In this document: positions 1 through 57,958 of the stretch, one piece after another | Layout: every line of letters begins with the position of its first letter | How positions within the stretch are numbered: the stretch's first letter is position 1 | Notes under the pieces: model-generated | Databases searched by the model: none | What the model was told of the DNA's origin: nothing | Seen by the model: the letters and a program-made list of their open reading frames with translations, nothing else | IMG/VR virus record: IMGVR_UViG_2778261152_000005 | Location: 1 to 57,958 of that record | Origin: a virus | Taxonomy: Duplodnaviria > Heunggongvirae > Uroviricota > Caudoviricetes | Direction: 5' to 3' (one strand) | Length of the DNA: 57,958 bases | Made by a program: the position numbers and the translations under genes

Positions 1-1
1 C

Positions 2-1366
2 ACCACGCACCGCCCCGCCACCCTTCAGCACCTGCGTATCGGTGCCGACCAGAGCGGGAAAATCACAGCTATCTCACATGAAAGCTGGTCCGGAAACCTG
101 CCCGGCGGCACGCCGGAAACGGCGGTACAGCAAAGCGAATTACTCTACGCCGGGGCAAACCGTCATACCGGCCTGCGGCTCGCCACGCTTGATTTGCCGG
201 AAGGGAACGCCATGCGTGCGCCCGGCGAAGCCCCCGGTCTGATGGCGCTCGAAATCGCGATCGACGAACTGGCGGAAAAAGCGGGCATCGATCCCGTCGA
301 GTTTCGCATCCTGAATGACACTCAGGTTGACCCCGCCGACCCGACGCGCTGCTTCTCTCGCCGTCAGCTTATCGAGTGCTTGCGCACCGGAGCGGATAAA
401 TTTGGCTGGAAGCAGCGCAACGCCACACCCGGACAGGTGCGCGACGGGGAGTGGCTAGTCGGCCACGGTGTTGCGGCGGGCTTTCGCAATAATCTGCTGG
501 AAAAATCGGGTGCTCGGGTTCACCTCGAACAAAACGGCACCGTTACCGTAGAAACGGACATGACCGACATTGGCACCGGCAGCTACACCATTCTGGCCCA
601 GACGGCAGCGGAAATGCTTGGCGTACCGCTGGAGCAGGTTGCGGTTCACCTCGGCGATTCCAGTTTCCCGGTTTCTGCGGGTTCTGGTGGACAATGGGGC
701 GCGAATACCTCCACCTCCGGCGTTTACGCCGCCTGTATGAAGCTTCGCGAAATGATTGCCTCGGCAGTCGGGTTTGATCCTGAGCAGTCGCAGTTTGCCG
801 ACGGCAAGATTACCAACGGTACCCGAAGCGCCACGCTACATGAAGCCACCGCAGGCGGCAGACTGACAGCGGAAGAGAGCATTGAATTCGGAACACTGAG
901 CAAAGAGTACCAGCAGTCGACCTTTGCCGGGCATTTTGTGGAGGTCGGCGTGCATAGCGCGACGGGAGAAGTTCGGGTCCGGCGTATGCTCGCTGTGTGT
1001 GCTGCAGGACGCATCCTGAATCCGAAAACTGCGCGCAGCCAGGTCATTGGCGCAATGACTATGGGCATGGGCGCGGCACTGATGGAGGAGCTGGCGGTGG
1101 ATGACCGTTTGGGCTACTTCGTTAATCACGATATGGCGGGGTATGAGGTGCCGGTTCATGCGGATATCCCAAAACAGGAGGTGATTTTCCTGGATGATAC
1201 CGACCCCATATCCTCCCCGATGAAGGCCAAAGGTGTCGGTGAGCTGGGCCTGTGCGGCGTGAGCGCGGCTATCGCCAACGCGGTGTATAACGCCACCGGT
1301 ATTCGGGTACGGGATTATCCCATCACTCTGGATAAGCTGCTCGATAAGCTGCCGGATGTGGTTTAA
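2..1366 (+). CDS. paoC: aldehyde oxidoreductase molybdopterin-binding subunit PaoC (YagR), C-terminal part; 5' end lies outside the window
   Basis: Frame 2 is open from nt 2, with no stop before the first listed Met at 194. The C-terminus is of the xanthine-dehydrogenase/aldehyde-oxidase Mo-binding type (…KAKGVGELGLCGVSAAIANAVYNATGIRVRDYPITLDKLL…). An XdhC-like gene follows 9 nt later, as in E. coli paoC-paoD. Confidence 0.85.
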   Translation, partial: TTHRPATLQHLRIGADQSGKITAISHESWSGNLPGGTPETAVQQSELLYAGANRHTGLRLATLDLPEGNAMRAPGEAPGLMALEIAIDELAEKAGIDPVEFRILNDTQVDPADPTRCFSRRQLIECLRTGADKFGWKQRNATPGQVRDGEWLVGHGVAAGFRNNLLEKSGARVHLEQNGTVTVETDMTDIGTGSYTILAQTAAEMLGVPLEQVAVHLGDSSFPVSAGSGGQWGANTSTSGVYAACMKLREMIASAVGFDPEQSQFADGKITNGTRSATLHEATAGGRLTAEESIEFGTLSKEYQQSTFAGHFVEVGVHSATGEVRVRRMLAVCAAGRILNPKTARSQVIGAMTMGMGAALMEELAVDDRLGYFVNHDMAGYEVPVHADIPKQEVIFLDDTDPISSPMKAKGVGELGLCGVSAAIANAVYNATGIRVRDYPITLDKLLDKLPDVV

Positions 1367-1375
1367 GGAGGAACA

Positions 1376-2332
1376 ATGTCATACCCGCTTTTTGACAAAG
1401 ACGAACACTGGCATAAGCCAGAGCAGGCGTTTCTCACCGATGACCACCGGACCATTCTGCGCTTCGCCGTAGAGGCGCTAATGTCCGGTAAAGGAGCGGT
1501 GCTGGTGACGCTGGTGGAGATACGCGGCGGCGCGGCGCGCCCGCTCGGGGCGCAGATGGTGGTGCGCGAAGATGGTCGTTACTGCGGTTTTGTCTCTGGC
1601 GGCTGCGTGGAGGCCGCTGCCGCTTTTGAAGCGCTGGAGATGATGGGCTCAGGCCGCGATCGCGAAATTCGCTATGGCGAAGGTTCGCCGTGGTTTGACA
1701 TCGTTCTGCCCTGCGGCGGTGGGATCACGCTGACGCTCCATAAACTACGCTCGGCACAGCCTCTGCTCGCCGTGCTGAACCGCCTGGAACAGAGAAAACC
1801 GGTGGGGCTGCGCTACGATCCGCAAGCACAATCGCTGGTGTGCCTGCCCACGCAAACCCGGACGGGCTGGAATCTCAATGGCTTTGAGGTGGGGTTCAGG
1901 CCATGCGTCAGGCTGATGATTTACGGACGTTCTCTTGAGGCGCAGGCAACCGCGAGTCTTGCAGCAGCCACAGGCTATGACAGCCATATCTTCGATCTTT
2001 TTCCGGCCTCAGCCAGCGCTCAGATCGATACCGATACGGCGGTCATTTTGCTGTGCCATGATCTCAACCGGGAGCTGCCAGTGTTGCAGGCCGCGCGAGA
2101 AGCAAAACCCTTTTATCTCGGCGCATTGGGCAGCTATCGAACCCACACGTTACGTCTGCAAAAGCTCCACGAGCTGGGATGGTCCAGGGAGGAAACAACG
2201 CAAATCCGGGCACCCGTCGGGATATTCCCCAAAGCCCGGGATGCGCATACTCTGGCACTCTCCGTGCTGGCAGAAGTCGCCTCTGTACGTCTCCATCAGG
2301 AGGAGGATTCATGCCTGCCCCCGTCGTCCTGA
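1376..2332 (+). CDS. paoD: XdhC-family molybdenum-cofactor insertion chaperone PaoD (YagQ)
   Basis: 318-aa ORF with an aaggagg SD just upstream, tightly following paoC. The sequence is XdhC/CoxI-like (…VTLVEIRGGAARPLGAQMVV…GFVSGGCVE…). Confidence 0.85.
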   Translation: MSYPLFDKDEHWHKPEQAFLTDDHRTILRFAVEALMSGKGAVLVTLVEIRGGAARPLGAQMVVREDGRYCGFVSGGCVEAAAAFEALEMMGSGRDREIRYGEGSPWFDIVLPCGGGITLTLHKLRSAQPLLAVLNRLEQRKPVGLRYDPQAQSLVCLPTQTRTGWNLNGFEVGFRPCVRLMIYGRSLEAQATASLAAATGYDSHIFDLFPASASAQIDTDTAVILLCHDLNRELPVLQAAREAKPFYLGALGSYRTHTLRLQKLHELGWSREETTQIRAPVGIFPKARDAHTLALSVLAEVASVRLHQEEDSCLPPSS

Positions 2333-2721
2333 TCCTTGCGGCCGGGCGTGGAGAGCGCTTTCTCGCCTCCGGGGGAAATACCCATAAGTGTATCGGCTGG
2401 CGTCAGTCCCCGGAGGTTGCGCCTTATCGCTGGCCATTTGAAGAAAACGGGAGAACTTTCGACCTTGCGATTGAACCGCAGATTACGACTAATGATCTGC
2501 GTCTGATGTTGAGGCTGGCTCTTGCCGGCGGAGGAATAACAATTGCCACTCAGGAAACTTTCAGGCCATATATTGAAAGCGGTAAGCTTGTATCGCTGCT
2601 TGATGACTTTCTTCCACAATTTCCGGGCTTCTATCTGTATTTCCCACAGCGTCGCAATATTGCACCAAAGCTCCGCGCCCTGATTGACTACGTCAAAGAA
2701 TGGCGGCAGCAATTGGCTTAA
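2311..2721 (+). pseudogene. yagP: chimeric scar: first ~26 codons of a MobA/MocA-like nucleotidyltransferase (MPAPVVLILAAGRGERF…) fused to the C-terminal substrate-binding part of a LysR-family regulator (yagP-like)
   Basis: The ATG at 2311 overlaps the paoD end. The N-terminal ILAAGxGxRF motif changes abruptly, around nt 2390, to a LysR C-terminal sequence (…LRLALAGGGITIATQETFRPYIESGKLVSLLDDF…YLYFPQRRNIAPKLRALIDYV). There is no LysR HTH and no complete transferase. Confidence 0.6.
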
Positions 2722-2843
2722 ATGTCTGCACCTGCACTGCCTGATGTCAGAACAGTATTTTGATGAATTGCCAAGGTTACAATGGCACAAATACGGCACA
2801 GGAGGAAACGTGGTGTATTTAAATATGGGGTAACTCTTTGATT

Positions 2844-2873
2844 TTAATGGTGCCGATAATAGGAGTAAAACAC
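2844..2873 (-). repeat. att copy 1: 19-nt thrW 3'-end fragment (2848-2866) inside a 30-bp direct repeat (ptwF-like)
   Basis: ttaatggtgccgataataggagtaaaacac is identical to 15535-15564. tggtgccgataataggagt is the reverse complement of the tRNA-Thr(CGU) thrW 3' end …ACTCCTATTATCGGCACCA. Confidence 0.85.
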
Positions 2874-3008
2874 TCGATTAATCTCGTGTTAATGCCATCA
2901 CCTACGACCATTACTAATTGATTGAATCTTATAGAAAAATCATCATTTTCTATGCGTCACAATCAATTTTCACATTACAAACGCTCCGACACTTTAGCCG
3001 GAGATTTT

Positions 3009-4286
3009 ATGAGATACAAGCCTAACCAATACTTAATCTGTGATTCTTACGGTAACTACTATTTAAGGATAACGCTGCCTGTGTATATGCAGCCCTTTTT
3101 TGAAGGAAAAAGGACGTTTGTCAGAAGTCTACACACAAGTAATCTTCGTGTTGCACGTAGAAAGCGTGATCAGATTGCAGATGAATACCATTGCTTACGG
3201 GAGAGTGTCGCCCCTGTAAACAGCACAATAGAAAACACGCTGGAACTGTTACGCAGTAAGGCTAAATACGCCAAAACAGCTACCAGAATGCAAGATACAG
3301 CGTCTTCGTGTCCGTCATTGCTTAAAATTCTTGAAATCTACCTGACAATTAACAGCACGAAGAAGAAGCCAGCCACTTTAGCTAAGGCAAGAAAAGCGGT
3401 AGAGATGTTTCTCTCCTACCGTAAAAAGCCTGATATTGCATTGCAAGATGTAAGCCGCACCACTGTTACAGGCTGGATTGAACACATGCAAAAAACCCTT
3501 TCACAACAATCAATTGCAAATTATATCAGCCCAATGGCCCAGCTATGGGAATTAGCTTCATCACGTTACCACGATGCGCCAGAAAGGGCGCTCTCCCCCT
3601 GGCGAGGGCATAGGCTTGATGTGGCACAAAGTAGAGAGAGCTACGAGGCATTTTCTAACAAAGAGCTATTGCAGGTGTTGCAAGTATTTTCCGGTGATTC
3701 AGCAGAAAACAAAGAAATGATGGCTTTGTGTCTTATCGGTGCCTATACAGGTATGCGGATCAATGAGATAGCAAGTCTCACAATAGACGATGTGAAAGAG
3801 ATCGAAGGTGTGCTGTGTTTTGAAATCACACAGGGAAAGACGAAAGCAGCGGCACGTGTTGTGCCTGTACATAGCCTTATCACTCCGTTGGTGTTGTCGC
3901 TGCGTGAAAAGCCTCACAATGGCTTTTTGTTCTATCACGCCAGCATTACAGAGCGTGCTGATGGTAAACGTTCCACGTGGCATACGCAGAGATTTACAAG
4001 AGCTAAACGAAAGGCTTTAGGGGAAAAGGGAACAGAAAGGAAAGTGTTTCATTCTCTGAGACACGGAGTAGCACAGCTTCTTGATCGAAATCAAATTCCA
4101 GAAGACAGGATCGCCCTTCTCCTGGGCCATACACGCGGCAATACAGAAACATTCCGCACATATAGCAAGAATGCAGCTTCTCCAGTAGAGCTTAAAAAAT
4201 ATATTGAGCTTTTACGCTACCCTGAAATAGAGAAAGGCTTATCAATCAATAAAAAATCAAATTTAAGGCGTAAAACAACACTGTAG
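3009..4286 (+). CDS. tyrosine recombinase / phage integrase of element A
   Basis: The C-terminal catalytic signature is present: …GMRINEIASL… (Arg), HSLRHGVAQLL (HxxR), LLGHTRGN (His), FRTY (Tyr). An ATG at 3009 has a GGAG SD 5 nt upstream. The ORF track extends to a TTG at 2922. The gene sits next to att copy 1. Confidence 0.85.
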   Translation: MRYKPNQYLICDSYGNYYLRITLPVYMQPFFEGKRTFVRSLHTSNLRVARRKRDQIADEYHCLRESVAPVNSTIENTLELLRSKAKYAKTATRMQDTASSCPSLLKILEIYLTINSTKKKPATLAKARKAVEMFLSYRKKPDIALQDVSRTTVTGWIEHMQKTLSQQSIANYISPMAQLWELASSRYHDAPERALSPWRGHRLDVAQSRESYEAFSNKELLQVLQVFSGDSAENKEMMALCLIGAYTGMRINEIASLTIDDVKEIEGVLCFEITQGKTKAAARVVPVHSLITPLVLSLREKPHNGFLFYHASITERADGKRSTWHTQRFTRAKRKALGEKGTERKVFHSLRHGVAQLLDRNQIPEDRIALLLGHTRGNTETFRTYSKNAASPVELKKYIELLRYPEIEKGLSINKKSNLRRKTTL

Positions 4287-4293
4287 ACGTAAT

Positions 4294-4326
4294 AAAGAGG
4301 CTTCAATATAGACTGATGCCTCTTTT
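4294..4326. terminator. bidirectional rho-independent terminator between convergent genes
   Basis: The hairpin aaagaggc-N16-gcctcttt is flanked by A/T runs. It lies between the integrase stop (4286) and the stop of the 4367-5044 ORF. Confidence 0.6.
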
Positions 4327-4366
4327 ATGATTATCTCGTTACAGAGCGTTTCATAGGCGTTTAAGG

Positions 4367-5044
4367 CTATTGTTTAAATACTGGCGTTACAACGTCTTGC
4401 CCTGGGCTTTTTTGATTTTTCTGTTCTGTTGTATTTACCTGCATTTTAACCTGTCCCCCTACAGATTTATTTGGTGCTGTTTTTACCGCAATTGCGCTTG
4501 TAGTTGCTTTAGAGACAAGACGGATTTGCTCAAAATCAAGAGTAAACAATAGGCTTTCGCTTGCTTCTTCTGCGTAAGACATGCCAACTAACACAACGTT
4601 GTCATAATTTTTTAACTCAGTGACAAGTAGGAAAGGTTGGCGACTGTCCATCAACTGATTTAGGTATTCAAGCATAAGCATACGTCGATTGCCGTTAATT
4701 CCCGCATTCTTAATCATATCGGGATTGAGCTTCAATACGGTTTCAGAGATACGCCCTTGTAATGTGAACTTGTTATTCCGTATTTGAACATGATCACTAA
4801 CTTCTGATCCTGATTCGACGGCATAGCTTGTAACGTCTGCATTTCGGCTAACTTTCGTCGATTCCACGCTATCAAATGATAATGCCTGGTAGTCATTGTA
4901 AGCAGCATTTGCACCACTGCCGAGGTTAGAGGTAATGATCGCAAAGCCGTTACCCCCTTTAGTTGTTCTACCGTTGCTATCGTTGCTTGTGCTGTTGATT
5001 TTCGCCTCAGTCGGGCGACCAATGGTTAACGGACCCATTGCCAT
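4367..5044 (-). CDS. putative tail/baseplate (Dit-like) virion protein
   Basis: 225-aa ORF immediately downstream of the tape-measure-like gene. The motif …VTSYAVESGSEVSDHVQIRNNKFTLQGRISE… resembles the conserved core of small phage distal-tail/baseplate proteins. This rests on memory of the family only. Confidence 0.4.
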   Translation of the reverse strand: MAMGPLTIGRPTEAKINSTSNDSNGRTTKGGNGFAIITSNLGSGANAAYNDYQALSFDSVESTKVSRNADVTSYAVESGSEVSDHVQIRNNKFTLQGRISETVLKLNPDMIKNAGINGNRRMLMLEYLNQLMDSRQPFLLVTELKNYDNVVLVGMSYAEEASESLLFTLDFEQIRLVSKATTSAIAVKTAPNKSVGGQVKMQVNTTEQKNQKSPGQDVVTPVFKQ

Positions 5045-5091
5045 AATTTGTAATCCTTATTTAAGGGGGCTAAACCGCCCCACAGTGATGA

Positions 5092-6933
5092 TTAATAGGT
5101 TGACCCGCCTGACATAACACCCAGCGTTAATAGCTTGCTAAACTCAGCGGAAGATGCCTTTGATTTGAAGTCGATAAATTCGCTCAATCGTCCGGTGTCT
5201 GATTCGATAGTTAGCGGCACTTCTGCATTTACTTGTAATTCTGGATTGAAGTTAATAACAGGTGCAAAGGTGTGGGAAGGAGTCTTGATAGCTTGTTGTG
5301 CTGCACTCTGTTTCAGATTTGCAATGTTTTGTCCTTCGAGAGTGTATTGATTTACAGCCTGCGCCCCGCCTACCGTCTCTTCTGGCGTAAACCAGCCTTT
5401 AATAGTGTTAACCAGGGAATTGCTGTTATCTGGCTTAGTTGTTCCGGTGCCAGCGCCTTTATATTGGTTAGGAGTGAGATTAGAAAGATTCTGCTTCATT
5501 CCTTCGTTAGACAGTGGCGGTGCATCACCTAAATTCTTTTGAATAGCAGCCGTCTTCTCGTCGTTTTTCATCAGCCAGTTGATTGCTTTCATTACAGCGT
5601 TAACCAATCCGCCGATAGCCTCGCCTAATTTGGTAAACATTGGCAGCATTGCAACCATGCTCTTTTTAAACTCTTCAATCACTTTCGGATCAAGAGATTT
5701 CATAAAGCCATCAACAAAGGCGATCCCTTGTGAGTCAGAAAGCCCACTAAGTGCATTATTCAGTTCACGGAATTTAATAACGCTTTCCTGTTGTGCCTGC
5801 GTTACCCAGCGCCCTGATTCTCGTTGTTCTCGTGCTGATTGTTCCACTTCTTTAGCGGAGCGTGTCCAGTATTTAGAGGTGAGCATCAAATCATCAGCCA
5901 GATCTTCCAGACGACTACCGATTTGTGCATCTGAATAGCCTTTAGCTACCATTCCCTGAACTGCTTTACTAACCAGACCAGCCGGATTATCAGCAAAGTC
6001 TTTTAGATCCTTTTTAGTTAGGAATCCTTCATTCATTAAAGTATTGATGCCGCTATCGCCGCCCTTCCATTCTCCTTTACCAGTTTTCTTATCAACTACA
6101 TATTCAGCCTCATCATAAGATTTAGTAGCCTTCTCCCGTACATCTTTCATCTGATCGAGATACTTACGTTTACCTTGTTCGCCCATCATTGAATCAACGC
6201 CGTTTTTATAAGCCCATTGTTCAATATTGTTCATCTGGTTAACGTCTACACCGCCCAGCTTCGCACGGCTATACAATTCACCCAGCGTTTCAGCATTCGC
6301 AAAGCTGTTAGTAACAAATTCAGAGGCTTTGCTCATAGCCATATACGTAGCGCCAGCGCCTAAGCCACCCAGCATAACAGCCGCAGCACCGCCGCCAATA
6401 CTCCCGCTACCCTTAACAGGTGCATAGGCTTTAGCGTGAGCGTTACGATTGCCATTAATCTTACGTTGTTGCTGTTGTAGGCGTTTCATTTGGCTATTCA
6501 TACGTGCCAGACTAATAGCTCCTCTTTCATATTGGAGGGCAATTTCTCTAGCCTGTGCAATAGCTTTATATTGTTCCGCTACAGAAAGACGGTGCATTGC
6601 ACTAATGCTTGATCCAACGTCTAAAAGCTTTAATTCTGCCTTCTCTTTGCGTGCTGCCAGGGCTTTTTGTTCTCTTGCAACTACACGTTGAGCGGCTAAT
6701 TGTGCTTTAGCATTAGCTTTATCAGCCTGTGCTTGCTTTTTAGCAATATCGTCTACGTCTTTTTTTGCTTTAGCGGTTGATTGTTTATGTGTCTTAACAC
6801 GCAATTCTATATCTTTCACCGCCGCCATTTGTTTACGAAGTTTTTCTACTTCTGCTTTTGCTTTCTCTAATGATGGTCGGTTAACTTCGAAGGTGACAAC
6901 GTTCGAGAGGCGTGCCACGTTTAGCTCTAACAT
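5092..6933 (-). CDS. tape-measure-like protein
   Basis: 613 aa. It has an N-terminal Lys/Ala/Gln-rich coiled-coil region, a Gly-rich hydrophobic segment (GSIGGGAAAVMLGGLGAGATYMAM) and a long helical remainder. This composition is typical of phage tape measure proteins. Confidence 0.45.
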   Translation of the reverse strand: MLELNVARLSNVVTFEVNRPSLEKAKAEVEKLRKQMAAVKDIELRVKTHKQSTAKAKKDVDDIAKKQAQADKANAKAQLAAQRVVAREQKALAARKEKAELKLLDVGSSISAMHRLSVAEQYKAIAQAREIALQYERGAISLARMNSQMKRLQQQQRKINGNRNAHAKAYAPVKGSGSIGGGAAAVMLGGLGAGATYMAMSKASEFVTNSFANAETLGELYSRAKLGGVDVNQMNNIEQWAYKNGVDSMMGEQGKRKYLDQMKDVREKATKSYDEAEYVVDKKTGKGEWKGGDSGINTLMNEGFLTKKDLKDFADNPAGLVSKAVQGMVAKGYSDAQIGSRLEDLADDLMLTSKYWTRSAKEVEQSAREQRESGRWVTQAQQESVIKFRELNNALSGLSDSQGIAFVDGFMKSLDPKVIEEFKKSMVAMLPMFTKLGEAIGGLVNAVMKAINWLMKNDEKTAAIQKNLGDAPPLSNEGMKQNLSNLTPNQYKGAGTGTTKPDNSNSLVNTIKGWFTPEETVGGAQAVNQYTLEGQNIANLKQSAAQQAIKTPSHTFAPVINFNPELQVNAEVPLTIESDTGRLSEFIDFKSKASSAEFSKLLTLGVMSGGSTY

Positions 6934-6967
6934 GCTAATTGTTTCCCTGTATTATGATTGTTGTTTG

Positions 6968-7165
6968 TTATTGTTTTTTAGAGCAATAATATTGGATTGC
7001 TTCGAAAGTGCTACATCCAGTCTGAAAGACACGCTGACGCACATTATTTGCATCAATTGAAAGCATTCTGCATAAGGCACTGACATTGATTATTGAGTCA
7101 TCGCTAATAGCTGCCAGTTCTTTTACAGATTTAAGAATTAATGCCTGTGAATTTTCTGTATTCAT
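6968..7165 (-). CDS. hypothetical small protein
   Basis: 65-aa ORF in the same orientation, between the capsid-like and tape-measure-like genes. Confidence 0.4.
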   Translation of the reverse strand: MNTENSQALILKSVKELAAISDDSIINVSALCRMLSIDANNVRQRVFQTGCSTFEAIQYYCSKKQ

Positions 7166-7318
7166 TGGTTTTCTCTCACATATATATTTTTATTTGGGTT
7201 TGTAGACAGTAGAAAAACAAAAAGGGCAAAGAGATTCGTTACTGTATTTGCGCCTACAGGTTAGTTAATCCCTTTACCATTATTTTCCAGACGATGGGAA
7301 TCGTCTATTAATGCTTTA

Positions 7319-8350
7319 TTACGCAGCAGATCCGAAGATGATAGCTTGCGGAATGTTGTTTACTGGCAGATAAGATGTCTCAGTAACCACAGATGGGAAT
7401 TGGAATTCATCCTTGATTAGATATTGGTGATGCAACACGGCATCTTGACCTAACTCAGCATGACGCACACCAACGCCGCTATGAAGCTGGTAACACTGTG
7501 CCGCTTTATCCATTACCGGGACAATTGCGAAACCGTTCTCTCCGATGTGAGCAACAATCTCAGGAAACATTGACACATCAATAACAGTGATCCCACCAAT
7601 CTGGAAAGAGTCATAGGCTGGGTTAGAATCAACCATACGGGTAAACAGGGCCGTAGCACTCGCATCGCCTGCATATTTCACCATGTCACTGATCAGCGGG
7701 TTAGATGACAAACCATCAGCAGCAGCGCCAGCAGCAAAGATAATTACACCAGTTCGCTTTGCAGCAAGACCAGACCCCAGCTTTTCACTCTGTAAGCGCA
7801 CCGCTTTACGAATAGCAAGGAACGGGTTAACAGTAGTCGATGCAAAGTCGATAGCGGGTACCGTGGTTTTAGCCTGACCGTCGAGGAAGTCGAGATCACC
7901 TTGTCCGGCATATTCAGATTCAACTTTCAGTCCCAGCAGCGCGGTAATCAGATCCACTTCAACACGGTTTGCGTGTGAACGGTAATGAGCCTCAGAGAAA
8001 TCATTAACCGCTACCAGCATAGCATCAGAACGGTTTGGATATTGGCGGCTGTATTGTTCCAGGTCACGAGAAGTAACAGCGTTAATACTGCCGACGTGTT
8101 TCATCTGGAAAAGTTTGTTTGACCATTCCTGACGTTTAGAAGCGTTCCAGTTGCTTTGAGTGTAAGGCGAGGTTTCCCCGGCTACCTGCACAAACTGCTC
8201 AATCAGGTCGGTAAGAAGAATGCTGTTTTCTGTATGATATTGCACATCGAACAGATCGAGATTAGTAATCAGGGTATTAAGTGCATTCTCATAAGCAAAT
8301 GGAGTTACTACCGCAGTATTAACGCCAAAATATGTTGATAAATCATTCAT
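7319..8350 (-). CDS. putative major capsid protein (lambda gpE-size class)
   Basis: 343 aa, directly preceded by a ~127-aa gene. This matches the decoration-then-capsid order and sizes of lambda D/E. There is no other long ORF on either strand here. The assignment rests on size, order and general composition only. Confidence 0.45.
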   Translation of the reverse strand: MNDLSTYFGVNTAVVTPFAYENALNTLITNLDLFDVQYHTENSILLTDLIEQFVQVAGETSPYTQSNWNASKRQEWSNKLFQMKHVGSINAVTSRDLEQYSRQYPNRSDAMLVAVNDFSEAHYRSHANRVEVDLITALLGLKVESEYAGQGDLDFLDGQAKTTVPAIDFASTTVNPFLAIRKAVRLQSEKLGSGLAAKRTGVIIFAAGAAADGLSSNPLISDMVKYAGDASATALFTRMVDSNPAYDSFQIGGITVIDVSMFPEIVAHIGENGFAIVPVMDKAAQCYQLHSGVGVRHAELGQDAVLHHQYLIKDEFQFPSVVTETSYLPVNNIPQAIIFGSAA

Positions 8351-8364
8351 TATTATTTTCCTTG

Positions 8365-8748
8365 TTAAGTCGTAGGGATCGCAAGTTCTTCATAACCAGC
8401 AATTACAAAGCCGAGAGATTGCAGTTTTGCAATAACACTTGCCTTTTCCATGCTGTTAAATTCAATCCCATCTTCAGCCAGAATAACGAAAGTAGGATGT
8501 GCAACCACTACGCTTTCCTGTCCTTCATAAGCCGGTTCAACTACTACGTGAGCAATATCAGAAGCGGTTGTTGCTTTGGTGCCATCGGCTTTCAGCAAAG
8601 CCCCGACAATAAGATCGTCAGTGAGAGGTGAAGCCAGTTTGACGAGGCGATCTTGCAGCACTGGATCAGCAGCGTAAGCTACTACCTTACAGCGTGAACG
8701 GGAGTTATCCGCATTCACTGCTTTTAATTTTCCATATGGGTTAGCCAT
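8365..8748 (-). CDS. putative head decoration protein (gpD-like)
   Basis: 127-aa ORF ending 14 nt before the capsid-like gene. Size and position match head-decoration genes. The assignment is weak. Confidence 0.35.
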   Translation of the reverse strand: MANPYGKLKAVNADNSRSRCKVVAYAADPVLQDRLVKLASPLTDDLIVGALLKADGTKATTASDIAHVVVEPAYEGQESVVVAHPTFVILAEDGIEFNSMEKASVIAKLQSLGFVIAGYEELAIPTT

Positions 8749-8752
8749 AAGA

Positions 8753-8950
8753 TTATTTTCCTTTCAGTTGTTTAATTTTAGATTTAAGGGCATCAGCAAG
8801 ACTAACCGCATCAGCCGATTTAAATAATTGAGCAGTGGTAGAACGAAGACTTTCGGGAGTAACTCACAACAGTGCGGCAACCTTAATGAGGTTTTCATCA
8901 CTAACAATCATCGTTTCCCCGTCTTTGCTGATAATCATTTCTTGTTTCAT
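8753..8950 (-). pseudogene. 66-codon reading frame interrupted by one in-frame TGA (codon 29; tca at 8864-8866 on the + strand)
   Basis: MKQEMIISKDGETMIVSDENLIKVAALL*VTPESLRSTTAQLFKSADAVSLADALKSKIKQLKGK. The frame is unchanged across the TGA. It ends at a TAA 4 nt before the ATG of the decoration-like gene. Confidence 0.35.
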
Positions 8951-9945
8951 AAATAACGTTCCTGTTAGTGCCAGACAAATAAAAAGCCCCAATGCCGTAA
9001 GAGGTTAATTCTGACCAGCAAAGGGGCTTTAACGTGCGGGCAATTACATAATTGATAAGTTAAACTATAAGAGGATTAAACATATCAGCAAATACACTTT
9101 TTAAATATACTTGATGATATGCTTAAAGAGTGAATATCAGACCTTAGAAAGGAAGGCTCTTAGGAGTTTGCCACTGGAATCACTAAGATCTGATATTCTG
9201 GGTGCGGGGGGCTAACCGCTGCCTGTTTTTGCTGTGGATGCAACAAAGTAAGGCTGTAAGGAATCACTATTCCAATTCTCATCTACTCACAGATCAAATT
9301 TTAATAGGATTAACTACACCAACAGTAATCTACCGTTTCAGAAAATCGTTTTTACAACCAAAGCTTATAGATCCGCATTCTATAAAACCCGTTTTGCTAT
9401 CAATATTTCCAAAGGTTATTGCACAATTCTTAGCTAAACTCTCTCTGCTTGCGGCTAACGCTATGCAGATGATTGTTTTTGACAACAACTTAATAGATTA
9501 TTCTGTTACTAACTTCTGTCATTAAATAAGAGTTTAATGATGTTAGTAAATAGTTATAAAATATAACTATCAGTGTAAGGCTCTTTAATGTTTTCGGACA
9601 AAATAAGGAGCTTTAGGATAAGCATAGATGAAAAATAAGAGCGGGAAGGGCAAGGAGATAACACCTACCCACCTTTATCAAAATTAAGCACAATGCCTAA
9701 CAACATTCATCAACACAACGTAGAAACAATCAACAATCAAAGAGGGAGTTATGATTATTCTAAAACTTCTTGAGAGATGGAAGGTAATATTTGTTAGAGG
9801 TTAATGCCACTCAACCCTTGAGGCTATCACCTTCCATATGCAGGGATTTATGACAATAGAAGGATTAACGCCAACTAAAATCTTTTTATCTATCCCTAAA
9901 ATTATTATATAACAAAATCATTATAAATGCAAATGATTTTCATTA

Positions 9946-10257
9946 TCATTTAGAGAAAATAGCACTTTTTGCTAAATCATCTACTAATTGCTGAATCTCT
10001 TCACTTGTAGCCTTTAACGTGCGGGCGGTGTCTGTGATAGTTCGAGTGCACAGCTTGGCATCGTCCTCAGATAGCTGCTCTAAATCGCTCACCAGAGAGA
10101 TAAAATCGTCAAGGCTTACATTCACCTTCATTAAGCTAATTACGCATTGAGAGAGCGTGTAATCGCATAAATCTGAATAGGCTTGATTGATACGTGTCTG
10201 TAGGGTGATCATCCGATCCGAAAGAGTGTCCATAACTTCCAGAATGTTGTCTGTCAT
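9946..10257 (-). CDS. hypothetical helical protein
   Basis: 103-aa ORF. Its start overlaps the stop of the upstream ORF (10254-10257), which implies translational coupling. Confidence 0.5.
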   Translation of the reverse strand: MTDNILEVMDTLSDRMITLQTRINQAYSDLCDYTLSQCVISLMKVNVSLDDFISLVSDLEQLSEDDAKLCTRTITDTARTLKATSEEIQQLVDDLAKSAIFSK

Positions 10258-10484
10258 TGTGCAATCTCTCCTTGATCTGCTGATTCCATCTCTTGCTGAA
10301 TCTGTTTATCCTTGTTTAGTGCAATCTGTAGTGGTATACGATAGGTTGCAATGTCATCCAGCACATCATCAAGCAAGGCAAAATCATTTTCTTCTTTTGC
10401 TCGTTCAGCCAGTGAAATAAACACTTCTGCAAGTTGTTTTGCTTCTTTAAAAAATGTTGTTTCTAATAGTTGATAGTTAATCAT
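10254..10484 (-). CDS. hypothetical acidic helical protein
   Basis: 76-aa ORF coupled to 9946-10257. Confidence 0.5.
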   Translation of the reverse strand: MINYQLLETTFFKEAKQLAEVFISLAERAKEENDFALLDDVLDDIATYRIPLQIALNKDKQIQQEMESADQGEIAQ

Positions 10485-10542
10485 TATTTTTCCTTTTTCG
10501 AATATTTTTCATTGGGCGCTTATACATACGCCCGTCATTTTA

Positions 10543-10926
10543 TTAGTTAGAACGTTTGTTAGAAGCTAATGTATCTTCTAAATGAGCCATCAGATCGACT
10601 TCCGAAACACCACCTACACAATTATTGAAAGCGTTAAATCCCAAAAAATGATGATAGGAGCTAAACCCTAAAAGCTGCCAACGTTTCAGAGTGCCATCAG
10701 AAATGATAGTTTGTTTTCTTGTTTTTGGGCGAAAGTAAACGCCTGGCATTGATTTGATTATTTCTTGTTCTTCATAGCTTAATTCAGGGGATTCTGTTTC
10801 AAGAATAAATATTATCTCTTCCCCTGGAATTTCGTTATTGGTGTGTGTCGGTGGACGTTGTCTTGTTGAATTGAAGTTACTGTTTTTTTCAATACGTTTT
10901 AAGTTGTTCTTTTTCTTTCTTCCCAT
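10543..10926 (-). CDS. hypothetical protein with basic N-terminus
   Basis: 127-aa ORF (MGRKKKNNLKRIEK…) in the same orientation as the Rep-like operon. Confidence 0.45.
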   Translation of the reverse strand: MGRKKKNNLKRIEKNSNFNSTRQRPPTHTNNEIPGEEIIFILETESPELSYEEQEIIKSMPGVYFRPKTRKQTIISDGTLKRWQLLGFSSYHHFLGFNAFNNCVGGVSEVDLMAHLEDTLASNKRSN

Positions 10927-11061
10927 TTTCCCTCTTTTTATGTGGATTATAAAAACTTGATGCCATTGTTACAATGAATATCGCCATAAATGCATTTGCC
11001 ATATGTATTGCCCGATCTGTTGTTATTGATTGTTTGTGATGTTATAAATCATTTATTCTCC

Positions 11062-11631
11062 TTAGAATGGTATTGAATCGTATATTTCACTTTTTTCTCT
11101 TAGAGATATTATCAGATCGTGAAAAGCCTGTTTCTCAAGATAGATATTCTTTGAATCTAATGCTCGTTTTACAAAATCTTCTGTTTCTTCGTGCGGTGGT
11201 TTCTTCTTATCAAGGGAAAGAAGCCAAGTAAAAATTTCGGGCCGTTCAGGGAACTCAGGCTCTTGTGTTTCTTCTTCAACGATGATTTCGGAAACATTCA
11301 ATATTTCATTAGATTCGTCTTCTTTCTCAGAAGGATCAGGTAGTGATGATTCTCCTTTTGGAATATCAAGCACTCGATAAAGGTTAGAGCTTCCTGGTCG
11401 TGCATCTTTTATAATTAATCCCATTTCGAGCAATTTCTTAACCCTTTCTTCTGCTGCTCTTGGTGTTATGCCAAAAACATCGCCTATCTTAGCGTAAGAG
11501 GGAAATGCACGATCAAACCCTCTCAAATAGCAGTAAAGGTTTTTAGCACTATCTGTAAATTTATGCCCGTTTACTTGGCTTATTTTTAGAATCCACATAG
11601 GAACTTTTACAAATTGTTCTTCATTAATCAT
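11062..11631 (-). CDS. winged-helix DNA-binding protein, putative replication initiator of element A
   Basis: MINEEQFVKVPMWILK…AKNLYCYLRGFDRAFPSYAKIGDVFGITPRAAEERVKKLLEMGLII is a wHTH of the phage/plasmid Rep/O N-terminal type. It lies downstream of a sigma70 promoter and close to five 22-23-bp iterons. The start is taken at the Met at 11631; the track ORF extends to 11655. Confidence 0.5.
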   Translation of the reverse strand: MINEEQFVKVPMWILKISQVNGHKFTDSAKNLYCYLRGFDRAFPSYAKIGDVFGITPRAAEERVKKLLEMGLIIKDARPGSSNLYRVLDIPKGESSLPDPSEKEDESNEILNVSEIIVEEETQEPEFPERPEIFTWLLSLDKKKPPHEETEDFVKRALDSKNIYLEKQAFHDLIISLREKSEIYDSIPF

Positions 11632-11684
11632 TAAAAATCTCCTTGATGTAATCACGCTCTACGGCGCTACTATGGTGATAAAAA

Positions 11685-11855
11685 TCACTTGCTTTTGTTT
11701 GAGAGTGTTTCAGCCTCTCTTTTCAACATATCAAGAATGTAATCTGTAACAGTGATACGTTTACTTCTGGCTTCTTTAAACAACACCTGAAATACTTCAT
11801 CAGGAATATGAAAGCAAGTGCGTGGTTGTCTTTTCTTTTCTGTAGTTTCGCTCAT
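11685..11855 (-). CDS. ribbon-helix-helix (CopG/Arc-like) protein
   Basis: 56-aa ORF not in the track: MSETTEKKRQPRTCFHIPDEVFQVLFKEARSKRITVTDYILDMLKREAETLSNKSK. It shows the basic strand-helix-helix pattern and has a ggagaaggag SD upstream. Confidence 0.55.
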   Translation of the reverse strand: MSETTEKKRQPRTCFHIPDEVFQVLFKEARSKRITVTDYILDMLKREAETLSNKSK

Positions 11856-11876
11856 AGTTTTCTCCTTCTCCTGTTA

Positions 11877-12053
11877 TTATTCTTTCTCTGCCTTACGCAG
11901 TTCATCAATAATTTTTAGTGCATCGTCAAAGCATTTTTCACGCTCTGGATAACCACAGCGTCGCGCTGTGTTCCTGTTCATCCTTACTTTAAAACGATTA
12001 ATCTCACCACGTTTCCAGGCTTCAACTACATCTTGAGAAGTGAAATACTTCAC
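11877..12053 (-). CDS. hypothetical small protein, first gene of the Rep operon
   Basis: 58-aa ORF with a GTG start and an aggagg SD 7 nt upstream (VKYFTSQDVVEAWKRGEINRFKVRMNRNTARRCGYPEREKCFDDALKIIDELRKAEKE). It is too short to appear in the track. Confidence 0.45.
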   Translation of the reverse strand: MKYFTSQDVVEAWKRGEINRFKVRMNRNTARRCGYPEREKCFDDALKIIDELRKAEKE

Positions 12054-12169
12054 TAATTAACCTCCTATTCTATTTGGTTAAAAGAAAAAACACCTTGCAA
12101 GCCTGACGGCTTCAAAGTGCATTGATTTTAATTATTTAGAGGATGGGAATGTTTTCCTGTCCTAATATT

Positions 12170-12198
12170 ACTTTACCACGACTAAAGGCTTTTGTCAA
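12170..12198 (-). promoter_or_regulatory. sigma70-type promoter of the Rep operon
   Basis: The minus strand reads TTGACA-17 nt-TAAAGT. The -35 is flanked by the inverted repeat cgacta…tagtcg, a possible operator. Confidence 0.5.
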
Positions 12199-12491
12199 CC
12201 CGTAGTCGTAAAAATATTGATCTTTTTCAGTAAGTTATGATATTGCTTAACAATTCGTGCTCTTTTTCTTCCTTATTGTCTAAAACGCTCTAAAACGCCC
12301 TCTGACGAGGTTTTGATAAATACAATAATTCCCTTATGTAGAGGCTGTTTAGCTCGCCAGAGGCTTGATTTAAGCGGTAGAATCTCATCTACTACCTAAC
12401 ATCTTTAAACCATATTTTTCTTTTTTGTCTGTTTGATGGTTGATCTATAGTTATGCGTTAGCATCCCCAAAGGGGTAACGCTACTCTAATT

Positions 12492-12865
12492 GCATTCGCC
12501 AGAACATTGCACAAGAAATTTATTTTAGATGATTGATGATCGTTAGATTGGCGTAAGCCTCATCAATGGAACTATTGAAGCGCACAGCGCATAGACACTA
12601 ACAACCATTCGCTTACGCTCAGGTTATTGCACAAGTAAATTTCAATCGTTAGATGGTAGTTAGTTAATTATCGTTCTGCGCACAGCGCAAGACTATTTAG
12701 CCTTACGCAAGCCGTAGGCTATTTGCACATAGTAGATTACATATTCGTTGTGAGCGGCATTAGCGAACATAGATCTACTAACTAACATCAACAAACAAAA
12801 ACTATGTGTTATGACAAGCAGTCTAACGACTAACACTCTAACTTGTGCAAGGTTCTGGCGAATGC
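12492..12865. repeat. pair of 24-bp inverted repeats (23/24 match) bracketing a 326-bp internally repetitive segment
   Basis: gcattcgccagaacattgcacaag (12492-12515) matches the reverse complement of cttgtgcaaggttctggcgaatgc (12842-12865). Inside are further ttgcaca(a/t)ag copies at 12627 and 12723. The hairpin motif gcgcacagcgca recurs at 12580 and 12678, about 98 bp apart. Confidence 0.75.
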
Positions 12866-12982
12866 CAATAGATTAAGGGATAGTCAAGGACTCCCCTAAC
12901 GGGTATCCCTATAATTATTCTTTAAAGATAAAAGAATTTATAAAAGATAATTTAATTGTAGTTTTATAGTTGATCTAATAGG

Positions 12983-13119
12983 TAACAAAATTCTGTAGGG
13001 GTGGCTAACAGTTTTCTGTGGGGGTGTCTAACATAATTCTGTTAGGGTTGGGGTAACAGTTTTCTGTTAGGGTGCATATTTCTTTAAAAGTTAAGGATAA
13101 CAGAATTCTGTGGGGGTAG
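12983..13119 (+). repeat. five direct iterons, putative replication origin of element A
   Basis: taacaaaattctgtaggggt, taacagttttctgtgggggt, taacataattctgttagggt, taacagttttctgttagggt and taacagaattctgtgggggt start at 12983, 13006, 13029, 13054 and 13098. The first four are spaced 23-25 bp apart, with a 44-bp gap before the last. Confidence 0.7.
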
Positions 13120-13523
13120 TTCACAGTGACCTACCGTTATTACCGATGTGTAATATCGTTACATCCATTTATCACATAACATCTGTGCAATGATCTTCTT
13201 ATAAGTTGTAAAAGTGTTTCTTGCTATCAAAAATTAAACATCTAAAACAGGCTTAAATTCAAGATTAATTGATGATTAATCCCTGTGTAATTCCATACTA
13301 AAAAATTTAATGAAAAGTAGCTTAAAAGAGCAATGTTAGCTTTCTTCACTTTTACATCACTTTCGCAAAGCCTTGTGTAATGCGGCTTACAGAGCACTAT
13401 CAGAAATTGTTGATTAAAAATCAATCTATTATCTGTCGAACAAGTTTTCTTTAATGCAACAAAAAATTAATTTTTTCAAAATAAACACGCTATTTAATAG
13501 CTTGCTAATTTTACCAAAACATA

Positions 13524-13650
13524 ACTACACGATTCTCATGCAAGACGTGTAGTGATAAAGCAGGCTAAATCACCACACTAAAAACCTTCGAATTTCGTAG
13601 TGAAAAAAGTCCTTTACACACCTAATCAACACGATCAATAATCACTACAC
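13524..13650. promoter_or_regulatory. res-like recombinase binding sites upstream of the serine recombinase gene
   Basis: The imperfect inverted pairs actacacg-N14-cgtgtagt (13524-13553) and tcaccacac-N17-cgtagtga (13570-13603), plus an extra half-site tcactacac (13642-13650), share the 9-mer TCAC(C/T)ACAC. They sit where Tn3/gamma-delta-type res sites lie relative to tnpR. Confidence 0.4.
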
Positions 13651-13671
13651 ACAAATCAACACAGAAGGAAA

Positions 13672-14229
13672 ATGAAAATGGCTAATATTGGATACATTAG
13701 GGTATCGACTGTCCAACAAAACACAGACCGTCAATTAGCTGGAGTAACTCTTGATAAAGTCTTTGAAGATAAAGCGTCAGGCAAGAATACCCAGCGCCCA
13801 CAGTTTGAGGCAATGATGAACTATGTGCGTGAAGGTGATGTTTTGCATGTTCACAGCATTGATCGACTTTGCCGTAATACAGCCGACCTACTGGCAACGG
13901 TTGAGCAATTAACAGAGCGCGGCGTGTCTGTGCATTTCCATAAAGAAGACTTTAAGACAGGGAAGAACTCTCCCGCAGGGAATATGATGCTCACAGTGCT
14001 TGCAGCAGTGGCACAAATGGAACGTGAAATGATGCTTGAGCGGCAACGTGAAGGGATCGCCGCAGCTAAGGCCGCTGGACGTATAGCAAAACGTGGTAAT
14101 GGAAAAGCAATTGATCGAGCGGGAATTGTTGCCGCTCTCGCGAATGGTGGATCAATTCGGAGCGTAGCAAAAGATTTCAGTGTCAGCACACAGACGGTGC
14201 AACGTATCAAGAAAGAGCAGGAAGCGTAA
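13672..14229 (+). CDS. small serine recombinase (resolvase/invertase family)
   Basis: 185 aa. The N-terminal catalytic motif IGYIRVSTVQQNTDRQ (Ser nucleophile) and a C-terminal HTH (SIRSVAKDFSVSTQTVQRIKK) are present. A ggaa SD lies upstream. Confidence 0.9.
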   Translation: MKMANIGYIRVSTVQQNTDRQLAGVTLDKVFEDKASGKNTQRPQFEAMMNYVREGDVLHVHSIDRLCRNTADLLATVEQLTERGVSVHFHKEDFKTGKNSPAGNMMLTVLAAVAQMEREMMLERQREGIAAAKAAGRIAKRGNGKAIDRAGIVAALANGGSIRSVAKDFSVSTQTVQRIKKEQEA

Positions 14230-14445
14230 TGCCTCCTGATATTTGAGAATTGTCGCTGCGTGGACCTGACGCCGCTGATCTTCGCGTTAAACATTGATCA
14301 CGTCTGCGCCGATTTCAGATAAAAAGGTAGCTATTAAGCAATACGTAACTTTTACAATTAGTGAAATTATCTAAAACACAAGTTATATAGATGAGAAAAT
14401 GAAACATTATCTTGAACAAATCAAACAAAACAACACATCATCTTG

Positions 14446-14474
14446 TTGACACCATGCAAAGTGAATAGTAAACT
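14446..14474 (+). promoter_or_regulatory. sigma70-type promoter
   Basis: TTGACA (14446-14451), a 17-nt spacer, then TAAACT (14469-14474). It lies about 80 nt upstream of the 52-aa membrane ORF. Confidence 0.5.
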
Positions 14475-14554
14475 ATTATATGTGAAAATTTGCATGTTGC
14501 GTGCAATAAAAAATAAATGATACTTTGCTATTGTTAAATCAATAGGGGGTATCT

Positions 14555-14713
14555 ATGCGCTTTATCTCATCCATTTTAAAAACCTGCAGAACCACAATTA
14601 CTTTAGCTGTAATTGTTACCATCATATACCTCATCTATTTTACCCCTCGAGATAAAATCGATTCACTAGCGATCATCGTTCATGCAATGGCTACATTAAC
14701 TAAAAAACTTTAA
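14555..14713 (+). CDS. small hydrophobic membrane peptide (52 aa)
   Basis: MRFISSILKTCRTTITLAVIVTIIYLIYFTPRDKIDSLAIIVHAMATLTKKL. It has a gggggt SD-like sequence upstream, one clear TM helix, its own promoter, and a terminator directly downstream. It is not in the track because it is under 60 aa. Confidence 0.45.
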   Translation: MRFISSILKTCRTTITLAVIVTIIYLIYFTPRDKIDSLAIIVHAMATLTKKL

Positions 14714-14726
14714 TAATTTCACTATC

Positions 14727-14770
14727 AGGCGCATAAACACATCTTTGATCGCTGGATGTGTTATGCGCCT
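14727..14770. terminator. bidirectional stem-loop terminator
   Basis: aggcgcataaacacatc-N11-gatgtgttatgcgcct forms a near-perfect 16-bp stem. It lies between two convergent small ORFs. Confidence 0.65.
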
Positions 14771-14779
14771 ACTGGTGAT

Positions 14780-14932
14780 TCAATCCTTAAGCCATTTCAA
14801 CTCACTAAGGAGTTTTCTTTCTTCGTTCTCTCGCTGTTTACGCTCTAGCCAGGCTTTTCCCTCTGGAGTAGACAGGAACTTACGAGCGTGAATCTTGCGG
14901 TTATTACGTTTGATAGCTGCAATGTTTTTCAT
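14780..14932 (-). CDS. small basic protein (50 aa)
   Basis: MKNIAAIKRNNRKIHARKFLSTPEGKAWLERKQRENEERKLLSELKWLKD. It is convergent with the membrane peptide. It is not in the track because it is under 60 aa. Confidence 0.35.
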   Translation of the reverse strand: MKNIAAIKRNNRKIHARKFLSTPEGKAWLERKQRENEERKLLSELKWLKD

Positions 14933-15534
14933 CGTGTTGCCTCTGTATTCATATGAAAATGAACAAGTTACATACTACACAGGGAGACTACGCATAAAAC
15001 ACAATACAAGTAAAGATACATTTTCAAGACAATAGGAGCCATAAAGCGCCTTTGATGGTTATACCAAAAAATAAGCGCCGTAGGCGTATCCACTAAAAGG
15101 GCTTTTTCACAAAAGCTATGAAGTCTTAGCAGTTCTTCTCTTATCAGGCACCCGTTGTACTCCGGTGGACGAAACCGTGCTAGAGCTTGATTCTTTCCCG
15201 ATCAAGTTAGGTTTTGAAGAGGTGGGCTTTAATCCACTATTGCACTTAAAACTCTTCCCATCATTTAGCCTGTTTATCCTCTGCAACGTCATCTCGACGT
15301 GTAGCATCATTGGACACCGCGCCAGGTGTGGAACATCTTGCTAAGAGTTTTGGTAGAAGGTTTAGAGACGGTGGCACGTCTTCCAGCTTCAAAGGAACTT
15401 GTTACGAGGTTGAGCCTGGGAACTACTCGCCCATACGTGTTACACTACCAAAGCCCATAACAACGTATAGGCGTTTGTAATTGATAACAGAAGATACAAT
15501 TTCTTAGAGAAGTTAAGCTAAGTTATTGATTTTC

Positions 15535-15564
15535 TTAATGGTGCCGATAATAGGAGTAAAACAC
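15535..15564 (-). repeat. att copy 2: the same 30-bp repeat with the 19-nt thrW 3' fragment; junction of element A and prophage B
   Basis: Identical to 2844-2873. The similarity continues leftward, with a 2-nt indel, as ttgatttt(ct)taatgg. Confidence 0.85.
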
Positions 15565-15614
15565 AGCAAATAACCACATGTATTTACTGTATTTTGTTTT
15601 TTACAAATTAGATA

Positions 15615-15638
15615 GATACCCGAATTGATACCCGTTTT
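15615..15638 (+). promoter_or_regulatory. arm-type integrase binding repeats (left arm)
   Basis: gatacccgaattgatacccgtttt closely matches gatacccgattatgtacccgttttt at 50577-50601, in the same orientation, at the other end of the prophage. Confidence 0.5.
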
Positions 15639-15669
15639 GATTTCGCTCCCGATTGAGGAACAAAACGGG

Positions 15670-15909
15670 CTATTCAGTAGCCCTGTACCAAGCTTGCCAA
15701 CGGTACTTATCCAGCCGTAACTGGCGTAGGCATTCCGCTGTTTCGATGTCCGCCTGCAGGTCTTCGTCGCTATCCCGCCCGGCATCACTTGCCTTGCACG
15801 GTGGGTTCATCAAATCCTGGGATATTGTTGGCCGCATCGATTGCTCGCTGCCGCAACTGCACAGCGTGATCGTCAAAATCGCACTTAGTATGATTCGGGT
15901 CGTTAACAT
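15670..15909 (-). CDS. o-spanin (Rz1-like lipoprotein), overlapped architecture
   Basis: 79 aa with a signal peptide and Cys-containing lipobox-like sequence (MLTTRIILSAILTITLCSCGS…) and a Pro-rich mature part. It starts inside the Rz-like gene in another frame and extends past its stop. Confidence 0.6.
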   Translation of the reverse strand: MLTTRIILSAILTITLCSCGSEQSMRPTISQDLMNPPCKASDAGRDSDEDLQADIETAECLRQLRLDKYRWQAWYRATE

Positions 15910-16144
15910 ATTTCACCACGTCGCGATAAATGGTCCGGTAAATCACTTTTCCTTCTGCGCTGGCCGCTGCCGCTTTCTGCTCACTAGTGGCGACGGCTTT
16001 CTCAGCCTTTTTGTTTTTCGCTGCATGCTCACTGTTTACCTTGTCGCTGTGCGCATACCAGCCTTTCAGATAACCCGCGTAAAAGGTAACAGCGACAAGC
16101 GCCAGGAGAGCGGCCAGCGCTAACAGCTTTGCTTTAATGGTCAC
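15785..16144 (-). CDS. i-spanin (Rz-like)
   Basis: A GTG at 16144 overlaps the endolysin TGA (GTGA). The protein has an N-terminal TM (KLLALAALLALVAVTFYAGYL) followed by a charged coiled-coil. The track ORF extends upstream to 16237 inside the endolysin gene. Confidence 0.7.
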   Translation of the reverse strand: MTIKAKLLALAALLALVAVTFYAGYLKGWYAHSDKVNSEHAAKNKKAEKAVATSEQKAAAASAEGKVIYRTIYRDVVKYVNDPNHTKCDFDDHAVQLRQRAIDAANNIPGFDEPTVQGK

Positions 16145-16680
16145 TGGTCTATCCCCCAGCACGTCAGTGCGCTTTCCTGATCCCGGCGCTCGACCTGACC
16201 ATAGCAACCATTCTTCTGGCCTTTGGTCAGTCTGCAATCGCGGCCGCCGTCTTTAATCCACCAGCGGATCGCTTCGCATGCACCTTTGCGGTCACCGGAA
16301 TTGATGCGCTTGTAGAACGTCGAGGGAAAACATTTACCGGGGCCGATGTTGTACGGGCAGAACGAAGCAATACCAGCTTTCTGCGGCTCAGTCAGCGGCA
16401 CCTTGATATTGCGGTCAACCCACGCCAGCGCCTTATCGCGTTCGATGGCGTTTACCTGGTCACATTTCGCTTGCGTCAGCTTCATGCCCTGCACTACCGG
16501 CTTACCATCGACCATCGTGGCGCCACGGCAAATTGTCCAGATACCGCCGCCGTCTTTATATGCCGTGAGATTGTTACCCTCTTTCTCATTCAGGAACTGG
16601 TCGAGAATAACCGATGCTGGCGCACCGGCAAGTACCAGTCCCAGAACGGCAGCGCTGAGCTTAGTCCTGTTGCTGGCCAT
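16141..16680 (-). CDS. SAR endolysin (T4-lysozyme-like muramidase; P1 Lyz / phage 21 R type)
   Basis: The N-terminus is a Gly/Ala-rich weakly hydrophobic SAR segment ([20 protein letters not shown]). It is followed by an E-x8-D-x5-T catalytic triad ([16 protein letters not shown]). Confidence 0.85.
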
Positions 16681-16897
16681 AGAGCTGAGCCTCTTTACGA
16701 CGATCTTCTTTAATTTTGAAATACAAATTGGTCAGATAAGTAATCAGGCCAAGGACAATACTGGCCAGAACCCCGATAGCTGCCCACTGGCTAGGGCTGA
16801 CCTTATCGAGTAGCTGTAGTAACCAATAGCCGCCGCTACCAAGAGAAGTTACGTAGGAAGCGCCCGCCGCTATGTCTGAATGGTTGTTCATCCTCAT
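16661..16897 (-). CDS. holin (probable pinholin class) with dual-start motif
   Basis: 78 aa with an MRM… double Met start, two hydrophobic segments and a charged C-terminus. It overlaps the endolysin start by 20 nt. Confidence 0.7.
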
Positions 16898-16955
16898 GCC
16901 TCACCCCCGAGGGGAAATGTGTAAGTATTGGGGGTTGAGGTTAAGACAACGATGC

Positions 16956-16971
16956 GGTCGGAATCCTGACT
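16956..16971 (-). repeat. late-region palindrome, copy 1 (degenerate)
   Basis: ggtcggaatcctgact matches the 16-mer ggtcggaatcccgacc at 14 of 16 positions. It lies about 60 nt upstream of the holin start. Confidence 0.6.
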
Positions 16972-17051
16972 ATCCAATATGTTCACCCGGATCGAAAAAT
17001 GCTACTCTTTGTTTTTATATAACTTATGTTCAATCCATGGCGAGCTAAACT

Positions 17052-18041
17052 ATGAACCGTATTGGCTGGATCTCATTAACTAGAGTAATAGCAGTAACAT
17101 TTATCGTAATGCTGCATTCTGCCTCATTCTATTTCAATAATTTTGATATTGGTGTTTTTGGCTGGGAAGTTGGGAATCTTGGTAATGCGGTTAGTAGATG
17201 GGGGGTTCCAGTTTTCATTATGCTATCAGGGGCTTTATTACTAAATAATAACAATTCGAATGACTACGCCTCTTTTTACAAACGCAGGCTCTCTAAGATA
17301 CTTATACCACTTATTTTCTGGTCTATCTTTTATTCTGCGATATGGCTTTTCCAGAATAAAGGTGACGCCACTATTTACGAAGCTTTAATAAATATTATAA
17401 GTGGACATCCGTTCTATCATATGTGGTTTATGTATATGATTCTTGGACTATACGCATTTACACCTTTGTTCAGGAAAATTGCATCTGTAATAGAAGATAA
17501 AGAAGCAACTTACTTAATCACCACTGTATTTATGCTTTCTGCCGTATGGATAAGTAATAAATACATAGCTGATGCTCATGATCCATTGTGGTTTTTCTGG
17601 TTCATTCAATACATTCCGTATTATTTTGCGGGGTATTATATTTCAAAATCATCTAGAAACATAAAGCCGACTCTTCTATTAATTGTAACGATTATAACCG
17701 TAGCAGCCACTTTTATAGCCACACATTACGCCTCGGTACAGTTTGGTAAGACTCAATACTTCTACGAACCGTTATCCCCTTTCATTATTATAATGTCATT
17801 GTGTGTATTTTGTTTATTCAAAAGGTGGAATTCAGGATTCTCCGACTCTCTCGCAAATTTAAGTTTAGGTGTTTATTTAATTCACCCTTTCTTTTTGCTG
17901 GCCTTCTTTAAGGTGTTTAAGGGGTTTGCAATGTCGTGGCCTCTTATGGGTTTTATTTGTGCGTGGATTATTTGCACAGTACTGTCTTTTGCTTCGACCT
18001 TCATTATCAAAAAAGTTAAATATTTAAATGTGATAGTGTAG
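17052..18041 (+). CDS. acyltransferase-3 family integral membrane O-acetyltransferase (O-antigen modification moron)
   Basis: 329 aa and polytopic, with the typical start …ISLTRVIAVTFIVMLHS… and about ten TM segments. It is AT-rich and opposite in orientation to all neighbours. It is convergent with the tailspike gene. Confidence 0.8.
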   Translation: MNRIGWISLTRVIAVTFIVMLHSASFYFNNFDIGVFGWEVGNLGNAVSRWGVPVFIMLSGALLLNNNNSNDYASFYKRRLSKILIPLIFWSIFYSAIWLFQNKGDATIYEALINIISGHPFYHMWFMYMILGLYAFTPLFRKIASVIEDKEATYLITTVFMLSAVWISNKYIADAHDPLWFFWFIQYIPYYFAGYYISKSSRNIKPTLLLIVTIITVAATFIATHYASVQFGKTQYFYEPLSPFIIIMSLCVFCLFKRWNSGFSDSLANLSLGVYLIHPFFLLAFFKVFKGFAMSWPLMGFICAWIICTVLSFASTFIIKKVKYLNVIV

Positions 18042-18051
18042 TTTATTAATG

Positions 18052-18077
18052 AAGGGGGAGCAGATAACTCCCCCTTT
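18052..18077. terminator. bidirectional rho-independent terminator
   Basis: aagggggag-cagataa-ctccccctt lies between the convergent acyltransferase and tailspike genes. Confidence 0.7.
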
Positions 18078-18093
18078 GGGTATTAGAAAGAGT

Positions 18094-20034
18094 TCAGACA
18101 AAATCAACTGCGGTATATCTAGATAAAAATCCACCCATACCCGAATATGAGATATTGGCGACCAAACTTACATCCGTAACGACAGTCGTAGAATTTATTG
18201 TCGTTGTGGATTTTTTTAATGTACCAGTCGCGGTTGTTACCTGCACAGCTACAGAACTAGCCCCCTGCTGGAAAACCTGCATATTGCCAATAAACCCACT
18301 ACCTTGCGCCATTCCAAATTTGCTGTATGCAGAACCACTCACTCCCATGTAGGGATAATGATATTTAGATAAATCGGCCTGCAATGAAACAGGATATGAG
18401 ATATTCACTGAATTTGCAGATGATAACATTGATAAATTACACCGCCAATGGATGTATTTACCTACTTGCCGGGCCTGAAGTGTATTTGTTACACTAGTGT
18501 TTAAATAGGTATTGTTTTTTGGAAAGTCTACCCATCCTGAATCGAACTGTTTAATTGGTGTCTTAATTGCAATCATCCCCCCGGCTAGAGCCCGAGGGCT
18601 ACCATCTGCACTTGGCTGAAGATATACGTCATCCCAAAGTAACTGAGCACTTCCCCCACCATCTAATGCGATGGCATGATGAAATCCTTCGTTTACACAT
18701 AACTCCTGTAGTTCAGAATATAAAATACCAAATGAAGATGATTGCCCTTGCACTTGAAGTATGCCGTAGTCTCCATTTGGGAAAACACCAAATACGGTTC
18801 TTGCGCTTATATCAGTTTGTGATGATACATCCTCATACGCCACACCGTTTTTAACAAGCAAATAATGCCAACCAAAACAACACCATGCACCTTCATTGAC
18901 ATAATCTTGTGCCGTCTTATTATCTGTATATGCCGCAATGGAAACTGAACCATCTTTCAATATCAATAAAGAGTAACGTCCATGTGTTTCTGTTTCGCCG
19001 CCGTCAAAATCCTGGTATGCAACCCCCCCTGATATCTGCAGCCCCCATGGTTTATACCCAACGCCATCTGTAATATTTGAATGCCAACCATCGCCATTAC
19101 AAATAGCAGGAGCTTTACTTTTTGAAGCATTCTCTGTTATTGTCATCGGCTGAACGTACATCACGCCAGATGAAAAATAAGGAGTATTACCATACTCCTT
19201 ATTAATATTTTGGGAGCCTTTCGGCACTGTAATAACGTGATAATAAACGCCACTGGAATGGATTTTCCTAATGCACTGTGATGACCCACTGCCATTCGTG
19301 ATATATCCACTTAAATTTTCAATCCCAAGGCTCAATTCATCAAGTTCATCCTGAACCGTTGTTCCATCAACAGTTCCAATTTTTGATGCCCCCGTTGGCT
19401 TTGCCAGTTCAATCATTACATCCGTTGCGGAACCTGACTGCGGTAAAACAGTTATCGGTTTACCCGCAGCGTTAAATGCCAGTAATTTGTTCGCACGTTG
19501 ATCAACTGGCGGGAGCACGTCAACATAGCTTTCTGGTACCCGAAGTGTGCGGTTTAAATTATTCTGCCCGGTTTGCTGAACATAGCGCTTTGTTGCCGCA
19601 TCCTGGTCGTTAACCGGATCGGCAAGCTCGGAAATCCGGTACCCTTCGGCATCAAACGGCCCACCAAACAAAGGTCGACGCAGTGCCAGTCCCAGATGGA
19701 TCCCATAACGTTGAATAGCCATCCATAGACGGTCGAAATCTTTATTTACCGTATCTGCAAGCAAGTCCCCGTTATCCTGATAATCAGTTAATCTGTAACT
19801 GGGGACAACACGTTCAATCATTACAACCGTGCCGGTAGCCGGAGCCGTGAGGAACGTAACATCACCGCCACCCACATTGCCTACGCCGGAGACAGAATAA
19901 CCGGACGTTAACTCCACACCGTTAAGTGTGACCTGAATGTCACTGGCACTGATAACATAAAACTCGAAAGGAAAAACGGTCGTCAGACCGTTGGCGTTGT
20001 AAATAATATAGGGCGTCTGGTTAGGTACCGACAT
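18094..20034 (-). CDS. tailspike with conserved podovirus N-terminal anchor and a C-terminal phosphodiester-glycosidase-like (NAGPA/DUF2233-type) domain
   Basis: The N-terminus …YIIYNANGLTTVFPFEFYVISASDIQVTLNGVELTSGYSVSG…DKDFDRLWMAIQ follows the epsilon15/phiV10-type tailspike head-binding pattern. The C-terminal part contains …FHHAIALDGGGSAQLLWDD…, the LDGGGS signature of that glycosidase family. Confidence 0.75.
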   Translation of the reverse strand: MSVPNQTPYIIYNANGLTTVFPFEFYVISASDIQVTLNGVELTSGYSVSGVGNVGGGDVTFLTAPATGTVVMIERVVPSYRLTDYQDNGDLLADTVNKDFDRLWMAIQRYGIHLGLALRRPLFGGPFDAEGYRISELADPVNDQDAATKRYVQQTGQNNLNRTLRVPESYVDVLPPVDQRANKLLAFNAAGKPITVLPQSGSATDVMIELAKPTGASKIGTVDGTTVQDELDELSLGIENLSGYITNGSGSSQCIRKIHSSGVYYHVITVPKGSQNINKEYGNTPYFSSGVMYVQPMTITENASKSKAPAICNGDGWHSNITDGVGYKPWGLQISGGVAYQDFDGGETETHGRYSLLILKDGSVSIAAYTDNKTAQDYVNEGAWCCFGWHYLLVKNGVAYEDVSSQTDISARTVFGVFPNGDYGILQVQGQSSSFGILYSELQELCVNEGFHHAIALDGGGSAQLLWDDVYLQPSADGSPRALAGGMIAIKTPIKQFDSGWVDFPKNNTYLNTSVTNTLQARQVGKYIHWRCNLSMLSSANSVNISYPVSLQADLSKYHYPYMGVSGSAYSKFGMAQGSGFIGNMQVFQQGASSVAVQVTTATGTLKKSTTTINSTTVVTDVSLVANISYSGMGGFLSRYTAVDFV

Positions 20035-20054
20035 GGCTAGAACCTCTGGCAGGA

Positions 20055-21665
20055 TTAATAATCGACTTCGACCTCATGGTCTCCGTCACTTAACTGCCAA
20101 TGTTCCCGCGACTGTCCGGTCGGAATCCCGACCACTTTACCGATACGCACAGGCGTTGCACTAACCGCCCCCGCACCTGAATCAATGAAATCGTCTGGCT
20201 GTGTTGTCAGCGCCGGGTTGAAGTCACGCATTTGATCATACATTGGGCCATCCAGAACATCTGAGTGTGCCCACAAGAAACTAGACGAAAGCGGCGCTTC
20301 AAATGCGTCGAGGATGCGCTTCTGCTTATTCGTAACGCTGAATTCCTCCCTGACACCGCAGCCAGTTCCCTTAAGCGCCTGACGCAACAGCTTACCGGCG
20401 AATGACCCGGGGCCGTTTACTTCCACGCAGACAACGGGGATCTGATATTTAAGGACAAGCTCTTTAATCTGTATTACCTGACCGCCAGTTATTTTGTCAT
20501 TGGAGTCGAACTCCGCAAGGTCGCCCGTTAACGCCTGACAGATATGCCAGTAGAGGTGGCCTCGCGCATCCGTGAGTACCAGAGAAAACGCTGAAGCGTC
20601 GGCCTTCACCTTACCTGTTGCAACATCCCACCAGGCAACGGCACCGACAATCTGCACGTTACCAAGCCACATCGACGCGGTGCGGTTTGCATAGCGAATT
20701 TCCGGATGGATGTTGTACTCCCGGATGCGCTCAGGATCGAGACGAACGTCGCCAACGGGCTTGCTGTGCAGCTGATACTGGCTATCCCACTCGTTGACCG
20801 TACGACATTCTTTTCGACGCAGCTCTAACTCGTCATGATCAAATCGCTCAGGCCAGGCGCATCCGGCATAGAAATCAATAACCGTATCCGGTGCCGCAGC
20901 AAACTCCACGCCGTCGGCAGTCAGCTTATAGTCAACGTCTTCGACCAGCAGGCTGGCCGCTTTATGGATCCCTGCAAAAACGTACTCTGGCCGGAACGGA
21001 ATAACATAGCGCAGCTGCGTGGCGTCTTTCGCCTCGATGCGCTTTTCTTTCTCAAACAGCTTTATGGTCAGACAGTCAGCGCCTGCCGATTCCATTTCAT
21101 CGTAGAGGCTGTCATGTGTGTGCGGCGTACCAATAAAAAGTTTTCGCCCGCCGGGGATCAGGATGTGAGTCTGCTCGCTCAGGCGATAACGCAACTTTTC
21201 TCGCGCCTCCGGCGTCTGAATATTGCCCGGGACTTCCACGTCGTCATTCTGGCACTCGTTAGCGCGGGCGCCGGTGACGTTCGACAGGATACCTTTTGCG
21301 AACATGCTGGCGTTACGCATATCCAGCGAACCATTAACCCACCATTGTTCGACCGTGCCGATCCCGTCGGGCAACATGCCTTTTGTCAGGGGGTGGTTGC
21401 GTAAAACGTTCTGTGTATCGCGGCTGGTTTTGCGCGCTGTGGAGTCCGATTCTGACTGGTGCAGAATACGGTACTGGCGATCGCAGTAGTATCGCCAGGC
21501 ATTATAGACGCCCAAAATAGTGGATTTACCGAAACCACGGAAACAGCGAAGCACCGCGAGGTTTCCGCGATGCTCCAGCCAGTGGCAGGCTTGATAATGG
21601 CAGTCCGGAACGTCCCAGTTCATCCGCTCCGCCCACATTAAAAAGAAGGCGAGGAACGAAATCAT
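20055..21665 (-). CDS. terminase large subunit
   Basis: 536 aa with a Walker-A-like RGFGKSTILG and a C-terminal nuclease-like region. It overlaps the upstream small gene by 4 nt. Confidence 0.8.
   Translation of the reverse strand: MISFLAFFLMWAERMNWDVPDCHYQACHWLEHRGNLAVLRCFRGFGKSTILGVYNAWRYYCDRQYRILHQSESDSTARKTSRDTQNVLRNHPLTKGMLPDGIGTVEQWWVNGSLDMRNASMFAKGILSNVTGARANECQNDDVEVPGNIQTPEAREKLRYRLSEQTHILIPGGRKLFIGTPHTHDSLYDEMESAGADCLTIKLFEKEKRIEAKDATQLRYVIPFRPEYVFAGIHKAASLLVEDVDYKLTADGVEFAAAPDTVIDFYAGCAWPERFDHDELELRRKECRTVNEWDSQYQLHSKPVGDVRLDPERIREYNIHPEIRYANRTASMWLGNVQIVGAVAWWDVATGKVKADASAFSLVLTDARGHLYWHICQALTGDLAEFDSNDKITGGQVIQIKELVLKYQIPVVCVEVNGPGSFAGKLLRQALKGTGCGVREEFSVTNKQKRILDAFEAPLSSSFLWAHSDVLDGPMYDQMRDFNPALTTQPDDFIDSGAGAVSATPVRIGKVVGIPTGQSREHWQLSDGDHEVEVDY
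20118..20133 (-). repeat. late-region palindrome, copy 2 (inside the 3' end of terL)
   Basis: ggtcggaatcccgacc, about 85 nt upstream of the tailspike start codon. Confidence 0.6.
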
Positions 21666-22000
21666 TTTTCGCCTTTCTGAAGGCGTTTGATAATGGCGGC
21701 CGCTTCACGTTCAGCCTCATTGACCCGCTGACCCAGTTCGAATTCTTCATCAACTTCACCGGGTTTCGGGGGAACTCCGCCGCGTGTATGCATACCAATA
21801 AGAGAATGCACCTTAATCAGCAGCGTCAGCGAAGCCGCAGCGTTCTTCTTGTCCCAGTAGCGGTCGCCGCGCTCCTGCTTTGTCAATGCATTGACGCGTT
21901 TATTACCGCCAGCCCAGTTGTCCGGGTCGGCTTCTTCGAGCACCACGTCAGTGAGTTTATCGCTCAGAGCAGTAAGGCGTGTTTTGTAATCCTGATGCAT
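21662..22000 (-). CDS. putative terminase small subunit
   Basis: 112-aa ORF coupled (ATGA overlap) to terL, the position of T7 gp18-like small subunits. No SD is visible at the start. Confidence 0.45.
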   Translation of the reverse strand: MHQDYKTRLTALSDKLTDVVLEEADPDNWAGGNKRVNALTKQERGDRYWDKKNAAASLTLLIKVHSLIGMHTRGGVPPKPGEVDEEFELGQRVNEAEREAAAIIKRLQKGEK

Positions 22001-22046
22001 AAAAAAGCCCCGTAGTGAATACAGGGCTATGATGGCGCGGGTTTGA

Positions 22047-22062
22047 GGTCGGAATCCCGACC
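22047..22062 (-). repeat. late-region palindrome, copy 3
   Basis: ggtcggaatcccgacc lies between the 968-aa gene stop (22065) and the small-terminase start (22000). Confidence 0.6.
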
Positions 22063-22064
22063 GA

Positions 22065-24956
22065 TTACCGCATACCAGGATCTACCTGATTTATCAGCGG
22101 CGCAATCCAGAAAAGATTGTTCCCTGGCAGCAGGGTACGCACGTTGTGCAGAACACGATCACCAGCATCGCCATTCAGCACTCCAGCGGTCACGTCGGTG
22201 ATGGTATCTAACAAGCCAAACGTCGGGCCGAGTGCGGAACCGATAAAACCACGGCTGGCGTAACGCGACTGTGTGCCGGTGCCGAGCAGCGCTCCCAGCC
22301 CGACCATACCACCGGAAGCTTTTTCAGCCATGTTGTTGTATTCCATTAGTGGGCCGAGAATGCCGGAGCGGTCAACACCCTCTATCACCAGTTTTTCAGG
22401 CGACCAGTCAACCTCACGCCCGTTAGCGGTTTCTTTCAGTGCATACGTCAGCGAGCCCAGCCCTATCTGGAATGCGGTACCGTAGTAAAACTGCGCCGAC
22501 CCTTCCTGTAACCCGCCCAGCGTTGCACGGTTGTATGACGCCGTAGCAAACGATTTAAACTGGAAAACCGTTTTGCCAAGCGGTGTGCTGGCCCACAGAG
22601 GCGTATCGCCAATGCCGGGGGTGATAACAGTATTGTTAACGTCTTTCAGCACAGCAGACTGAAACACGCCGGCGACATGCTGATCGTCCCATTTTTCAAA
22701 ATTACCAATATGCCAGCCGTCAATCACCTCGCCGTGCTTCTGAAATTCAGTGCGGATACGCGCGGCCATATTGTCGTTAATGCCGAGCTTCGCCAGGCGA
22801 CGGCCTGCGAACGAACCGGAAAGAATACCGTCAGACGTGATCATGCCGTTAACCGATTTGTTCATATCGTCGAAATGCCCCATCAGCGTGAGCTTGCCGA
22901 ACATATCGGTAACGCGCTCCATACCGGCTTCCACCGCTGTGGTACGTGCGGAACTGTCCACCAGATCGCCCATCGTACGCGCGCGGGTATGCAGTATTGT
23001 TTCCAGCCCCACGGCCATCTTTTTCTGTTCGGCTTTACTCGCAACCCATGCAGGGGATTTGGTTATCATAGCGCCATAGCCGCGCGTAACATTGCGGAAT
23101 CCGTTCACCATCACGCCACGCGCCAGATCAGGTATTGCCGACACAGTCATACCCCCCAGTTTGGTGGCAAAGTTAGCACTGCGCAGAAACGCACCGGCGC
23201 GAACAAAGAACGACGACGGATCGTCGGGCATACCGTACGTACCGACAAGGCGGTCGCGCAACGCAGTAATATCGCGCAGGTCGTTATCGCGGGCTTTTGC
23301 CAGTTTTGCCTGATCTTTGGGGCGGGAACGCATCAACGCGTCGTACTCGTCCTGGATATCCTTAAGCTGTTTTTCCAGCGTCTTGTTACCAAAAGTGCGG
23401 GTCAGCTCAACCTCTGCGGACGCTTCGCGAATATGGCGCTGCAGGACATAGTTGGCGTCACTCTCCAGGTAGTCTTTCATCAGGCGATCGGGAACACTGA
23501 GCGTACGGCCTTTGGTGCTGCCAGCAGATTTGACCATAAACACATTAGCGAAATCCTGCGGGATTTTGGCACCCACAATTTTGTTAATAGTGGCGTCCGC
23601 CGTAATTTCGGCCTCTTCTCTGGACATGGTTTTTTCGCCGCGCGACCACCAGTCAACCAACATGTCGCGGAATTTATCGCGCTCGTTGACGATTTTCCCG
23701 ACCTTGTACACGCGCGGGAAATAGCTGGTCTGCCCGATGGCCTTCAGTTCTTCATCCGGTGGTAACAGTCCTAGTTTCTGCTGTGCCACCTTCACACGGT
23801 TAACGACGGTGCGCATTGCCTGCGCCGTTTCCTGCACTACCGGGTTGGCATGTACATCACCGCTGCGCATGGCGCTACCCACTTCTTCACGGAACGACGC
23901 AAAACTCAGGTCACCGCCGTCAGCCTTATATTTTGCATACGCCTGTTTGTTGGTCACGACTACCGCTGCTTCTTCACGGCGCCAGCCGCGAACGCGGGTT
24001 TCCGCTGCAATGGGTGTTTCAATACCACGCGCATTCCCCTGGAGCGTGAAGTTATTCTCTGCCAGCTCCAGCGCTGTACGGCGTGCTGTTTTTGAAGGGG
24101 ATTCTATCAGGCGGGTGATCGGCGTCAGGTAACTGCCTGCCTTGCGCGCGGCCTTGCCGAATGGCCCCCCCGCAACCGGGGTTAAATCTTCGAGTGTCGC
24201 TTCGCGGATCCGCGCTGCGCCCACACTCCCCCCATCAGGAAGCGAAGCCGCAGCGGTATCCACCGGCGATGTTACGCTCATATTATCGAGCGCCTCCGCC
24301 ACTTCCCGCGTGGCCGCAGTGCGAACAGAAGGTGAGAGCGCCGCGCCAGCAGCAGCAAATACGCCACTCATCAACGCACCAGCTGCGACGTGGGAAGCAC
24401 TTTCGCCCCACGTACGAGTGATCTGCTGGTTATTCAGCGCAACTTCGCTCGCTGCGGTTGCAGCCGCACCGATTGCAACCTGTGACGCAATGCGCGCTGC
24501 CGCACCGCCCTGTGCGCCGGGGATAAACATAGATGCGACGGTAACCGGGTCGACAACGCCCGCAGCAATACTGGCTAACACACCCTCACCGCCAGCCTCA
24601 GAAAGCACGCGGCGGTCTTCGTTTTCATCGTCAATCTGCTGTTTCAGCCAGGCTGTTTCTTCCGGAGAGCGGGAATCCGCAAACGCCGCCCCCCATTGTT
24701 CGTACCCGTGCAGCTCGTTTTTATCCGTATATGGGTTATACCCTTCAACCGGCTCAAACTGCTTAGCCGGTCGGAACATCTGACCCAGCAGGTTATTCTG
24801 GCGGAATGCAGCGCCCCACACCGACGGCTCGTCCTGCTGAGGTGCCGGGTTGGTTCCTTCTGGCAATGGGACATCAAATCCGGATGATGCCGCCAGCACA
24901 TTACCTGCCGGGATGAATCCGTTATTCAATTCTTCAGGAGTGGCGTATACCGGCAT
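22065..24956 (-). CDS. large internal virion / DNA-ejection protein (T7 gp16-position)
   Basis: About 963 aa, last of three consecutive internal-virion-type genes. The start at 24956 forms a TAATG overlap with the upstream stop. The track ORF starts at 24971. Confidence 0.6.
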   Translation of the reverse strand: MPVYATPEELNNGFIPAGNVLAASSGFDVPLPEGTNPAPQQDEPSVWGAAFRQNNLLGQMFRPAKQFEPVEGYNPYTDKNELHGYEQWGAAFADSRSPEETAWLKQQIDDENEDRRVLSEAGGEGVLASIAAGVVDPVTVASMFIPGAQGGAAARIASQVAIGAAATAASEVALNNQQITRTWGESASHVAAGALMSGVFAAAGAALSPSVRTAATREVAEALDNMSVTSPVDTAAASLPDGGSVGAARIREATLEDLTPVAGGPFGKAARKAGSYLTPITRLIESPSKTARRTALELAENNFTLQGNARGIETPIAAETRVRGWRREEAAVVVTNKQAYAKYKADGGDLSFASFREEVGSAMRSGDVHANPVVQETAQAMRTVVNRVKVAQQKLGLLPPDEELKAIGQTSYFPRVYKVGKIVNERDKFRDMLVDWWSRGEKTMSREEAEITADATINKIVGAKIPQDFANVFMVKSAGSTKGRTLSVPDRLMKDYLESDANYVLQRHIREASAEVELTRTFGNKTLEKQLKDIQDEYDALMRSRPKDQAKLAKARDNDLRDITALRDRLVGTYGMPDDPSSFFVRAGAFLRSANFATKLGGMTVSAIPDLARGVMVNGFRNVTRGYGAMITKSPAWVASKAEQKKMAVGLETILHTRARTMGDLVDSSARTTAVEAGMERVTDMFGKLTLMGHFDDMNKSVNGMITSDGILSGSFAGRRLAKLGINDNMAARIRTEFQKHGEVIDGWHIGNFEKWDDQHVAGVFQSAVLKDVNNTVITPGIGDTPLWASTPLGKTVFQFKSFATASYNRATLGGLQEGSAQFYYGTAFQIGLGSLTYALKETANGREVDWSPEKLVIEGVDRSGILGPLMEYNNMAEKASGGMVGLGALLGTGTQSRYASRGFIGSALGPTFGLLDTITDVTAGVLNGDAGDRVLHNVRTLLPGNNLFWIAPLINQVDPGMR

Positions 24957-27676
24957 TATTCTGTGCTCCATGAAAAGTAATTTTTAACCCTGTCCATGCG
25001 CTCGTTATGCAGACGTTTGTACTGCTCATCCAGCGCGCGGTGTTTATCTTTGAAACCGCGAATATCCTGTCCTCGCGTAAGCTCATCCTGTGCACGCTCC
25101 TCCCGCTCCTGCTGCATTTTCTTGTAAGGTTCCCAGTCCTCAAGCGACGGCTTCCAGCGCACCGGGCGCCCGTACTTATCGTAGAACGGCTGCACGGATT
25201 CGATGCCATCCTTATCCTTCATTCGCACCATGATGGCATAATCCCCCTGGCGCGCAGTAAGAACGTCGGGTGTAATTTCCAGATCACCACCGATACGGCT
25301 TTCAGGGGTTTTTGTATCGACAAGCGGCGCTTTTCCCGATGTGATCCCGAGCTGTGTCGGGCTGGTAGTTATCGTTTCTTTGCGGTCACCGTACATCAAT
25401 TGCTCTTTTTCGGCTTTCCACTGCGCCGCCTGCCACCCTGACGGACCATAGTCATAAAGCGCCTCCGGAGCGTACTTCATGAATTTAGCGTCACCGTTTA
25501 CCTCGCTGATACTCCATGTGCGGGCTACCTGCTGGTTGGTCATCTTCTTCGCCGCGTCAGCGTTACCGCCAGTTGTACGGTAGTTAATGTCATACAACGC
25601 CTGATAGTCATTACGGAAGCGTGCCGCCTCCGGCGTCTGGTCATCAGCTGAAGGATCAAACCGGAACCACTGCGACATGCTGCTCACCGCGGAATCCATC
25701 GCCTTGCTGCGGTCTTTTTTATACTCCTTAGTGCTCTGGGTTGACGCCAGCTGCGCTTTGAGTGCATCGGTCTGGTTGTAGGTCAGGTTCTGCGCCTGCT
25801 CGATAGCCGCATCAGACGCCATACCGGAATCGGTCAGCTGTTTGACCGTCAGGTAAAAACCCTGCATATCCTTCGGCATATCGCCGACAGACGCGGGGTC
25901 TGTATCGTACAGGCGATTAAACAACTCTGCGCCCTGCCGTACCGCTTCCGGGCTGCGGGCGCGGGAAATTGCCGAAAGCTGCGTTGTCACCTGCGACGGA
26001 ATAATGCCCGTCTGCGCTACCTGCTGCACAATTCCGTCATGTGTTCCTGCGTCATTAATACAGAAATTTTGAGCGGTATCGGTAGCATCGGCGGCTTTCT
26101 GCATGGATTTATTTGACGGGTCAAGTTTCTCCCCCGTTGAAAGCGCCTCGTTAAAACGACGGGCATCACGCTGCGCCTGAATTGCCGCATTACTTTTTTG
26201 TACAAGCGCTCCCAGCTTACCGTAAGCATCGAGTTTCAGGGCGTAATCTGGATCGTTGACTTCCGGCTTCACTTTGACGAGTTCTGCCTGCTGCTCTGCG
26301 GGAGATACGTACTGGATGGCCTGGAAGGTACGCGCATTATCAATGGCTATGTCCAGTTGCTTTACGGCTTTTTCCCCCTGCTCCCCATAAGCAAACATAA
26401 TCGACGCCTTATCTGGCATTGCATCAGGCACTTCACCGTTATTCAACTGTGCCATAGTATTATTGAGGATAGGATCGATTTGCTGGCGCAGGGCTGTACG
26501 CTGTTCACGGATCTGACTTTCGGCGATATTGTCGATTTTATTGACAGATACCGGATCTAGCCCCGTTTTATTTTTACGGTACCGTGACAGCCATCCGCGC
26601 GTTTCCGCCGGCAGCTTGCTGATAAATGCCGCTTCTGTGATTTCGCCCTTACGCGGGTCGCCCACTTTAGCAATCAACGTATCAACATTACCCATTCCCC
26701 AGTTATAAGCAGCGCCAGCCAGCGTTTCGGAACCATATTTGCCGTACAGTTGGTTAGCGTAATCGCTCGCGAGTAGCGCATTCTGATCTTCATCCGCCGG
26801 GTTGTATTCTACGCCGCGTTTAGCCGCCAGCTCTTTGCCTGTGCTCGGCATTAACTGAAACTTACCCTGAGCTCTCTCACCAGATTTTGTTACAGGCCCC
26901 TCAACCAGACTGCCGTCGGCTTTAAAATGCTTACCGCCCGACTCCACAATACCGATAGCGCGCATATCAAGTCCGCCGCTATCTTTAATCGGGAAGTCAC
27001 CATTAAGCCAGCCCTGCGGATTGGTTACCGCATAGTTCTGCGCACGCTGTTCCATAGCTCGCTGATCAGCCTCCGATATCGCCTGTAGAATTTGCTCGGA
27101 AGACCAGCCCTGCGCCTGGCCATAAAGCTCAATGGAGTGCTTACGCGCCCCCCGAATCAACGCCGCCGCCTGCGAATCGTCAAATGCACCGGCTTCCTGC
27201 TCGACTGATGATTTCACCGTTGCGTCAAGCTGCTGACGCTGTGCCTGTTCGGTTTGACTACGCTCAAAGCTGTTATAAGTGCTGGTTCGTCGAATCTGCC
27301 CGGCTTTCCATTGCGCATCAAAATACTGCAACTGGCTGGCAGGAACGCGTTTGCGGGCTTCTTCATAGTCGGAAGAATCCAGCTTATCCATATCAAGACC
27401 GACGCCGGAAGACTTGAACCCCTGACGGGTCGTAAGTGCGCCGGTCTCCGGGTTTTCCCAGCGGTCGCTGGACTTTGAGTCCAGGTCAAGAAGAATGGCC
27501 TGTGTTGCCGCCACATCCGCTTTATCCTGCACGCGCTGCACATCTTCAGCAGTCTGTCCAATGGCAGCGCCAAGCCCTGCGATCGCATTGCCGATTGCGC
27601 CAGCGTTCCCCACGCTGACACGGGTCGGATTCACCTGCGGCGTAACGTTGCCAAAATTACCTGTTGGTATTCTCAC
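24956..27676 (-). CDS. internal virion protein with lytic transglycosylase (SLT) domain
   Basis: 906 aa. It contains …AIGIVESGGKHF…AQGKFQLMPSTGKEL…AAYNWGMGNV…, an SLT catalytic Glu-Ser context. Confidence 0.75.
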   Translation of the reverse strand: MRIPTGNFGNVTPQVNPTRVSVGNAGAIGNAIAGLGAAIGQTAEDVQRVQDKADVAATQAILLDLDSKSSDRWENPETGALTTRQGFKSSGVGLDMDKLDSSDYEEARKRVPASQLQYFDAQWKAGQIRRTSTYNSFERSQTEQAQRQQLDATVKSSVEQEAGAFDDSQAAALIRGARKHSIELYGQAQGWSSEQILQAISEADQRAMEQRAQNYAVTNPQGWLNGDFPIKDSGGLDMRAIGIVESGGKHFKADGSLVEGPVTKSGERAQGKFQLMPSTGKELAAKRGVEYNPADEDQNALLASDYANQLYGKYGSETLAGAAYNWGMGNVDTLIAKVGDPRKGEITEAAFISKLPAETRGWLSRYRKNKTGLDPVSVNKIDNIAESQIREQRTALRQQIDPILNNTMAQLNNGEVPDAMPDKASIMFAYGEQGEKAVKQLDIAIDNARTFQAIQYVSPAEQQAELVKVKPEVNDPDYALKLDAYGKLGALVQKSNAAIQAQRDARRFNEALSTGEKLDPSNKSMQKAADATDTAQNFCINDAGTHDGIVQQVAQTGIIPSQVTTQLSAISRARSPEAVRQGAELFNRLYDTDPASVGDMPKDMQGFYLTVKQLTDSGMASDAAIEQAQNLTYNQTDALKAQLASTQSTKEYKKDRSKAMDSAVSSMSQWFRFDPSADDQTPEAARFRNDYQALYDINYRTTGGNADAAKKMTNQQVARTWSISEVNGDAKFMKYAPEALYDYGPSGWQAAQWKAEKEQLMYGDRKETITTSPTQLGITSGKAPLVDTKTPESRIGGDLEITPDVLTARQGDYAIMVRMKDKDGIESVQPFYDKYGRPVRWKPSLEDWEPYKKMQQEREERAQDELTRGQDIRGFKDKHRALDEQYKRLHNERMDRVKNYFSWSTE

Positions 27677-27678
27677 GG

Positions 27679-28146
27679 TTATTTACTCCCTGCTTTTTTC
27701 CAGCCGTTATATGCCGTTCCGCCTGCGGATAGCAGGGAACTACCAGCGTTAATGTATCCAGAGGTAGACGCATTATTCCCACTGATACGATCGGCCTGAG
27801 CCTGTGCATTTAGTCGGGCGCTCTGATTCGTACCATTCAAAATGGTCTGATACGCATCCTGCTCAGCATCACCAACGATGTCAGACTGAATACGCAGCGC
27901 AGTCCCTTCGCCGGTATCAACTCCGGACGCCGCTAATGATGCATTCGCCGCCGCGGCCTGTGCACGCCCGGCCTTGCGAATACGTTCAGCTTCAACTTTC
28001 GCCGCAGCTTTAGACGCCTCTGCATCGGCTTCAGCCTGAGCAGCCTGGTAATTAGACATTTTCTTCTGCTGTTGCCCGCTGTAAACCGCTCCGCCAGCAG
28101 CAAGGACAGAAGACGCAACAAGAGCAACCTCAACACCAGTACACAT
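27679..28146 (-). CDS. small internal virion protein (T7 gp14-position)
   Basis: 155 aa with an N-terminal hydrophobic segment then an Ala/Gln-rich sequence. Position and composition match podovirus ejection protein B. Confidence 0.5.
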   Translation of the reverse strand: MCTGVEVALVASSVLAAGGAVYSGQQQKKMSNYQAAQAEADAEASKAAAKVEAERIRKAGRAQAAAANASLAASGVDTGEGTALRIQSDIVGDAEQDAYQTILNGTNQSARLNAQAQADRISGNNASTSGYINAGSSLLSAGGTAYNGWKKAGSK

Positions 28147-28148
28147 CG

Positions 28149-28598
28149 TTACACCTCTTTGGAATAAAGCAGACCGGTACGCGACAGACCGAGACGTGAA
28201 TACAAATCACCGGTGCGCTCTTCATGTACGCCTGTGGTGATACCCATATTGATAAGCACGGCGCCGTGTCTTTCCGCCCATGCAATGAATGATTTCGCAA
28301 GCCGCGGGGCAGCTGTGCCGCCGCGGTACTCAGGCGCAATAAAAAGCCCGTATTCAAACGCCATTAGCTGACGGCTAAACCATTGCTCAGCGATCCCGCC
28401 GGCCAGCCAGCCAATTACAGCACCTTTTTTTTCGGCCACCAGCAGACAGCCAGCAGGTGATGAAATAAGGGTGCGGGCGAGTTCAGCGCATTTTTCTTCA
28501 TCGAATGGCGAATTCTGTGAATAGCGGGACTCGATATACATCCGGGTTCCCAGTTCGATCAGCGCCGGGATATCCCCGGCCGTTGCGTTACGTACCAT
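28149..28598 (-). CDS. GNAT-family N-acetyltransferase embedded in the virion module
   Basis: 150 aa from the Met at 28598, 1 nt after the upstream TGA. The acetyl-CoA motif region is …LFIAPEYRGGTAAPRLAKSFIAWAERHGA…. The track ORF (to 28805) is an upstream extension overlapping the tubular B gene. Confidence 0.7.
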   Translation of the reverse strand: MVRNATAGDIPALIELGTRMYIESRYSQNSPFDEEKCAELARTLISSPAGCLLVAEKKGAVIGWLAGGIAEQWFSRQLMAFEYGLFIAPEYRGGTAAPRLAKSFIAWAERHGAVLINMGITTGVHEERTGDLYSRLGLSRTGLLYSKEV

Positions 28599-28599
28599 G

Positions 28600-30588
28600 T
28601 CAGCCCCCGTTACTGGTGAACGTGAAAATAATTGCGAGAAGGTGGAATGGCAGCGGCTGGCGCTGCTGGATAAGCAGGGTGTCTTCCCCACGCTCCCAGC
28701 CGAGTTTCCCCCAGAAATGATCGCCGGTGAAAAGTGGCGCTGGCTGGTTGAGAATTTTCGGACCGAACCGGCGGAACGGAATGACCTGGCCGTTGCACTC
28801 TGCACCAGTAGTTTCGAGAAAACGCATCGTCACTTCGCTCGTACGTTTCTTCGCGTTCTGGGTGGTACCTTCGGTAGTGGAAACCTCAGGTGATAGCGTC
28901 TCAATCGTACTTTCAAAGTGCAGGCCGATCTCAACGCTTTTTGCCTGGCGCGACAGGGTTATTTGACCTGATGAAACTGTGTATTGGGGCATAACAGCGC
29001 CGTCTGCCACCACATCCACAACCTGCCCCTCGAGGTGAGCAAGGCCTGACCACGTGGCGGAACCGGCGCTACTGCTGCCGGTCACTGCGGCATCGGTATA
29101 AAGATTGCTGTCGAAAACCTCAACATACCGAACGGTCTGGCCGTTTATCTCACGACGAACAATGGCATAAACCACGTCGTCGGTATCGGATGGAATTGTC
29201 GCCACCGATTCGAACGCCCCCTCAGTGACCTGACGTGACCAGGCAATAACATCCTGAGCGCGATCGATAGCCATCGTAACCGCAACACCATCAGCCCGAA
29301 CCATCCAGATAAATGCATCGGGTTGTTGCTGATATGCCATGTCCAGCACGCCACCAGATGTGATGTGCTCGGCCAGCACTGTCATGTCGTTAGCGGAATA
29401 GGAAACAAAGCTGTCGGGGTCGTACGCTACCGCATAGAGCTTACGACCCGCACGCTGCACAAACATGATTTCGGTACCAACGCGCACCGGACGGATCCCA
29501 TTACATCCGTACGGGCTTGGGTTTTTTACCGAAATATTTGTCGGTGTGATGGCCGCATCGTTACCCGAGGTGATCGTAAACTCACCGCCATAGGTCAGCG
29601 CAATAAGGGTATTCATCTGCGCCAGATGCACAATCGGGTTGAGCTGGTCAGAAGACAGCGTAAAGCTGATTGCGTCATCATCTTCGGTACCAATCTCAAA
29701 CGACAGATAAACGCCCGTCTCACTCCACCAGATTGTTTGCGGGTATTTGGGTGAACCCGCCAGCACAAGCCGCTGCTGGTAAAGCGTCACCGCGCCCGGG
29801 TAACCAAATTCATCTGTCCAGACCGTGTCTTCACGTGTCCACGCGCCCGGAGAGGCCGCCTGAGTTGCCGATAAATCGCTACGGATGGTACCGACGGCGA
29901 CCTGCGCGCTGGTGATGCTTTTTATCAGTACCAGTCCTTCGTTAATTCGCACGTACGAACCAACGTCCTGAGATACCCAGCCGGTTCCGGTAAAAGGGGG
30001 GCTGGAGTTATCACCCGGGTCTTCATCGCTCAAAGTGAGCGTGATTTCAGAGCCCACAAATTCTTTGACGGATGGCTTACACCATTTTTGCGGTGTATCG
30101 CGTACCTCGTCGAAAGGTTCAACGATGAACGGCGCAGGCTCAAGCACCCAGTCAGTTTGACCGCGTCGCTGCAGGCGGTAAGGTTTCACAGACTGATGCA
30201 CCAAAAACATGGTGTCAGCACCCTGGACATAATTCACAGCAGGCAACATATCAGCGGTATAGGGACTGGCTATTTCATACGGTGTGTTGTCACCGTTAAC
30301 CAGTTGCTTACCGTTCTGGTAAATGCGCATATAGCCGTCGCCAAACTCCAGCATATAAGCCTGAGAGCGATTGAATACGTAGGGGATAAGCCGGGATTTT
30401 TTATTGCCATACTTGGTAGCCGCCGCGAATCGGGTGCCGGGCCTGCGGATTACGCCCCCCTGCACCACCACCACGGCGTTTTCGATAATCTTTGCGCCGT
30501 TGGCATAGCGGGCAATATCAACACGCCCCATAAGACGCGGAGATACTTCCCCGGCGGTGAAATTGGTTTTAATGAGGTTCGCGCGCAT
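28600..30588 (-). CDS. tail tubular protein B-like (nozzle)
   Basis: 662 aa from the ATG at 30588, coupled to the upstream gene as TGAcATG. It begins MRANLIKTNFTAGEVSPRLMGRVDIARYANG… and occupies the T7 gp12 position. Confidence 0.6.
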   Translation of the reverse strand: MRANLIKTNFTAGEVSPRLMGRVDIARYANGAKIIENAVVVVQGGVIRRPGTRFAAATKYGNKKSRLIPYVFNRSQAYMLEFGDGYMRIYQNGKQLVNGDNTPYEIASPYTADMLPAVNYVQGADTMFLVHQSVKPYRLQRRGQTDWVLEPAPFIVEPFDEVRDTPQKWCKPSVKEFVGSEITLTLSDEDPGDNSSPPFTGTGWVSQDVGSYVRINEGLVLIKSITSAQVAVGTIRSDLSATQAASPGAWTREDTVWTDEFGYPGAVTLYQQRLVLAGSPKYPQTIWWSETGVYLSFEIGTEDDDAISFTLSSDQLNPIVHLAQMNTLIALTYGGEFTITSGNDAAITPTNISVKNPSPYGCNGIRPVRVGTEIMFVQRAGRKLYAVAYDPDSFVSYSANDMTVLAEHITSGGVLDMAYQQQPDAFIWMVRADGVAVTMAIDRAQDVIAWSRQVTEGAFESVATIPSDTDDVVYAIVRREINGQTVRYVEVFDSNLYTDAAVTGSSSAGSATWSGLAHLEGQVVDVVADGAVMPQYTVSSGQITLSRQAKSVEIGLHFESTIETLSPEVSTTEGTTQNAKKRTSEVTMRFLETTGAECNGQVIPFRRFGPKILNQPAPLFTGDHFWGKLGWERGEDTLLIQQRQPLPFHLLAIIFTFTSNGG

Positions 30589-30589
30589 G

Positions 30590-31153
30590 TCAGAACCTCG
30601 ACTCATACGTTGGGTAACCGCCAAGCTCTTCCGGTGGGTCTTCCTGACCATCGATGGCTTTTGCCTGTTTGAGCAGGAATGCGGCCTCTTGCGCCAGGCT
30701 ATCGCGCAGGCTGGTTGAGCCTGTCACCGCGTATGCCAGCTTAGACTGCATCATCATTTCAGCTACATCTACCAGCGCAGGACCCCAGGTAGACTCATCT
30801 TCATTGCGGAAGATATAGCGCAAACGAATCACATCAACATTTGCCAGCAGCCGGCTCCCTTCAATTCGATAATCGATATTATCCTGCTGTTCACCAATGG
30901 ACAGGACGCGAATATGGTCACCTGGTAAAGAAAACTGATAACCATATCCAAAGACAGGCGCTGCGCTTACAGGGGACAGTACAACGCGTTTTATTGCGCA
31001 GTTCCACGGGTGAGCACGGAGTAATTTATTACGGACAGTGGGGTAAAGGTTGGCGCAAAGACGGGCATGATCCGTGTCTTCGTCGAAATCATTTATCGGG
31101 TGAGCACCCAGCGCCAGAAGTGCGTTTGAACAGATAGAGACACTCGAAGTCAT
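30590..31153 (-). CDS. tail tubular protein A / adaptor-like
   Basis: 187 aa occupying the T7 gp11 position, directly after the capsid terminator. The N-terminal motif is ICSNALLALGAHPINDFDEDTDHARLCANLYPTVRNKLLRAHPW. Confidence 0.55.
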   Translation of the reverse strand: MTSSVSICSNALLALGAHPINDFDEDTDHARLCANLYPTVRNKLLRAHPWNCAIKRVVLSPVSAAPVFGYGYQFSLPGDHIRVLSIGEQQDNIDYRIEGSRLLANVDVIRLRYIFRNEDESTWGPALVDVAEMMMQSKLAYAVTGSTSLRDSLAQEAAFLLKQAKAIDGQEDPPEELGGYPTYESRF

Positions 31154-31169
31154 GGCATAACCTCAGATG

Positions 31170-31196
31170 AAAAAAGGCCGGGGGTACCCCCCGGCA
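31170..31196 (-). terminator. rho-independent terminator directly after the major capsid gene (analogous in position to T7 T-phi)
   Basis: The minus strand reads gccgggggg-tacc-cccggcc followed by tttttt. Confidence 0.7.
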
Positions 31197-31210
31197 AACA
31201 CACCAGCGGC

Positions 31211-32122
31211 TTAAACAATAAAATCGATGGCGACGACTTTTTTCTCGTTGGCACGACCAGCACCATAAGACGCATCAACAGAGATCTGAATGGTGTTGTT
31301 TTTATCGCGACGCGGACCGATATCGACGTTGTACTCAGCGCCGGTACCGAAATGCACGGCAGACTTACACCACGCAGCTGCGGTTTTAGTGGTTACGGCT
31401 GGGTCGCCATCGGTCACAGAGTCCAGTTTTTCGTATGCCAGCCAGTTAAAGCCCAGCCACTTGGAGGACACCGCACCTTCCTGCAGCATTTTTACAGCCA
31501 TGAAGTCAGCAGAGGTCAGCGTTGTGTCGCTGAGGATCTGCGTCAACATGTCGGCGTTGTACGTCATGTACAGTTCTTCGCCGTTCTGTTCATCGCACTC
31601 ATTACGGCGGAACATTGCTTTAGCGGCAATCAGCTTGGCTTTGGTCATGCCAGTGCCGCCAGCAACGATTTTTTGCTCGGCAGGGAGCGCAACAGGGGCA
31701 AACGCACCGCCGCTGGACGTTTTACGCAGCACGGTATCGAGCAGTGCGCGATACACAACATCATCTTTTTTGCGGTTGGCGGCCGCCAGGGTGAGCTGCA
31801 GATATGGCCCCTGCGGGTCAGCCAGCAGCTTACGCAGGTCACGCTTTTCAACGGGAACGAATACGCCGTAGTCAGCCATCAACGCATTACGGGTGCCAGC
31901 CTCTGGCAGGTCCCATACGGTGTCACCGAAACGCGTGGTAATCTGCGTCATTTCGATGGTACCCATATCGTTGATGGTGAACGCTTCACCGGTGATCATC
32001 CCACGGTCGTGTACCGCAGCCTGCAGGCGGGAATCCTTCTGCTGCGCGGCGATTTCGAAAGAATCATGAAACTGCGTGATAAACGCAGCGGTGATCATGT
32101 TCTTATTGGCATCAAATGACAT
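31211..32122 (-). CDS. major capsid protein
   Basis: 303 aa from the ATG at 32122, with a GGAG SD 10 nt upstream. It follows the scaffold gene and is bracketed by hairpins, as expected for the most highly expressed late gene. The track ORF extends to 32203. Confidence 0.7.
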   Translation of the reverse strand: MSFDANKNMITAAFITQFHDSFEIAAQQKDSRLQAAVHDRGMITGEAFTINDMGTIEMTQITTRFGDTVWDLPEAGTRNALMADYGVFVPVEKRDLRKLLADPQGPYLQLTLAAANRKKDDVVYRALLDTVLRKTSSGGAFAPVALPAEQKIVAGGTGMTKAKLIAAKAMFRRNECDEQNGEELYMTYNADMLTQILSDTTLTSADFMAVKMLQEGAVSSKWLGFNWLAYEKLDSVTDGDPAVTTKTAAAWCKSAVHFGTGAEYNVDIGPRRDKNNTIQISVDASYGAGRANEKKVVAIDFIV

Positions 32123-32271
32123 AACAATCACTCCAGAAAATATCGCCTGCTGGGTTGTCGGTTGCCCGGCCCGATTAACACAATGCGCGTGGCGCTTACG
32201 CACTGCGGGAAAATTCAGTTATCCGGCGTCCCCGCCGGGCTGGTTGTGGGGAGATTGTTAGCGAGGTGTGC

Positions 32272-32287
32272 GGTCGGAATCCCGACC
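32272..32287 (-). repeat. late-region palindrome, copy 4
   Basis: ggtcggaatcccgacc lies just downstream (minus-strand sense) of the 32295-32320 hairpin and about 150 nt upstream of the capsid start. Confidence 0.6.
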
Positions 32288-32294
32288 AAATGAA

Positions 32295-32320
32295 AAAGCC
32301 AGCTTGACCCGCTGGCTTTT
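32295..32320 (-). terminator. stem-loop with U-tract between the scaffold and capsid genes
   Basis: aaaagccagc-ttgaccc-gctggctttt is followed on the minus strand by a T run. Confidence 0.55.
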
Positions 32321-32340
32321 GGTGTTGTCGTCGTGACATG

Positions 32341-33183
32341 TCACGCTACGGTTTGGCCGCCGTAACGCTTCTGGTAGTACGCTTTGACCTGCGCGGATAC
32401 CCGTTCGTGATCAGCGTGTTTCGAGTCCATGTAGGCCGGGGATTTCATCAGGTCGCGGATGGTCTGCTGCTCTTCGAGATTCACATCACCGCCAGCAGGC
32501 GCATCTTCCTGCATTTCAGCGCCGACTTTAGCCAGCATACGGATAACCATCGGATTATTGCCGATCTCGTCAATGCGGCCTTTATCGGCGTCATCAGCCA
32601 GGGAATTAAACGCACGGAAAGCCAGACCGATGTTTTGCTTAAACTCTGCATCGGTCTTCCACACCTCACGCAGCTGTGTGGTGGCAGACTGTGAATCCAG
32701 CTCAGCGGCACCGCCTACCAGCTCAGGAGCACGCTGTGCGTATTCACCCAGGATGAAGCTCATCTGGTCGTTGGTGATGCCTTTAGCGTGCGCAGTTTTC
32801 ATAAAGCTCTGCATGCGCGGGTCCGCTTTGAACTCTTCCCAGTTGAATCCCTCGACCTCTACCTTAGGCGCATACTCATCTGACGTTTTCGGCGGCGCGT
32901 CGCCGCTACCCATGCGTTTTTCAAGGTGAGTGTAATTTTCCGCCAGTTTGCGGGCAGAGCTTTCAATACTGAGCTTTCCGTCTTCGCCCATAACGCGGAA
33001 TTTCTCAGGTATCCAGTCATTAGCCCCCGGCTCGCCTGCGCCTGCGCCGGTGCTGAGCAGAGAATTGCCAGAAGGTTCACCAGTACCCGGATTATTGCCG
33101 CCATCGTCACCACCTCCGTTACCGCCGCCCGGCTGTTCTGCGCCCGCTTCTGCGTTCATGAATAAGTGTTTAAGCTTCCACAT
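32341..33183 (-). CDS. scaffolding (capsid assembly) protein
   Basis: About 272-280 aa, acidic, with a Gly-rich N-terminus and a helical remainder. It lies between the portal and capsid genes. The start is either 33183 or the Met at 33159. Confidence 0.6.
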   Translation of the reverse strand: MWKLKHLFMNAEAGAEQPGGGNGGGDDGGNNPGTGEPSGNSLLSTGAGAGEPGANDWIPEKFRVMGEDGKLSIESSARKLAENYTHLEKRMGSGDAPPKTSDEYAPKVEVEGFNWEEFKADPRMQSFMKTAHAKGITNDQMSFILGEYAQRAPELVGGAAELDSQSATTQLREVWKTDAEFKQNIGLAFRAFNSLADDADKGRIDEIGNNPMVIRMLAKVGAEMQEDAPAGGDVNLEEQQTIRDLMKSPAYMDSKHADHERVSAQVKAYYQKRYGGQTVA

Positions 33184-33403
33184 CGTCTTCTACTCCATCG
33201 GCCTTGTTGATTTCGCGCAGGATGTAATCCAGTACGGATCGCTGCCCTGCCCTGTAACACGTTTCGCGGTCGCCCTCGGTACCGCCCGGGACATATGCCG
33301 CACGCCCAAAGCGGCGGGTTAATTCTTCCAGCACCTGAGAACCACCAGGCATTTCTTCGAAAATGCGCTTAAAGTCCTGAGGCGTAGCCTGTTTTATTCT
33401 CAT
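33170..33403 (-). CDS. small conserved protein between portal and scaffold (Bbp19-like)
   Basis: 77 aa, 4-nt overlap with the portal stop. The sequence and position resemble the small Bbp19-type protein of BPP-1-like podoviruses. This is from memory only. Confidence 0.45.
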   Translation of the reverse strand: MRIKQATPQDFKRIFEEMPGGSQVLEELTRRFGRAAYVPGGTEGDRETCYRAGQRSVLDYILREINKADGVEDDVEA

Positions 33404-35025
33404 TGGTTACCTGCCAGTCGTTGTCCTATTGCCGCGCCTGCGGTCTGTCCTGCTGCTCCTGCTGCCTCAGTGCCCGCCTGCATCATGAGTTGCTGCTGTG
33501 CGGCCTGCTGTTGTGCTTTCTGACGTTGGTCGCGGAGATCCGCCACCGCATCGGATGAGCGAATAACCTTCGCCGGAACGCCGAGCGCATCAGCCACAAC
33601 GCGCGTGGCCTCGTCGGTATCGATGAGATCAACAACGTCCTGGCTGATACCAGCGAGATTTGCCACATTTGCGCCGAGGCGCTCAATAGCAGTTACGTCT
33701 TCCAGCTTCTGGGCACGCGCCAGCGGGGAGATGTAACGCACGTTGAAATTGGCGTTTTGCAGGCTCTCAGGCGGCGGGGAGAAAACGCCAGCGCGGAAAG
33801 CGATGCCAAAGCAGCGCACCACAAGCAACTGGAGATATTCAGCCTGGAAGCGGCCATACACCGGGCCAAGCAACTGACGAATCAGTGCTACGCGCACGTG
33901 AACTTCGGTGGCGGTCATGGCTGGCCCATCCTGCGGTTGCAACTGGTCCGCCATCATGATTTTGCGGATTGATGCCTGCAGACGTTCTTCAGCGGTGAAA
34001 GCAACGTTGAAATCTGCGCCAGTCAGCAACGGTTTCATGCTGTCGGTGCTGTTCGCCACGATGATACGACGCGGGCCGACCTTGACCGTACGCGGGTTTA
34101 GTACGCCGTCGTCTTCGGCAATCCACATGCCGGAGATAGCCAGATCCTGCGCAGCTTTCTCCATGCGTTTGGTTTCGTTCAGCTCTTTGCAATCTGGCAG
34201 CGCGTCGTATACCGGTCCGATGCCGTAGGAGCCACCAGGGATTTTCATCCAGCGCGGAACGCAGCACGGGAATTCGTGATAGCCGGATTCGCGCACCACC
34301 TGCTTGTTAGTCACGTCGACGTTGAATGACGCAAAGCGCATGTTCTTCGCCAGACGGGCATCGACCATGTAGGTTTCGCGCGGGAAAATGCAGTGCAGGA
34401 AATCAAATTTATCGTCGGGCTTTTTCTTCGCCGCGTCGCGGATCTTCTCGCTGACCTTGTCCGCGCCGAATTCTTTGATGGCCTGTTCTGCGGTCAGCTG
34501 GTAGCGGCGGTATATCGTGTCCACAATGCCATCCTTGCGGGTGGACGTGACATAGCACTGCGCCAGCGGCCACTGCTGGAAGGTGTAGCCGCCCTCGTCA
34601 CGGTCCTCGTCGATGTACAGGACGAACCAGCCAGCGCATACCACGTCGAGGTTTGCCTCGTAGCCCTCTGCGTCAAAGTTGGCCGCATGGATGTTTTCCC
34701 AGACCAGCGTTGCGCACTCTGACAACCAGGCTTTGGCGTCGTCCGGCAGCGATTCGCTGTCGAGGTTCAGCCATTGCGCGTTCGCCGGGGTCATGCCGGA
34801 CATGAGCGCAGAGGCCAGCATGCGGGCGCTGTCGGTGGCGGTACCGTCCAGTAGCTTCGCCACCTTGTGTTTTGCGCTCTGAGCGTCGAGCACTTCATCA
34901 GAGAATCCCGCGCCGCGCAGCGGATAGGTGTAGTCATAGCACTCGCGCCAGACGCTTTCATGCTGCTGGCGGTTGGCCTTCAGCGTGTCGGAACGCCTAA
35001 TCAGCTTAACGGCGAGTTCATCCAT
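33400..35025 (-). CDS. portal (head-to-tail connector) protein, podovirus type
   Basis: 541 aa. The N-terminus …RRSDTLKANRQQHESVWRECYDYTYPLRG… is typical of T7 gp8-like connectors. It is the first large gene of the virion module. Confidence 0.75.
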   Translation of the reverse strand: MDELAVKLIRRSDTLKANRQQHESVWRECYDYTYPLRGAGFSDEVLDAQSAKHKVAKLLDGTATDSARMLASALMSGMTPANAQWLNLDSESLPDDAKAWLSECATLVWENIHAANFDAEGYEANLDVVCAGWFVLYIDEDRDEGGYTFQQWPLAQCYVTSTRKDGIVDTIYRRYQLTAEQAIKEFGADKVSEKIRDAAKKKPDDKFDFLHCIFPRETYMVDARLAKNMRFASFNVDVTNKQVVRESGYHEFPCCVPRWMKIPGGSYGIGPVYDALPDCKELNETKRMEKAAQDLAISGMWIAEDDGVLNPRTVKVGPRRIIVANSTDSMKPLLTGADFNVAFTAEERLQASIRKIMMADQLQPQDGPAMTATEVHVRVALIRQLLGPVYGRFQAEYLQLLVVRCFGIAFRAGVFSPPPESLQNANFNVRYISPLARAQKLEDVTAIERLGANVANLAGISQDVVDLIDTDEATRVVADALGVPAKVIRSSDAVADLRDQRQKAQQQAAQQQLMMQAGTEAAGAAGQTAGAAIGQRLAGNQ

Positions 35026-35028
35026 CAG

Positions 35029-35259
35029 TTACGCCCCCAGAGTGTTTTTCTGCTGCGCTGCCTGCGCGCCAGAGGACAGCAGAGAGCTGCCAGAATCAGC
35101 TGCACCCTCTGCACCACTGGCGAGAAGGGACGAGCCTTTCTTGCGCTTCTTGCGCGCTGCTGCATCTGCGTTTGCCGCTTTTGCCGCTGCGTCGGCAGCT
35201 GCATCCGCTTCGGCCTGCGGGTCGGTCTGTACGACCTTAGGTGCTCCACCTCCACACAT
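35029..35259 (-). CDS. small Ala-rich low-complexity protein
   Basis: 76 aa (MCGGGAPKVV…), ending 4 nt before the portal start. Confidence 0.4.
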   Translation of the reverse strand: MCGGGAPKVVQTDPQAEADAAADAAAKAANADAAARKKRKKGSSLLASGAEGAADSGSSLLSSGAQAAQQKNTLGA

Positions 35260-35271
35260 AGCGATCCCCTC

Positions 35272-35691
35272 TTAGCCCGGAACGTGCCAGCCGTGCTCAG
35301 TCAGAACGGGCTTACCCGTAACCGGCTGGCGTTTGCCCTCGTCGTTCGTCACGTAGCCCAGCGGCGCGGCAGGCTCCGCCGTGGTGGCTTTTTTGACGAG
35401 CTGGAGGAATTCGATATTGTCAGTGAGCTGCTGGTCAGCCAGGTCGGTGTACCCCAGCGTTTCAAAGCGGGCGATGATGGCCGCGCCCTGCTCGTTGATG
35501 GTACCCAGCAGAGTATTGCGCTCAGTGAGCGCGGCATCGTCCAGCAGGGTAGAAACGCGCTGCTGGATAACTTCCTGCTCAGCACGGGGCTTCTCCTGCG
35601 TTACGCCTTCACCGGTGGTGTCTGAAATCAGGTCTGCGCCCGTTGCGGACTCCTGCCCGGGGACTTCAACAGTTTTCTTCTGTCGTGCCAT
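35272..35691 (-). CDS. hypothetical protein, first gene of the late operon
   Basis: 139 aa from the ATG at 35691, with an AGGAG SD 9 nt upstream. The track ORF's extra 22 codons cover the palindrome motif and are probably not translated. Confidence 0.5.
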   Translation of the reverse strand: MARQKKTVEVPGQESATGADLISDTTGEGVTQEKPRAEQEVIQQRVSTLLDDAALTERNTLLGTINEQGAAIIARFETLGYTDLADQQLTDNIEFLQLVKKATTAEPAAPLGYVTNDEGKRQPVTGKPVLTEHGWHVPG

Positions 35692-35739
35692 TGTGGTGGC
35701 TCCTGTGATGATTGAGCCGTAAGTGTGAAACGAGGTCGC

Positions 35740-35755
35740 GGTCGGAATCCCGACC
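35740..35755 (-). repeat. late-region palindrome, copy 5
   Basis: ggtcggaatcccgacc, about 50 nt upstream of the first late-gene start. Confidence 0.6.
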
Positions 35756-35968
35756 AAATGGAAGATTTGTTAAAAAACGGCCTGATTTAACATAATGTAC
35801 GTTATCGGCACCGCGCGATCGGCACTCGTTACCGATTTAGCGTGAAGAGGTTATTTGTTGCGGTTTGCTGGCGGGAAGGGACGAAAAATGACTGCATAAA
35901 TCGTGCATAAAACAGGGCGGTTTTTGCATAGTGTTTTTAACCGATGAACGCCCTGTTTTTGCAAGTTT

Positions 35969-36244
35969 TCATGGTGCCAGACGCTTCGATCGCCAGGCGT
36001 AAACGAAACGCCGTGATGTTACCTGCGCGGGCAGTTCGGAGCGTGGGCGCTGCGTGACGTAACACCAGAAGTCTATCAGCGCTTCGCCTGTGTGGTGGTT
36101 CGGTGCTGCGCCCTGCTTCCAGCCGATGATAGCAGACTTCGACACGTCGAGCTCTCTGGCAATCTCCTGCAGGGGAATACCGCTGCGCGTGATGTCGTTA
36201 ATCACCCGGAACCAGTCTGTTTTGAACGTTGCGACAACAGGCAT
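35969..36244 (-). CDS. HTH DNA-binding protein (candidate late regulator)
   Basis: 91 aa with an HTH (…SGIPLQEIARELDVSKSAIIGWKQG…). It lies between the origin and the late operon. Confidence 0.55.
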   Translation of the reverse strand: MPVVATFKTDWFRVINDITRSGIPLQEIARELDVSKSAIIGWKQGAAPNHHTGEALIDFWCYVTQRPRSELPAQVTSRRFVYAWRSKRLAP

Positions 36245-36378
36245 AGGTCACCCCCCAAAACGCGCGCACGCGCGAGCATAGAGAGCGATTTTATTGAGCT
36301 TCTGGCGCTCGTTAATCACCGTGGTGGAATCTAATCGTGTTTGCATATCGCTACCCGCAATAAATTACTTGTTCGACG

Positions 36379-36558
36379 TGTAACCACCTGTAACCACTGT
36401 AACCACCATCTTCTTAACCTTTCCCTGAACGACTTATATATATATATGGGGTTTTTAGAAAATAGGTGGTTACAGTGGTTACAGTGGTTACAACCCTTTA
36501 AATTCAATTAGTTAAAGCGTAACCACCTAAGCGTTGTAGGTGGTTACAGGTGGTTACA
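36379..36558. promoter_or_regulatory. putative replication origin of prophage B: nine copies of a 9-mer around a (TA)n unwinding element
   Basis: TGTAACCAC occurs three times (36379-36406). tatatatatatat follows at 36435-36447. GTGGTTACA, the inverted form, occurs three times (36466-36492). gtaaccac is at 36519. GTGGTTACA occurs twice more (36540-36558). The region sits at the 3' end of the primase-helicase gene. Confidence 0.65.
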
Positions 36559-38721
36559 CAGATACCCAAACGCGTTGCACTTTGCCGTTAACACGCCTCA
36601 AAACTCGCGAATAGCCGCAATTTTGCAAAACATTGCTAATTCGCATTTCTTCACGTTTTCCGATGTGGCTGGGATTTAAGCCAATCGCATCGCGCAGGAC
36701 GTCACTAGCGCGTAAAAATTCGCAATTTCGCGGAATGTCGTTAGTCATCAGGTCTGGAGTGTCGAGCCATTTCTCTACCGTTTCGAGCCACGCATCCTTA
36801 ATGGTGTACTGCTCGTGGACACTCGCACCGAGCCGCTCAGCGTCGCGGAACTGGATACCGCCGAGGCGCTTAAACGTCTCGCGAGCCTCAGCCCACAGCA
36901 GCAGCAAATCGCGCTTAATGGCCTGCACATCGACTTTCGACACCTCAACGGGCAACCATCGGCGGTTACCGGTCTTGTCCGCGAGGAACTCATCCTCGTT
37001 GGTGGTACCGACGAACACCAGGCGACGCGGGAACTGCGTGGCGAACTCCCGGTATTTGGGGATCCAGTTCTCATGCGTACGCGTCACGAATGCCTTGATG
37101 GATTCCAGCTCTTTGGTATTGAGGCCGCGCAGCTCGCCAATCTCAGCCACCAGGCGCCCGCGCATCTTGCGTGCGAGATCGTCGTCTTTCTCAGCGAAAG
37201 AAATCTCAGTGAAGAACGCCGGATCGGGGCTCAGCGCTTCCACGCCGGAGGATTTACCGCAGCCCTGCGGACCGACGAGGATCGGCACCATATCGGCTTT
37301 AACTCCGGGCTCCAGCACCCTGCCCGCCAGCGCAGTCCACATGTACATGGATACTGCGCGGGTGTATGGCGTGTCGGCGGTACCGAAGTGCGTATGGTAG
37401 AAAGTTTCGATACGCGGTACGCCGTCCCACTCCAGCCCGTTCAGCCAGGTTGTCGCCGAGTCAAACGGCTGTTCGTCAGCAGCCAGCAGCACCACGTCGC
37501 GAATGAGCTCGCGCCCCACAGGTTTAAAGCCGCGCTTTTCCATCGTGATGCGCAGGCGCGCATAGTCCGCATCGGTGAACGCCTGCCACTGGCCGGAGCC
37601 TGCCGGGGCGAACATGATTTCGTCGCGGAACTGGTCAAAGCGGATATCTATGTCCACAAAGTCAGGACGCACAACGGCTTTGGCCGCGTTGCTGATAGTA
37701 GCCTCGATGCGGCCCCACTTATCGCGTTCGAACGCCGGCAGCGGTAACGGCTCGGCCACTTCGGTGCTGGTCAGGTCTTCGAAATCGTCGTTACGAATAC
37801 CGATGGCGTTAAGGAAATCGCCGTCATCGCGGTGCGCACAGCTGGCGTGCAGGCACTTGAAATGGCCCTGCTCAAAGCCCGCGGTACCGCCCGGGAAGTA
37901 AACTGTGCTCGTCGGGTCGCCGCCGGTGCTGTGGCCGTCTTCGAACGGGCAGCGGATGTATCGCTCGCCGTTCGCACCATCAAGCAGCGTCCAGCCATTG
38001 GCATCGAGGTATTCCGCCGTATCGTCCGTGGCACCGGGCGTGAAGGTTGAACGGTCGCGCATCTTCGTGCTGCCCGCTTCGGTGGTGACTGACACAGGCA
38101 GCTGTTCCGCCAGGCGCTGCCACAGCGTTTCGAGCTGGTCAGCAGTTATGGCTGGAGGCTCGCCCGGCAGACCGCCGTCCCATTCAATACGCGCGCCGCT
38201 GCTATGCGTACCACAGGCAACGAACTGCTGCCCGTTCGCCAGCAGCTCGATAATCCCCATATCACCCGCCAGACGGTGGATGCGCTTACGGAAATCGCCG
38301 TCAACGGCCAGCAGGTACAGGCATTTGTTGCTGTTGGCGCGCCAGCGACGCGGCGGCAGCTCGCCCAGCGCTGCACCAGCGTTTTGCGAATATCGGCCTG
38401 GACGTCTTCGTCTTCGCTGTCGCAGTCCAGCGCAAGCCAGCCATGACCTGTACGCACGCAGATGCCGTAATCCGGTTCGTTTGACCAGCGGGCAAAGTCA
38501 TGCTCAGTGACTACATGCTCGGTCCAGTCTTTAATCCCGGTAGCCAGGCGGTCGCGGTTATACAGGCTCGGCGTTTTGCCGAGCATTTTGAGTTTGCTAT
38601 TCGGGGATATGGTAGCGCCCGGGTTGCACATGACCGGCAGCAGCTGGTCAGTACGCCCCAGCACCAGATCGAAGTGGAACCATTCGTCAGGCGTCGCCCC
38701 CCAGATCTTTTTCTCTGGCAT
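36554..38721 (-). pseudogene. bifunctional primase-polymerase / D5-VirE-type helicase, disrupted by a frameshift near 38368-38376
   Basis: The N-terminal prim-pol ORF (38146-38721) reads sensibly to …DVQADIRKTLVQ and then becomes nonsense. The sensible continuation …ALGELPPRRWRANSNKCLYLLAVDGDFRKRIHRLAGDMGIIELLANGQQFVACGTH… lies in another frame, that of ORF 36554-38260. That ORF carries the Walker A GPQGCGKSS. Adding one nucleotide in gtgcagcgctgg would restore a single ORF. Confidence 0.7.
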
Positions 38722-38724
38722 GGG

Positions 38725-38937
38725 TTACGCCTTTTTATCGTTTTGTGAGCCGTGCAGCAGCCAGTTGGGGTCGCAATCAAGCGCAACGGAAATTTCAAGA
38801 AGATAACGCGGGCGGGAGATAACACCACTTTCGATCCTGTTGATGGCCTGCTGACTAACCCCTGTTAGCTCAGCCAGCGTGACCTGCGTCATTTTGAGTT
38901 CCTTACGTCGCTCTTTTAATCGGGTAGCCAGAGTCAT
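38725..38937 (-). CDS. Cro-like XRE-family HTH regulator
   Basis: 70 aa from the ATG at 38937, with a GAGG SD. The HTH is MTQVTLAELTGVSQQAINRIESG. It is divergent from the S24 repressor gene. The track ORF starts at a TTG at 38955. Confidence 0.75.
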   Translation of the reverse strand: MTLATRLKERRKELKMTQVTLAELTGVSQQAINRIESGVISRPRYLLEISVALDCDPNWLLHGSQNDKKA

Positions 38938-38964
38938 AGTTATTACCTCATACAATTTTAGTGG

Positions 38965-39033
38965 TATTTAGCAACAACTAATGGTGTTTGTCAAATACAA
39001 CAAAAATTGTATTTAATAGAGGAAGGCTATAAT
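38965..39033. promoter_or_regulatory. divergent promoters and palindromic operator of the immunity switch
   Basis: The minus strand carries TTGACA (38989-38994), 18 nt, then TAAATA (38965-38970). The plus strand carries a perfect TATAAT (39028-39033). The palindrome aaatacaa-caaaaa-ttgtattt (38993-39014) overlaps both -35 regions. Confidence 0.55.
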
Positions 39034-39057
39034 TTCAACTCATACAAGGTATTAAAA

Positions 39058-39681
39058 ATGTCTCTCTCAGCACGCTTTAAAGCCCGCCGTCTCGAACTAG
39101 GAATGACACAAGTAGAGGTCGCAAACGCTGCGGGGGTTAGCCAACAATCTATCGAGTCAATCGAAAGCGGAAGAACTCGAAAGCCACGTAACCTTTTAGA
39201 CCTGGCTAAAGCGTTAAAATGTAGCCCGGACTGGCTTCTGAATGGTAAAAACATCATGCCACTCACTGAGATCAGCACCCGAAGAATCCCTGTATTGAGT
39301 TATGTACAGGCTGGCTGCTTAACTGAAGCAAGGGAAGTTACCGATCTGACTGGGGATTTCGAGTATGTACTGGCAGACTCCGACGTACCAGAGACATGCT
39401 TCGCGCTGCGCATTGATGGTGACAGTATGCAGCCAGAATTTAAGGAAGGGGATATTGTAATTATTGACCCTGACTTATGCCCCACACCTGGAGAATTTGT
39501 CGTTGCCAAGAATGGCGGCCACGAAGCGACTTTCAAAAAGTATCGTCCTTTAGGGATTGGCATAGACGACTTCGAACTGGTGCCACTTAATCCTGACTAT
39601 CCGGTTTTACGTAGCGCCGACATGAAGTTGCAAATCATCGGGGTGATGATTGAGCACCGCATTTACCGCCGTAAACGCTAA
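39058..39681 (+). CDS. CI/LexA-like repressor (XRE HTH plus S24 autopeptidase domain)
   Basis: The HTH is MTQVEVANAAGVSQQSIESIESG. A VQAG cleavage-site-like motif is present. The S24 core is …LRIDGDSMQPEFKEGDIVIIDPD… with a downstream Lys (FKKY). The start is taken at the ATG at 39058; the track starts at a TTG at 39007. Confidence 0.85.
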   Translation: MSLSARFKARRLELGMTQVEVANAAGVSQQSIESIESGRTRKPRNLLDLAKALKCSPDWLLNGKNIMPLTEISTRRIPVLSYVQAGCLTEAREVTDLTGDFEYVLADSDVPETCFALRIDGDSMQPEFKEGDIVIIDPDLCPTPGEFVVAKNGGHEATFKKYRPLGIGIDDFELVPLNPDYPVLRSADMKLQIIGVMIEHRIYRRKR

Positions 39682-39697
39682 CAACCCTACCTTCTCA

Positions 39698-39716
39698 GGA
39701 GAGCCAATGGCTCTCC
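39698..39716 (+). terminator. stem-loop after the repressor gene
   Basis: ggagagcc-aat-ggctctcc lies 17 nt after the repressor stop. The U-tract is weak. Confidence 0.4.
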
Positions 39717-39768
39717 CCTATCTTACTTGTAAAATCTTACCAACTAAATTCATTTAAATATCAATAAG

Positions 39769-39841
39769 GTGGTATTCCTTTACTGAAAAATACCACATTT
39801 GTGGTTTACACAATACAACTCAAATTGTAGATTTAACCACA
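39769..39841 (+). promoter_or_regulatory. nested inverted repeats upstream of the early rightward operon
   Basis: gtggtatt-N12-aataccac (39769-39796) and tgtggtt…aaccaca (39800-39841) enclose acaat…attgt. The gtggtatt half-site also occurs at 38962-38969 in the switch region. Confidence 0.4.
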
Positions 39842-40110
39842 AGTCGAACGGCGCGACTCTAAACCATGCGTCGGAACCGTGGCGGGACAGGATGTCGGCA
39901 ATACGGGTTAGTGAATTAATCAAAGGCTTCGGGCCTTTTACTAATCCACTGAATGAGGCCACTCCTATGAGCAAACAAGAGTTAATCGGCTTTCTGATGA
40001 ACCGCTACAACGTTTCCTGGCGTGTGGCAGAAGATGCTTTAAGAGATAACGACTGGGGTCTGATGATGGCCGCCGGCGATATTCGCGACGAGCTGGCCGC
40101 CGAAGTTTAA
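39799..40110 (+). CDS. hypothetical small protein (start uncertain; likely 39892 or 39967)
   Basis: Only the C-terminal ~48 aa (MSKQELIGFLMNRYNVSWRVAEDALRDNDWGLMMAAGDIRDELAAEV) look protein-like, with a UBA/TS-N-like pattern. The 5' part overlaps the inverted repeats. Confidence 0.4.
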   Translation: MWFTQYNSNCRFNHKSNGATLNHASEPWRDRMSAIRVSELIKGFGPFTNPLNEATPMSKQELIGFLMNRYNVSWRVAEDALRDNDWGLMMAAGDIRDELAAEV

Positions 40111-40230
40111 CCATCCCCTGAATCATCCATTGCTGTGTGTAGTCTTTGCCCGCCTCCCATGACGGGCTTTTTTATACCTGAAAGCGCATTCAGTGCAGTG
40201 CGTTCCCCGACATGAAAAGGAGCACCACCG

Positions 40231-40377
40231 ATGAAACCTGAACACCTCCACCGGCTGACGGGGCGCGACGTGCTCCTTTATCGCCGAAAACAATTCGACA
40301 TCTTCACCGGTCTGGCCCTCGCTACTGCGTTCGGCCTGGCTATTACCTTCATTCTCCTTGTAGCGAGGACTGCTTAA
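40231..40377 (+). CDS. small membrane protein (48 aa), translationally coupled to the repeat protein
   Basis: MKPEHLHRLTGRDVLLYRRKQFDIFTGLALATAFGLAITFILLVARTA. An aaaaggag SD lies upstream. Its TAA overlaps the next ATG (TAATG). It is not in the track because it is under 60 aa. Confidence 0.55.
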   Translation: MKPEHLHRLTGRDVLLYRRKQFDIFTGLALATAFGLAITFILLVARTA

Positions 40378-41072
40378 TGCAAATCACCAAAGAACAAGTA
40401 AAAGCCTGGCATGCCTGTACTGATGGCTTCCGCTGGTTTCTGGATAAATTCCCGCAGGGCGGTGCGTATGCCGATGTGCATGGTGCACTGATCGCCGATA
40501 AGCGTTTCGATGACGCGCGCTGGCTGGTCGATAAGATGTACCGCACGCATCTGGATAAAGCTGAATTCATTCAGGCTGAAACTGCTACGACCGACAAAAT
40601 GGTCGGTGAACTCACCAGCATGGAACTTCCATCTGATCAGGAAGAGGGTGAGAACAGCTCCGGCAACTACGCCCGAATCGGCAGCTCCGGCTACGACGCC
40701 CGAATCGGCAGCTCCGGCTACGACGCCCGAATCGGCAGCTCCGGCAACTACGCCCGAATCGGCAGCTCCGGCTACGACGCCCGAATCGGCAGCTCCGGCG
40801 ACGACGCCCAAATCGGCAGCTCCGGCAACTACGCCCGAATCGGCAGCTCCGGCTACAACGCCCAAATCACCGCATCAGGTAAAGGCTCCGTTGTGGCTTG
40901 TGCCGGTAGCGTGCAGCGCATTGTTCTGGGCGAAAACGGCTGTGCATCAGTGCCGTGGCACGACGGGAAACGAACCCGCATTGCAGTGGCTTACGTCGGC
41001 GAGAACGGCATTGAAGCAAACGCCCCATATTACGTGAACGACGAAGGCCAGTTCGTCAAGGTTGAGGATTAA
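40377..41072 (+). CDS. hypothetical protein with eight tandem 9-aa SSG(N/Y/D)(Y/D/N)A(R/Q)IG repeats
   Basis: 231 aa. It has an N-terminal Cys/Trp motif domain (KAWHACTDGFRWFLDKFPQGG…), a central perfect-period repeat, and a C-terminal region (…VACAGSVQRIVLGENGCASVPWHDGKRTRIAVAYVGENGIEANAPYYV…). Confidence 0.65.
   Translation: MQITKEQVKAWHACTDGFRWFLDKFPQGGAYADVHGALIADKRFDDARWLVDKMYRTHLDKAEFIQAETATTDKMVGELTSMELPSDQEEGENSSGNYARIGSSGYDARIGSSGYDARIGSSGNYARIGSSGYDARIGSSGDDAQIGSSGNYARIGSSGYNAQITASGKGSVVACAGSVQRIVLGENGCASVPWHDGKRTRIAVAYVGENGIEANAPYYVNDEGQFVKVED
40656..40871 (+). repeat. 27-bp tandem repeat, 8 units, in frame within the CDS
   Basis: The unit agctccggc(aac/tac/gac)(tac/gac/aac)gccc(g/a)aatcggc is repeated head to tail. 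It generates the spurious antisense ORF 40374-40865. Confidence 0.9.
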
Positions 41073-41075
41073 TCC

Positions 41076-42011
41076 ATGAGCTTAGAAGCAAATCTCGAAC
41101 TTAACAACAAACTGCTGACGCAGCAGAACGAGCTGCAGGTGCGTAATATCGCTCTGCTGGAACAACTGGTGCAGTCCCTGACCTCTGGTGCATCACTGAG
41201 CGCCAGCACACCATTGCAGGTGCAGGAGTACCACGAATCAGCATCGGATACGGCCAAAGAGCAGACAAAAGCGCTGACGCTGGACGATCTGCAGTTTAGT
41301 GATGTTATCGCGATGGCCGGCTTCTACCCGGTGGCTAAACCTATTACCGCAGAAATGCTGCAACGCGCTATCGATTACCGCGATGCTGAAGGCGATAAGC
41401 GAGTCGTACAAATTGACGCTCTGGATTGCGCTTTGCAAGGGGTGAAGCGTGCAAAAGAACTCCATCAGCCCGCGCTGCTGGATCTCTCCCGTCATATTCT
41501 TAGTTGTTGGGACGATTTACCCACTATCGAATCCCGTCGTGACTTTGCCGAACGACTGCTGAATACGCCAAACGGCGAAAGGCATACGGTTCAGCCGAAA
41601 AAGGTCAACGGAAAAGGCCAACAAGCAGAAGAACGCTCCGGGCCGTTCTACTGCAAGAACGCCGATGGTTCCGCCGCCAGCGAACTCCATACCTTACGCA
41701 AGCTGAACGAGCTGCTTAAAAAGGGCCATATCGAGATCAACCGCGTTGAGTATCTCCAACTGCAGGAAGAATTCGCGCGTAAAGATGCAGCAAACAGCGG
41801 TAAGGATAAAGACGCCGGAACGGATGATACTCCTGATTTTTCTGCACTGCGTAAACAGGCTGAAGGGTTGATCCTCCAGTTGGCGAAGGGTGGTTACCGT
41901 GCCGAGGCTGTGGCGATTCTGGAGAAACAGGGAGCCAAAAAACTCGGCGAAGTTGCTGACGAGAATCTCGCAGACGTTATCGCTCAGGCTGAAAAAGCAC
42001 TGGAGGGTTAA
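41076..42011 (+). CDS. hypothetical protein
   Basis: 311-aa ORF, 3 nt after the previous stop and 2 nt before the next start. It is helical and charged with no recognisable motif. Confidence 0.6.
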
Positions 42012-42013
42012 TT

Positions 42014-43315
42014 ATGCCAGACGTTCACGCACGACTTTCACCGTCTTCAGCGCATCGGTGGATGCGTTGCCCCGGTAGCCTGGCGCTGGAAGCCACTCAG
42101 CCAGACAAAGAAACGTCCTTCGCTTTAGAAGGTACCGCAGCGCATTCGCTTGCCGAAAAGGTGCTGCGCAACCGCCAGAATCACCCGGAACACTATGCGG
42201 GTTGCAATGTAGCGATGTTTCTCGGTTCTTATCCTCTTGCCGAGCTCCCGGATGATACTTCCAGCCCGCAGGTAGATGAGGAAATGGTCGAAGCCGTTGG
42301 CCGTTACGTCGACACCGTCTGGACGCTGTCGCAGGGTCATGAGCTCCTGGTCGAGCAGCGTGTCGACTTCTCCCACATCGTGGGGGTCGAAGAATCATTC
42401 GGCACCGCTGACGGCGTAATCATCGCAGGTAACGAGCTGCAGATCCACGACCTGAAATATGGTAAGGGTGTGCGGGTCGATGCCGAGCAGAACGAGCAGC
42501 TGCAGCTCTATGCTCTGGGCGCGCTTGAGCAGTTCAGCATGCTGTACGACTTTGAAACGGTGCGTCTGTTCATCCACCAGCCACGACTTAACCACGTTTC
42601 AGAGTGGGCGCTGACGGTGGAAGAACTCCAGGCGTTCGGCGAACGGGCGCAGGAAGCGGCGGCTAATGTGATCGTGATGTTCAACATTGCCGATTGCGAA
42701 GGCGTCGAAACCCTGCCGCTGGAAAACTTCACTCCTGGTGAAAAACAGTGCCGGTTCTGCAAAGCCAAAGCCGTCTGCACTGCACAGAAAATGCAGCACA
42801 TGCAAACAGCTGCCGGCGAATTCGAAGATCTGACAAAACCGGTTAGCGAAATCGTCACTGATGCCAGCTCACGCGTACCACTACTCACCATAGAGGAACT
42901 GGCGGAGATCTACAGCCAGGCCGACGCTATCGAATCATGGCTAAAGGCTGTGCGCGACCGGGTGAACAGTGAGCTGAACGCCGGGCATCCGGTACCGGGC
43001 TTTAAGCTGGTTACTGGCAAACAGGGCAATCGTGCCTGGAGCGATGAAGAAGCCGCCCGCGCGCTGCTGAAAGACCAGTTCCGTTATAAAACTGAGGAGG
43101 TTTTCGACCTTAAGCTGATTAGCCCAACCAAAGCCGAGAAGCTCATCAAAAAGGCCAGCCCTCGCCGCTGGACAAAGGTCGAAGCGCTGATCACTCGCGC
43201 TGACGGAAAGCCCTCCGTTGCACCTGAATCCGACCCGCGCCCTGCGCTAAATATCAACCCTGTTAACGATTTCGACGACTTGTCCGACGACGCGCTCGCC
43301 GCAGACCTCATCTGA
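42014..43315 (+). CDS. PD-(D/E)xK Cas4-like nuclease (DUF2800-type) with Fe-S cysteines
   Basis: The N-terminus [26 protein letters not shown] is typical of DUF2800. The DxK-type core is …HDLKYGKG…. The Cys cluster is C…[10 protein letters not shown]. Confidence 0.7.
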
Positions 43316-43330
43316 TTAAGGAACGACTCC

Positions 43331-43879
43331 ATGAAAATTAAACTGAACAATGTCCGCCTGGCCTTCCCTGCTCTGTTTGAAGCAAAAACCGTGAACGGCG
43401 AAGGCGACCCGCGCTTCTCTGCTGTTTTCCTGATGGATCCGAAACATCCGCAACTGGATGAAGTCCGCAAAGCGCTTAAGCAGGTGGCGAAGGAAAAATG
43501 GGGTGAGAAGTGGGAAACCATTTACAACCAGCTGGAGAAAAAGCTCAACCTCTGCCTGCATGACGGTGACGAGAAAGCCGAATACGAAGGCTTCCCGGGT
43601 AACTTCTTCCTGAACGCTGCCAACAAAGCGCGCCCGGCGGTTATCGATCGCGACCGTTCTCCGCTAATCCAGGCTGATGGCCGTCCTTACGCCGGTTGCT
43701 ACGTCAACGCGGTGATCGACATCTGGGCGCAGGACAACAACTTCGGCAAACGTGTTAACGCATCGCTGGGTGGAGTCCAGTTCCTGCGCGACGGTGACGC
43801 CTTCGCTGGCGGCGGTGTTGCTGCCCCTGACGACTTCGACGACATCAGTGAAGGCGCTGACGCCGACGCACTTATTTAA
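43331..43879 (+). CDS. DUF2815-type putative ssDNA-binding protein
   Basis: 182 aa beginning MKIKLNNVRLAFPALFEAK… with an acidic C-terminal tail (DDFDDISEGADADALI). It occupies the conserved position between the DUF2800 nuclease and the polymerase. Confidence 0.6.
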   Translation: MKIKLNNVRLAFPALFEAKTVNGEGDPRFSAVFLMDPKHPQLDEVRKALKQVAKEKWGEKWETIYNQLEKKLNLCLHDGDEKAEYEGFPGNFFLNAANKARPAVIDRDRSPLIQADGRPYAGCYVNAVIDIWAQDNNFGKRVNASLGGVQFLRDGDAFAGGGVAAPDDFDDISEGADADALI

Positions 43880-43912
43880 CCCAATCCATCTCTGACTCAC
43901 CTAGGACTGAAT

Positions 43913-44056
43913 ATGGACAATTACACGCTAACTGAAGACCAGGCAATCGCGCTACGAAACTTTATCGGGGAGTACTGGACCGATTTCCTTCAGAGCACCA
44001 GCTTAACAGAAGCGGAAGCCGAAACCCTTTACGAAGCCCTCGGCGGCGAAAACTAA
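43913..44056 (+). CDS. hypothetical small acidic protein (47 aa)
   Basis: [47 protein letters not shown]. It is not in the track because it is under 60 aa. Confidence 0.35.
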
Positions 44057-44132
44057 TCCACACCCACCCGGCCATGCGCCGGGTGTTTTGCAAAGAGCCT
44101 CCCTTTTCGCAAAGCACCCGCGAGGAATATCT

Positions 44133-46199
44133 ATGCCTGAAACCATTCTCTGGGGCGACCTGGAAACCTATTGCGAGATACCCATCACGAACGGCACGCA
44201 CGCTTATGCGGAAGGTGTCGAAGTGATGTTGTTTGCCTGGGCCATCGGCGACGAGCCGGTTAGCGTCTGGGATCTGATTGCTGGCGAACCTATCCCCAGC
44301 AGGCTGCGGAAGGCCATTGCCGATCCCGACACTCTGCTTTATTTCCACAATTCACATTTTGACCGTACGGTGCTGCGCCATGCAATGCCGGAGCTGGCGC
44401 CGGACGTTACCCGCTGGCACGACACGATGGTGCAGGCGCTGGCGCACAGCCTCCCCGGCGCGCTGGGGGCACTCTGTGAGGTGCTGGGCGTACCGCAGGA
44501 CAAGGCGAAGGACAAAGAAGGTAAAGCACTGATTCAGCTGTTCTGTAAGCCACGTCCGAAGAACAGCAAGCTGCGCCGCGCAACCAGCAAAACGCACCCG
44601 GTAGAGTGGCAGAGGTTCGTTGCCTACGCCGGGCTGGATATCGAGGCGATGCGCGAAGTTTATAAGCGGCTACCGAAGTGGAACTATCAGGGCGCCGAGC
44701 TGGCGTTATGGCATCGTGACCAGCGGATCAACGACCGCGGCGTATGCATGGATGTGCAGCTCGCACAGGCCGCCATCGAAGCGGTAGACCTTGAACAGAA
44801 AAGGCTGGCAAAGCGCACGCAGGTGATGACCGACGGCGAAGTACAGGCGGCCACACAGCGCGATGCGATGATTAAGCACATTGTCGAATCGTACGGCGTC
44901 GAGCTGCCGGATATGCAGCGCAGCACGCTGGAACGTCGCATCGCCGACCCTGACCTGCCGTCACCGGTGAAAGAGCTGCTGGCTATCCGCCTGCAGGCCA
45001 GCACCACGAGCACCAGTAAGTACAAATCGCTGATGAAGGGTATCAGCAGCGACGGGCGTCTGCGCGGTACGCTGCAATTCTGCGGCGCATCGCGTACCGG
45101 GCGCTGGGCCGGGCGGTTATTCCAGCCCCAGAACCTGCCCCGCCCGACGCTTGAGCAGGAACGCATCGATGAAGGCATCGAGGCGCTTAAATCCGGCTGC
45201 GCCGATCTGCTTTTCGATAATGTCATGGAGCTGACCAGTTCGGCGCTGCGCGGTTGCATTATGGCGCCGGCGGGTAAAAAGCTGGTTGTATCTGACCTGT
45301 CGAACATCGAAGGCCGAAAGCTGGCCTGGCTTGCCGGTGAGCAGTGGAAACTTGACGCATTCCGGCAGTACGACGAGGGCACTGGCCCCGACCTTTATAA
45401 GCTGGCCTACGCCAAAGCATTCAACATCACCCCGGAAGAAGTGACCAAATATCAGCGCCAGATAGGCAAGGTGATGGAACTGGGCCTCGGGTTTGGTGGA
45501 GGTGTCGCGGCGTTCCTGACCTTCGCACTGGTTTACGGCCTCGATCTTGAGGAACTGGCAACCGCAGCGCTGCCGAATATCCCGCGCGATGTGCGGCGCG
45601 AGGCTCAGAGCTGGTATGACGAATCGGTTAAACGCAAAGCGACGTATGGGCTATCGGAGCGCGTATTCATCGCTTGCGATTCGCTTAAGCGCCTGTGGCG
45701 CCGGGCACACCCGAAAACCTGCGATTTCTGGTACCAACTCGAGCGCACTGTCCGTGCCGCTATTGTCACCCCTAAGAAAACACTCTATTGCGGCTATCTG
45801 AAAGTGCGCCGCGATGGCGCATGGCTGCGTATCCAGTTGCCGTCCGGGCGCGCACTCTGCTACCCGTCGCCGTCGATTGAGAAAGGAAATATCACCTACA
45901 TGGGGATTAACTCCTACTCGCGGAAATGGCAACGGCTCAAAACCTACGGCGGAAAGCTGGTCGAAAACGTAACACAGGCCGCCGCCCGCGACGTTCTGGC
46001 CGGGAACATGCCGCTGATCGAGGATGCCGGTTACAGCATTGTGCTGACGGTACACGATGAAGTGATCACCGAAGCGCCGGACACTGACGATTTCAACGAT
46101 AAAGCACTCTCCGCGCTGCTCTCCACTAACCCCGAATGGGCGCCCGATATCCCGCTGAACGCTGGCGGCTTCGAGGCGTATCACTACCGTAAGGATTAA
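44133..46199 (+). CDS. family A DNA polymerase with 3'-5' exonuclease domain
   Basis: ExoI is WGDLETY. Motif A is [11 protein letters not shown]. Motif B is [16 protein letters not shown]. Motif C is LTVHDEV. The ATG at 44133 has a GAGGAA SD; the track ORF starts at 44088. Confidence 0.85.
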
Positions 46200-46204
46200 T
46201 CGCT

Positions 46205-46417
46205 ATGGCACAAGGTAACGTAGAAAATTTCGCAATCATTGTGTTAGTCAACGGCCGCACATCACAGGTCGAACTAACAACATCGCAAAAACGTTTGTTC
46301 GCAAAGTTAACACTCGGCGCGCTCAACGATAGTGGCCCTCTGAAACTTATGCCAATCGACGACATGGTCCAGTTACAACCCGACACCGAAGCATTTTCAG
46401 ACGGTGATCCGCTATGA
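46205..46417 (+). CDS. hypothetical small protein
   Basis: 70-aa ORF, 5 nt after the polymerase stop, overlapping the next ORF by 4 nt. Confidence 0.5.
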   Translation: MAQGNVENFAIIVLVNGRTSQVELTTSQKRLFAKLTLGALNDSGPLKLMPIDDMVQLQPDTEAFSDGDPL

Positions 46418-46626
46418 AATTCATTTTTATGGTGATGGATAGTCGTGCGCAGTTCGATATCGACAGCGCCGCCATTCTGGAATGCTGCGGCGATAAACAA
46501 CCCACCTGGCGCACTCTGCGCAGAGACTGGGGTGATCAGGGCGCAGTTCTGGTCCGCTTTCGTCTGGTACCAAACACTAACAGCGAAGTCGCTACCGACC
46601 CCGAAGTTGTCGGCACCATCAACTGA
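46414..46626 (+). CDS. hypothetical small protein
   Basis: 70-aa ORF, translationally coupled. Confidence 0.5.
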   Translation: MKFIFMVMDSRAQFDIDSAAILECCGDKQPTWRTLRRDWGDQGAVLVRFRLVPNTNSEVATDPEVVGTIN

Positions 46627-46637
46627 GGTAACCCCCT

Positions 46638-46856
46638 ATGGCATTTAAGTATCGGGACAGTCCGCTTTATTACCGGACTGCGCGGGAGGCTTTGCGCCTT
46701 GAGCAGTCCGGCGAGTATGACCGGGCGGCAAAAGTCTGGGCCAAAGCAAACCGCGAATCACGTAACGAACTGAATCAGGACTGGAGCGAACGCCGGTCTG
46801 ATTTTTGCCTGATGCAGAACATGCGCGAAAAGCGTAAGGCGGTGGACGATGCCTAA
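46638..46856 (+). CDS. hypothetical small protein
   Basis: 72-aa ORF in the operon. Confidence 0.5.
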   Translation: MAFKYRDSPLYYRTAREALRLEQSGEYDRAAKVWAKANRESRNELNQDWSERRSDFCLMQNMREKRKAVDDA

Positions 46857-47043
46857 CATCGACAACAAGGGGTGGGGTTTTCCCGCTCTGTCGAAAAAAG
46901 CGCATTTCTTTAATTCGGGGGAAGCCATATCACTATGCGGTAAATGGATGTTCACCGGCATCAGGATTGATGAATGGCATGAACACCCTGAGAACTGCGC
47001 TACCTGCATGAAGAAACGCAAAAAACAGGAAGGCGAAAAATAA
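46849..47043 (+). CDS. hypothetical small Cys/His-containing protein
   Basis: 64 aa (…SLCGKWMF…HEHPENCATCMKKRKK…), a possible zinc ribbon. It overlaps both neighbours. Confidence 0.5.
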   Translation: MPNIDNKGWGFPALSKKAHFFNSGEAISLCGKWMFTGIRIDEWHEHPENCATCMKKRKKQEGEK

Positions 47044-47312
47044 TGGCTTACGAACGTGAAAGCCTCATCGAAAAGCACCTCGTCGCCGAAGTGAAAAAGT
47101 CTGGCGGGGTCGCCTTTAAGTTCGTTTCACCCGGTCGCCGCTCGGTACCGGATCGCATTGTCCTGCTACCCGGCGGCCGCCTCGTTTTCGTTGAATGCAA
47201 AGCACCCGGCAAAGCACCACGCGCCGACCAGCTGCGCGAGCACGAACGATTGCGCGCGCTGGGCTTTACCGTGGTGGTGTTGGATAGCAAAAATCTGGAG
47301 GGGATATTGTGA
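47043..47312 (+). CDS. VRR-NUC domain nuclease
   Basis: 89 aa with …GGVAFKFVSPGRRSVPDRIVLLPGGRLVFVECKAPGKAPRADQLREHERLRALG…, a D…ExK core typical of VRR-NUC. Confidence 0.75.
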   Translation: MAYERESLIEKHLVAEVKKSGGVAFKFVSPGRRSVPDRIVLLPGGRLVFVECKAPGKAPRADQLREHERLRALGFTVVVLDSKNLEGIL

Positions 47313-47815
47313 ATCTTCCGGCCATTCTCGACATGTGCTGCGGTTCTCGTATGTTTTGGTTTAACAAAAGCGACCCGCGCGCCGTGTATTTGGATGCCCG
47401 TAGCGAGTCACACGTGCTTTGCGATAACAGGAAGTTGGAGATTCGCCCGGACGTACTCGGTGATTTCAGACAGTTGCCATTTGCCGACGGTCAATTTTTA
47501 CAGGTGATATACGATCCCCCTCATCTGCGCCGCGCCGGGCCTAACGGCTGGATGCGAAAAAAGTATGGCCAGTTGGATAAAGAGAACTGGCGTGAAGATC
47601 TTCGCGCAGGATTCGCAGAAGCATTTCGCGTGCTGGCACCCGGCGGCACGTTAATTTTCAAATGGAATGCTACGCAGATCCCTGTCCGCCAAATTATAGA
47701 ATTAACCGACCAGCAACCTACTATCTGGCAACGCACTGGCAAAGCAGATAAAACCCACTGGATAGTATTTTTAAAAGCCGTAGAGGGGTACCAGAACGGA
47801 TATGACCTCATCTAA
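47309..47815 (+). CDS. SAM-dependent (DNA) methyltransferase
   Basis: 168 aa. The motif I-like sequence is ILDMCCGS. The motif IV is DPPH. The target base is not deducible. Confidence 0.6.
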   Translation: MNLPAILDMCCGSRMFWFNKSDPRAVYLDARSESHVLCDNRKLEIRPDVLGDFRQLPFADGQFLQVIYDPPHLRRAGPNGWMRKKYGQLDKENWREDLRAGFAEAFRVLAPGGTLIFKWNATQIPVRQIIELTDQQPTIWQRTGKADKTHWIVFLKAVEGYQNGYDLI

Positions 47816-49202
47816 AATTTTCACCCCCCGCCCTTATCAAGACCTCATCATCAACCACGAAATCGACATCCTGCGCTGCAACATCTGGGCGGGCATGGGC
47901 ATGGGTAAAACCGTGGCGACGCTCACCACGCTGGAAGATCTCTTTATGGCGGGCGCAGAGACTCAGCCCGCGCTGGTTCTCGCGCCGCTGCGCGTGGCGG
48001 CCAGCACCTGGCCGGATGAAGCGGTTAAATGGGGGCATCTGCGCAATATCGAGGTACAGCCGATTGTTGGTAATGCCAAAGCGCGCGCGGCAGCGCTGGC
48101 GAACAGCAACGCCAGCGTGTTTACCATCAACTACGACAATCTGGTCTGGCTGGTGGAAGAACTGGGCGGCCGCTGGCCGTTCGGTACCGTTATCCCCGAC
48201 GAAAGCACCCGGCTGAAATCCTTCCGGCTGCGCGGTGGCGGTAAGCGCGCGGCGGCGCTGGGCAAAGTGGCACATAAACATATCCGACGCTGGATGAATC
48301 TCACTGGTACGCCAGCGCCAAACGGCCTGGTGGATTTGTGGGGGCAGGCGTGGTTTGTGGATCAGGGGCAGCGCCTCGGGCGAACTTACGGCGCGTTTAC
48401 CTCCCGCTGGTTCAACTCAATACAGTTTCCGGGGCAGAGCTGGACGAAGCTGGAACCGTTCACCCATTCGCAGGACGAAATACAGCGGGCACTGGCCGAC
48501 GTCACTATCTCCCTGGACGCCGCCGACTGGTTCGATATCAAAGAGCCTATCCATAACGTGATCCGCGTAGACATGCCGCCGAAGGCTCGCCAGCAGTATC
48601 GTGAAATGGAAAAGGAAATGTTCCTCGAGCTGAACGGCGAAGGCATCGAAGCGCCTAACGCCGCGGCAAAAACGGTGAAGTGTCTGCAAATCGCCAGCGG
48701 CGCGGTGTACACCGACGACGCCGGGAGCTGGTCAGAACTGCACGACGCGAAGCTGCAGGCGCTGGACAGTATTCTCACCGAAGCAGCTGGCGCGCCGGTA
48801 CTGGTGGCCTACCACTGGAAACACGACCTCGAGCGTTTGCTTAAAGCATTCCCTCGCGGTCGCCACCTCGACCAGGATCCACAGACGCTGCGCGACTGGA
48901 ACGCCGGAAAGATACCGGTTCTGTTCGCACACCCGGCCAGCGCAGGCCACGGCCTGAATATGCAGGACGGTGGCAACATATTGGTGTTTTTCTCGCACTG
49001 GTGGGACCTGGAACAGTACCAGCAAATTATCGAACGCATCGGTCCAACCCGGCAGATTCAGGCCGGACACAACCGCCCGGTGTTCATTCACCACATTATC
49101 GTCGCCGACACTATGGACGAAATGGTGATGGAACGCCGCAACTCAAAACGAACAGTGCAGGACATCCTGCTCGATGCCATGAAAAAGAGAGGTATAGCAT
49201 GA
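47802..49202 (+). CDS. SNF2/DEAD-like superfamily 2 helicase
   Basis: 466 aa. Walker A is AGMGMGKT. Motif II is IPDESTRLK. The C-terminal helicase lobe contains …HPASAGHGLNMQ…. Confidence 0.8.
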   Translation: MTSSKIFTPRPYQDLIINHEIDILRCNIWAGMGMGKTVATLTTLEDLFMAGAETQPALVLAPLRVAASTWPDEAVKWGHLRNIEVQPIVGNAKARAAALANSNASVFTINYDNLVWLVEELGGRWPFGTVIPDESTRLKSFRLRGGGKRAAALGKVAHKHIRRWMNLTGTPAPNGLVDLWGQAWFVDQGQRLGRTYGAFTSRWFNSIQFPGQSWTKLEPFTHSQDEIQRALADVTISLDAADWFDIKEPIHNVIRVDMPPKARQQYREMEKEMFLELNGEGIEAPNAAAKTVKCLQIASGAVYTDDAGSWSELHDAKLQALDSILTEAAGAPVLVAYHWKHDLERLLKAFPRGRHLDQDPQTLRDWNAGKIPVLFAHPASAGHGLNMQDGGNILVFFSHWWDLEQYQQIIERIGPTRQIQAGHNRPVFIHHIIVADTMDEMVMERRNSKRTVQDILLDAMKKRGIA

Positions 49203-49387
49203 CACCGGTTATCTCTGACACTGACCTGATTAACATCAAAGAGGTTGAGCGCTCTGTTGGCCTGAAAAAATCCAGCATTTATGAGCGCATCAGTAATAAC
49301 GAGTTTCCGAAGCCTAAGAAGCTCGGGAGCCGAACCTCCCGCTGGGTACGCGGCGAGGTCGAAGAGTGGAAAAAACAGTTTCTTTAA
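49199..49387 (+). CDS. AlpA-family HTH protein (excisionase/regulator)
   Basis: 62 aa: MTPVISDTDLINIKEVERSVGLKKSSIYERISNNEFPKPKKLGSRTSRWVRGEVEEWKKQ. An ATGA overlap joins it to the helicase stop. It is convergent with the integrase. Confidence 0.75.
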   Translation: MTPVISDTDLINIKEVERSVGLKKSSIYERISNNEFPKPKKLGSRTSRWVRGEVEEWKKQFL

Positions 49388-50556
49388 ATCAAACGAAGCT
49401 GGTCAATATAATCCGCATACCACTGCATCATTTCCCGACGCCCTTCCATATACAGGGCATGGTTATAAACCCCGCGTATATTGTTCTTGTCCACGTGGGC
49501 GATCTGGAGTTCAACCCAGTCAGAGTTGAATCCTTTATCGTTCAGGATAGTGCTGAACGTATGCCGGAAGCCATGCCCTACTACCCTCCCCTTATACCCC
49601 AGCGTGTGGATCATCCTGTTTATTGTGTTCTCGCTCATGACCTTTGACGGGTCATTCCTGCCGGGGAACATATTCACGTATCGACCTGTCAGCCCGTGCA
49701 GTTCTTTTAGCAAGACGACAAGCTGATCGGAAAGAGGTACCAGGTGCGGGCGGTCCATCTTCATAAATTCGGCGGGTATCTCCCACAGCCGATTATCGAA
49801 ATCTACCCATTCCCATTTTGAATGCCGCAGTTCGTAAGTACGCAGCCCCGCCAGCATCATGATCTGCAACCCCAGCCGGGGCAGCGGGCTCCCCTTGTAA
49901 CTCTCAAGCGCCGCGAGAAAATCAGGCAGTTCCTCCGCCGTCAGGAACGGGAAGGACTCTCCTTTATGCCCGGTCATTGCGCTATTCAGTTCGCTGACGG
50001 GGTTATACTTCGCGCGCCCAGTCGCAACTGCATAGCTGAATACTTCACCGCACCACCGGCGCGTTTTGGCTGCTTTCTCGGTTGCGCCGCGATTCTCAAT
50101 TTTGCGCAGTGCCCTCAGCATCTGGACAGGCTCGATTTCAGCAACTGGCAGCTTACCCACCGCTGGGAAAATATCTTTGTTGAATGCTTCGAGAATGTCA
50201 GAGGCATAGCCAGGCGACCAGCGCGGCTTCTTGAATTCATGCCATTCTATCGCGATCTCTTTTAACGTGATCGTCTTTACTGCCGCAGCTGCGGCATGGC
50301 TTTTGACTTTTACCGGGTCAACACCTGCCGCAACGTTACGCCGGGCCTCGTCGCGTTTTTCGCGAGCGGCCGCCAGCGAAACAGCCGGGTATACCCCGAG
50401 CGCCAGCATCTTTTCTTTACCGGCGAAAGTATAGCGATAGCGCCAGTATTTTGCCCCGCTGGTTTTCACCAGCAGGATAAGCCCGTTGCCGTCTGGCAGC
50501 TTATAGTCTTTCTCGGCAGGCTTTGCCGTCTCGACCTGTCGCGCGTTTAGTTTCAT
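49384..50556 (-). CDS. P4-type tyrosine integrase of prophage B
   Basis: 390 aa from the ATG at 50556. It begins MKLNARQVETAKPAEKDYKLPDGNGLILLVKTSGAKYWRYRY…, the DUF4102-type arm-binding N-terminus. The catalytic signature is HGFRHTFST…QIAH…Y. The track ORF extends to 50646. Confidence 0.9.
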   Translation of the reverse strand: MKLNARQVETAKPAEKDYKLPDGNGLILLVKTSGAKYWRYRYTFAGKEKMLALGVYPAVSLAAAREKRDEARRNVAAGVDPVKVKSHAAAAAVKTITLKEIAIEWHEFKKPRWSPGYASDILEAFNKDIFPAVGKLPVAEIEPVQMLRALRKIENRGATEKAAKTRRWCGEVFSYAVATGRAKYNPVSELNSAMTGHKGESFPFLTAEELPDFLAALESYKGSPLPRLGLQIMMLAGLRTYELRHSKWEWVDFDNRLWEIPAEFMKMDRPHLVPLSDQLVVLLKELHGLTGRYVNMFPGRNDPSKVMSENTINRMIHTLGYKGRVVGHGFRHTFSTILNDKGFNSDWVELQIAHVDKNNIRGVYNHALYMEGRREMMQWYADYIDQLRLI

Positions 50557-50557
50557 A

Positions 50558-50601
50558 GGTACCCGCCTCAAACTCAGATACCCGATTATGTACCCGTTTT
50601 T
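50558..50601 (+). promoter_or_regulatory. arm-type integrase binding repeats (right arm) / int promoter region
   Basis: ggtacccgcc…gatacccgattatgtacccgttttt carries three (g/a)tacccg copies. It matches 15615-15638. Confidence 0.5.
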
Positions 50602-50709
50602 AATTTGGATTGCAACGGCAAAAGGTGGATTATGGCGGACAAACAAAACGCCTAATATGGCGAATTTAAAGGAAAAATGGAGGACTAAGGATGTTAGCGG
50701 ATTAAAAAA

Positions 50710-50755
50710 TGGTGCCGATAATAGGAGTCGAACCTACGACCTTCGCATTACGAAT
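50710..50755 (-). pseudogene. thrW: thrW tRNA-Thr(CGU) 3' fragment, 46 nt from the anticodon loop to CCA (att copy 3)
   Basis: tggtgccgataataggagtcgaacctacgaccttcgcattacgaat is the reverse complement of thrW from …ATTCGTAATG… to …GGCACCA. The match ends in the anticodon stem, and the D-arm and 5' acceptor are absent. Confidence 0.85.
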
Positions 50756-50975
50756 TATAAGAATCCGCTTCTAATTCAAAGCATTACCCCATCAACACTG
50801 CGCTCACACGTCCCACCACATCAAAACATGTAAAGCCTTGCAAGCCATTGTGAGGCCTTATGTGTCTCAGTTTTGTCCCACTACGACCTGCACAGAAAAT
50901 AAGAAAATAGCGGTGATATCAAACAGTACAGAAGTCTTTTTTCTTTCAAATGGAGAAACTGATTAACCCGTTTAA

Positions 50976-51149
50976 TTGTACTCCTCATGGGCAATCAGCA
51001 GTCCTCAGAGTAATGGAATGGCAGAAAGGTTCGTGAAAACGATGAAGGAAGACTACATCGCGTTCATGCCGAAACCGAATGTAAGAACGGCATTGCATAA
51101 TCTTGCAGTGGCGATCGAACATTACAATGAAAACCATCCGCACAGTGCG
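50976..51149 (+). pseudogene. C-terminal fragment of an rve (DDE integrase-core) transposase, IS3-family-like, cut by IS1
   Basis: …[20 protein letters not shown]…[10 protein letters not shown] is the conserved rve C-terminal region. There is no N-terminal part upstream. The ORF runs directly into the IS1 end at 51150. Confidence 0.6.
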
Positions 51150-51204
51150 GGTAATGCTGCCAACTTACTGATTTAGTGTATGATGGTGATTTTAAGGTGC
51201 TTGC

Positions 51205-51480
51205 GTGGCTTCCATTTCCATCAGATGTCCTTCCTGCTCCGCTACTGAAGGCGTGGTGCGTAACGGCAAAAGCACTGCCGGACATCAGCGCTATCTCTGC
51301 TCTCATTGCCGTAAAACATGGCAACTACAGTTCACTTACACCGCCTCTCAGCCCGGTAAGCACCAGAAAATCATTGATATGGCCATGAATGGCGTCGGAT
51401 GTCGCGCCAGTGCACGCATTATGGGCGTTGGCCTCAACACGGTTTTACGTCACTTAAAAAACTCAGGCCGCAGTCGGTAA
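51205..51480 (+). CDS. insA: IS1 InsA
   Basis: 91 aa: [43 protein letters not shown]… (zinc finger plus HTH). Confidence 0.95.
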
Positions 51481-51902
51481 CCTCGCGCATACAACCGGGC
51501 AGTGATGTGATTGTCTGCGCTGAAATGGACGAACAGTGGGGCTACGTCGGTGCTAAATCACGTCAGCGCTGGCTGTTTTACGCGTATGACAGGATACGGA
51601 GGACGGTTGTGGCGCACGTCTTCGGTGAACGCACTCTGGCCACACTGGAGCGTCTTCTGAGCCTGCTGTCGGCCTTTGAGGTCGTGGTATGGATGACGGA
51701 TGGCTGGCCGCTGTATGAATCACGCCTGAAGGGAAAGCTGCACGTTATCAGCAAGCGTTATACTCAGCGCATTGAGCGACATAATCTGAATCTGAGACAA
51801 CATCTGGCAAGGCTGGGACGGAAGTCACTGTCGTTCTCAAAATCGGTGGAGTTGCATGACAAGGTCATCGGGCATTATCTGAACATAAAACACTATCAGT
51901 AA
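51399..51902 (+). CDS. insB: IS1 InsB' frame (expressed as InsAB' transposase by -1 frameshift at aaaaaac, 51456-51462)
   Basis: The 167-aa frame contains …[26 protein letters not shown]…[10 protein letters not shown]…, the DDE region. Confidence 0.95.
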
Positions 51903-52230
51903 GTTGGAGTCATTACCGTACTCTCCTTGGAGTATGAAGACGTTACTCACTTTAAGATTAGCATCCTCAAACCACTGTGAATTTGCTCCCATACGGAAAG
52001 AGGTGACTCAGACCTACAAAAATTTGTCAGGCCCGAAGGGTATCTTGCGCCAGCATAAAATACTGGATATAACCTAACTATTCATTTTAGCAATAGCCAT
52101 TGCTTACGAGAGCTAGCTAATCTACGTAAATGCTAGGCATAACAGTGTCTTTAAAAGATATAGGTGGAATAAGTTCTGAAGTATGAGTGCTCTTCTTTTT
52201 CATCTATTCGTAATCAAAATGTGGATGTGA

Positions 52231-55200
52231 TTGTTAATGACAAATAAAAAAAATTTGAGTAATCCTTTTTCTACAGGCGGAGGCGGTGTTCATTTTGAAG
52301 CACATGTCCAAGCGTCTTTTGTTGCTCTAATGCTAACAGGCGGTAATGCACCTTGTCTTCCTTGTTGGCCCATAGTGGAGATAAATCTCCAGGGCAAGAT
52401 TGATGGTTTTGATACCGACGACTTGATCGTCGTTGTTAAAGATTTCAACAGCAATGAAAAACGGAAGCTATTAGGACAAATAAAGCATTCTATTTCATTT
52501 ACGCAAGGTAATGCGATACTTGGGGAAGTTATACAGGCTGCTTGGAACGATTTCAACAATCCTGACTTGTTTACCAAGAACAAGGATGTTATTGCACTGA
52601 TCACCGGTCCGCTCAGTTCGACCGATACACACAATGTGCTCTGGTTATTGAATCAGGCTAGACACACAAAAACAGTCGATGAATTTTTGAGGAACGTTCA
52701 AAAAGCCAAGTTCAGCCCGCCTAAAAGTACTGAGAAACTGGAGGCCATCCAGTTTCATCTGAAGATGGCAAACAGTGGGAACGATTTAACAAACGATGAG
52801 CTTTATGACTTTTTGAACCATTTCCATTTACTAGGGTACGATCTGGGTAATGAATCAGGCGTCGTCCTTTCTTTGCTGCACTCCCACATAGCGCAATTCC
52901 ATCAACAGTATCCTCAGTGGGTTTGGTCGCGGATAGTTGATATCGTACAAACTTGGAATAAAGATGCTGGCACTATCATTTCAAGTAAGCTACCTGAAGA
53001 TCTTTTAGATGTTTTCAAACAAAGGGTTATTGCTGAAATACCTGAGAAGTTGAGGTTAGTACAACCGGTAGTCAAAACCGACTGGACTCACCACCCAGAT
53101 GCCTCTTATTTAGCCTTAGCAGTGTTGATTGGGCAATGGAATGATAAAAATGAGTGTGACCGAAATGTACTAACCCAATTGCTTGGTATCAGCTATGACG
53201 AATGGCTAAGGAAGGCTCGAGAGATTTTACATAGCCCAGACAGTCCTTTGTCCCTAAAAAACGGCATTTGGAAAGTAACAAATCGAATGGAGCTATGGAG
53301 TCTTCTTGGATCCCGCATTTTTGATCAGAATCTTGAATTGTTTAAGTCTTCCGCGATTTCCGTACTCAAAGAGCCAGACCCTGCTTTCGAATTACCTGCT
53401 GAAGAGCGTTACGCTGCTAGTATTCATGGTAAGGTGCTGAAGTTTTCATCCACGCTGCGACAAGGTATAGCAGAGGGTTTAGCCATAATCGGGAGTCGGC
53501 CAGAGGTTTGCGTTAACTGCTCTCAGGGGAATGCTGAAACTTCCGTTAACGTCGCAATACATACAATTTTGACTGATGCAAACTGGGTTTTATGGGGTAG
53601 CCTAAACGGTTTGCTACCAACTTTGGCTGAAGCAGCTCCTGCAAAATTTCTTGATGCAGTTGAGAAGGCAATGCGTCAGACTCCTTGTGTATTTGATGAG
53701 CTTTTTTCTCAAGAAGTAAATGGTATCACTGGTGGTAATTATCTGACAGGACTGCTATGGGCTCTAGAAGAATTAGCCTGGGATGAGCAATACCTAGTAC
53801 GCGTCTGTGTTGTACTGGCCGAACTTGCCAGCCACGATCCTGGGGGCAAGTGGGCTAATCGACCATCTAACTCGCTTACTACTATATTATTACCGTGGTT
53901 TCCGCAAACGCTGGCATCTATAGAAAAACGAAAAGTTGCAGTCAACGTCATCTTGCAGGAATGGCCTGACATTGCCTGGAATTTACTCGTCCAGCTTCTA
54001 CCCGGTCACCATCAAACCTCTTCTGGGTCACACAAGCCCTCTTGGCGCCGAATAATCCCAGATGATTGGGAAAGCAAAGTGACTAATCAGGATTACTGGT
54101 TGCAGACATCTTTTTATGCTGAGCTTGCCGTCAAAAACGCCGGAGAAGATATCGAACGCCTTACCTTGTTGATTGATAATTTTGATAGCCTTCCATCTCC
54201 TGCTTTCGAACATCTTCTTAAGCACCTCTCTTCGGAAACAATTAATTGTCTTAATGAAGAGCAGCGAGTTGTAATTTGGGATCATCTTCATCGATTCGCA
54301 AATAAACATCGGCGATTCTCTAATGCTAATTGGGCTTTACCTGATGATCTGCTGACCAAAATCGAAAATGTTGCCGAGCAACTGGCACCTACCAATCCAT
54401 TCAACTTATATCAGCACCTTTTTTCAAATCGAGATTTTGATCTTTACTTAGAAAATGGCGATTGGGAAGAACGGAGAAATAAACTCGAATCAAGGCGCGA
54501 ATCCGCAATATCAGAAATTCTTAGGCAAGATGGCGCAGAAGGCGTTATTCGATTTGCAGATCACGTTTCTGCGCCCCATCAAATAGGAAGTGTACTCGGC
54601 ACTATCAACGATGATGTGTTCGAAAAACTTCTTTTGCCCCGTTTCCTCAATACAAAAGAAAATAAGTATAAGGCATTGGTAAGCGCTTTTATTTGGAAGC
54701 GTTTCTATCTCAAAGGCTGGGAGTGGTTCGACAATCTGGATAAAGCTGACTGGACTCCTGAACAGTTAGGCCAATTCTTTGCTTATCTGCCTTTTAACAA
54801 GGAGACCTGGACCCGAATCTCTCATTATCCTCAAGCTTCCGAGAACGAATATTGGGCTCGCACCGATGCAAATCCTGACCTGGGTGAAGGTGATCTTACT
54901 AGTGCCATCGATAAGCTGATTGATCATGGCAGACCACTTGCGGCAATCAATTGCCTGTGCAGGATGCATCAGACAAAGCAGCCAATCGATACTGAACAGT
55001 GTATCCGCGCTTTGCTTGCTGCCACTTCAACTAACGAATCTAGCTCCAACATGGATGGTTACAACATAACTACCCTTATCCAATTTCTTCAGACTGATCC
55101 CAAAGTGAATCCGGATAATCTTTTTCAGATCGAGTGGGCTTACCTTCCATTGCTCGATGGTCACCAAGATGCTGTGCCTAAGTTCCTTGAGAATAAAATG

Positions 55201-55779
55201 GCTAATGATCCAGAATTTTTCTGCGAAGTAATCCAACTCATTTATCGTTCTGACAAAGAAGACAATATGACAAGTGAACCAACAGATGAATTGAAAGCAA
55301 TCGCAAAAAATGCCTGGACTCTTTTGTACAACTGGAAGACACCGCCAGGAAGCCAATCAAATGGGACGTTCAACGGAGAACGCTTTACTGAATGGCTTCA
55401 GAAAGTTAAGGAGGGTTCTACGGCATCAGGTCACCTGGACGTTGCACTCAGCAAAGTTGGTGAAGTCTTGATTTATACTCCCTCCGATCCGAATGGCTTG
55501 TGGATAAACCGAGAGGTCGCAGCTGCTCTCAACGATCGAGATGCTGAGAGTATGCGCAGGGGCTACATGACAGGAGCCTACAACTCACGAGGTGTTTATT
55601 GTGTTGATCCAACAGGAAAACCTGAGAGAGAGCTAGCTGACCAGTTCCGGGCAAAAGCAGAAGAAGTGGAAAACGCTGGTTTTCAGCGATTCGCCGTTAC
55701 CTTAAGAGATTTAGCGGTTGGCTATGACCACGAAGCTGCACAGGTTATCAGCAATCTAAATATTGGAGAGGATGATTAA
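52231..55779 (+). CDS. orphan 1182-aa protein: PD-(D/E)xK-like N-terminal module plus a ~950-aa helical region; function unknown (candidate defence gene)
   Basis: A single uninterrupted ORF, with an ATG at 52237 or a TTG at 52231. There are no co-oriented neighbours within 300 nt on either side. It is AT-richer than prophage B. N-terminal motifs are GGGGVHFE (16-23), E50, D63-D64-LIVVV and Q83-I-K85. No Walker A/B motif occurs anywhere. Confidence 0.8.
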   Translation: MLMTNKKNLSNPFSTGGGGVHFEAHVQASFVALMLTGGNAPCLPCWPIVEINLQGKIDGFDTDDLIVVVKDFNSNEKRKLLGQIKHSISFTQGNAILGEVIQAAWNDFNNPDLFTKNKDVIALITGPLSSTDTHNVLWLLNQARHTKTVDEFLRNVQKAKFSPPKSTEKLEAIQFHLKMANSGNDLTNDELYDFLNHFHLLGYDLGNESGVVLSLLHSHIAQFHQQYPQWVWSRIVDIVQTWNKDAGTIISSKLPEDLLDVFKQRVIAEIPEKLRLVQPVVKTDWTHHPDASYLALAVLIGQWNDKNECDRNVLTQLLGISYDEWLRKAREILHSPDSPLSLKNGIWKVTNRMELWSLLGSRIFDQNLELFKSSAISVLKEPDPAFELPAEERYAASIHGKVLKFSSTLRQGIAEGLAIIGSRPEVCVNCSQGNAETSVNVAIHTILTDANWVLWGSLNGLLPTLAEAAPAKFLDAVEKAMRQTPCVFDELFSQEVNGITGGNYLTGLLWALEELAWDEQYLVRVCVVLAELASHDPGGKWANRPSNSLTTILLPWFPQTLASIEKRKVAVNVILQEWPDIAWNLLVQLLPGHHQTSSGSHKPSWRRIIPDDWESKVTNQDYWLQTSFYAELAVKNAGEDIERLTLLIDNFDSLPSPAFEHLLKHLSSETINCLNEEQRVVIWDHLHRFANKHRRFSNANWALPDDLLTKIENVAEQLAPTNPFNLYQHLFSNRDFDLYLENGDWEERRNKLESRRESAISEILRQDGAEGVIRFADHVSAPHQIGSVLGTINDDVFEKLLLPRFLNTKENKYKALVSAFIWKRFYLKGWEWFDNLDKADWTPEQLGQFFAYLPFNKETWTRISHYPQASENEYWARTDANPDLGEGDLTSAIDKLIDHGRPLAAINCLCRMHQTKQPIDTEQCIRALLAATSTNESSSNMDGYNITTLIQFLQTDPKVNPDNLFQIEWAYLPLLDGHQDAVPKFLENKMANDPEFFCEVIQLIYRSDKEDNMTSEPTDELKAIAKNAWTLLYNWKTPPGSQSNGTFNGERFTEWLQKVKEGSTASGHLDVALSKVGEVLIYTPSDPNGLWINREVAAALNDRDAESMRRGYMTGAYNSRGVYCVDPTGKPERELADQFRAKAEEVENAGFQRFAVTLRDLAVGYDHEAAQVISNLNIGEDD

Positions 55780-56125
55780 TCTAAACACCTAAATGTGGAG
55801 AAACTGGCTGTCAATCGATGTTCCTGTCACAGACAGCCAAGTTTTAGTTATTCGCTGATCTGCACTTAGTTGATGAATATAAACTCATCTTAGCAACGTA
55901 CCTCTCCCTCTTGATTAAAGGTAGCGTACATCGCCCCGTTGAACTCACAGTACTAACAGTCCTCGTGACAGTGGTTATCTGTGATGTAGAGTCTGTGGAG
56001 GCGGTTCAAATCCTCTCAGGCAAAAATATGTAAAATCGGTAGCAGCTGGAAATCATTCAATACTCGCACTATCGAAAGTTAGACAGCCAGCCGTGGCTCG
56101 TGCTTGCATACGACGTGCTGCGGTT

Positions 56126-56257
56126 TCATTTATCTCCGACCGGAAACTTCTTATACAGAGTCGATACGCCAACATCATAGATGATCGCCACCTTCTGGCG
56201 AGAAACTCCTGATGCAATTTGTCGTCCGGCCTGTGCCTATTGCTCCGGCGTGAGAGT
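56126..56257 (-). pseudogene. C-terminal HTH remnant of a Pin/Hin-type DNA invertase
   Basis: The minus strand reads TLTPEQ*AQAGRQIASGVSRQKVAIIYDVGVSTLYKKFPVGDK*. It has an in-frame TAG (56237-56239), and the catalytic N-terminal domain is absent. Confidence 0.7.
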
Positions 56258-56338
56258 AATACAGTAAACTGTAGAAAAAGCCCATTAAACCTAATATAAT
56301 AATAAGTTACAGAATTATCTTTACTGAATAATAGATAT

Positions 56339-56884
56339 ATGAATATTAGTGAACTTAAAAAGTGTATACACTATGAAGTAATAGGTTGTAAACGCCCTTT
56401 CTCCTGGCGAAAAGCAATTGTTCGCGCAATAAAACACAGAAGATCACGTTATTTATTTTGGTGGCGCGTAGCAAAATATCTTTTTGATAAAGGCGGATAC
56501 CGGCGAAAGATTGCAGGAAAAATAGAACGCTTCATTCTTGATAAATACAATGTAACCGTTCCCTTAACTGTAAATATTGGTAAAGGGTTCGACATATCTT
56601 ATCTCAATGGCGTTGTTATCGGTCACAAAGTTACAATAGGTGAAAATTGTTCAATTAAGCCTGGGGTAACTATTGGACTTCGCGGTGAATTTAATGATAT
56701 GGATATTGTCATAGGAAATAATGTAACCATTGGCTGTAACGCCACCATCCTTGGTGGCAAAGTGCATATAGGGAATAATGTAAAAATAGGAGCTCATGCA
56801 TTGGTACTGCATGACATTCCTGATGACTCCACATTCATTACCAAATTTCACTCTGAAATTATTTATAATTCATCTCACACATAA
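56339..56884 (+). CDS. hexapeptide-repeat (left-handed beta-helix) O-acetyltransferase, moron
   Basis: 181 aa with repeated [LIV]-G-x4 hexapeptides (…VVIGHKVTIGENCSIKPGVTIG…IVIGNNVTIGCNATILGGKVHIGNNVKIGAHALV…). It is very AT-rich and sits between the invertase remnant and tfa. Confidence 0.8.
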   Translation: MNISELKKCIHYEVIGCKRPFSWRKAIVRAIKHRRSRYLFWWRVAKYLFDKGGYRRKIAGKIERFILDKYNVTVPLTVNIGKGFDISYLNGVVIGHKVTIGENCSIKPGVTIGLRGEFNDMDIVIGNNVTIGCNATILGGKVHIGNNVKIGAHALVLHDIPDDSTFITKFHSEIIYNSSHT

Positions 56885-56894
56885 TTCCGTTTAA

Positions 56895-57467
56895 TCACAG
56901 CTCAGGCCATACGATATCCGGGGCTGTATTTATATCAATCCGACTCACTAATACCCGGTATTTTTTCCAGGAAGATAGCATCGAGACCTCCTCATCAGTT
57001 GCCATTTCAAAATTAACAGCATCCTGCAGAATTGTTATGTTATCAGTCGCTTCCTGGATTAATCTTGTCTTTTTCTCTTCCGCCTCCCGGATCCGGAAGA
57101 GTTTTTCTGCTTCCGTATCCTTCACCCAGGCTGTGCCGTTCCACTTCTGAAACTCCCCTCCCGGCGACAACCAGGTGACATTTTCCGGTAATGGGCCAAG
57201 TTCAGAAATAAATAACGCGTCGCCGGAAGCCACGTCATAGACGGTTTTACCCCGATGGTCTTCAACGAGATGCCACGATGCCTCATCACTGTTGAAAACA
57301 GCCACAAAGCCAGCAGGAATATCTGGCGGTGCAATATCGGTACTGTTTGCTGGCAGACCTGTATGAGGTGGAATATATGCGTCACCGTCACCAATAAATT
57401 CATTAGTTCCGGCCAGCAGATTATAAATTTTGATGGTTCGTGATTGTTCACTCATTCTGAATGCCAT
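56895..57467 (-). CDS. tfa: tail fibre assembly protein (lambda Tfa type)
   Basis: 190 aa: [78 protein letters not shown]…. The N-terminal two-thirds are near-identical to lambda Tfa as I recall it. Confidence 0.9.
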
Positions 57468-57958
57468 TATGCAAGCCTCACAATATAGTTAAATGCGATG
57501 TTTTTGACGGTGTTTTCCGCGTTACCAGCAGCGTTAACGGTGATGGTGTGTCCATGTGAGCCAATCGCAACGGAGTGCGTATGAGCACCAATACCCACAG
57601 TATGTGTATGCGCCCCAGCACTTGCTGCAGTACCTGATACTGAGTGGGTATGCGCGCCAGCAGAATTCGTTGCACCTAAGTGAGTTTGAGCAGAGTTCGA
57701 CGAAGCTACTCTACCGGAGCTAACGTTAGCATTATCCCCCTGAGATATCGGATGCGTATGTGCACCTGCTGAAGCTGCTGTTCCGCTAACGCTATGGGTA
57801 TGCGCACCAGTGTTATTCGTAGATTTAGTTCCATAATCAAACGATGATGTGTTTTTTGTCCCTAAATCTGTATTTGAAGCACTGGCGCTGTGGGTGTGCG
57901 ATTTAATGCCGTCCTGTTCCTGAGACAATACGGCACGACCACTGGCGGGCTTGCCCTT
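57467..57958 (-). CDS. stf: side tail fibre protein (lambda Stf / StfR type), C-terminal part; 5' end lies outside the window
   Basis: The frame is open to the window edge. The sequence is …[27 protein letters not shown]…[19 protein letters not shown]…[31 protein letters not shown], with characteristic His-x-His repeats. An ATGA-type overlap joins it to tfa. Confidence 0.9.

Follow-up and report, generated by a model that had tools for sequence, protein, structure and literature searches.

The window considered here is a stretch of viral DNA of 57,958 nucleotides (IMGVR_UViG_2778261152_000005), in which an earlier note, made without database searches, had singled out positions 2844–15564. This 12.7 kb unit is a discrete element, integrated at thrW in its host, E. 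coli, and provided with its own integrase, a Rep/iteron replicon and a small recombinase. It is delimited by a 30 bp direct repeat, in which 19 nt from the 3′ end of thrW stand between TTAA and AAAACAC, with one copy at 2844–2873 (attL) and the second at 15535–15564 (attR). The match between the copies is perfect, none of 100 shuffles gave it and there is no third full copy in the window. When reverse-complemented, the 19 nt core, TGGTGCCGATAATAGGAGT, gives the 3′ end of the tRNA-Thr gene thrW. Here attR adjoins a T7-like prophage and not thrW; an intact thrW adjoining the same element is visible in E. coli EC195. The GC content is 34–45% within the unit compared with 59–61% in the first 2 kb of the left flank. 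The listed ORFs sum to about two thirds of the unit and therefore about one third is non-coding.

A tyrosine integrase (2922–4286, plus strand) with DUF6538, SAM-like and catalytic domains lies beside attL (Pfam Phage_integrase, 3e-17); a RefSeq homologue begins at the equivalent of position 3009 (425 aa). At the opposite end are two small ORFs on the minus strand (14780–15310), of 50 aa (14780–14932) and 64 aa (15116–15310). The pair recurs, 53–76% identical, at the equivalent integrase-distal end in Raoultella (L030) and Citrobacter (L024) relatives, the integrase of the former being 64% identical to that of the window. The pair might provide a recombination directionality factor, although this function is untested. 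A satellite is generally expected to be a discrete mobile unit with its own integration and excision functions, which is satisfied by the att repeats, the tyrosine integrase and the use of several att sites. The perfect repeats at both ends, the tyrosine integrase next to one of them and the non-coding third had all been proposed in the earlier note, and all three held.

The replicon is centred on Rep (189 aa; 11062–11631, minus strand), which combines an N-terminal wHTH origin-binding domain with a C-terminal domain conserved between the Rep variants compared, and gives replication-initiator PHROG matches. The operon opens with two small ORFs, of 56 and 58 aa (11685–12053, minus strand), that are kept in Klebsiella and other relatives; they may be regulators, a role inferred and not shown. 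Ahead of the 58 aa, 56 aa and Rep ORFs is a σ70-like promoter match (12170–12198, minus strand; TTGACA-17-TAAAGT with an upstream TG, i.e. TG-extended), which rests on the consensus alone. Five iterons of 23–24 nt, spaced 23, 23, 25 and 44 nt apart, occupy 12980–13118 with an AT-rich stretch adjoining. This region is probably the oriV, an inference from sequence, since replication has not been shown. In other lineages different iterons are paired with different Rep DNA-binding domains, swapped between lineages. A small serine recombinase of the resolvase/invertase type (13672–14229, plus strand; Resolvase, 1e-38; invertase PHROG, 2e-62) could serve in multimer resolution, again by inference; in Klebsiella relatives the same position holds a small tyrosine recombinase instead. 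Three further minus-strand ORFs (9946–10926) encode 103 aa (9946–10257), 76 aa (10254–10484) and 127 aa (10543–10926), the last being a core gene across the whole family.

Most of what had been claimed for this region was upheld, namely the wHTH Rep-like protein, the serine recombinase, the five iterons (given as 22–23 bp units) and, as a consensus match, the σ70 promoter preceding a small ORF, a ribbon–helix–helix (RHH) protein and Rep. The RHH fold of the 56 aa ORF is unsupported by any profile library searched. The res-like sites were not borne out; only a 34 nt inverted repeat pair (12482–12515 and 12842–12875) was seen.

Virion genes

The four recognizable virion genes are collinear homologues of genes of phAPEC8/phi92-like phages and are under purifying selection. 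All lie on the minus strand; taken in transcriptional order, their phi92 counterparts are gp123 (cement), gp124 (capsid), gp134 (tape measure) and gp135 (tube initiator). The gpD/SHP-like cement or decoration protein (CP; 127 aa, 8365–8748) was not matched in sequence-only searches. Its AF2 model (pLDDT 73) gave Foldseek matches of 4e-6 to 1e-4 to the decoration proteins of Bas63 (4e-6), PhiTE and Sf14, and also to phage 21 SHP and lambda gpD. We required of a cement protein a trimeric-decoration fold match and a gene directly upstream of that for the major capsid protein (MCP), the position of gp123 in phi92; both are fulfilled.

The MCP (343 aa, 7319–8350) has the HK97 fold of the lambda-gpE/PhiTE/ICP1/phi92 type. 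The only profile match of the window protein itself is to phrog_29 (3e-5); Pfam Phage_cap_E (PF03864) is matched by the MCPs of ten of 14 family members. The structural model is poor (pLDDT 51). Its Foldseek matches include PhiTE (1.5e-8) and the ICP1 coat protein (1.8e-7), and the top 21 are all HK97-fold phage capsid proteins, so that a sequence or fold match to Phage_cap_E or HK97-fold MCPs, our requirement for this assignment, is met. Identity to the Phapecoctavirus MCP is about 24%, and this weak match falls within the phage MCP gene.

The tape measure protein (613 aa, 5092–6933) is a homologue of phi92 gp134 (phrog_16051, 8e-31; PDB Phi92_gp134, 4.5e-21) and is 24% identical to that of the Phapecoctavirus Mt1B1_P17 over 528 aa. 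Directly upstream of its gene is a 65 aa ORF (6968–7165, minus strand) conserved throughout the family; its position, which is the sole indication, would suit a tail-assembly chaperone, but its function is untested. The Dit-like tail tube initiator (225 aa, 4367–5044) is a homologue of phi92 gp135 (Pfam Dit_like, 1.4e-27; PDB Phi92_gp135, 4.9e-53) and is 53% identical to the Mt1B1_P17 protein by tblastn; the role of gp135 is taken from the phi92 cryo-EM paper (PMC13450770). The CP–MCP and tape measure–initiator adjacencies match those in the phage.

A second general expectation of a satellite, an incomplete set of virion and packaging genes, is also met, since the element has just cement, MCP, tape measure and tube initiator. 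Pfam and PHROG searches of the ORFs found no portal, terminase, protease, sheath, tube or lysis genes inside the unit. A 66-codon ORF (8753–8950, minus strand) is broken by an in-frame TGA at 8864–8866 and is intact in EC195. No evident promoter was found for the structural operon; this and the interrupted ORF are points that can be held against the satellite reading set out below.

The earlier note had offered its decoration, capsid and tape-measure assignments as weak, and had conceded that it would be refuted were these proteins unrelated to virion proteins. Each assignment is now supported by profile or fold matches and four proteins are virion homologues; the 225 aa protein, described as tail- or baseplate-like, is refined to a tube initiator. 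The interrupted ORF and the absence of terminase, portal, protease, tail-tube and lysis genes were confirmed within the unit. The suggested siphovirus affinity failed, the relatives being contractile-tailed virulent myoviruses (Stephanstirmvirinae). A tail-length component was correctly anticipated in the tape measure, but this is of nearly the same length as in the helper-type phage (613 versus 662 aa) and therefore remodelling of tail length is not its obvious purpose.

Distribution and origin of the family

Of 5426 complete E. coli genomes, 113 contain 80% or more of the unit. EC195 has the element by itself, with the pao genes on one side and thrW on the other. The same gene order recurs next to ETT2 and at both a tRNA-Gly and a tRNA-Leu site. 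Klebsiella, Citrobacter, Buttiauxella, Kosakonia, Phytobacter, Scandinavium and Raoultella share it; capsid and cement homologues are carried by Enterobacter and Cronobacter. The family reaches E. coli plus at least nine other enterobacterial genera. The whole unit is thus conserved at several sites and in several genera, which was the check that the earlier note had recommended. Its other stated ground for refutation, that such regions would always be embedded in full-length prophages, does not apply in the genomes examined; the unit was never seen within a full prophage among these relatives.

It could be argued that the unit is a decayed prophage, a deletion remnant in which four virion genes have come by chance to lie beside an unrelated integrative replicon. 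The incomplete virion set, the non-coding third and the small ORF interrupted in this copy favour such a view. Against it, lineages with just 41–56% MCP identity, which use different att sites and span ten or more genera, maintain an identical minimal set of genes in one order, and all five structural ORFs have dN/dS values of 0.09–0.21. Other fragments of phage genes are absent. The related phages are virulent, of about 150 kb, with no integrase in the records inspected, and no close MCP homologue occurs in phages among 50,697 records. We regard decay as very improbable. Given the low dN/dS and an architecture that reappears in other genera and at further att sites, a satellite supplying its own capsid, decoration and tail components, which the earlier note had placed beside a deletion remnant, is the better supported of the two, with nothing shown experimentally.

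A further possibility, also raised at the outset, is an integrated phage-plasmid or an autonomous defective phage that produces its own particles. The iteron replicon and a recombinase of the multimer-resolution type are compatible with this, as is one related 13.6 kb contig that has no integrase and has identical 30 nt ends. However, portal, terminase, protease, sheath, tube, baseplate wedge, fibre and lysis genes are absent from every family member examined, and four proteins cannot make particles. The proposal gained no support and can be almost entirely dismissed. There is no copy of the element in the phage genome collection; the IMG/VR matches are prophage-style calls within longer contigs, and neither source records the element as virion DNA.

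Links to phAPEC8- and phi92-like phages

Two DNA-level observations connect the element with Phapecoctavirus. Firstly, a segment next to the recombinase gene (14233–14315, plus strand; 85 bp when aligned, including a 2 nt gap) is 81% identical to Phapecoctavirus, with a 25 nt perfect core, and is a candidate packaging or terminase-cleavage site. The match occurs in 65 Phapecoctavirus-type genomes and in the phage spans the inner boundary of a 328 bp direct terminal repeat, the physical end of the phage corresponding to 14288|14289 in the window. Two independent phage records have an exact 328 bp terminal repeat and right ends that stop inside the match. These ends were read from database records and not from read-level data; for BME3, a related 147 kb coliphage, a 342 bp terminal repeat has been determined with PhageTerm. 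A satellite is also expected to bear a packaging signal of its helper or to redirect helper packaging, and this segment is what the element offers in that regard; that it is a packaging site is conceivable, but is inferred and its function has not been shown. Only one boundary is mimicked, searches of the element having given no second motif of a terminal-repeat boundary, and the Klebsiella relative has no match to any phage terminus.

Secondly, some helper-type phages carry a protein in which the Rep DNA-binding domain is joined to an endonuclease domain. Nucleotides 11318–11672, in the Rep region, are 99.2% identical to Mt1B1_P17, and residues 1–104 of its protein QNJ49226 are 100% identical to EC195 Rep and 99% identical to the Rep of the window. 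This domain is followed by a second Rep-type wHTH, 75% identical to the Rep of a second E. coli lineage, and then by the endonuclease domain, an assignment that rests on profile matches (phrog_681, 2.4e-18, and a weak MUG113/T5orf172 match). QNJ49226 may be aimed at the replication origin of the element; the target is unproven and the activity is inferred.

We consider it likely, with a probability of about 0.7 and in the absence of experimental evidence, that this is an integrative phage satellite from an undescribed family which parasitizes large virulent myoviruses of the Stephanstirmvirinae. No paper describing it was found in the literature searched. Because of the terminal-repeat boundary segment and the Rep domain in Mt1B1_P17, the genus Phapecoctavirus (phAPEC8-like) is probably the best helper candidate in E. 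coli.

On infection by the helper, the element would be excised by Int and amplified by Rep acting on the iterons; as a protein without a helicase or primase domain, Rep probably recruits host or helper replication proteins. Multimers would be resolved by the small recombinase. The capsid and cement proteins are predicted to use the portal and scaffold of the helper in forming a shell that fits 12.7 kb, the helper terminase would recognize and cut the mimicked boundary site to package the element, and its tape measure and tube initiator would replace those of the helper in otherwise helper-built contractile tails. QNJ49226, muut_154 and inny_184 would be phage counter-measures that bind and cut the origin. 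The yield of helper is expected to fall and the element would therefore double as a defence island. Excision, replication, packaging and transfer are all inferred from sequence alone, without experimental evidence, and since the MCP is so diverged from that of the presumed helper its co-assembly with the helper portal and scaffold is uncertain.

The helper might be a different phage, such as an unsampled temperate myovirus or the neighbouring T7-like prophage, in which case the links to Phapecoctavirus would reflect incidental gene exchange. The element is in tandem with the T7-like prophage and uses the same tRNA gene, and the MCP identity to Phapecoctavirus is low. Nevertheless, this prophage is missing from EC195, has no homologues in common with the element and encodes an unrelated integrase. 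The tail genes of the element are of the contractile-tail type, and both the terminus segment and the Rep domain point to Stephanstirmvirinae. We give this alternative very little weight.

An unlikely but less remote alternative is a non-transmitted defence island, in which diverged capsid, cement, tape measure and initiator proteins act as dominant-negative decoys against phAPEC8/phi92-like phages, and the replicon just raises gene dosage upon infection. Consistent with this, the structural genes are homologous to those of the phage yet diverged, there is no portal or terminase, the phages hold an apparent counter-measure aimed at the replicon and interference by satellites with tail assembly is documented. 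A pure decoy would not need a copy of the phage terminal-repeat boundary, however; the integrase and intact att sites are kept at several loci and in several genera, which implies horizontal spread, and in the Vibrio PLEs the satellite tape measure enters transducing particles. Defence and transfer are not mutually exclusive.

Comparison with known satellites

The proposed satellite resembles P4 in its integration at a tRNA gene in Enterobacteriaceae, its size (about 11–13 kb), its capsid-surface protein (Psu in P4, the gpD-like cement here) and, by inference for the E. coli element, the use of a helper packaging site. P4 differs in having temperate P2-like helpers and no capsid shell or tail proteins of its own. 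The P4-like markers of SatelliteFinder are psu, delta, sid, the alpha primase and alpA; no Pfam or PHROG match to P4-like markers, including Sid, Psu, Delta and the alpha-primase, was found in any ORF, and a P4-like assignment fails. A PICI would have AlpA/Stl, a primase-replicase, terS/rpp/ppi and no structural genes. Here Rep is a 189 aa wHTH protein, structural genes are present and the ORFs have no matches to PICI regulator, primase-replicase or packaging-redirection genes.

With the cf-PICIs the element shares an enterobacterial host, a similar size and an HK97-fold capsid protein of its own. The cf-PICIs encode portal, protease, connectors and small terminase, rely on AlpA and a replicase of the primase type, and need their temperate helpers for tails alone. 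All of the proteins needed for their small capsids are encoded by the satellite, according to the cf-PICI paper, and tail genes are forbidden components of the SatelliteFinder cf-PICI model (PMC10085698). The E. coli element, in contrast, lacks portal, protease, connector and terS and has tail genes, and does not qualify.

The closest parallels are with the PLEs, integrative elements of about 12–18 kb which exploit a large virulent myovirus. They too pair iterons with a RepA-type initiator, the N-terminal DNA-binding domain of which is modular and can be swapped. PLEs were recently shown to encode their own tape measure and baseplate hub and to build chimeric tails; identities to the helper (ICP1) proteins are 20 and 41%, compared with 24 and 53% for the tape measure and central tail protein of the E. 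coli element. The latter is a tube initiator here and a hub in PLE. No sequence relationship between the two has been shown, and the host and helper clades are distinct. PLE integrates by a large serine recombinase and is confined to V. cholerae with ICP1 as helper, so that an E. coli element with a tyrosine integrase cannot be classed as one. The SatelliteFinder PLE model has 15 markers, including capR, repA, nixI and lidI (PMC10085698); no Pfam or PHROG match in the element suggests any of them, although no PLE profiles were compared. PLE re-uses the ICP1 coat with a TcaP scaffold (PDB 8g1r title), whereas our element encodes its own MCP and cement. Were our reading true, for which there is no experimental support, the element would work like a PLE yet also supply its own capsid shell, and some phAPEC8/phi92-like phages would carry an origin-directed anti-satellite nuclease-like gene.

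In that respect too there is a precedent in ICP1, whose origin-directed nuclease Odn, which acts against PLE, is likewise a helper-phage fusion of a satellite Rep DNA-binding domain to a homing-endonuclease domain of the T5orf172/GIY-YIG type. The identity to the satellite Rep is 42% in Odn compared with 100% over 104 aa in QNJ49226, and QNJ49226 differs further in having two tandem Rep-type domains, which match two satellite lineages.

An integrated unit carrying two pairs of virion genes

The element (window positions 2844-15564) is bounded by a 30-bp direct repeat, perfect and above chance, at 2844-2873 and 15535-15564, and its GC content is 34-45% compared with about 60% in the first 2 kb of the left flank. 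Read as its reverse complement, the core of this repeat, TGGTGCCGATAATAGGAGT, is the 3' end of the tRNA-Thr gene thrW. The left flank consists of E. coli paoC-paoD and a LysR remnant, at 100% identity, and in E. coli EC195 the same element is the only insertion between the pao genes and thrW-proA, which is intact there. All of the components listed for this unit in an earlier note were found, except for the RHH fold and the 'res-like sites', which remained unconfirmed. The ORF to the left of attL (2313-2721) is a remnant of the C-terminus of a LysR-type regulator, the RefSeq equivalent of which is a pseudogene without its N-terminus; older rearrangements at this integration hotspot are a possible reading.

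Two of the virion-like proteins are tail components: a Dit-like tube initiator of 225 aa (Pfam, 1.4e-27; phi92 gp135, 4.9e-53) and a tape measure of 613 aa (PHROG, 8e-31; phi92 gp134, 4.5e-21). In the family of the 343-aa protein, which we refer to as the major capsid protein (MCP), ten of 14 members match Pfam Phage_cap_E. Its model matches HK97-fold capsid proteins only, namely those of PhiTE, Bas63, Sf14 and lambda and the ICP1 coat; the model is poor (pLDDT 51) and these matches are therefore no more than supportive. The 127-aa protein was modelled with a pLDDT of 73, and in fold the model matches phage 21 SHP and lambda gpD as well as the decoration proteins found in Bas63, PhiTE and Sf14. 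This cement protein was identified by the fold search alone, sequence-only searches having returned no match. Among the small ORFs, those of 65 aa and 127 aa gave no match when compared with the PDB, and a PADLOC scan of the small ORFs revealed no credible defence gene.

In phi92, cryo-EM has assigned gp123 as the cement protein, gp124 as the MCP, gp134 as the tape measure and gp135 as the tube initiator (PMC13450770). On the basis of these assignments the element carries two pairs of neighbouring phage genes, in phage order, with nothing from between the pairs. The proteins of the Phapecoctavirus phage Mt1B1_P17 are 53% (initiator), 24% (tape measure) and about 24% (MCP, over half its length) identical to those of the element; the cement protein has no match in this comparison. 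No MCP homologue closer than 25% is present in 50,697 phage records.

Among 5426 complete E. coli genomes, 113 contain at least 80% of the element and 764 contain parts of it. A second E. coli lineage, with an MCP that is 56% identical, occupies a different site and retains the gene order: recombinase, gap, Rep operon, gap, cement protein-MCP-small ORF-tape measure-initiator, integrase. Klebsiella relatives (MCP 47% identical) use tRNA-Gly, lack the initiator and have a small recombinase of the tyrosine rather than the serine type. Other copies occur in Citrobacter, Buttiauxella, Kosakonia, Phytobacter, Scandinavium and Raoultella, and Yersinia has a more distant MCP homologue. The cement-protein family comprises 138 clusters; all those with a named source are enterobacterial and none has a functional name. 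A 12390-bp Logan contig (L037, ERR6294143) holds a 12.36-kb family member bounded by the 3' end of tRNA-Leu.

These observations bear on the alternative raised in the earlier note, that the element is simply a deletion remnant. The unit recurs across sites and genera, dN/dS between the two E. coli lineages is in the purifying range for all five structural ORFs (0.09-0.21), none of the element-family loci compared carries extra phage genes and the phages related to its virion genes are virulent. For these reasons we regard a deletion remnant as very unlikely.

Several of the relatives have features of their own. L037 encodes a methylase of the Dam type as well as a small tyrosine recombinase. 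We considered whether it is a circle; its contig ends are the att repeat (the tRNA-Leu 3' end), which is no proof of circularity. A second Logan contig (L038, ERR10766091, 13649 bp), a relative of the second E. coli lineage, has identical 30-nt ends, lacks an integrase or small recombinase, encodes a 492-aa helicase-like protein instead of the small Rep and has a superinfection-immunity gene (Imm_superinfect) after that for the tube initiator. It could be a variant that is circular or carries cargo. Plasmid NZ_CP126938.1 (hit H27; 166 kb, E. coli from chicken liver) contains about two thirds of the element, broken by IS3-family elements.

Two DNA segments shared with Phapecoctavirus phages

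The first segment lies in the non-coding right part of the element. A distant DNA search with this region matched window 14233-14315 to 65 genomes of about 145-161 kb, nearly all of them Phapecoctavirus, with 81% identity and a perfect 25-nt core. Both E. coli lineages retain the segment, which begins four bases past the stop codon of the recombinase gene. The records of phages WPEC4 and Mt1B1_P17 start and end with the same 328 bp, an exact direct terminal repeat, and the shared segment straddles the inner boundary of this repeat. The right physical end of the phage (...TTCGCGTT) is therefore inside the segment, at the equivalent of window 14288|14289. The termini were taken from database records; for a related coliphage, BME3 (147 kb), PhageTerm has given a short terminal repeat, 342 bp in length. 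The similarity and its position at a phage terminus are thus shown. That 14233-14315 serves as a terminase recognition or cleavage site for packaging the element is our inference, for which there are no functional data. Only one boundary is mimicked, since the second terminal-repeat boundary gave chance-level matches alone in the element. When the Klebsiella relative was compared with the phage termini there was no match, and only its att tRNA-Gly was matched.

The second segment, a 355-bp stretch with the ribosome-binding site of Rep and the sequence for its N-terminal domain, is 99.2% identical to a gene of Mt1B1_P17. The product, QNJ49226 (328 aa; phage locus L002:3328-4314), has three parts. 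Residues 1-104 are identical to the wHTH of EC195 Rep and 99% identical to Rep of the window; a second wHTH shares 75% identity with Rep of the second E. coli lineage; the C-terminal domain matches endonuclease phrog_681 (2.4e-18), weakly Pfam MUG113 and T5orf172, and T5-like 'homing endonucleases'. The second and nuclease-like domains are kept, with a different first domain, in muut_154 of Justusliebigvirus muut (L011:1399-2397) and inny_184 of Justusliebigvirus inny (L012:1438-2541). An unannotated protein of phage BI-EHEC (L013) is built likewise, from a tandem pair of Rep-type wHTH domains followed by an endonuclease-like domain. The full-length chimeric protein occurs in only four distinct phages of the collection. 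The first wHTH varies among them; the second matches the Rep of another element lineage at 75%.

The architecture is that of Odn, the ICP1 nuclease that binds and cuts PLE origins by way of a captured RepA domain. By this analogy, and from the profile matches, we infer that proteins of the QNJ49226 type would cut the element origin; both the nuclease activity and the target are predicted. Rep domains and iterons have been swapped among element lineages, as is to be expected under pressure from Odn-like nucleases. Rep-domain DNA is present in 469 of 5426 complete E. coli genomes (about 9%), including ST131, APEC and ETEC strains.

A proposed life cycle and its relation to known satellites

We propose the following sequence of events, every step of which is inferred and without experimental evidence. 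Int would excise the element, and Rep acting on the iterons would amplify it with replication proteins of the host or helper, which are needed because Rep has no helicase or primase domain. The small recombinase would resolve multimers. The MCP and cement protein would then form a small shell on the helper portal and scaffold, the helper terminase would package the element at the mimicked boundary and helper tail parts would assemble around the tape measure and tube initiator of the element. For the final step there is a direct precedent in the chimeric tails made by PLEs, which have genes of their own for the tape measure (20% identical to that of ICP1), chaperone (20%) and baseplate hub (41%).

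The main rival is a pure decoy or defence role without transfer, which does not exclude the satellite reading. The satellite reading is weakened by the low identity of the MCP to that of the helper, and neither the phage collection nor IMG/VR yielded virion-derived sequence of the element. We nevertheless favour the satellite reading. In its bolder form, to which we give slightly better than even odds, a new satellite family widespread in E. coli and other Enterobacteriaceae parasitizes virulent Stephanstirmvirinae of about 150 kb. It would supply its own shell, cement and tail core and rely on the helper for the portal, terminase, sheath, tube and baseplate, and helper nucleases carrying captured Rep domains, sometimes two at once, would destroy its origin. 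As part of this reading, it would be the first satellite known to combine a shell and cement protein of its own with a tail core of its own.

The element meets none of the definitions of cf-PICI, PICI or P4. What sets it apart is that it encodes a shell with cement protein and a tail core but no portal, protease or terminase. In the proposed mechanism it works like a PLE, from which it differs in its tyrosine integrase and in its host and helper; homology to PLEs is not demonstrated. The open-access literature holds no description of this family or of satellites of phi92/phAPEC8/rV5-type phages, and no mention of its RefSeq protein accessions was found there; subscription-only papers were outside the search. 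Within that limit, the element probably represents a new family of a known kind of satellite. The SatelliteFinder models for PICI and cf-PICI treat tail genes as forbidden components and so are not expected to report it.

If the satellite reading is correct, E. coli offers a tractable equivalent of the Vibrio PLE-ICP1 system, with a satellite that exploits a virulent phage; a shell without portal and a tail core without tube widen the known satellite strategies; and the phage chimeric proteins are a second, independent set of origin-directed anti-satellite nucleases, a case of convergent evolution. Candidate helpers are already in collections (Mt1B1_P17, ESCO13, phAPEC8 and phi92 relatives). 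Phages resembling phAPEC8 and phi92 have been isolated and characterized as candidates for therapy and biocontrol. Given the Rep domain in about 9% of complete E. coli genomes, the family could be a hidden determinant of phage-therapy failure and of successful variants.

Other features of the element and its tandem array

About 0.9 kb of non-coding DNA of unknown function (12054-12967) extends from the Rep-operon promoter to the iterons and is 74-92% conserved across the E. coli lineages; the part nearest the promoter, up to about 12229, shares 67% identity with a Klebsiella relative. The region holds short repeats and stem-loops. A 34-nt inverted repeat (88% complementary; 12482-12515 and 12842-12875) flanks 326 bp here, about 0.8 kb from the recombinase, the best score of which is to a DNA invertase. 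An invertible switch was considered and rejected, as no inverted orientation was seen and 11 of 11 related loci are collinear. A late promoter shared with the phage was also rejected: phage structural-gene promoters look sigma-70-like and therefore offer no discriminating motif.

In this window a tandem array starts with the element, which is followed directly by an apparently complete T7-like temperate prophage (about 15565-50709) with genes for the large terminase, portal, MCP, internal virion and tail proteins, primase-helicase, DNA polymerase and lysozyme. The prophage also encodes an O-antigen-acetylase-like acyltransferase (17052-18041), a tail fibre combining the T7 N-terminal domain with a NAGPA domain, and an integrase (49384-50646) unrelated to that of the element. 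The last seven nucleotides of the 30-bp repeat, AAAACAC (2867-2873 and 15558-15564), are non-tRNA sequence; they follow the core at attL, as in EC195, and recur at the T7-like prophage junction. The arms of both element and prophage thus seem to open with the same 7 nt, which is unexplained.

Beyond the prophage lies a truncated thrW copy of 46 nt (50710-50755), which covers the gene from its 3' end as far as the anticodon loop. The tRNA and Rfam scans gave no match anywhere in the window, which contains no intact tRNA, and we infer that the intact thrW is located outside it. The low-GC foreign DNA that follows the fragment (50756-57958) includes a 1182-aa ORF of unknown function (phrog_18693) and appears to represent a third integrated element of the thrW array.

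Follow-up and report, generated by a model that had tools for sequence, protein, structure and literature searches.

It is likely that the stretch of DNA analysed here (the window, 57,958 nt) holds three independent elements in tandem at the tRNA gene thrW, a well-known site of integration in E. coli, and that one of them, prophage B, entered an existing array of the other two, element A and remnant C, at a 46-nt partial copy of the gene. A first-pass annotation of the sequence had described three partial thrW copies and taken them as the marks of three adjacent integrative elements. We find the copies with the lengths it gave, and they do mark three adjacent elements; they are not nested, as it had put it, but tandem direct repeats between neighbouring elements.

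The sequence TGGTGCCGATAATAGGAGT is the reverse complement of the final 19 nt of tRNA-Thr(CGU), CCA included, and it occurs exactly three times, always on the plus strand (2848-2866, 15539-15557 and 50710-50728), when shuffled sequences gave an expectation of 0. Copy 1 (2844-2873) and copy 2 (15535-15564) are identical over 30 bp, consisting of ttaa, the core and aaaacac, and they diverge at the base immediately outside these 30 bp on both sides. Copy 3 (50710-50755) has 46 nt of thrW, up to the anticodon loop, as seen from the intact gene in two comparator loci, and base 47 also agrees with thrW. No intact tRNA was found by ARAGORN within the 57,958-nt window. Its right end is also the contig end in GCA_002462895.1 (NKEV01000021.1), which is why intact thrW is not visible here; synteny places the gene past the right edge, where the first-pass annotation had expected it.

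The chromosomal flank distal to thrW (1-2843, plus strand), identified by the RefSeq annotation of three collinear loci, contains the 3' part of paoC (to 1366), paoD (1376-2332) and a fragment of a LysR-family gene (2383-2721), and it terminates in the native thrW trailer, ...ctctttgattttaa. The paoD flank adjoins the first thrW copy alike when A, B or C is the neighbouring element.

Element A (2867-15538) is a small phage-like integrative element of about 12.7 kb, recognised by Pfam and PHROGs matches and by core repeats at both ends. The gene intA (3009-4286, plus strand) is located at the tRNA-distal end and is transcribed away from copy 1; it encodes a tyrosine integrase of 425 aa with DUF6538, Phage_int_SAM_5 and Phage_integrase domains. 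The other matches are a Dit-like tail protein (4367-5044), a tape-measure-like protein of 613 aa (5092-6933), a major-capsid-like protein of 343 aa (7319-8350) and a RepO-like HTH protein of 197 aa (11062-11655), all on the minus strand, and a DNA invertase (13672-14229) on the plus strand. A search of A for defence or satellite hallmark families gave no match. The attP arm upstream of intA (2867-2922, plus strand) could be read directly from the sequence. It begins with a 33-nt insert (2867-2899) carrying the dyad AACAC-N12-GTGTT, and the insert is followed by another stretch resembling thrW, acctacgacc/attac.aat (2900-2922), which corresponds to the tRNA from the T-stem to the anticodon stem. 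An uninterrupted version of this thrW-like arm was searched for and none was found. The layout is kept in a Citrobacter relative with a 55% identical integrase (GTAACAC...GTGTT...tctacgaccttcgca), and IntA relatives at 57-65% identity adjoin the 3' end of another tRNA.

In strain c1-17 the whole of A is situated between the paoD flank and intact thrW, and its distal junction is that of copy 1. The left junction of A does not vary among loci L004, L005 and 18 viral contigs, and the copy 1 junction is identical in A-bearing genomes without B and in 18 IMG/VR contigs. Of 5,426 complete genomes, about 490 contain the right end of A, ...gttattgattttcttaa. It is followed by 46 nt or more of thrW in 453 genomes, an approximate count that may take in junctions of A, the 46-nt copy and C (178/221 nt, 80.5% coverage); all genome counts for A and for the array junctions are approximate. 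In O26 RM8426 and further genomes, intact thrW adjoins a cttaa variant of the right end (100% identity).

Prophage B (15558-50709, about 35.1 kb) is, by its PHROGs and Pfam matches, a temperate podovirus that looks intact and whose structural and replication modules are T7-like; its DNA has only distant phage matches, TL-2011b and YeP4-6. The lysis genes are found on the side of the attP arm at copy 2. In map order, the matches are an O-antigen-type acyltransferase (17052-18041), a T7-type tail fibre (18094-20034), TerL (20055-21665), internal virion proteins (22065-27676), nozzle/tail (28600-30651), the major capsid protein (31211-32203) and the portal (33400-35025); further matches are a primase-helicase (36554-38260), a CI-like repressor (39007-39681), a PD-(D/E)XK nuclease (42014-43315), DNA pol A (44088-46199), an SNF2 helicase (47802-49202) and an AlpA-like Xis (49199-49387). 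IntB (49384-50556, minus strand; gene as called in L065 and L066) is a P4-type tyrosine integrase of 390 aa with the Pfam domains Arm-DNA-bind_3, Phage_int_M and Phage_integrase. Its gene is at the tRNA-proximal end of B and has 93.8% DNA identity to the integrase of a B-like remnant at thrW in strain EC2. A tyrosine integrase is encoded beside one att end in both A (IntA, by copy 1) and B (IntB, by copy 3).

About 75 nt of the attP arm of B on the lysis-gene side (15558-15634, plus strand) are conserved across 19 distinct arms of the B type, and conserved arms of this type occur in 22 IMG/VR contigs. It contains an imperfect dyad, AAAACACAG-N20-CTGTATTTT (15558-15595), with 88% pairing as compared to 38-68% in slid controls and one compensatory change from G-C to A-T, as well as a pair of GATACCCG repeats (15615-15634) that are candidates for arm-type Int sites. 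The motif G(A/T)TACCCG is present 10 times in the window, with 2.3 expected, and its repeats are also found at 50559-50596, between the start of the IntB gene and copy 3. Judged from their sequence, these repeats and the dyads may be protein-binding sites.

In the genome GCA_004380855.1, the only element separating the paoD flank from intact thrW is B, whose TerL and helicase proteins are identical to those in the window. Its distal junction reads flank-ttaa, core and aaaacacagcaaataacc..., which is the right side of copy 2 and gives the same 30-mer; B alone at native thrW carries its own aaaacacagcaaat arm. The proximal junction is gattaaaaaa followed by intact tRNA-Thr(CGU) and proA. The junctions in GCA_015675075.1 are the same, and in EC2 the B-like remnant is alone at thrW with the arm aaaacaaagaaaat. 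The core of about 21 nt that had been proposed for B agrees with the junctions of the B-alone genome. The analysis covered assembled genomes, and no excision or attP circle was seen in them for any element. In two IMG/VR contigs (L019 and L030) a single core has B-type arms on both sides, one of them the int-side arm, which fits an attP but also a tandem of two elements. B was found in 0 of the 5,426 complete genomes.

Remnant C (50756-57958), recognised by Pfam matches and by DNA identity to comparators, is the left part of a degraded lambdoid prophage that runs off the window. It holds a transposase fragment, IS1 (about 51150-51917), a 1182-aa ORF with no family match in Pfam (52231-55779), a hexapeptide acetyltransferase (56339-56884) and, on the minus strand, a tail-fibre assembly gene (56895-57467) and a tail-fibre fragment (57467-57928). 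The DNA is 98-100% identical to that of EC96 and 2017.02.03CC, where C is alone at the site and extends as far as an SfIV-type integrase, with intact thrW and proA beyond it. This integrase, outside the window and present in the comparators, is 99.7% identical to the Int of phage SfIV and adjoins intact thrW-proA. Phages SfIV, SfI and SfV have a 46-bp attP at thrW (PMC3851460), and the attP of P22 is also in thrW (PMC8022706). A 46-bp core of the SfIV/P22 type, from the CCA end to the anticodon loop, is present at 50710-50755 when compared with intact thrW, and C is an element with such an att core; the earlier proposal that the 46-nt copy came from a third element to the right is supported. 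The 46 nt of copy 3 followed by ttataagaatcc adjoin the chromosomal flank in EC96 and the right end of A in 23CRST007. The direct repeats all match the tRNA 3' end, the core bounding A and B and the 46-nt copy bounding C, and for each of the three elements there are sites where it is alone beside a regenerated, ARAGORN-confirmed tRNA-Thr(CGU).

The identity over 30 bp is a shared core with two independently owned arms. The ttaa at copy 1 (2844-2847) is the native tRNA trailer, and at copy 2 (15535-15538) it is the trailer-like right end of A itself; the ttaa of this right end is also present where A joins intact thrW, which implies that it belongs to A. The 19 nt would be the crossover core common to both elements, and aaaacac forms the first bases of the arm belonging to A at copy 1 (2867-2873) and of the arm belonging to B at copy 2 (15558-15564). 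It is likely that each element is bounded by a copy of the tRNA 3' end left by a tyrosine-integrase crossover. The SfIV/P22-type 46-bp core of C would give the 46-nt copy at its distal end, while A, with a DUF6538-type integrase, and B, with a P4-type one, would both recombine within the last 19-21 nt of thrW, the crossover itself probably falling inside this core. It is likely that the lineage first had the common array of A, the 46-nt copy and C, and that the rare, intact B then entered the partial copy, which would keep all that IntB needs. The insertion would produce copy 2, the A-B junction, from the end of A, the core and the B arm, and copy 3, the B-C junction, from the int-side arm of B, the core, the remaining 27 nt and C. 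The first 19-21 nt of copy 3, the distal att copy of C, probably doubled as the crossover core of B.

In 23CRST007 the order A, 46-nt copy, C can be read directly and is exactly the window minus B, which suggests a common A-C array that received a rare B at the 46-nt copy. At least 15 genomes have this arrangement at full length without B; a broader count of 150 is approximate and may include sites where the flank adjoins the 46-nt copy and C. The entry of B into an A-C array would be the most parsimonious history. Every attP carries exact tRNA sequence, and the final structure therefore fits any order of integration; the order we favour follows from parsimony, the A-C array being common and intact B rare.

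The first-pass annotation had proposed another order, C, then B, then A, with A entering B's distal junction, or having its attP from there, and depending on or travelling with B-type att sites as in a helper/satellite pair. This order cannot be deduced from the structure and is less parsimonious than B entering an A-C array, and we consider the proposal very unlikely. In the B-alone genome the distal junction (flank-ttaa, core and aaaacac) is a 30/30 match to the attP of A, so that it would offer a usable target for an A arriving after B, and A-family elements and elements with P4-type integrases often adjoin at thrW. However, hundreds of genomes have A at native thrW and no B, and the junction again consists of ttaa, core and aaaacac; this is the observation named beforehand as one that would refute the proposal, and it contradicts a dependence of A on B. 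The genome comparison that had been called for gave both A without B (c1-17 and others) and B without A (GCA_004380855.1), and the numbers of complete genomes, about 490 with the right end of A and none with B, do not fit dependence or co-travelling. A junction of A, the 46-nt copy and C without B is the window minus B, and arrays occur in every order, including those with A on the right-hand side of a B-type or C-type element. IntA is unrelated to IntB, with no BLASTP similarity between them and with their genes on opposite sides of the core, and the podovirus B lacks a tape measure protein, whereas A has tape-measure-like and Dit-like genes. An origin in B for the non-tRNA bases of A's repeat was also considered and rejected; the same bases are present in B-less genomes, and the Citrobacter relative of A has GTAACAC. 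That A and B are one composite element moving as a unit, copy 2 being an internal relic, is extremely improbable. They are adjacent in the window and in GCA_002462895.1, but each also occurs by itself at thrW, where it has an integrase of its own and complete junctions, and if they excised jointly an A-type arm would be paired with a B-type one, a combination that presumably fits the arm sites of neither integrase.

Experiments with SfI and SfX have demonstrated integration in tandem at thrW (PMC3306764). SfI next to SfX in Shigella flexneri resembles our array in the use of the same tRNA gene, in the second element being at the att copy of the resident and in the att repeats that split the series. 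Our array, known from sequence, instead has three elements, no two of them with related integrases, and att cores of two lengths (19-21 nt and 46 nt), and one junction apparently served as a partial-tRNA secondary site. With the SfI/SfIV/SfV/P22 module (PMC3851460) the array shares the 46-nt thrW 3' fragment of copy 3 and, in the comparators of C, the SfIV-like integrase, but the window holds the distal, degraded and IS-riddled part, with the integrase and the intact tRNA outside. IntB is like the P4-family integrases of tRNA 3' ends in its P4-type domain set, in a gene that starts by attP and in a tRNA regenerated on the int side, and G(A/T)TACCCG on both arms of the core is similar to their arm-type repeats, which suggests binding; IntB differs in belonging to a T7-like temperate podovirus and not a P4-like satellite, and in its target, thrW and not leuX. 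A is similar to the satellites of helper-satellite pairs (P4/P2, PICIs and cfPICIs; PMC10085698) in its 12.7 kb, its integrase, its partial set of virion-like genes and its position beside a full prophage. Unlike these, A is without co-occurrence with B (right end of A 490, B 0, of 5,426; B without A) and without satellite or defence hallmark matches, and its tail-type and major-capsid-like genes are not compatible with the morphology of the T7-like B.

Under separate ownership of the arms, the 7/7 identity between the starts of the A and B arms is mechanistically unexplained, and AAAACAC in both remains a small coincidence without an explanation. It may be functional, a common core-type half-site or a host-factor site beside the crossover on which two unrelated integrase families have converged, which we regard as unlikely. 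Both arm families have a conserved dyad of which AAAACAC forms the left half: that of A, AACAC-N12-GTGTT, is kept in Citrobacter, and that of B, AAAACACAG-N20-CTGTGTTTT, has 88% of its cells paired, with one compensatory change. Among P4-type arms at thrW, most begin with AAAACA, AAAAGA or AATACA, and A-type and B-type elements are recurrent neighbours. On the other hand, three of the seven bases (AAC) are tRNA sequence and the other four are A, A, A and C, in A-rich arms. The positions vary in both families (GTAACAC in the Citrobacter relative of A, AAAACAA in EC2 and O26 elements), the hairpins are thermodynamically unremarkable, and both A and B enter native thrW, where the motif is absent. 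The tandem of A, B and C is an ordinary tRNA-hotspot array. If AAAACAC were functional after all, the distal junction of one family would be a favoured secondary attB for the other, and this would lead to accretion of arrays.

The 19-mer TGGTGCCGATAATAGGAGT, which corresponds in reverse complement to the final 19 nt of the tRNA-Thr(CGU) gene thrW, CCA included, occurs three times on the + strand of the window, at 2848, 15539 and 50710, where none would be expected by chance. This core lies in three repeats, copy 1 (2844–2873), copy 2 (15535–15564) and copy 3 (50710–50755), which border three adjacent integrative elements, A, B and C. Re-reading of the window confirmed the three thrW 3'-end copies reported in the first-pass annotation, but their arrangement is tandem and not nested. 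Copies 1 and 2 share 30 identical bp (ttaa, core and aaaacac), and copy 3 retains 46 nt of thrW, reaching the anticodon loop when compared with the intact gene of other genomes. The left flank consists of paoC-paoD and a fragment of a LysR gene, which usually bound the thrW island region on its distal side. The window ends at 57958 within a tail-fibre gene, where contig NKEV01000021.1 (GCA_002462895.1) also ends, and the layout of that contig is the same, A-B-C. No intact tRNA was found in the window with ARAGORN, and an Rfam gathering scan of the whole window gave no matches. The intact thrW is not visible because of the assembly break at the right end; it was expected beyond this edge, and synteny places it there, about 2.6 kb away in an EC96-like layout or about 13.7 kb in the closer layout of 2017.02.03CC.

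Element A (2867–15538, 12.7 kb) is small, phage-like and widespread, has long stretches of non-coding DNA and is uncharacterised; no description of it was found in the literature on thrW and satellites. It has only about a dozen ORFs. The integrase IntA (3009–4286, + strand) adjoins copy 1 and is a tyrosine integrase with DUF6538 and SAM_5 domains; the other products include a Dit-like protein, a tape-measure-like protein of 613 aa, a capsid-like protein of 343 aa, a RepO-like HTH protein and a DNA invertase. No terminase or portal match was obtained between 2867 and 15538. About 3.8 kb is without convincing ORFs, with gaps at approximately 8950–9946, 12050–13670 and 14300–15530, and these are likewise unannotated in the RefSeq comparators. 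The invertase gene (13672–14229) is of the Hin/Pin type, with no obvious invertible segment noted, and its homologue in strain 23CRST007 is interrupted by ISVsa5. Among 5,426 complete E. coli genomes, 490 contain the right end of A; Klebsiella, Citrobacter and Enterobacter also carry elements related to it.

Prophage B (15558–50709, 35.1 kb) is a temperate podovirus that looks intact, with T7-like structural and replication genes: DNA polymerase A, primase-helicase, internal virion proteins, nozzle and a T7-type tail-fibre N-terminus. It also encodes a CI-like repressor, an O-antigen-type acyltransferase and an AlpA-like Xis, and no phage RNA polymerase was seen between 15558 and 50709. Its similarity to deposited phages at the DNA level is distant only (TL-2011b and Yersinia YeP4-6). 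The P4-type integrase IntB (49384–50556, − strand) adjoins copy 3. Repeats of G(A/T)TACCCG are found on both arms of B, at 15615–15634 and at 50559–50596, the latter between the intB start codon and copy 3; the window has 10 of them against 2.3 expected. The pattern is as expected of arm-type sites, and the repeats are candidates for such sites of the P4-type integrase.

Remnant C (50756 to the window end) is a degraded prophage with an IS1, a 1182-aa orphan ORF, an acetyltransferase and tail-fibre genes. The orphan ORF (52231–55779), just downstream of the IS1, is found with 98–100% DNA identity at the same locus in several E. coli genomes and gave no Pfam or PADLOC match. In EC96 and 2017.02.03CC, C occurs alone, the flank being followed directly by the 46-nt copy and the same C sequence, and there it terminates in an integrase adjoining the intact thrW. 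In the best comparator, the thrW-end integrase shares 99.7% identity with SfIV Int and about 90% with the Int of a P22-like Salmonella phage. SfIV integrates at thrW, and the 46-bp attP that flanks it is the same as in SfI and SfV (PMC3851460); P22-type phages rebuild thrW upon integration (PMC8022706). The SfIV-like integrase and the published 46-bp attP thus show that copy 3 had been correctly attributed to a third element, with a core reaching the anticodon loop.

It was also possible to find A and B separately. In strain c1-17, A is located between the paoD flank and the intact thrW-proA, with no B; its proximal junction leads directly into the native tRNA, and its distal junction equals copy 1 base for base, aaaacac included. 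This distal junction is invariant in E189, O26 RM10386 and 18 IMG/VR contigs. The right end of A adjoins at least 46 nt of thrW in 453 of the 490 genomes, an approximate number since near-threshold coverage may let in junctions of A, the 46-nt copy and C; A directly on the intact gene accounts for about 300 or more. A count of 651 genomes with A directly on the intact thrW was discarded, as other elements share the ...ttattgattt trailer and the query was not discriminating. The ttaa at the right end is a polymorphism of A, most copies having cttga, and cttaa is joined to the intact thrW with 100% identity in O26 RM8426, O103 RM8385 and others. We rejected this g/a polymorphism as a marker of crossover or event order, given that no simple reciprocal exchange explains it and that the 'a' form is already found at the native thrW.

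Prophage B is missing from the complete E. coli genomes (0 of 5,426). Exact-protein look-ups showed it alone between the paoD flank and the intact thrW-proA in GCA_004380855.1. The distal junction there reads flank-ttaa, core and aaaacacagcaaataaccacatg..., as on the right side of copy 2, and the proximal junction reads ...gattaaaaaa followed by the intact tRNA-Thr, an arrangement also found in GCA_015675075.1. Strain EC2 carries a degraded relative of B alone at thrW, with the arm aaaacaaagaaaataagc..., and B-type arms are present in 22 IMG/VR contigs, conserved over about 75 nt.

As each element is found alone with its own junction, aaaacac belongs to the arm of A at copy 1 and to the arm of B at copy 2, and ttaa comes from the native trailer in copy 1 and from the end of A itself in copy 2. 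Whether A used the junction of B can therefore not be read from the 30-bp identity. The first-pass annotation had proposed that A integrated into, or depends on, B's distal junction. A was looked for at a native thrW with the same repeat and was found there in c1-17, and its distal junction recurs unchanged in E189, O26 RM10386 and the 18 IMG/VR contigs, which refutes the proposal. The suggestion that A and B form a helper/satellite pair has no support either: B is found in none of the complete genomes as compared to 490 for the right end of A, IntA and IntB are unrelated in pairwise comparison and are encoded on opposite sides of the core, and no satellite or defence hallmark was found among the proteins of A with PADLOC and Pfam. 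The tail genes are also mismatched, the tape-measure-like and Dit-like genes of A being of the long-tailed phage type while B is a podovirus without a tape measure protein. Serial tandem integration at thrW still holds, with A, B and C each found there without the others, as does the short core of B. The main value of the comparison is a clean negative, in that the apparent signature of dependence vanishes once each element is found alone.

Together with the core, the arm of A (its own attP sequence, 2867–2922) looks like a longer thrW fragment, at least 46 nt in all, that is broken up by an insert of 33 nt at 2867–2899. It reads core, then aaaacactcgattaatctcgtgttaatgccatc, then acctacgacc...attac.aat (2900–2922), and the last piece matches the T-stem to anticodon-stem region of the tRNA. 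The split design is conserved in a Citrobacter relative (loci L058/L059), where the second tRNA-like piece, tctacgaccttcgca, is a better match than that of A. A search for A-type arms without the insert, which might be a remnant scar from some older element, gave no matches to the uninterrupted pattern, and one extra locus (L052) was only a point variant. The arm diversity described here comes from protein look-ups of IntA relatives, the contig scan having given one Escherichia locus only. Relatives with 57–65% identity to IntA in E. coli and Klebsiella (L054–L057) are located beside a different class-II (Leu-like) tRNA 3' end, tggtgccgaaggccggactcgaaccggcacg..., with uninterrupted identity of about 44 nt and with Dit-like and ~620-aa neighbours as in A, which implies a switch of tRNA target within the element family. 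The att copy in Klebsiella L057 again has a P4-type integrase gene directly on its other side. The att copy between A and P4-type neighbours is degenerate in some genomes, TGGTGCGATAATAGGAAC, with one C missing and the 3' end changed (L005/L009 at position 16240, L010 at position 320), which suggests that internal att copies decay or that the neighbours have attP cores that diverged.

A minor sequence coincidence is left, in that two unrelated integrase families have the same 7 nt, AAAACAC, after the core. Three of the seven bases (AAC) are tRNA sequence (cgAACct), and the rest are A, A, A and C in A-rich arms. The 7-mer also varies within both families: it is GTAACAC in the Citrobacter relative of A (integrase 55% identical to IntA), AAAACAA in the EC2 and O26 elements, and AAAAGAA, AATACAC or CGAACAA in other P4-type elements. 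A combination of chance, tRNA ancestry and arm composition is a likelier explanation than a shared half-site or cross-recognition, to which we give a low probability. Both families have a conserved imperfect dyad that starts right after the core, and the 7-mer forms its left half. The dyad of A (2869–2890) is AACAC-N12-GTGTT and is kept in Citrobacter. That of B (15558–15595) is AAAACACAG-N20-CTGTGTTTT, its right half also being given as CTGTATTTT, with 88% of cells paired as compared to 38–68% in slid controls; across 19 related arms there is one compensatory change, from G-C to A-T, in four sequences. When the A and B arms were folded, z-scores of −0.8 to +0.2 were obtained, so the hairpins are not thermodynamically notable, and terminators or stable hairpins were rejected as the identity of the dyads. 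Protein binding is thus more likely than a hairpin, and the dyads may be protein-binding sites. A bolder reading is that the two families, both targeting the same 19–21 nt of thrW, converged on AAAACAC beside the core, so that each distal junction would mimic the attP half-site of the other and become a preferred secondary attB. If true, this would actively promote the accretion of mixed arrays at the thrW hotspot, but we consider it very improbable.

The order of integration, previously given as C, then B, then A, cannot be deduced from the structure, because every attP carries exact tRNA sequence and all orders give the same end structure; the population data favour another history. Strain 23CRST007 has the junction (A)...gattttcttaa, 46-nt copy, ttataagaatcc...(C), which is the window minus B. 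This junction occurs at full length in at least 15 genomes; the total of 150 genomes in the search is approximate, as related types of junction can pass when coverage is close to the threshold. Both A and the A-C array are common; C has decayed, and B is rare and intact. Most parsimoniously, B would have entered at the 46-nt partial copy that separated A from C. Copy 2 would then consist of the end of A, the core and the arm of B, and copy 3 of the int-side arm of B, the core, 27 nt and C, exactly as observed. In IMG/VR contigs, the sequence to the left of A can be the chromosomal flank, a B-type int-side arm or a C-type int-side arm, which implies that thrW arrays arise in every order. Experiments with SfI and SfX have demonstrated tandem integration at thrW (PMC3306764).

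The locus is thus of an ordinary and well-understood kind, thrW being a recognised hotspot (PMC7545054), and A and B appear to be undescribed. Both are worth cataloguing, B as a rare temperate T7-like E. coli prophage with a P4-type integrase and A as a widespread, uncharacterised 12.7-kb phage-like element, and neither changes the overall picture. As a well-resolved case, the locus illustrates how a tRNA hotspot accumulates arrays, and it includes what appears to be the insertion of an intact prophage into a tRNA fragment of 46 nt with an older element on either side.

Follow-up and report, generated by a model that had tools for sequence, protein, structure and literature searches.

A repeat block beside the iteron origin of an Escherichia coli thrW island as a possible origin-accessory array

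Introduction

Replication origins of the lambda type combine an O protein with iterons that carry internal dyads, an AT-rich region and a flanking palindrome. The satellite phage P4 uses two cis regions, ori and crr, and crr carries the same initiator-binding repeats as ori. In plasmid pSC101, the par locus is built from three related segments, two direct and one inverted. This locus is 375 bp long, non-coding and cis-acting, and it is located approximately 200 bp from the origin; it is reported to bind gyrase, to make the origin more negatively supercoiled and to help replication (PMC5043065, PMC4041236).

Here, we analyse a block of repeats found in a stretch of 57,958 nt (the window), which is E. 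coli chromosome. Like par, the block is a non-coding segment of a few hundred bp located beside an origin with an AT-rich stretch and iterons, and both contain inverted repeats. The original prediction offered three readings of the block: an invertible DNA switch, an array bound by a small DNA-binding protein, such as a centromere, or a structured non-coding RNA locus. Our preferred reading, to which we give a probability of roughly 0.45, is that the block forms the left part of a region of double-stranded DNA, built of repeats and putatively bound by protein, that adjoins the origin of a mobile island, i.e. an accessory array with a layout similar to pSC101 par.

Results

The island and its distribution

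The island is 12.7 kb long, spans positions 2847-15557 and is integrated at a tRNA-Thr gene (thrW), see Table 1. It is a small, uncharacterised mobile element, satellite-like and integrative. No description of it was found in the literature searched, and RefSeq annotates nothing in the spacer. The known thrW prophages Sp1 and Sp2 of O157 Sakai were considered and are unrelated to this island. The repeat block sits in a 1.6-kb gene-free hub of the island.

A match to the spacer is present in 746 of 5,426 complete E. coli genomes, approximately one in seven, and the block itself in about 350 E. coli genomes. The median genome carries the block in one place and the highest number is three; all the copies inspected lie inside copies of the thrW island. 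In plasmid DNA, two E. coli records match, one of which is an island fragment between IS3 copies on an IncF plasmid. The second match in the plasmid set is a record of 4.9 Mb. No similar DNA was found near the 66-81% identical recombinases of Rahnella, Enterobacter, Buttiauxella and Citrobacter.

Scans for the island's Rep protein in metagenome and viral contigs, and in 5.8 billion proteins, returned only Escherichia/Shigella, or sequences from metagenomes with a spacer like that of the E. coli island, and all the loci recovered have near-identical blocks. Due to the relatives being all Escherichia/Shigella and very similar, the comparative power is low, and the near-identity of the blocks precludes covariation analysis proper. 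One locus with Rep and no block (L118) was treated as rearranged and uninformative, as an ORF of approximately 395 aa abuts its operon.

The gene content of the island bears on the possibility that the block is a recognition site for a helper phage, i.e. a packaging or induction signal read by a helper terminase or regulator. The island encodes capsid-, tape-measure- and Dit-like proteins, the island ORFs that were scanned gave no match to portal or terminase families, and in this window the island stands in tandem with a T7-like prophage. The identity of the block across islands that differ in Rep and iterons, described below, also fits such a site. However, none of 50,697 phage records has DNA similar to the block, and among the island's proteins none was identified as a terminase small subunit. 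We consider a helper-phage site quite unlikely.

Table 1. Positions of the features in the island, in window coordinates.
Feature	Position	Strand	Remarks
att repeat, left	2847..2866	+	20 nt; 3' end of tRNA-Thr; delimits the 12.7-kb island
att repeat, right	15538-15557		20 nt; delimits the 12.7-kb island
Rep initiator	11062..11631	-	189 aa; variable N-terminal winged-helix part, conserved C-terminal part
Promoter-like site (TTGACA-17-TAAAGT with TG)	12170..12198	-	Faces the leftward operon; -35 hexamer invariant across alleles
TCGCCAGA-N3-TTG, third copy	12354..12367	+	Same motif as in the outer part of each arm; one or two copies in relatives
Small hairpin/palindrome	12455..12481		Left of the left arm; outer stem GCGTTA/TAACGC, alternative allele GTGCTA/TAGCAC
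Left arm of 34-nt inverted repeat	12482..12515	+	Holds TCGCCAGAAC then ATTGCACAAG; start of unit A
Repeat unit A	12506..12625	+	Local alignment with B scores 49; shuffles 20 +/- 4, 0/500 reach
Repeat unit B	12626..12721	+	At least part kept in every variant
Repeat unit C	12722..12850	- (inverted)	Kept in every variant
Right arm of inverted repeat	12842..12875	-	Start of inverted unit C
TGTGYAAK partners	12506, 12626; degenerate copy 12722	-	
TGTGYAAK sites	12844, 13147, 13184, 13284, 13374	+	Within 12844..13381
Palindrome at edge of origin cassette (GGGATA...TATCCC)	12877..12909		
AT-rich stretch	12910..12982		Presumed DNA-unwinding element; conserved beside all four iteron types
Five iterons (TAACAGAATTCTGTGGGGGT)	12983..13127	+	23-30 nt each; internal dyad ACAGAATTCTGT in each
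Dyad ATAACTACACG-N14-CGTGTAGTGAT	13521..13556		Upstream of the recombinase gene; candidate recombinase site
Small serine recombinase	13672..14229	+	Pfam Resolvase, 1e-38

The origin cassette

Rep is similar to the PHROG replication initiation and O-like families (1e-8 to 2e-4) and to Pfam HTH_36 with E = 7e-4, which is below the curated cut-off. Its N-terminal part exists in four types, and these pair with four iteron types at 37 out of 37 loci; the C-terminus is constant. The five iterons noticed in the original prediction are thereby identified as replication-origin iterons, since Rep N-terminal type and iteron type co-vary perfectly, and by this measure they form a genuine initiator-binding origin. 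Their start-to-start spacing is 23, 23, 25 and 44 bp.

The palindrome at the edge of the cassette has a perfect 14-bp stem in one locus (L122). In most variants its left half is decayed, and in L007 and L150 a deletion has removed the palindrome entirely. In L124 and L126 it is duplicated with each iteron cassette, and the palindrome, the AT-rich stretch and the iterons are duplicated jointly as tandem cassettes in L124, L126 and L152. Judged by these loci, the origin is evidently a cassette whose palindrome, AT-rich stretch and iterons move as one.

The block adjoins this cassette at a distance of 0-120 bp. It is unchanged across the Rep and iteron types, and islands that differ in both have identical blocks.

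Structure of the block

All the sequence features listed in the original prediction are present at the positions it gave. The inverted repeat is real: the inner 24 nt match at 23 of 24 positions, and the full arms are 34 nt long, 88% complementary and separated by 326 nt. The TTGCACA sites are found at 12507, 12627 and 12723 (+) and at 12844-12850 (-), the mini-palindrome GCGCACAGCGCA at 12580-12591 and 12678-12689, 98 bp apart, and the GTTAGTTAG/CTAACTAAC motifs form arms at 12652-12664 and 12777-12789. An exact second copy of the 14-mer AGGTTATTGCACAA is located at 9413-9426 (+), within another gap of approximately 1 kb that has no genes; three relatives (L002, L100 and L121) also have this distal copy. 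The block is non-coding, as predicted; its sole ORF is broken by indels in relatives and no ORF is conserved. The 9-mer GTTGATCTA does occur on both sides of the block, but the repetition is probably due to chance: we estimate that a few exact 9-mer repeats are expected within 1.6 kb, and the left copy is lost in the alternative allele.

According to the alignments, the block is made of three diverged copies of a 100-120-bp unit, A direct, B direct and C inverted, and the apparent 34-nt inverted repeat consists of no more than the heads of A and C. Unit B aligned with the reverse complement of C scores 40, compared with 22 +/- 4 for shuffled sequences, none of which (0/500) reach this value; for A and B see Table 1. 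The units keep linear motifs, i.e. TTGCACAAG, TCGCCAGA-N3-TTG and CTAAC/GTTAG, and have no common fold. The 12-mer GCGCACAGCGCA is also found in the sister lineage L152.

The two arms are not equally conserved. The right arm is essentially invariant among the aligned relatives, and its outer end, from approximately 12864, is part of the origin cassette, a boundary taken from the tandem cassettes of L124 and L126. The left arm is polymorphic: it matches the right arm at approximately 73% in an alternative allele that is common, and 6 of 31 variants lack it. Each arm has two direct TTGCA(C/T) copies 21 bp apart and no internal dyad. A MITE or an insertion-sequence remnant was also considered and rejected, as outside the arms the only matches are of 4 nt and due to chance, and the copies inspected are confined to the island.

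The block could also be largely functionless, an old inverted and tandem duplication in slow decay, with selection acting only on its right-hand part beside the AT-rich region. Decay would agree with left partners that vary or are lost beside a right arm and a right palindrome half that do not change, and also with natural deletions of 98, 106 or 113 bp between repeats, which take out unit A or a hybrid of A and B. Some natural variants lack unit A, and the same is true of the left arm and of the palindrome; these parts may therefore be dispensable or decaying. In most comparisons the block is approximately 99-100% conserved and the neighbouring genes 94-97%. That the block is no less conserved than these genes speaks for our preferred reading, but the excess over the backbone is only modest, and the high conservation could reflect recent spread of a shared backbone and not selection. 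However, although the three units resemble one another at only about 60-65%, each of them hardly varies across most of the islands that were compared. All three share the exact TTGCACAAG core, and the oriented pattern of sites described below recurs in a lineage with a different motif. We regard decay without function as a minor possibility.

Orientation of the segment and the serine recombinase

In the first of the original readings, the neighbouring serine recombinase would flip the segment 12516-12841 between the arms. The Hin, Gin, Cin and Pin segments and fimS likewise have inverted repeats around a short segment near a gene for a site-specific recombinase. Here, the arms, matched at 23 of 24 positions, bracket 326 bp in the window, and the gene for a small serine recombinase, which matches a PHROG "DNA invertase" family at 2e-62, is 800 bp away.

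However, the genomes do not support a switch. Of the two junctions, 333 E. coli records carry the native one, and none of 351 carries the synthetic inverted one. Neither the metagenome loci (0 of 34) nor the IMG/VR loci (0 of 12) are inverted, the former all having the same orientation relative to Rep, and in six cross-checked records the strands of segment and flank agree. As a positive control, the same junction method detects fimS in both orientations, in 4451 versus 245 genomes (4,696 in total). In contrast to fimS, the orientation of the block is fixed in all the genomes examined.

The sequence of the arms gives the same answer. They are not kept as a pair, given the divergence and loss of the left arm, and they carry direct TTGCA repeats and not the dyad expected of a crossover site. 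The recombinase is no closer to invertases than to resolvases (Tn3 and gamma-delta resolvases approximately 1e-27, a DNA invertase chain approximately 1e-25), and it has a dyad of its own upstream (Table 1). Recombinases that are 78-81% identical but are not accompanied by such a block have related dyads (GTTGTAA/TTACAAC) upstream, and in sister islands that lack a recombinase gene the architecture is still kept. An invertible switch is thus extremely improbable. If our reading is right, inverted repeats beside a serine recombinase are insufficient to call a phase-variable switch.

Single-strand structure

The third of the original readings, a structured RNA, is here taken together with single-stranded DNA elements, e.g. 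a replication-control RNA or a priming signal. Folded as a single strand, the region 12440-12920 is more stable than shuffled sequences, with z = -8.6 (+) and -7.8 (-). The outer stem of the small hairpin at 12455-12481 is kept between alleles by two compensatory pairs, and a T-rich tail follows the palindrome at 12877-12909.

Against this, the whole window has no Rfam hit at the gathering threshold, and at E <= 5 the region 11900-13750 has two chance snoRNA hits, both outside the block. Scoring gave no sigma-70-like promoter and no terminator within the block, and for promoters inspection by hand gave only 3/6 + 3/6 matches. The nearest promoter candidate on the + strand, at 12354-12383, has lost the last T of the -10 in relatives. 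The partner in the long-range stem is polymorphic or absent, the mini-palindrome is degenerate in unit C without compensation, and the left half of the 12877-12909 palindrome has decayed in the majority of variants. When A, B and the reverse complement of C are folded together, the consensus energy is -3.5 kcal/mol, the covariation term is unfavourable and no shared structure is found. An argument for a + strand RNA from G-U wobbles was dropped, as the duplexes of the alternative left arm with the right arm have similar energies on both strands. The structured-RNA reading is accordingly disfavoured, and we consider it, in either form, very unlikely.

An oriented array of sites on both sides of the origin

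TTGCACA as such is not enriched in the window (12 copies found, 11.8 expected), but 5 of these 12 are located within 12507-13190. The related motif TGTGYAAK is clustered: 7 of its 12 copies in the window lie within 12506-13381 (876 bp), where approximately 0.13 is expected from the window-wide rate. The motif TTGCACAAG of the repeat units is a member of this seven-site set. The sites left of approximately 12780 belong to the - strand; those between 12844 and 13381, which lie on either side of the iterons, belong to the + strand, see Table 1. The copy at 13147 sits inside the remnant of another iteron type.

The orientation is found beyond the window. Nine spacer variants from two lineages have the sites on the - strand left of the iterons and on the + strand right of them, with two exceptions, in addition to the 12844 site, which was outside the scoring of the scan. 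In the sister lineage the same position holds a different left motif, AATTACACGA, in three copies 51-52 bp apart.

For the binder of such sites, we considered the small, universal first-operon protein of 58-62 aa and rejected it, as its variants do not track the change of motif from TTGCACAAG to TTACACGA. No DnaA box was found, and the single IHF/Fis consensus (13412-13431) is outside the block.

The second of the original readings, an array bound by a small DNA-binding protein, comes closest to our own in its general form, with binding that is putative in both. For its centromere version, the island lacks a partition NTPase. As a centromere or incompatibility array, the repeats would be a partition site bound by a small protein of the island. 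A short array of direct and inverted repeats beside an origin has the expected form, and small ribbon-helix-helix-like and basic proteins are encoded nearby. However, no island ORF has a hit to the ParA, ParM or TubZ families, and several islands that keep the block have no 56-aa RHH-like gene in their annotation. As the island lacks a partition ATPase, partition would have to rely on the segregation machinery of a helper or of the host. The island SGI1, which is described as hijacking the parABS system of its helper plasmid (PMC10954446), gives a precedent for this. On the other hand, an element that is normally integrated has no need for partition. A centromere is in our view unlikely.

Discussion

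We favour an accessory array at the origin. The sites that flank the AT-rich and iteron core would be bound by a host factor or by a protein that all island subtypes share, and the bound complex would tune the opening or firing of the origin. Perhaps it would also tune the divergent early promoter. Its action would be akin to that of the non-coding pSC101 par, which aids a neighbouring iteron origin.

A more far-reaching reading, which we hold to be of low probability, is that the islands are an undescribed family of E. coli phage satellites or integrative replicons, with a gene-free hub of 1.6-3 kb in which swappable and stackable Rep-iteron cassettes are flanked by an oriented array of the TGTGYAAT type. 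A protein of the island, of a helper phage or of the host would read this array, taking the element from silent integration to replication or packaging and back. On this view the block would form one arm of a site of a new type, for origin control or hijacking, and not a par-like accessory.

If the preferred reading of the block as an accessory array is right, the islands provide a candidate origin-accessory element. They would also show cleanly, in nature, how initiator specificity is exchanged in modules, with the N-terminal domain of Rep and the iterons swapped in pairs. The finding opens no long-standing question; as for the origin part, it adds a new member to a familiar kind.

The island origin resembles that of lambda in its O-like Rep, in dyad-bearing iterons at a spacing of approximately 23 bp, in the AT-rich stretch followed by a palindrome and in having no DnaA box. 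It differs from lambda in being located outside the rep gene, 1.3 kb away, and in a Rep of approximately 190-226 aa. Furthermore, the island encodes no P-like helicase loader, and its iteron cassettes are swapped and stacked in tandem.

The block is similar to P4 crr in being a second repeat-containing cis region beside the origin of a small integrative satellite. However, it contains no iteron-like sequence even when 4 mismatches are allowed, and it stays constant while Rep and the iterons change; therefore it is not a crr bound by Rep.

The block is similar in layout to pSC101 par, where the two direct segments and the inverted one are arranged in the same way as units A, B and C. The two loci have no sequence similarity. 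The block also differs from par in its 100-120-bp units with an oriented 8-10-mer that continues beyond the iterons, and in its host, which is an integrated island and not a plasmid.

Genomic setting of the island

The window comes from the E. coli chromosome and has paoC and paoD at its left end. Copies of the tRNA-Thr 3' end lie at 2847-2866 and 15538-15557 (20 nt) and, in a longer 47-nt form, at 50709-50755, so three elements lie in tandem at thrW: a 12.7-kb island (2847-15557), a 35-kb prophage and a further element. The third element begins past 50755, and the window contains no complete tRNA gene. The T7-type genes of the prophage (15558-50755), which lies between two tRNA-Thr 3'-end copies and in tandem with the small island, include those for a tail fibre N-terminal domain, a T7-type terminase, a nozzle, a portal/head-to-tail connector, a family-A DNA polymerase, a VapE-like domain protein and an SLT-domain internal protein.

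The island gene set (4367-8748) points to either a phage satellite or a reduced prophage, which we could not assign to any kind; no island ORF scanned matched the portal or terminase families. Literature searches found no description of this island family. The gene-free spacer, in which RefSeq annotates nothing, is matched in 746 of 5,426 complete E. coli genomes, and the non-coding repeat block inside it is present in about 350 E. coli genomes. Every copy is from Escherichia or Shigella, and the copies hardly differ from one another; the conservation of the block could reflect recent spread, and covariation tests have little power among such copies.

The island has another gene-free gap, about 1 kb long (8951-9945), which contains the distal copy of AGGTTATTGCACAA. 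The exact 15-mer CTTTAACGTGCGGGC occurs at 9027 and 10012, 985 bp apart, the second copy inside a 103-aa gene; the gap may stem from an old insertion or from duplication of a gene end. A 65-aa gene annotated in relatives (8753-8950, minus strand) has an in-frame stop in the window and is therefore probably a pseudogene in this strain. On the conjugative IncF plasmid pEND_Eco 19019-1 (NZ_CP126938.1) an island fragment with Rep type 2, block and recombinase is flanked by two IS3-family copies and adjoins sopAB.

Features of the island and its spacer (window coordinates).
Feature	Position	Strand	Remarks
Tyrosine integrase		+	Island
Leftward gene set		-	Island; includes Dit-like, tape-measure-like and capsid-like proteins
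Several small unknown proteins			Island
Dit-like protein	4367-5044		Island
Tape-measure-like protein	5092-6933		Island
Capsid-like protein	7319-8350		Island; sister-lineage (L152) homologue is 'major capsid protein' in RefSeq
Rep		-	189 aa, island; weak HTH_36 match, PHROG replication-initiator/O-like matches
Gene-free spacer	12054-13671		1.6 kb, followed by recombinase
Best conserved promoter-like site	12198 to 12170	-	Faces leftward operon
Unit A	12506-12625		Direct
Unit B	12626-12721		Direct
Unit C	12722-12850		Inverted
TGTGYAAK	12506, 12626, 12722	-	12722 degenerate
TGTGYAAK	12844, 13147, 13184, 13284, 13374	+	
Dyad ATAACTACACG-N14-CGTGTAGTGAT	13521-13556		Just upstream of recombinase gene
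Small serine recombinase	13672-14229		After spacer

The block is built of three units

Reading 12200-13400 together with repeat detection recovered every item of the original prediction: the inverted repeat bracketing 326 nt (34-nt arms 12482-12515/12842-12875, 88% complementary, inner 24 nt 23/24), the TTGCACA sites (plus strand 12507, 12627, 12723; minus strand 12844), the mini-palindrome GCGCACAGCGCA at 12580 and 12678, the GTTAGTTAG/CTAACTAAC arms, five iterons at 12983-13127 and the 14-mer AGGTTATTGCACAA, with its exact second copy at 9413-9426. The 9-mer GTTGATCTA, thought to flank the block, is the one item that is probably there by chance; the alternative allele common in relatives does not keep it.

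The local alignment of A with B scores 49 (shuffles 20 +/- 4), and that of B with the reverse complement of C scores 40 (shuffles 22 +/- 4), neither value being reached by any of 500 shuffles. The three units are therefore paralogous, and the 34-nt "inverted repeat" consists of the heads of A and C. In some natural variants, deletions of 98, 106 or 113 bp between repeats have removed one direct unit; every variant keeps unit C and some or all of a direct unit. The units have linear motifs in common, foremost TTGCACAAG, exact in A, B and C; a third copy of the outer motif, TCGCCAGA-N3-TTG, lies at 12354. We regard it as unlikely that the block is a decaying duplication. At 12361/12362, relatives have about 140-190 extra bases, bounded by two copies of GTTTAGCTCGCC...GGCTTGATTTAAG; in the window the two are fused into one, apparently by deletion between the direct repeats.

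The block was also proposed to be a structured RNA locus. Single-strand folding is far better than for shuffles (z = -8.6 and -7.8), and the stem of the hairpin 12455-12481 is kept between alleles by two compensatory pairs. Several results speak against such an RNA or a single-stranded DNA element. The long-range stem has a polymorphic or missing partner, and duplex energies favour neither strand. A, B and reverse-complemented C have no shared structure (consensus energy -3.5 kcal/mol, covariation term unfavourable), and the mini-hairpin of unit C is broken without compensation. The palindrome 12877-12909 forms a perfect 14-bp stem in one related locus (L122); most variants have an intact right half only, and two (L007, L150) have the palindrome deleted. 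With no Rfam match and no promoter-like or terminator-like site scored inside the block, we give the structure signals little weight and find this explanation quite improbable.

Orientation of the block

The suggestion that the block is an invertible switch served by the serine recombinase finds no support. We searched with a 300-nt inverted-junction query, in which the left flank and left arm are followed by the reverse-complemented right interior. None of 351 E. coli records covered at least 80% of the query; the best matches were the native right junction read backwards. The native right junction was covered in 333 E. coli records, interior and flank strands agreed in the six records cross-checked, and orientation relative to Rep was identical in 34 of 34 metagenome loci. 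For the fimS positive control, with the same query design, the K-12 orientation was found in 4,451 genomes and the opposite in 245, a rate at which about 17 of the 333 copies would be inverted. The orientation of the block is fixed.

Nor are the arms conserved as a pair: about half of the islands carry a left arm, GCACTCGTCAGAGTATTGCACAAT, that matches the right arm at about 73%, and in 6 of 31 distinct variants left arm and unit A are wholly absent. The recombinase, equally similar to Tn3/gamma-delta resolvases and to a DNA invertase chain, has a dyad of its own, and 78-81% identical recombinases in other genera have analogous dyads without such a block. In the sister lineage (L152, L153) the general architecture is retained although there is no recombinase gene at all. 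An inversion switch is hardly credible.

Several ACTACAC/GTGTAGT-type dyads, one being ACTACACG...CGTGTAGT and a further one, seen by eye, TCACCACAC...TCGTAGTGA, lie at 13521-13603, directly upstream of the recombinase gene. They are arranged much like a resolvase res site overlapping the promoter-like site of the gene (13613-13642).

A modular Rep-iteron origin

The iterons belong to a real replication origin. Relatives have four Rep N-terminal types on one conserved C-terminal part, each type with its own repeat beside the same AT-rich stretch. Type 1 goes with ACAnnnTTCTGT (16/16 loci), type 2 with TAAYnnATCGTTAC (5/5), type 3 with GGAAnnCATTTCC (14/14, plus one truncated Rep) and type 4 with a CAGTGACCTACC-type repeat (2/2); the loci do not represent independent lineages, but the four-way match is exact. 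At least two cassettes stand in tandem in three loci (L124, L126, L152), each starting at GCCAATAGATTAAGGG and holding iterons of a single type along with the palindrome and the AT-rich stretch. These limits place the origin cassette of the window at about 12864-13127 and make the block of three paralogous units adjoining it on the left a separate module, independent of Rep type.

The origin resembles one of the lambda type: its iterons contain dyads and are spaced about 23 bp apart, it has both an AT-rich stretch and a palindrome, and no DnaA box was found. The origin is a new example of a familiar kind.

Downstream of the five iterons (13119-13165), single remnants TTCACAGTGACCTACC (type 4) and TACCGATGTGTAATATCGTTACA (type 2) look like traces of earlier cassette exchange. 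The sister lineage at thrW has a 2.9-kb gene-free region (L152 3490-6450; L153 3491-6505) with three iteron types in tandem and single matches to the fourth.

An oriented site array beside the origin

The motif TTGCACAAG is one form of TGTGYAAK, which has 12 copies in the 58-kb window, 11 of them inside the island; seven lie within 12506-13381, against about 0.13 expected. The copy at 13147 lies inside a remnant of another iteron type and so should perhaps be discounted. Across nine spacer variants of two lineages, the minus strand carries the sites left of the iterons and the plus strand those to their right, with two exceptions, in a scan that left out the plus-strand site at 12844, likewise left of the iterons. 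An 8-10-mer is clustered and oriented on either side of the origin. In the sister lineage the left sites are three copies of AATTACACGA at intervals of 51-52 bp, and the mini-palindrome GCGCACAGCGCA again lies close by. The only IHF (AATCAATCTATTA) and Fis consensus match in the spacer lies at 13412-13431, between iterons and recombinase gene.

We favour, at a probability of roughly 45%, the reading of the block as an accessory array of candidate protein-binding sites. A protein common to all subtypes, or a host factor, would bind the sites on double-stranded DNA, and the resulting complex might modulate origin opening or firing, perhaps also the divergent early promoter. A universal 58-62-aa protein was considered as binder and rejected, as it fails to track the motif change. 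No partition ATPase, primase or helicase was found in the island, and it is rather unlikely that the block is a centromere for a hijacked partition system. Recognition of the block by a helper phage is improbable.

As an accessory array, the block has its closest functional precedent in pSC101 par, a non-coding locus of 375 bp that lies some 200 bp from an iteron origin, binds gyrase and increases the negative superhelicity of that origin (PMC5043065, PMC4041236), although the block has no sequence similarity to par. A role like that of P4 crr is excluded, because the block contains no iteron-like sequence and stays constant when Rep changes. Together with its oriented site array, the block represents a new form of origin-accessory repeats.

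Follow-up and report, generated by a model that had tools for sequence, protein, structure and literature searches.

A repeated 16-base motif marks five predicted activator-dependent late promoters in a prophage with a T7/SP6-like structural module

Results

Within the window, that is the whole analysed stretch of 57,958 nt from a Caudoviricetes record, four exact copies of the 16-base sequence GGTCGGGATTCCGACC are found on the minus strand at 35740-35755, 32272-32287, 22047-22062 and 20118-20133. A fifth copy at 16956-16971 (-) reads AGTCAGGATTCCGACC and has two mismatches to GGTCGGGATTCCGACC; the sequence ggtcaggattccgacc given for it in the initial annotation is wrong. The motif had also been called a perfect palindrome, which is incorrect, since its reverse complement, GGTCGGAATCCCGACC, differs at two central bases. 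It is an imperfect palindrome with 6-bp arms flanking a GATT centre, whose asymmetry allows the orientation of each copy to be defined. The truly palindromic variant with a GATC centre is present in relatives and absent from the window. The presence of five equally oriented copies on the late-gene strand is real, with 0.01 matches expected by chance and the observed count reached in 0 of 100 shuffles. No further copy was found in the whole window with up to three mismatches allowed, and the scan confirmed that the motif is absent from the early half, the low-GC element (element A) and the chromosome flank. Using a weight matrix that included the -10 region, the five sites scored 33-55 bits, compared to 4.4 bits for the best shuffle in this 58-kb scan, and no other site in the rest of the window rose above the noise.

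The copies lie 46-149 nt from the start codons of the first late gene, the capsid, terS, tailspike and holin genes. Copy 1 (35740..35755, minus strand; 47.9 bits) is the predicted promoter of the first late operon, which encodes a 139-aa protein, a 76-aa protein, the portal, a Bbp19-like protein and the scaffold; its -10 element CACACT is located at 35722-35727, and the ATG at 35691 follows 48 nt on. Copy 2 (32272..32287, minus strand; 54.5 bits) with the -10 element AACAAT (32254-32259) would serve the capsid gene, whose ATG at 32122 lies 149 nt on. Copy 3 (22047..22062, minus strand; 44.8 bits) begins 2 nt past the stop codon of the gene for a 968-aa internal virion protein and represents the predicted terS/terL promoter, with CATCAT at 22029-22034 and the terS ATG at 22000, 46 nt on. 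Copy 4 (20118..20133, minus strand; 43.6 bits; GAACAT at 20100-20105) is assigned as predicted promoter to the tailspike gene (ATG 20034, 83 nt on), and copy 5 (16956..16971, minus strand; 32.6 bits; TAACCT at 16938-16943) to the lysis cassette of holin, lysozyme and Rz-like protein (holin ATG 16897, 58 nt on). In addition, the capsid 5' leader harbors the degenerate motif-like sequence GGCCGGGCAACCGACA (32156..32171, minus strand), followed 11 nt further by GATATT (32139-32144). It is kept as GGCCGGGAAACCGACA in many relatives, did not score in the weight-matrix scan, and may act as a weak proximal promoter.

A -10 element is found at a fixed position relative to the motif. Twelve nt past the motif, a sigma-70 -10 element appears as nAnnAT, with A at +29 (95%), A at +32 (66%) and T at +33 (94%) counted from the motif start, among 160 distinct sites from an exact-pattern scan, a collection that is largely phylogenetically redundant and was partly gathered using the motif itself as bait. 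The bases corresponding to A-11 and T-7 are present at all five copies of the window. The wider set of 205 distinct sites from relatives likewise shows the -10 element 12 nt past the motif and a YA start behind it. The -10-like hexamers noted before at about 12 nt downstream thus exist at every copy, although the second had been placed one base off; the hexamers given above were aligned on the A and T that are conserved family-wide. They are weak, with 3-4 of 6 consensus bases. A C/A/A enrichment at +41 to +43 from the motif start matches a pyrimidine-A (YA) start. At a spacing of 16-18 bp, the candidate -35 positions (GGATTC, GGGATT, GATTCC) match TTGACA at only 0-1 of 6 bases, no TG extension typical for an extended -10 was found at the motif sites, and a sigma-70 consensus scan revealed no promoter at any start of a late gene block. 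Given the missing -35 hexamer and the fixed distance to the -10 element, the motif spans approximately -40 to -25. The complete layout of each predicted promoter comprises an A/T-rich tetranucleotide, the 16-bp imperfect dyad (family consensus RGTCRG-GAWH-CYGACC), a 12-nt G+C-rich spacer, the -10 element and a pyrimidine-A start about 8 nt on, with the motif centre near -32.5 and the half-site centres near -37.5 and -27.5.

Copy 4 is situated, as previously stated, inside terL as VVGIPTGQ, at the 3' end of the gene 63 nt before the stop codon, and the motif codons themselves encode VVGIPT. Among 37 distinct terL contexts, the synonymous third positions amount to 0.16 bit inside the motif versus 1.10 bit outside (Mann-Whitney p=5e-4). 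All five third-codon positions beyond the first are invariant, whereas adjacent synonymous sites vary. Therefore, the terL copy is held by selection on the DNA.

Several of the copies are accompanied by terminator-like structures on the minus strand. A hairpin with T-run at 32293-32316 is found directly upstream of copy 2, and a strong G+C-rich terminator with 8 G-C pairs and a T-run (31177..31195) directly past the capsid gene (stop codon 31211), where it is predicted to close a short capsid transcription unit. Together, the two hairpins bracket copy 2 and the capsid gene and represent a promoter-terminator punctuation. Another terminator-like hairpin with a 9-pair stem and a T-run (22006..22028) directly follows the -10 element of copy 3 and precedes the terS ATG. 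More than 12 distinct relatives preserve this hairpin, with changes in the stem that compensate each other, and the predicted start of the copy 3 promoter falls inside its 5' arm. Hence, the terS promoter appears to be nested in a terminator.

Motif copies occupy the same five positions in an 85% identical prophage (L001), in a prophage with a lambdoid early module (L002) and in the Yersinia phage YeP4, and the AGTCAG variant of copy 5 occurs also at the holin sites of L001 and L002. A counterpart of copy 1 follows the HTH gene described below in essentially every relative, while that of copy 2 is conserved 3.4-5 kb downstream of this gene. In distant clades (HTH protein about 30-44% identical, GC 0.60-0.68) the outer arms are altered, and the core CRGGA and a gap of 11-12 nt to the -10 element are kept. 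Phage BPP-1, which has a related portal in another gene order, possesses neither the HTH protein nor the motif.

The gene for this 91-aa XRE/Cro-type HTH protein (35969..36244, minus strand) closes the rightward early operon and is located 213 nt upstream of copy 1. The protein shows an XRE/Cro-C1 fold, a helical bundle with a canonical helix-turn-helix, and matches phrog_16553 of PHROGs, labeled 'transcriptional repressor'. Only weak generic HTH matches without any named family were obtained in Pfam, NCBIfam and PDB, and no sequence homology was detected to the known late-activator families Ogr/Delta, Mor/C, Lpa and Q. Among loci that carry the first late gene with at least 1200 nt upstream, the HTH gene immediately precedes it in 93 of 93, and the same holds for 15 of 15 loci identified via the motif alone. 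The HTH gene is found with the late module in combination with at least three early-module types (VapE-type, Ref/lambdoid and others). What the window phage and L002 have in common is limited to the late module and the HTH gene, and their HTH proteins are 60% identical despite otherwise unrelated early genes. The gene is placed so as to be expressed ahead of the late genes, and it is co-inherited with the sites.

Discussion

Our computational data support the notion that the five motif copies act as activator-dependent late promoters for the host RNA polymerase, with the 91-aa HTH protein as activator, a reading to which we assign a probability of roughly 60%. Most likely, the 16-base motif stands in for the usual -35 element and thereby makes virion and lysis genes switchable via the host polymerase. 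The copies would represent upstream recognition elements of promoters at which host sigma-70 RNA polymerase starts transcription only with the phage activator. The HTH protein could bind the 16-mer as a dimer, which is proposed from the 10-bp distance between the centres of the two half-sites; the bound dimer would then substitute for the contact between sigma region 4 and the -35 element and recruit the polymerase. However, the arms vary asymmetrically, the left arm in the enterobacterial clade, whereas the right arm is lost in distant clades. A simple symmetric dimer does not predict this pattern, which counts against the dimer model. Since a motif-bearing promoter would stand before each block, the late region would be split into five transcription units, i.e. 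the head-assembly genes, the capsid gene, terS/terL, the tailspike gene and the lysis genes. The initial annotation had offered an activator site or an RNA element as alternatives and named the 91-aa protein as candidate activator. The comparative evidence favors the activator site, because the sigma-70 -10 element is fixed, a -35 is missing, the motif has dyad symmetry and the HTH gene precedes the first late gene in 93 of 93 loci; the RNA element found no support. The candidacy of the HTH protein is likewise favored by synteny in these loci.

It is possible, but unlikely, that the sites are late promoters as described and another factor reads the motif, for which a host factor, another protein of the late module (such as those of 139 aa and 76 aa from the first late operon) or a sigma-like factor that escaped recognition could be considered. 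In this regard, the 16-mer is identical in some phages (L087, L105) in which the HTH protein is only 27-42% identical, which makes a more conserved reader conceivable, and the most conserved bases (CRGGA, about -36 to -32) sit where a -35-type element would be read. On the other hand, the HTH gene is the sole regulator-like gene that is always associated with the late module across differing early modules, and the first-late proteins have no match to a DNA-binding family. The hosts span from enterics to organisms with 68% GC, so that, apart from the polymerase itself, a common host factor is unlikely. The -10 element is sigma-70-like and not ECF-like. The HTH protein as reader could also act in the opposite direction, using the motif as operator and repressing the late promoters by -35 occlusion, for example to delay or damp late expression. 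The PHROGs annotation and a fold common to many repressors would agree with such a role, and a dimer near -32.5 overlaps the -35, the usual site of sigma region 4, where dimers of C-proteins repress (PMC3351150). We regard it nevertheless as improbable, because promoters lacking a -35 or an extended -10 and having a weak -10 should be nearly inactive alone, which leaves nothing to repress. Moreover, the HTH gene is found at the end of the early operon, the usual place of late activators or antiterminators such as lambda Q, and the prophage already has a LexA-like CI repressor (39007-39681).

Activity of the motif at the RNA level, as processing site, stabiliser or nut/put-like antitermination signal formed by a 6-bp stem and a 4-nt loop, was suggested by the folding of the consensus 16-mer at -9.5 kcal/mol (z = -3.1), the location of every copy on the transcribed strand and the position of copy 3 shortly ahead of a terminator. 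However, RNase III requires a stem longer than 6 bp. Furthermore, the six Watson-Crick pairs are kept in only 112 of the 205 distinct sites (55%) of the wider set from relatives, and are broken without compensation in the other 45%. A.C mismatches affect pair 1-16 in 27% and pair 5-12 in 24% of the sites, no association exists between positions 5 and 12 (Fisher p=0.37), and four of the five YeP4 sites contain a G.A mismatch. The AGUCAG variant of the holin site folds at -2.1 kcal/mol, which is no better than shuffled sequence. The invariant distance to the -10-like hexamer would be left unexplained, and at copies 1 and 2 the terminator-like hairpins come before the motif rather than after it. 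With stem pairs that are not maintained, no compensatory changes and no Rfam match at gathering threshold anywhere in the window, the RNA-hairpin reading was rejected as very improbable. Still less probable are promoters for a phage RNA polymerase missed by annotation, either T7-like or of the N4 type that reads DNA hairpins. The structural module is indeed T7/SP6-like in order and content (T7 tail-fibre N-terminal domain, T7-type terminase, gp14-like protein, SLT internal protein), and the punctuation resembles that by T7 class III promoters. However, the phage lacks an RNA polymerase gene, as the initial annotation had stated, since no polymerase-like ORF was found in the window phage, L001, L002 or YeP4, and both large virion proteins match internal-virion-protein families. 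The restriction of shared genes in L002 and the window phage to late module and HTH gene, the conserved sigma-70 -10 element, which favors the host enzyme, and the non-conserved hairpin point in the same direction. Finally, a generic host repeat of the REP type or a packaging signal without role in transcription appears the least likely. Nothing beyond the repeated imperfect palindrome speaks for it; every copy points in the same direction as the late genes, sits at a homologous position and has the -10 at fixed distance, and 0 copies occur in the non-phage DNA that was covered, about 24 kb from the window plus the chromosomal flanks of L001 and L002.

Activator-dependent late promoters as preferred here would represent a known kind of control exerted by an undescribed pair of regulator and motif. 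As with P1 Lpa/SspA (PMC8201110), P2 Ogr and P4 Delta, and Mu C and Mor, several late promoters are scattered over the late region. They combine a sigma-70 -10 that can be used with a phage-specific sequence at fixed distance and lack a functional -35, and one small, earlier-made phage protein is predicted to cooperate with the host polymerase. The activator sites are positioned at about -22 in P1, -55 in P2 and -43.5 in Mu, which differs from about -32.5 here, and for the 91-aa protein, which gave only generic HTH matches, no relationship in sequence to Lpa, Ogr/Delta, C or Mor could be detected.

The geometry inferred here is similar to that of lambda/P22 CII at pRE, pI and paQ, a small (97-aa) HTH activator with two recognition blocks 10 bp apart at promoters without good -35. 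The CII blocks straddle the -35 region. CII recognises TTGCN6TTGC (PMC2629481). These direct repeats are bound by a tetramer in the establishment of lysogeny, whereas an inverted repeat of other sequence precedes late genes here, and the 91-aa protein gave neither a sequence match nor a top structural match to CII. Among characterised proteins, the closest in structure are C-proteins such as C.EcoT38IS, C.Kpn2I, C.AhdI and C.Esp1396I, at a sequence identity of 13-16%. Their C-box (GACT/AGTC around TATA) is unrelated in sequence to the motif, and the neighbours of the HTH gene are phage replication and virion genes instead of R-M genes. The other motif and the missing R-M linkage speak against an identity as R-M controller protein. 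C-proteins activate by a dimer upstream of the -35, while a dimer over the -35 represses, as documented for -35 occupancy (PMC3351150).

The proposed replacement of the -35 by an activator site with retention of the sigma-70 -10 is also shared with T4 MotA/AsiA middle promoters and the pho boxes of PhoB. The box bound by MotA has its centre near -30, and 10 bp separate the pho box from the -10 downstream of it. These activators belong to unrelated protein families, the pho box is a direct repeat, and no AsiA-like co-factor was identified in the window phage. Regarding the arrangement of the late region, T7/SP6 class III promoters follow the punctuation logic predicted here, in which head, capsid, packaging and tail-fibre genes are each preceded by a phage-specific promoter, and the capsid terminator is placed like T-phi after T7 gene 10. 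Unlike the contiguous T7 promoter block from -17 to +6, the conserved block is situated 25-40 nt upstream of the predicted start and combined with a sigma-70 -10 element, in a phage without own RNA polymerase. The five-unit punctuation predicted for this prophage thus corresponds to what T7-like phages achieve with their own polymerase.

Results

The motif copies lie in the late half of a temperate podophage, whose virion module is T7/SP6-like in order and content. It comprises genes for the portal (33400-35025), a Bbp19-like protein (33170-33403), the scaffold (32341-33183), the capsid (31211-32122), tail tube and nozzle proteins, a gp14-like protein, an SLT-domain internal protein, a 968-aa internal protein, a terS-like gene (21662-22000), terL (20055-21665), the tailspike (18094-20034), and a holin, a lysozyme and an Rz-like gene. 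The early half encodes a LexA-like CI repressor, a VapE primase-helicase, DUF2800, an Enc34-type SSB, a family A DNA polymerase and an SNF2 helicase. As stated in the initial annotation, the phage has no RNA polymerase gene; none was found when all large ORFs were annotated with Pfam and PHROGs. Close relatives are the E. coli prophages L001 (85% identity) and L002 as well as the Yersinia phages YeP4-6. The early module of L002 is lambdoid and unrelated to that of the window, and only the late module and the gene of the 91-aa helix-turn-helix (HTH) protein are held in common.

On the minus strand (36554-38721), the VapE gene is split between two ORFs that overlap, one at 36554-38260 (568 aa) and the other at 38146-38721 (191 aa), the latter with a Prim-Pol match; VapE of L001 is one CDS of 725 aa. 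The split looks like a frameshift, hence replication of the prophage may be defective, or there may be a sequence error. At the far prophage end (49384-55779), a P4-type integrase with an arm-binding domain (49384-50646, minus strand) is found together with an IS1 transposase (51399-51902) and an ORF of 1182 aa (52231-55779) without any Pfam match. The integrase of L001 is annotated at the lysis end, adjoining dusA, so that the window prophage appears differently arranged or integrated. A separate element of low GC content (2922-14229, GC 0.37-0.47) lies beside chromosomal xanthine-dehydrogenase-like and XdhC genes (1-2332); it encodes a tyrosine integrase (2922-4286), a Dit-like tail protein (4367-5044), a serine resolvase/invertase (13672-14229) and a 613-aa ORF for which no family match was obtained.

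The 16-bp motif is real, strongly non-random and conserved. On the minus strand of the window, GGTCGGGATTCCGACC occurs exactly at 35740, 32272, 22047 and 20118, while the fifth copy at 16956 reads AGTCAGGATTCCGACC, with two mismatches, and not as initially given. The number of copies and their location on the late strand were thereby confirmed, as were the distances to the downstream genes (46-149 nt) and the position of the fourth copy within the terL coding sequence. The motif is, however, not the perfect palindrome described before, since two central bases differ between the 16-mer and its reverse complement; the 6-bp arms flank an asymmetric GATT centre, which gives the motif an orientation. 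Shuffling of the window yielded 0.01 matches on average, and no additional copies appeared when up to three mismatches were tolerated. A weight matrix covering the motif and the downstream -10 region scored the five sites with 33-55 bits, and all other positions of the 58-kb window remained below 5 bits, which is the level of shuffled sequence. All five positions are also occupied by the motif in L001, L002 and YeP4, each of which has five copies. The exact-pattern scan of IMG/VR retrieved more than 119 stretches, the majority from viral contigs about 35-37 kb long, and many of them show a spacing of approximately 1.93 kb, as found between the terS and terL copies of the window.

Alignment of 160 distinct sites on the motif revealed a common anatomy. 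An A/T-rich tetranucleotide precedes the motif, and an nAnnAT hexamer follows exactly 12 nt after it, with A at +29 in 95%, A at +32 in 66% and T at +33 in 94% of the sites, and about 8 nt beyond the hexamer C-A-A is enriched. The bases of greatest importance in a sigma-70 -10 element are A-11 and T-7. The conserved downstream A and T match these two bases, and are followed by a typical pyrimidine-purine start, as judged from the sequence of the predicted promoters. The hexamers of the five window copies, CACACT, AACAAT (correcting the earlier reading of the second one), CATCAT, GAACAT and TAACCT, all fit. Counted back from the -10 element, the motif spans about -40 to -25; the bases at the -35 position match TTGACA at one position at most, and a TG extension is absent from the motif sites. 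A consensus scan detected no ordinary promoter at the start of any late gene block.

In the 5' leader of the capsid gene (32139-32171, minus strand), a degenerate second motif-like sequence, GGCCGGGCAACCGACA, is followed 11 nt further on by GATATT, and its form GGCCGGGAAACCGACA is kept in many relatives; it may be a weak proximal capsid promoter. The sequence GGTCGGGATCCCGACC, absent from the window, is found at the first late site of many relatives (L025, L120, L145-L147, L158, L162, L163 and others). It is a true 16-bp palindrome with a GATC (Dam) site at its centre, hence the first late promoter of these phages could respond to Dam methylation.

The initial annotation had alternatively regarded the motif as a transcribed RNA element with a 6-bp stem. 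Among 205 distinct sites, all six Watson-Crick pairs are kept in 112. An A.C mismatch occurs at pair 1-16 in 27% and at pair 5-12 in 24% of the sites, and positions 5 and 12 vary independently of each other, with all four combinations seen (Fisher p=0.37). Four of the five YeP4 sites carry RGTCRGGAAACCGAAY, leading to a G.A mismatch at pair 2-15. Folded as RNA, the consensus reaches -9.5 kcal/mol and the recurrent AGUCAG variant, found at the holin site of the window, only -2.1 kcal/mol, no better than shuffles; Rfam gave no match in the window. Such variation is expected of a double-stranded DNA site whose half-sites (RGTCRG and its complement) are degenerate, and not of a conserved stem. The copy inside terL was analyzed at third-codon positions in 37 distinct terL contexts. 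Within the motif, five of six such positions are invariant, with a mean entropy of 0.16 bit versus 1.10 bit at neighbouring synonymous positions (p=5e-4), and the third positions forming the A and T of the -10 element are likewise invariant. Therefore, the DNA itself is under selection, beyond the requirements of the protein.

The 91-aa HTH protein (ORF 35969-36244) matches phrog_16553 over its full length and otherwise gave weak generic HTH matches alone. NCBIfam holds no family for it, the PDB sequence search found no relative, and matches in the viral fold library were limited to XRE proteins that are generic or unnamed. It belongs to unnamed XRE-like proteins of about 80-100 aa, forming 799 clusters at 50% identity. 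In all 93 loci that hold the first late gene and enough upstream sequence, the HTH gene is situated directly upstream of this gene, and it is also present there in 15 of 15 loci retrieved by the motif and not by the protein. The early modules that precede it are of at least three kinds, and the HTH proteins of the window and L002 are 60% identical, with the remaining early genes unrelated; hence, the HTH gene accompanies the late module and the motif. In nearly all of 107 loci, one motif copy lies from 33 nt before to about 700 nt after the HTH stop codon and a second copy 3.4-5 kb downstream, before the capsid gene. A sigma-70-like sequence (TTAACG, 16-nt spacer, TAAAAT) at 36288-36315 on the minus strand falls in the gap of about 300 nt between vapE and the HTH gene; with this candidate promoter of its own, the HTH gene may not rely on read-through from the early operon alone.

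Distant clades, in which the HTH protein is approximately 30-44% identical and the GC content 0.60-0.68, have altered motif arms. The motif reads TAGCGGGATTCCGCGC in L208, GTACGGGATTCCG... at two sites in L212, AGTCGGGAWTCCG... at two sites in L213 and GGTCAGGAACGCTGGG in L214; C4, G6, G7, A8 and a distance of 11-12 nt to the -10 element are kept in all four. A simple code between recognition-helix residues and motif variants was not found. BPP-1, which shares a distant portal in a different gene order, has neither the HTH protein nor the motif and marks a limit of the system. The related-locus search found no relatives of the protein P0053, and the protein P0140 belongs to another element, which is not a podophage and shows no clear motif.

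At the terS site, a terminator-like hairpin with a U-run (22006-22035, minus strand) extends from the base after the -10 element of the third copy to the terS ATG. It is kept in more than 12 distinct relatives with compensatory changes in the stem. The predicted start of the promoter falls within the 5' arm of the hairpin, so that RNA from the upstream operon can form the terminator and RNA started at the promoter cannot. We infer from this arrangement a terS promoter nested in a terminator. Read-through RNA would stop at the hairpin, which would also mask the GGGG upstream of the terS ATG, and RNA begun at the third copy would lack the 5' arm and continue. Terminator-like hairpins were also found before the second motif copy and after the capsid gene, hence the capsid gene would form its own short, presumably highly expressed unit.

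Between tailspike and holin, an Acyl_transf_3 acyltransferase gene (17052-18041, plus strand, local GC about 0.44) is oriented opposite to the late genes in the window and co-directionally in L001. It is probably an O-antigen-modifying moron; a separate promoter at the holin site would keep expression of the lysis genes independent of this insert.

Discussion

The geometry of the predicted promoters, selection at the DNA level and the joint inheritance of HTH gene and motif are computed results. From them we infer that transcription starts at the five sites, that the HTH protein binds there, that it acts positively and that it contacts the polymerase. The five copies would represent upstream elements of late promoters used by the host sigma-70 polymerase, with the motif standing in for the -35 hexamer. 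The HTH protein, produced from the end of the early operon, would bind the motif, probably as a dimer because the half-site centres are 10 bp apart, and would recruit the polymerase to promoters otherwise too weak to fire. The outcome would be five units for head assembly, capsid, packaging, tailspike and lysis. In general terms, the unnamed XRE-like family might provide a substitute for the -35 element, with a dimer on the CRGGA-centred dyad at about -40 to -25 replacing the contact between sigma region 4 and the -35 element, and might serve T7/SP6-like modules including the terminator-nested terS promoter; we assign this tentative reading a probability of roughly 40%. In temperate podophages without a polymerase, the virion modules would then be read by the host enzyme from phage-specific promoters.

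Of the two possibilities raised in the initial annotation, the activator site is supported at sequence level by the -10 element at fixed distance, the lack of a -35 element and the constant synteny of the HTH gene, whereas an RNA element is improbable and was rejected in view of the pair statistics, the folding energies and the Rfam search. A factor other than the HTH protein might read the late promoters, but we regard this as unlikely, though less so than any other alternative. The motif could also be an operator for a repressor; this appears rather improbable, because without an activator the promoters offer nothing to repress. A hidden phage polymerase with its own promoters is very improbable and was rejected, given the annotation of all large ORFs and the restriction of the similarity with L002 to the late module and the HTH gene.

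The least probable explanation, hardly to be expected at all, is that the motif (RGTCRGGAWHCYGAC) represents a REP-like repeat or a packaging signal; no copy was present in the non-phage DNA examined. Weak PF10668 matches of three among 55 HTH family members would suit a small terminase acting on a pac site; this was rejected, because a separate terS-like gene adjoins terL, and a pac site would need neither five copies nor a -10 element at each. GGAAC-like cores occur in some motif variants and might recall ECF sigma factors; this reading was dismissed, because spacing and -10 element do not fit and 91 aa are too small for a sigma factor.

If true, the activator model would name the late-gene switch of widespread enterobacterial prophages, i.e. 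podophages of about 36 kb related to YeP4, and would give a function to an unnamed protein family of about 800 clusters. It would also reveal by what means a T7-like virion module can be expressed when the phage lacks a polymerase, and would bear on the exchange of modules between temperate and virulent relatives. Moreover, the 16-mer and the -10 element together offer a compact signature by which late operons can be annotated and transcription units predicted in prophages of this kind, and the pair of regulator and promoter could serve as an orthogonal expression switch.

Descriptions of the motif or of a function of the HTH family were not found in the open-access literature, in which nothing relevant on temperate T7-like podophages was found either; the YeP4 and APSE genome papers contain nothing on promoters. 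Activator-dependent late promoters as such are long established, hence the conceptual surprise is modest, and the undescribed parts are the family of the regulator, the motif, the placement of the motif at -35, and the promoter nested in a terminator. Functional kin are the activator-dependent late promoters of P1 (Lpa), P2/P4 (Ogr/Delta) and Mu (C, Mor). Closest in geometry are activators that take the place of the -35 element, namely lambda CII, with blocks 10 bp apart straddling -35, T4 MotA and PhoB. Homology of the HTH protein to any of these regulators was not detectable. In structure, the controller proteins of R-M systems are nearest, but their operator differs, and they repress when seated over -35 (PMC3351150). 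The proposed capsid unit resembles T7 gene 10, which lies between its promoter and T-phi, and the five late promoters would punctuate the late region for the host polymerase much as T7 promoters do for the phage enzyme.
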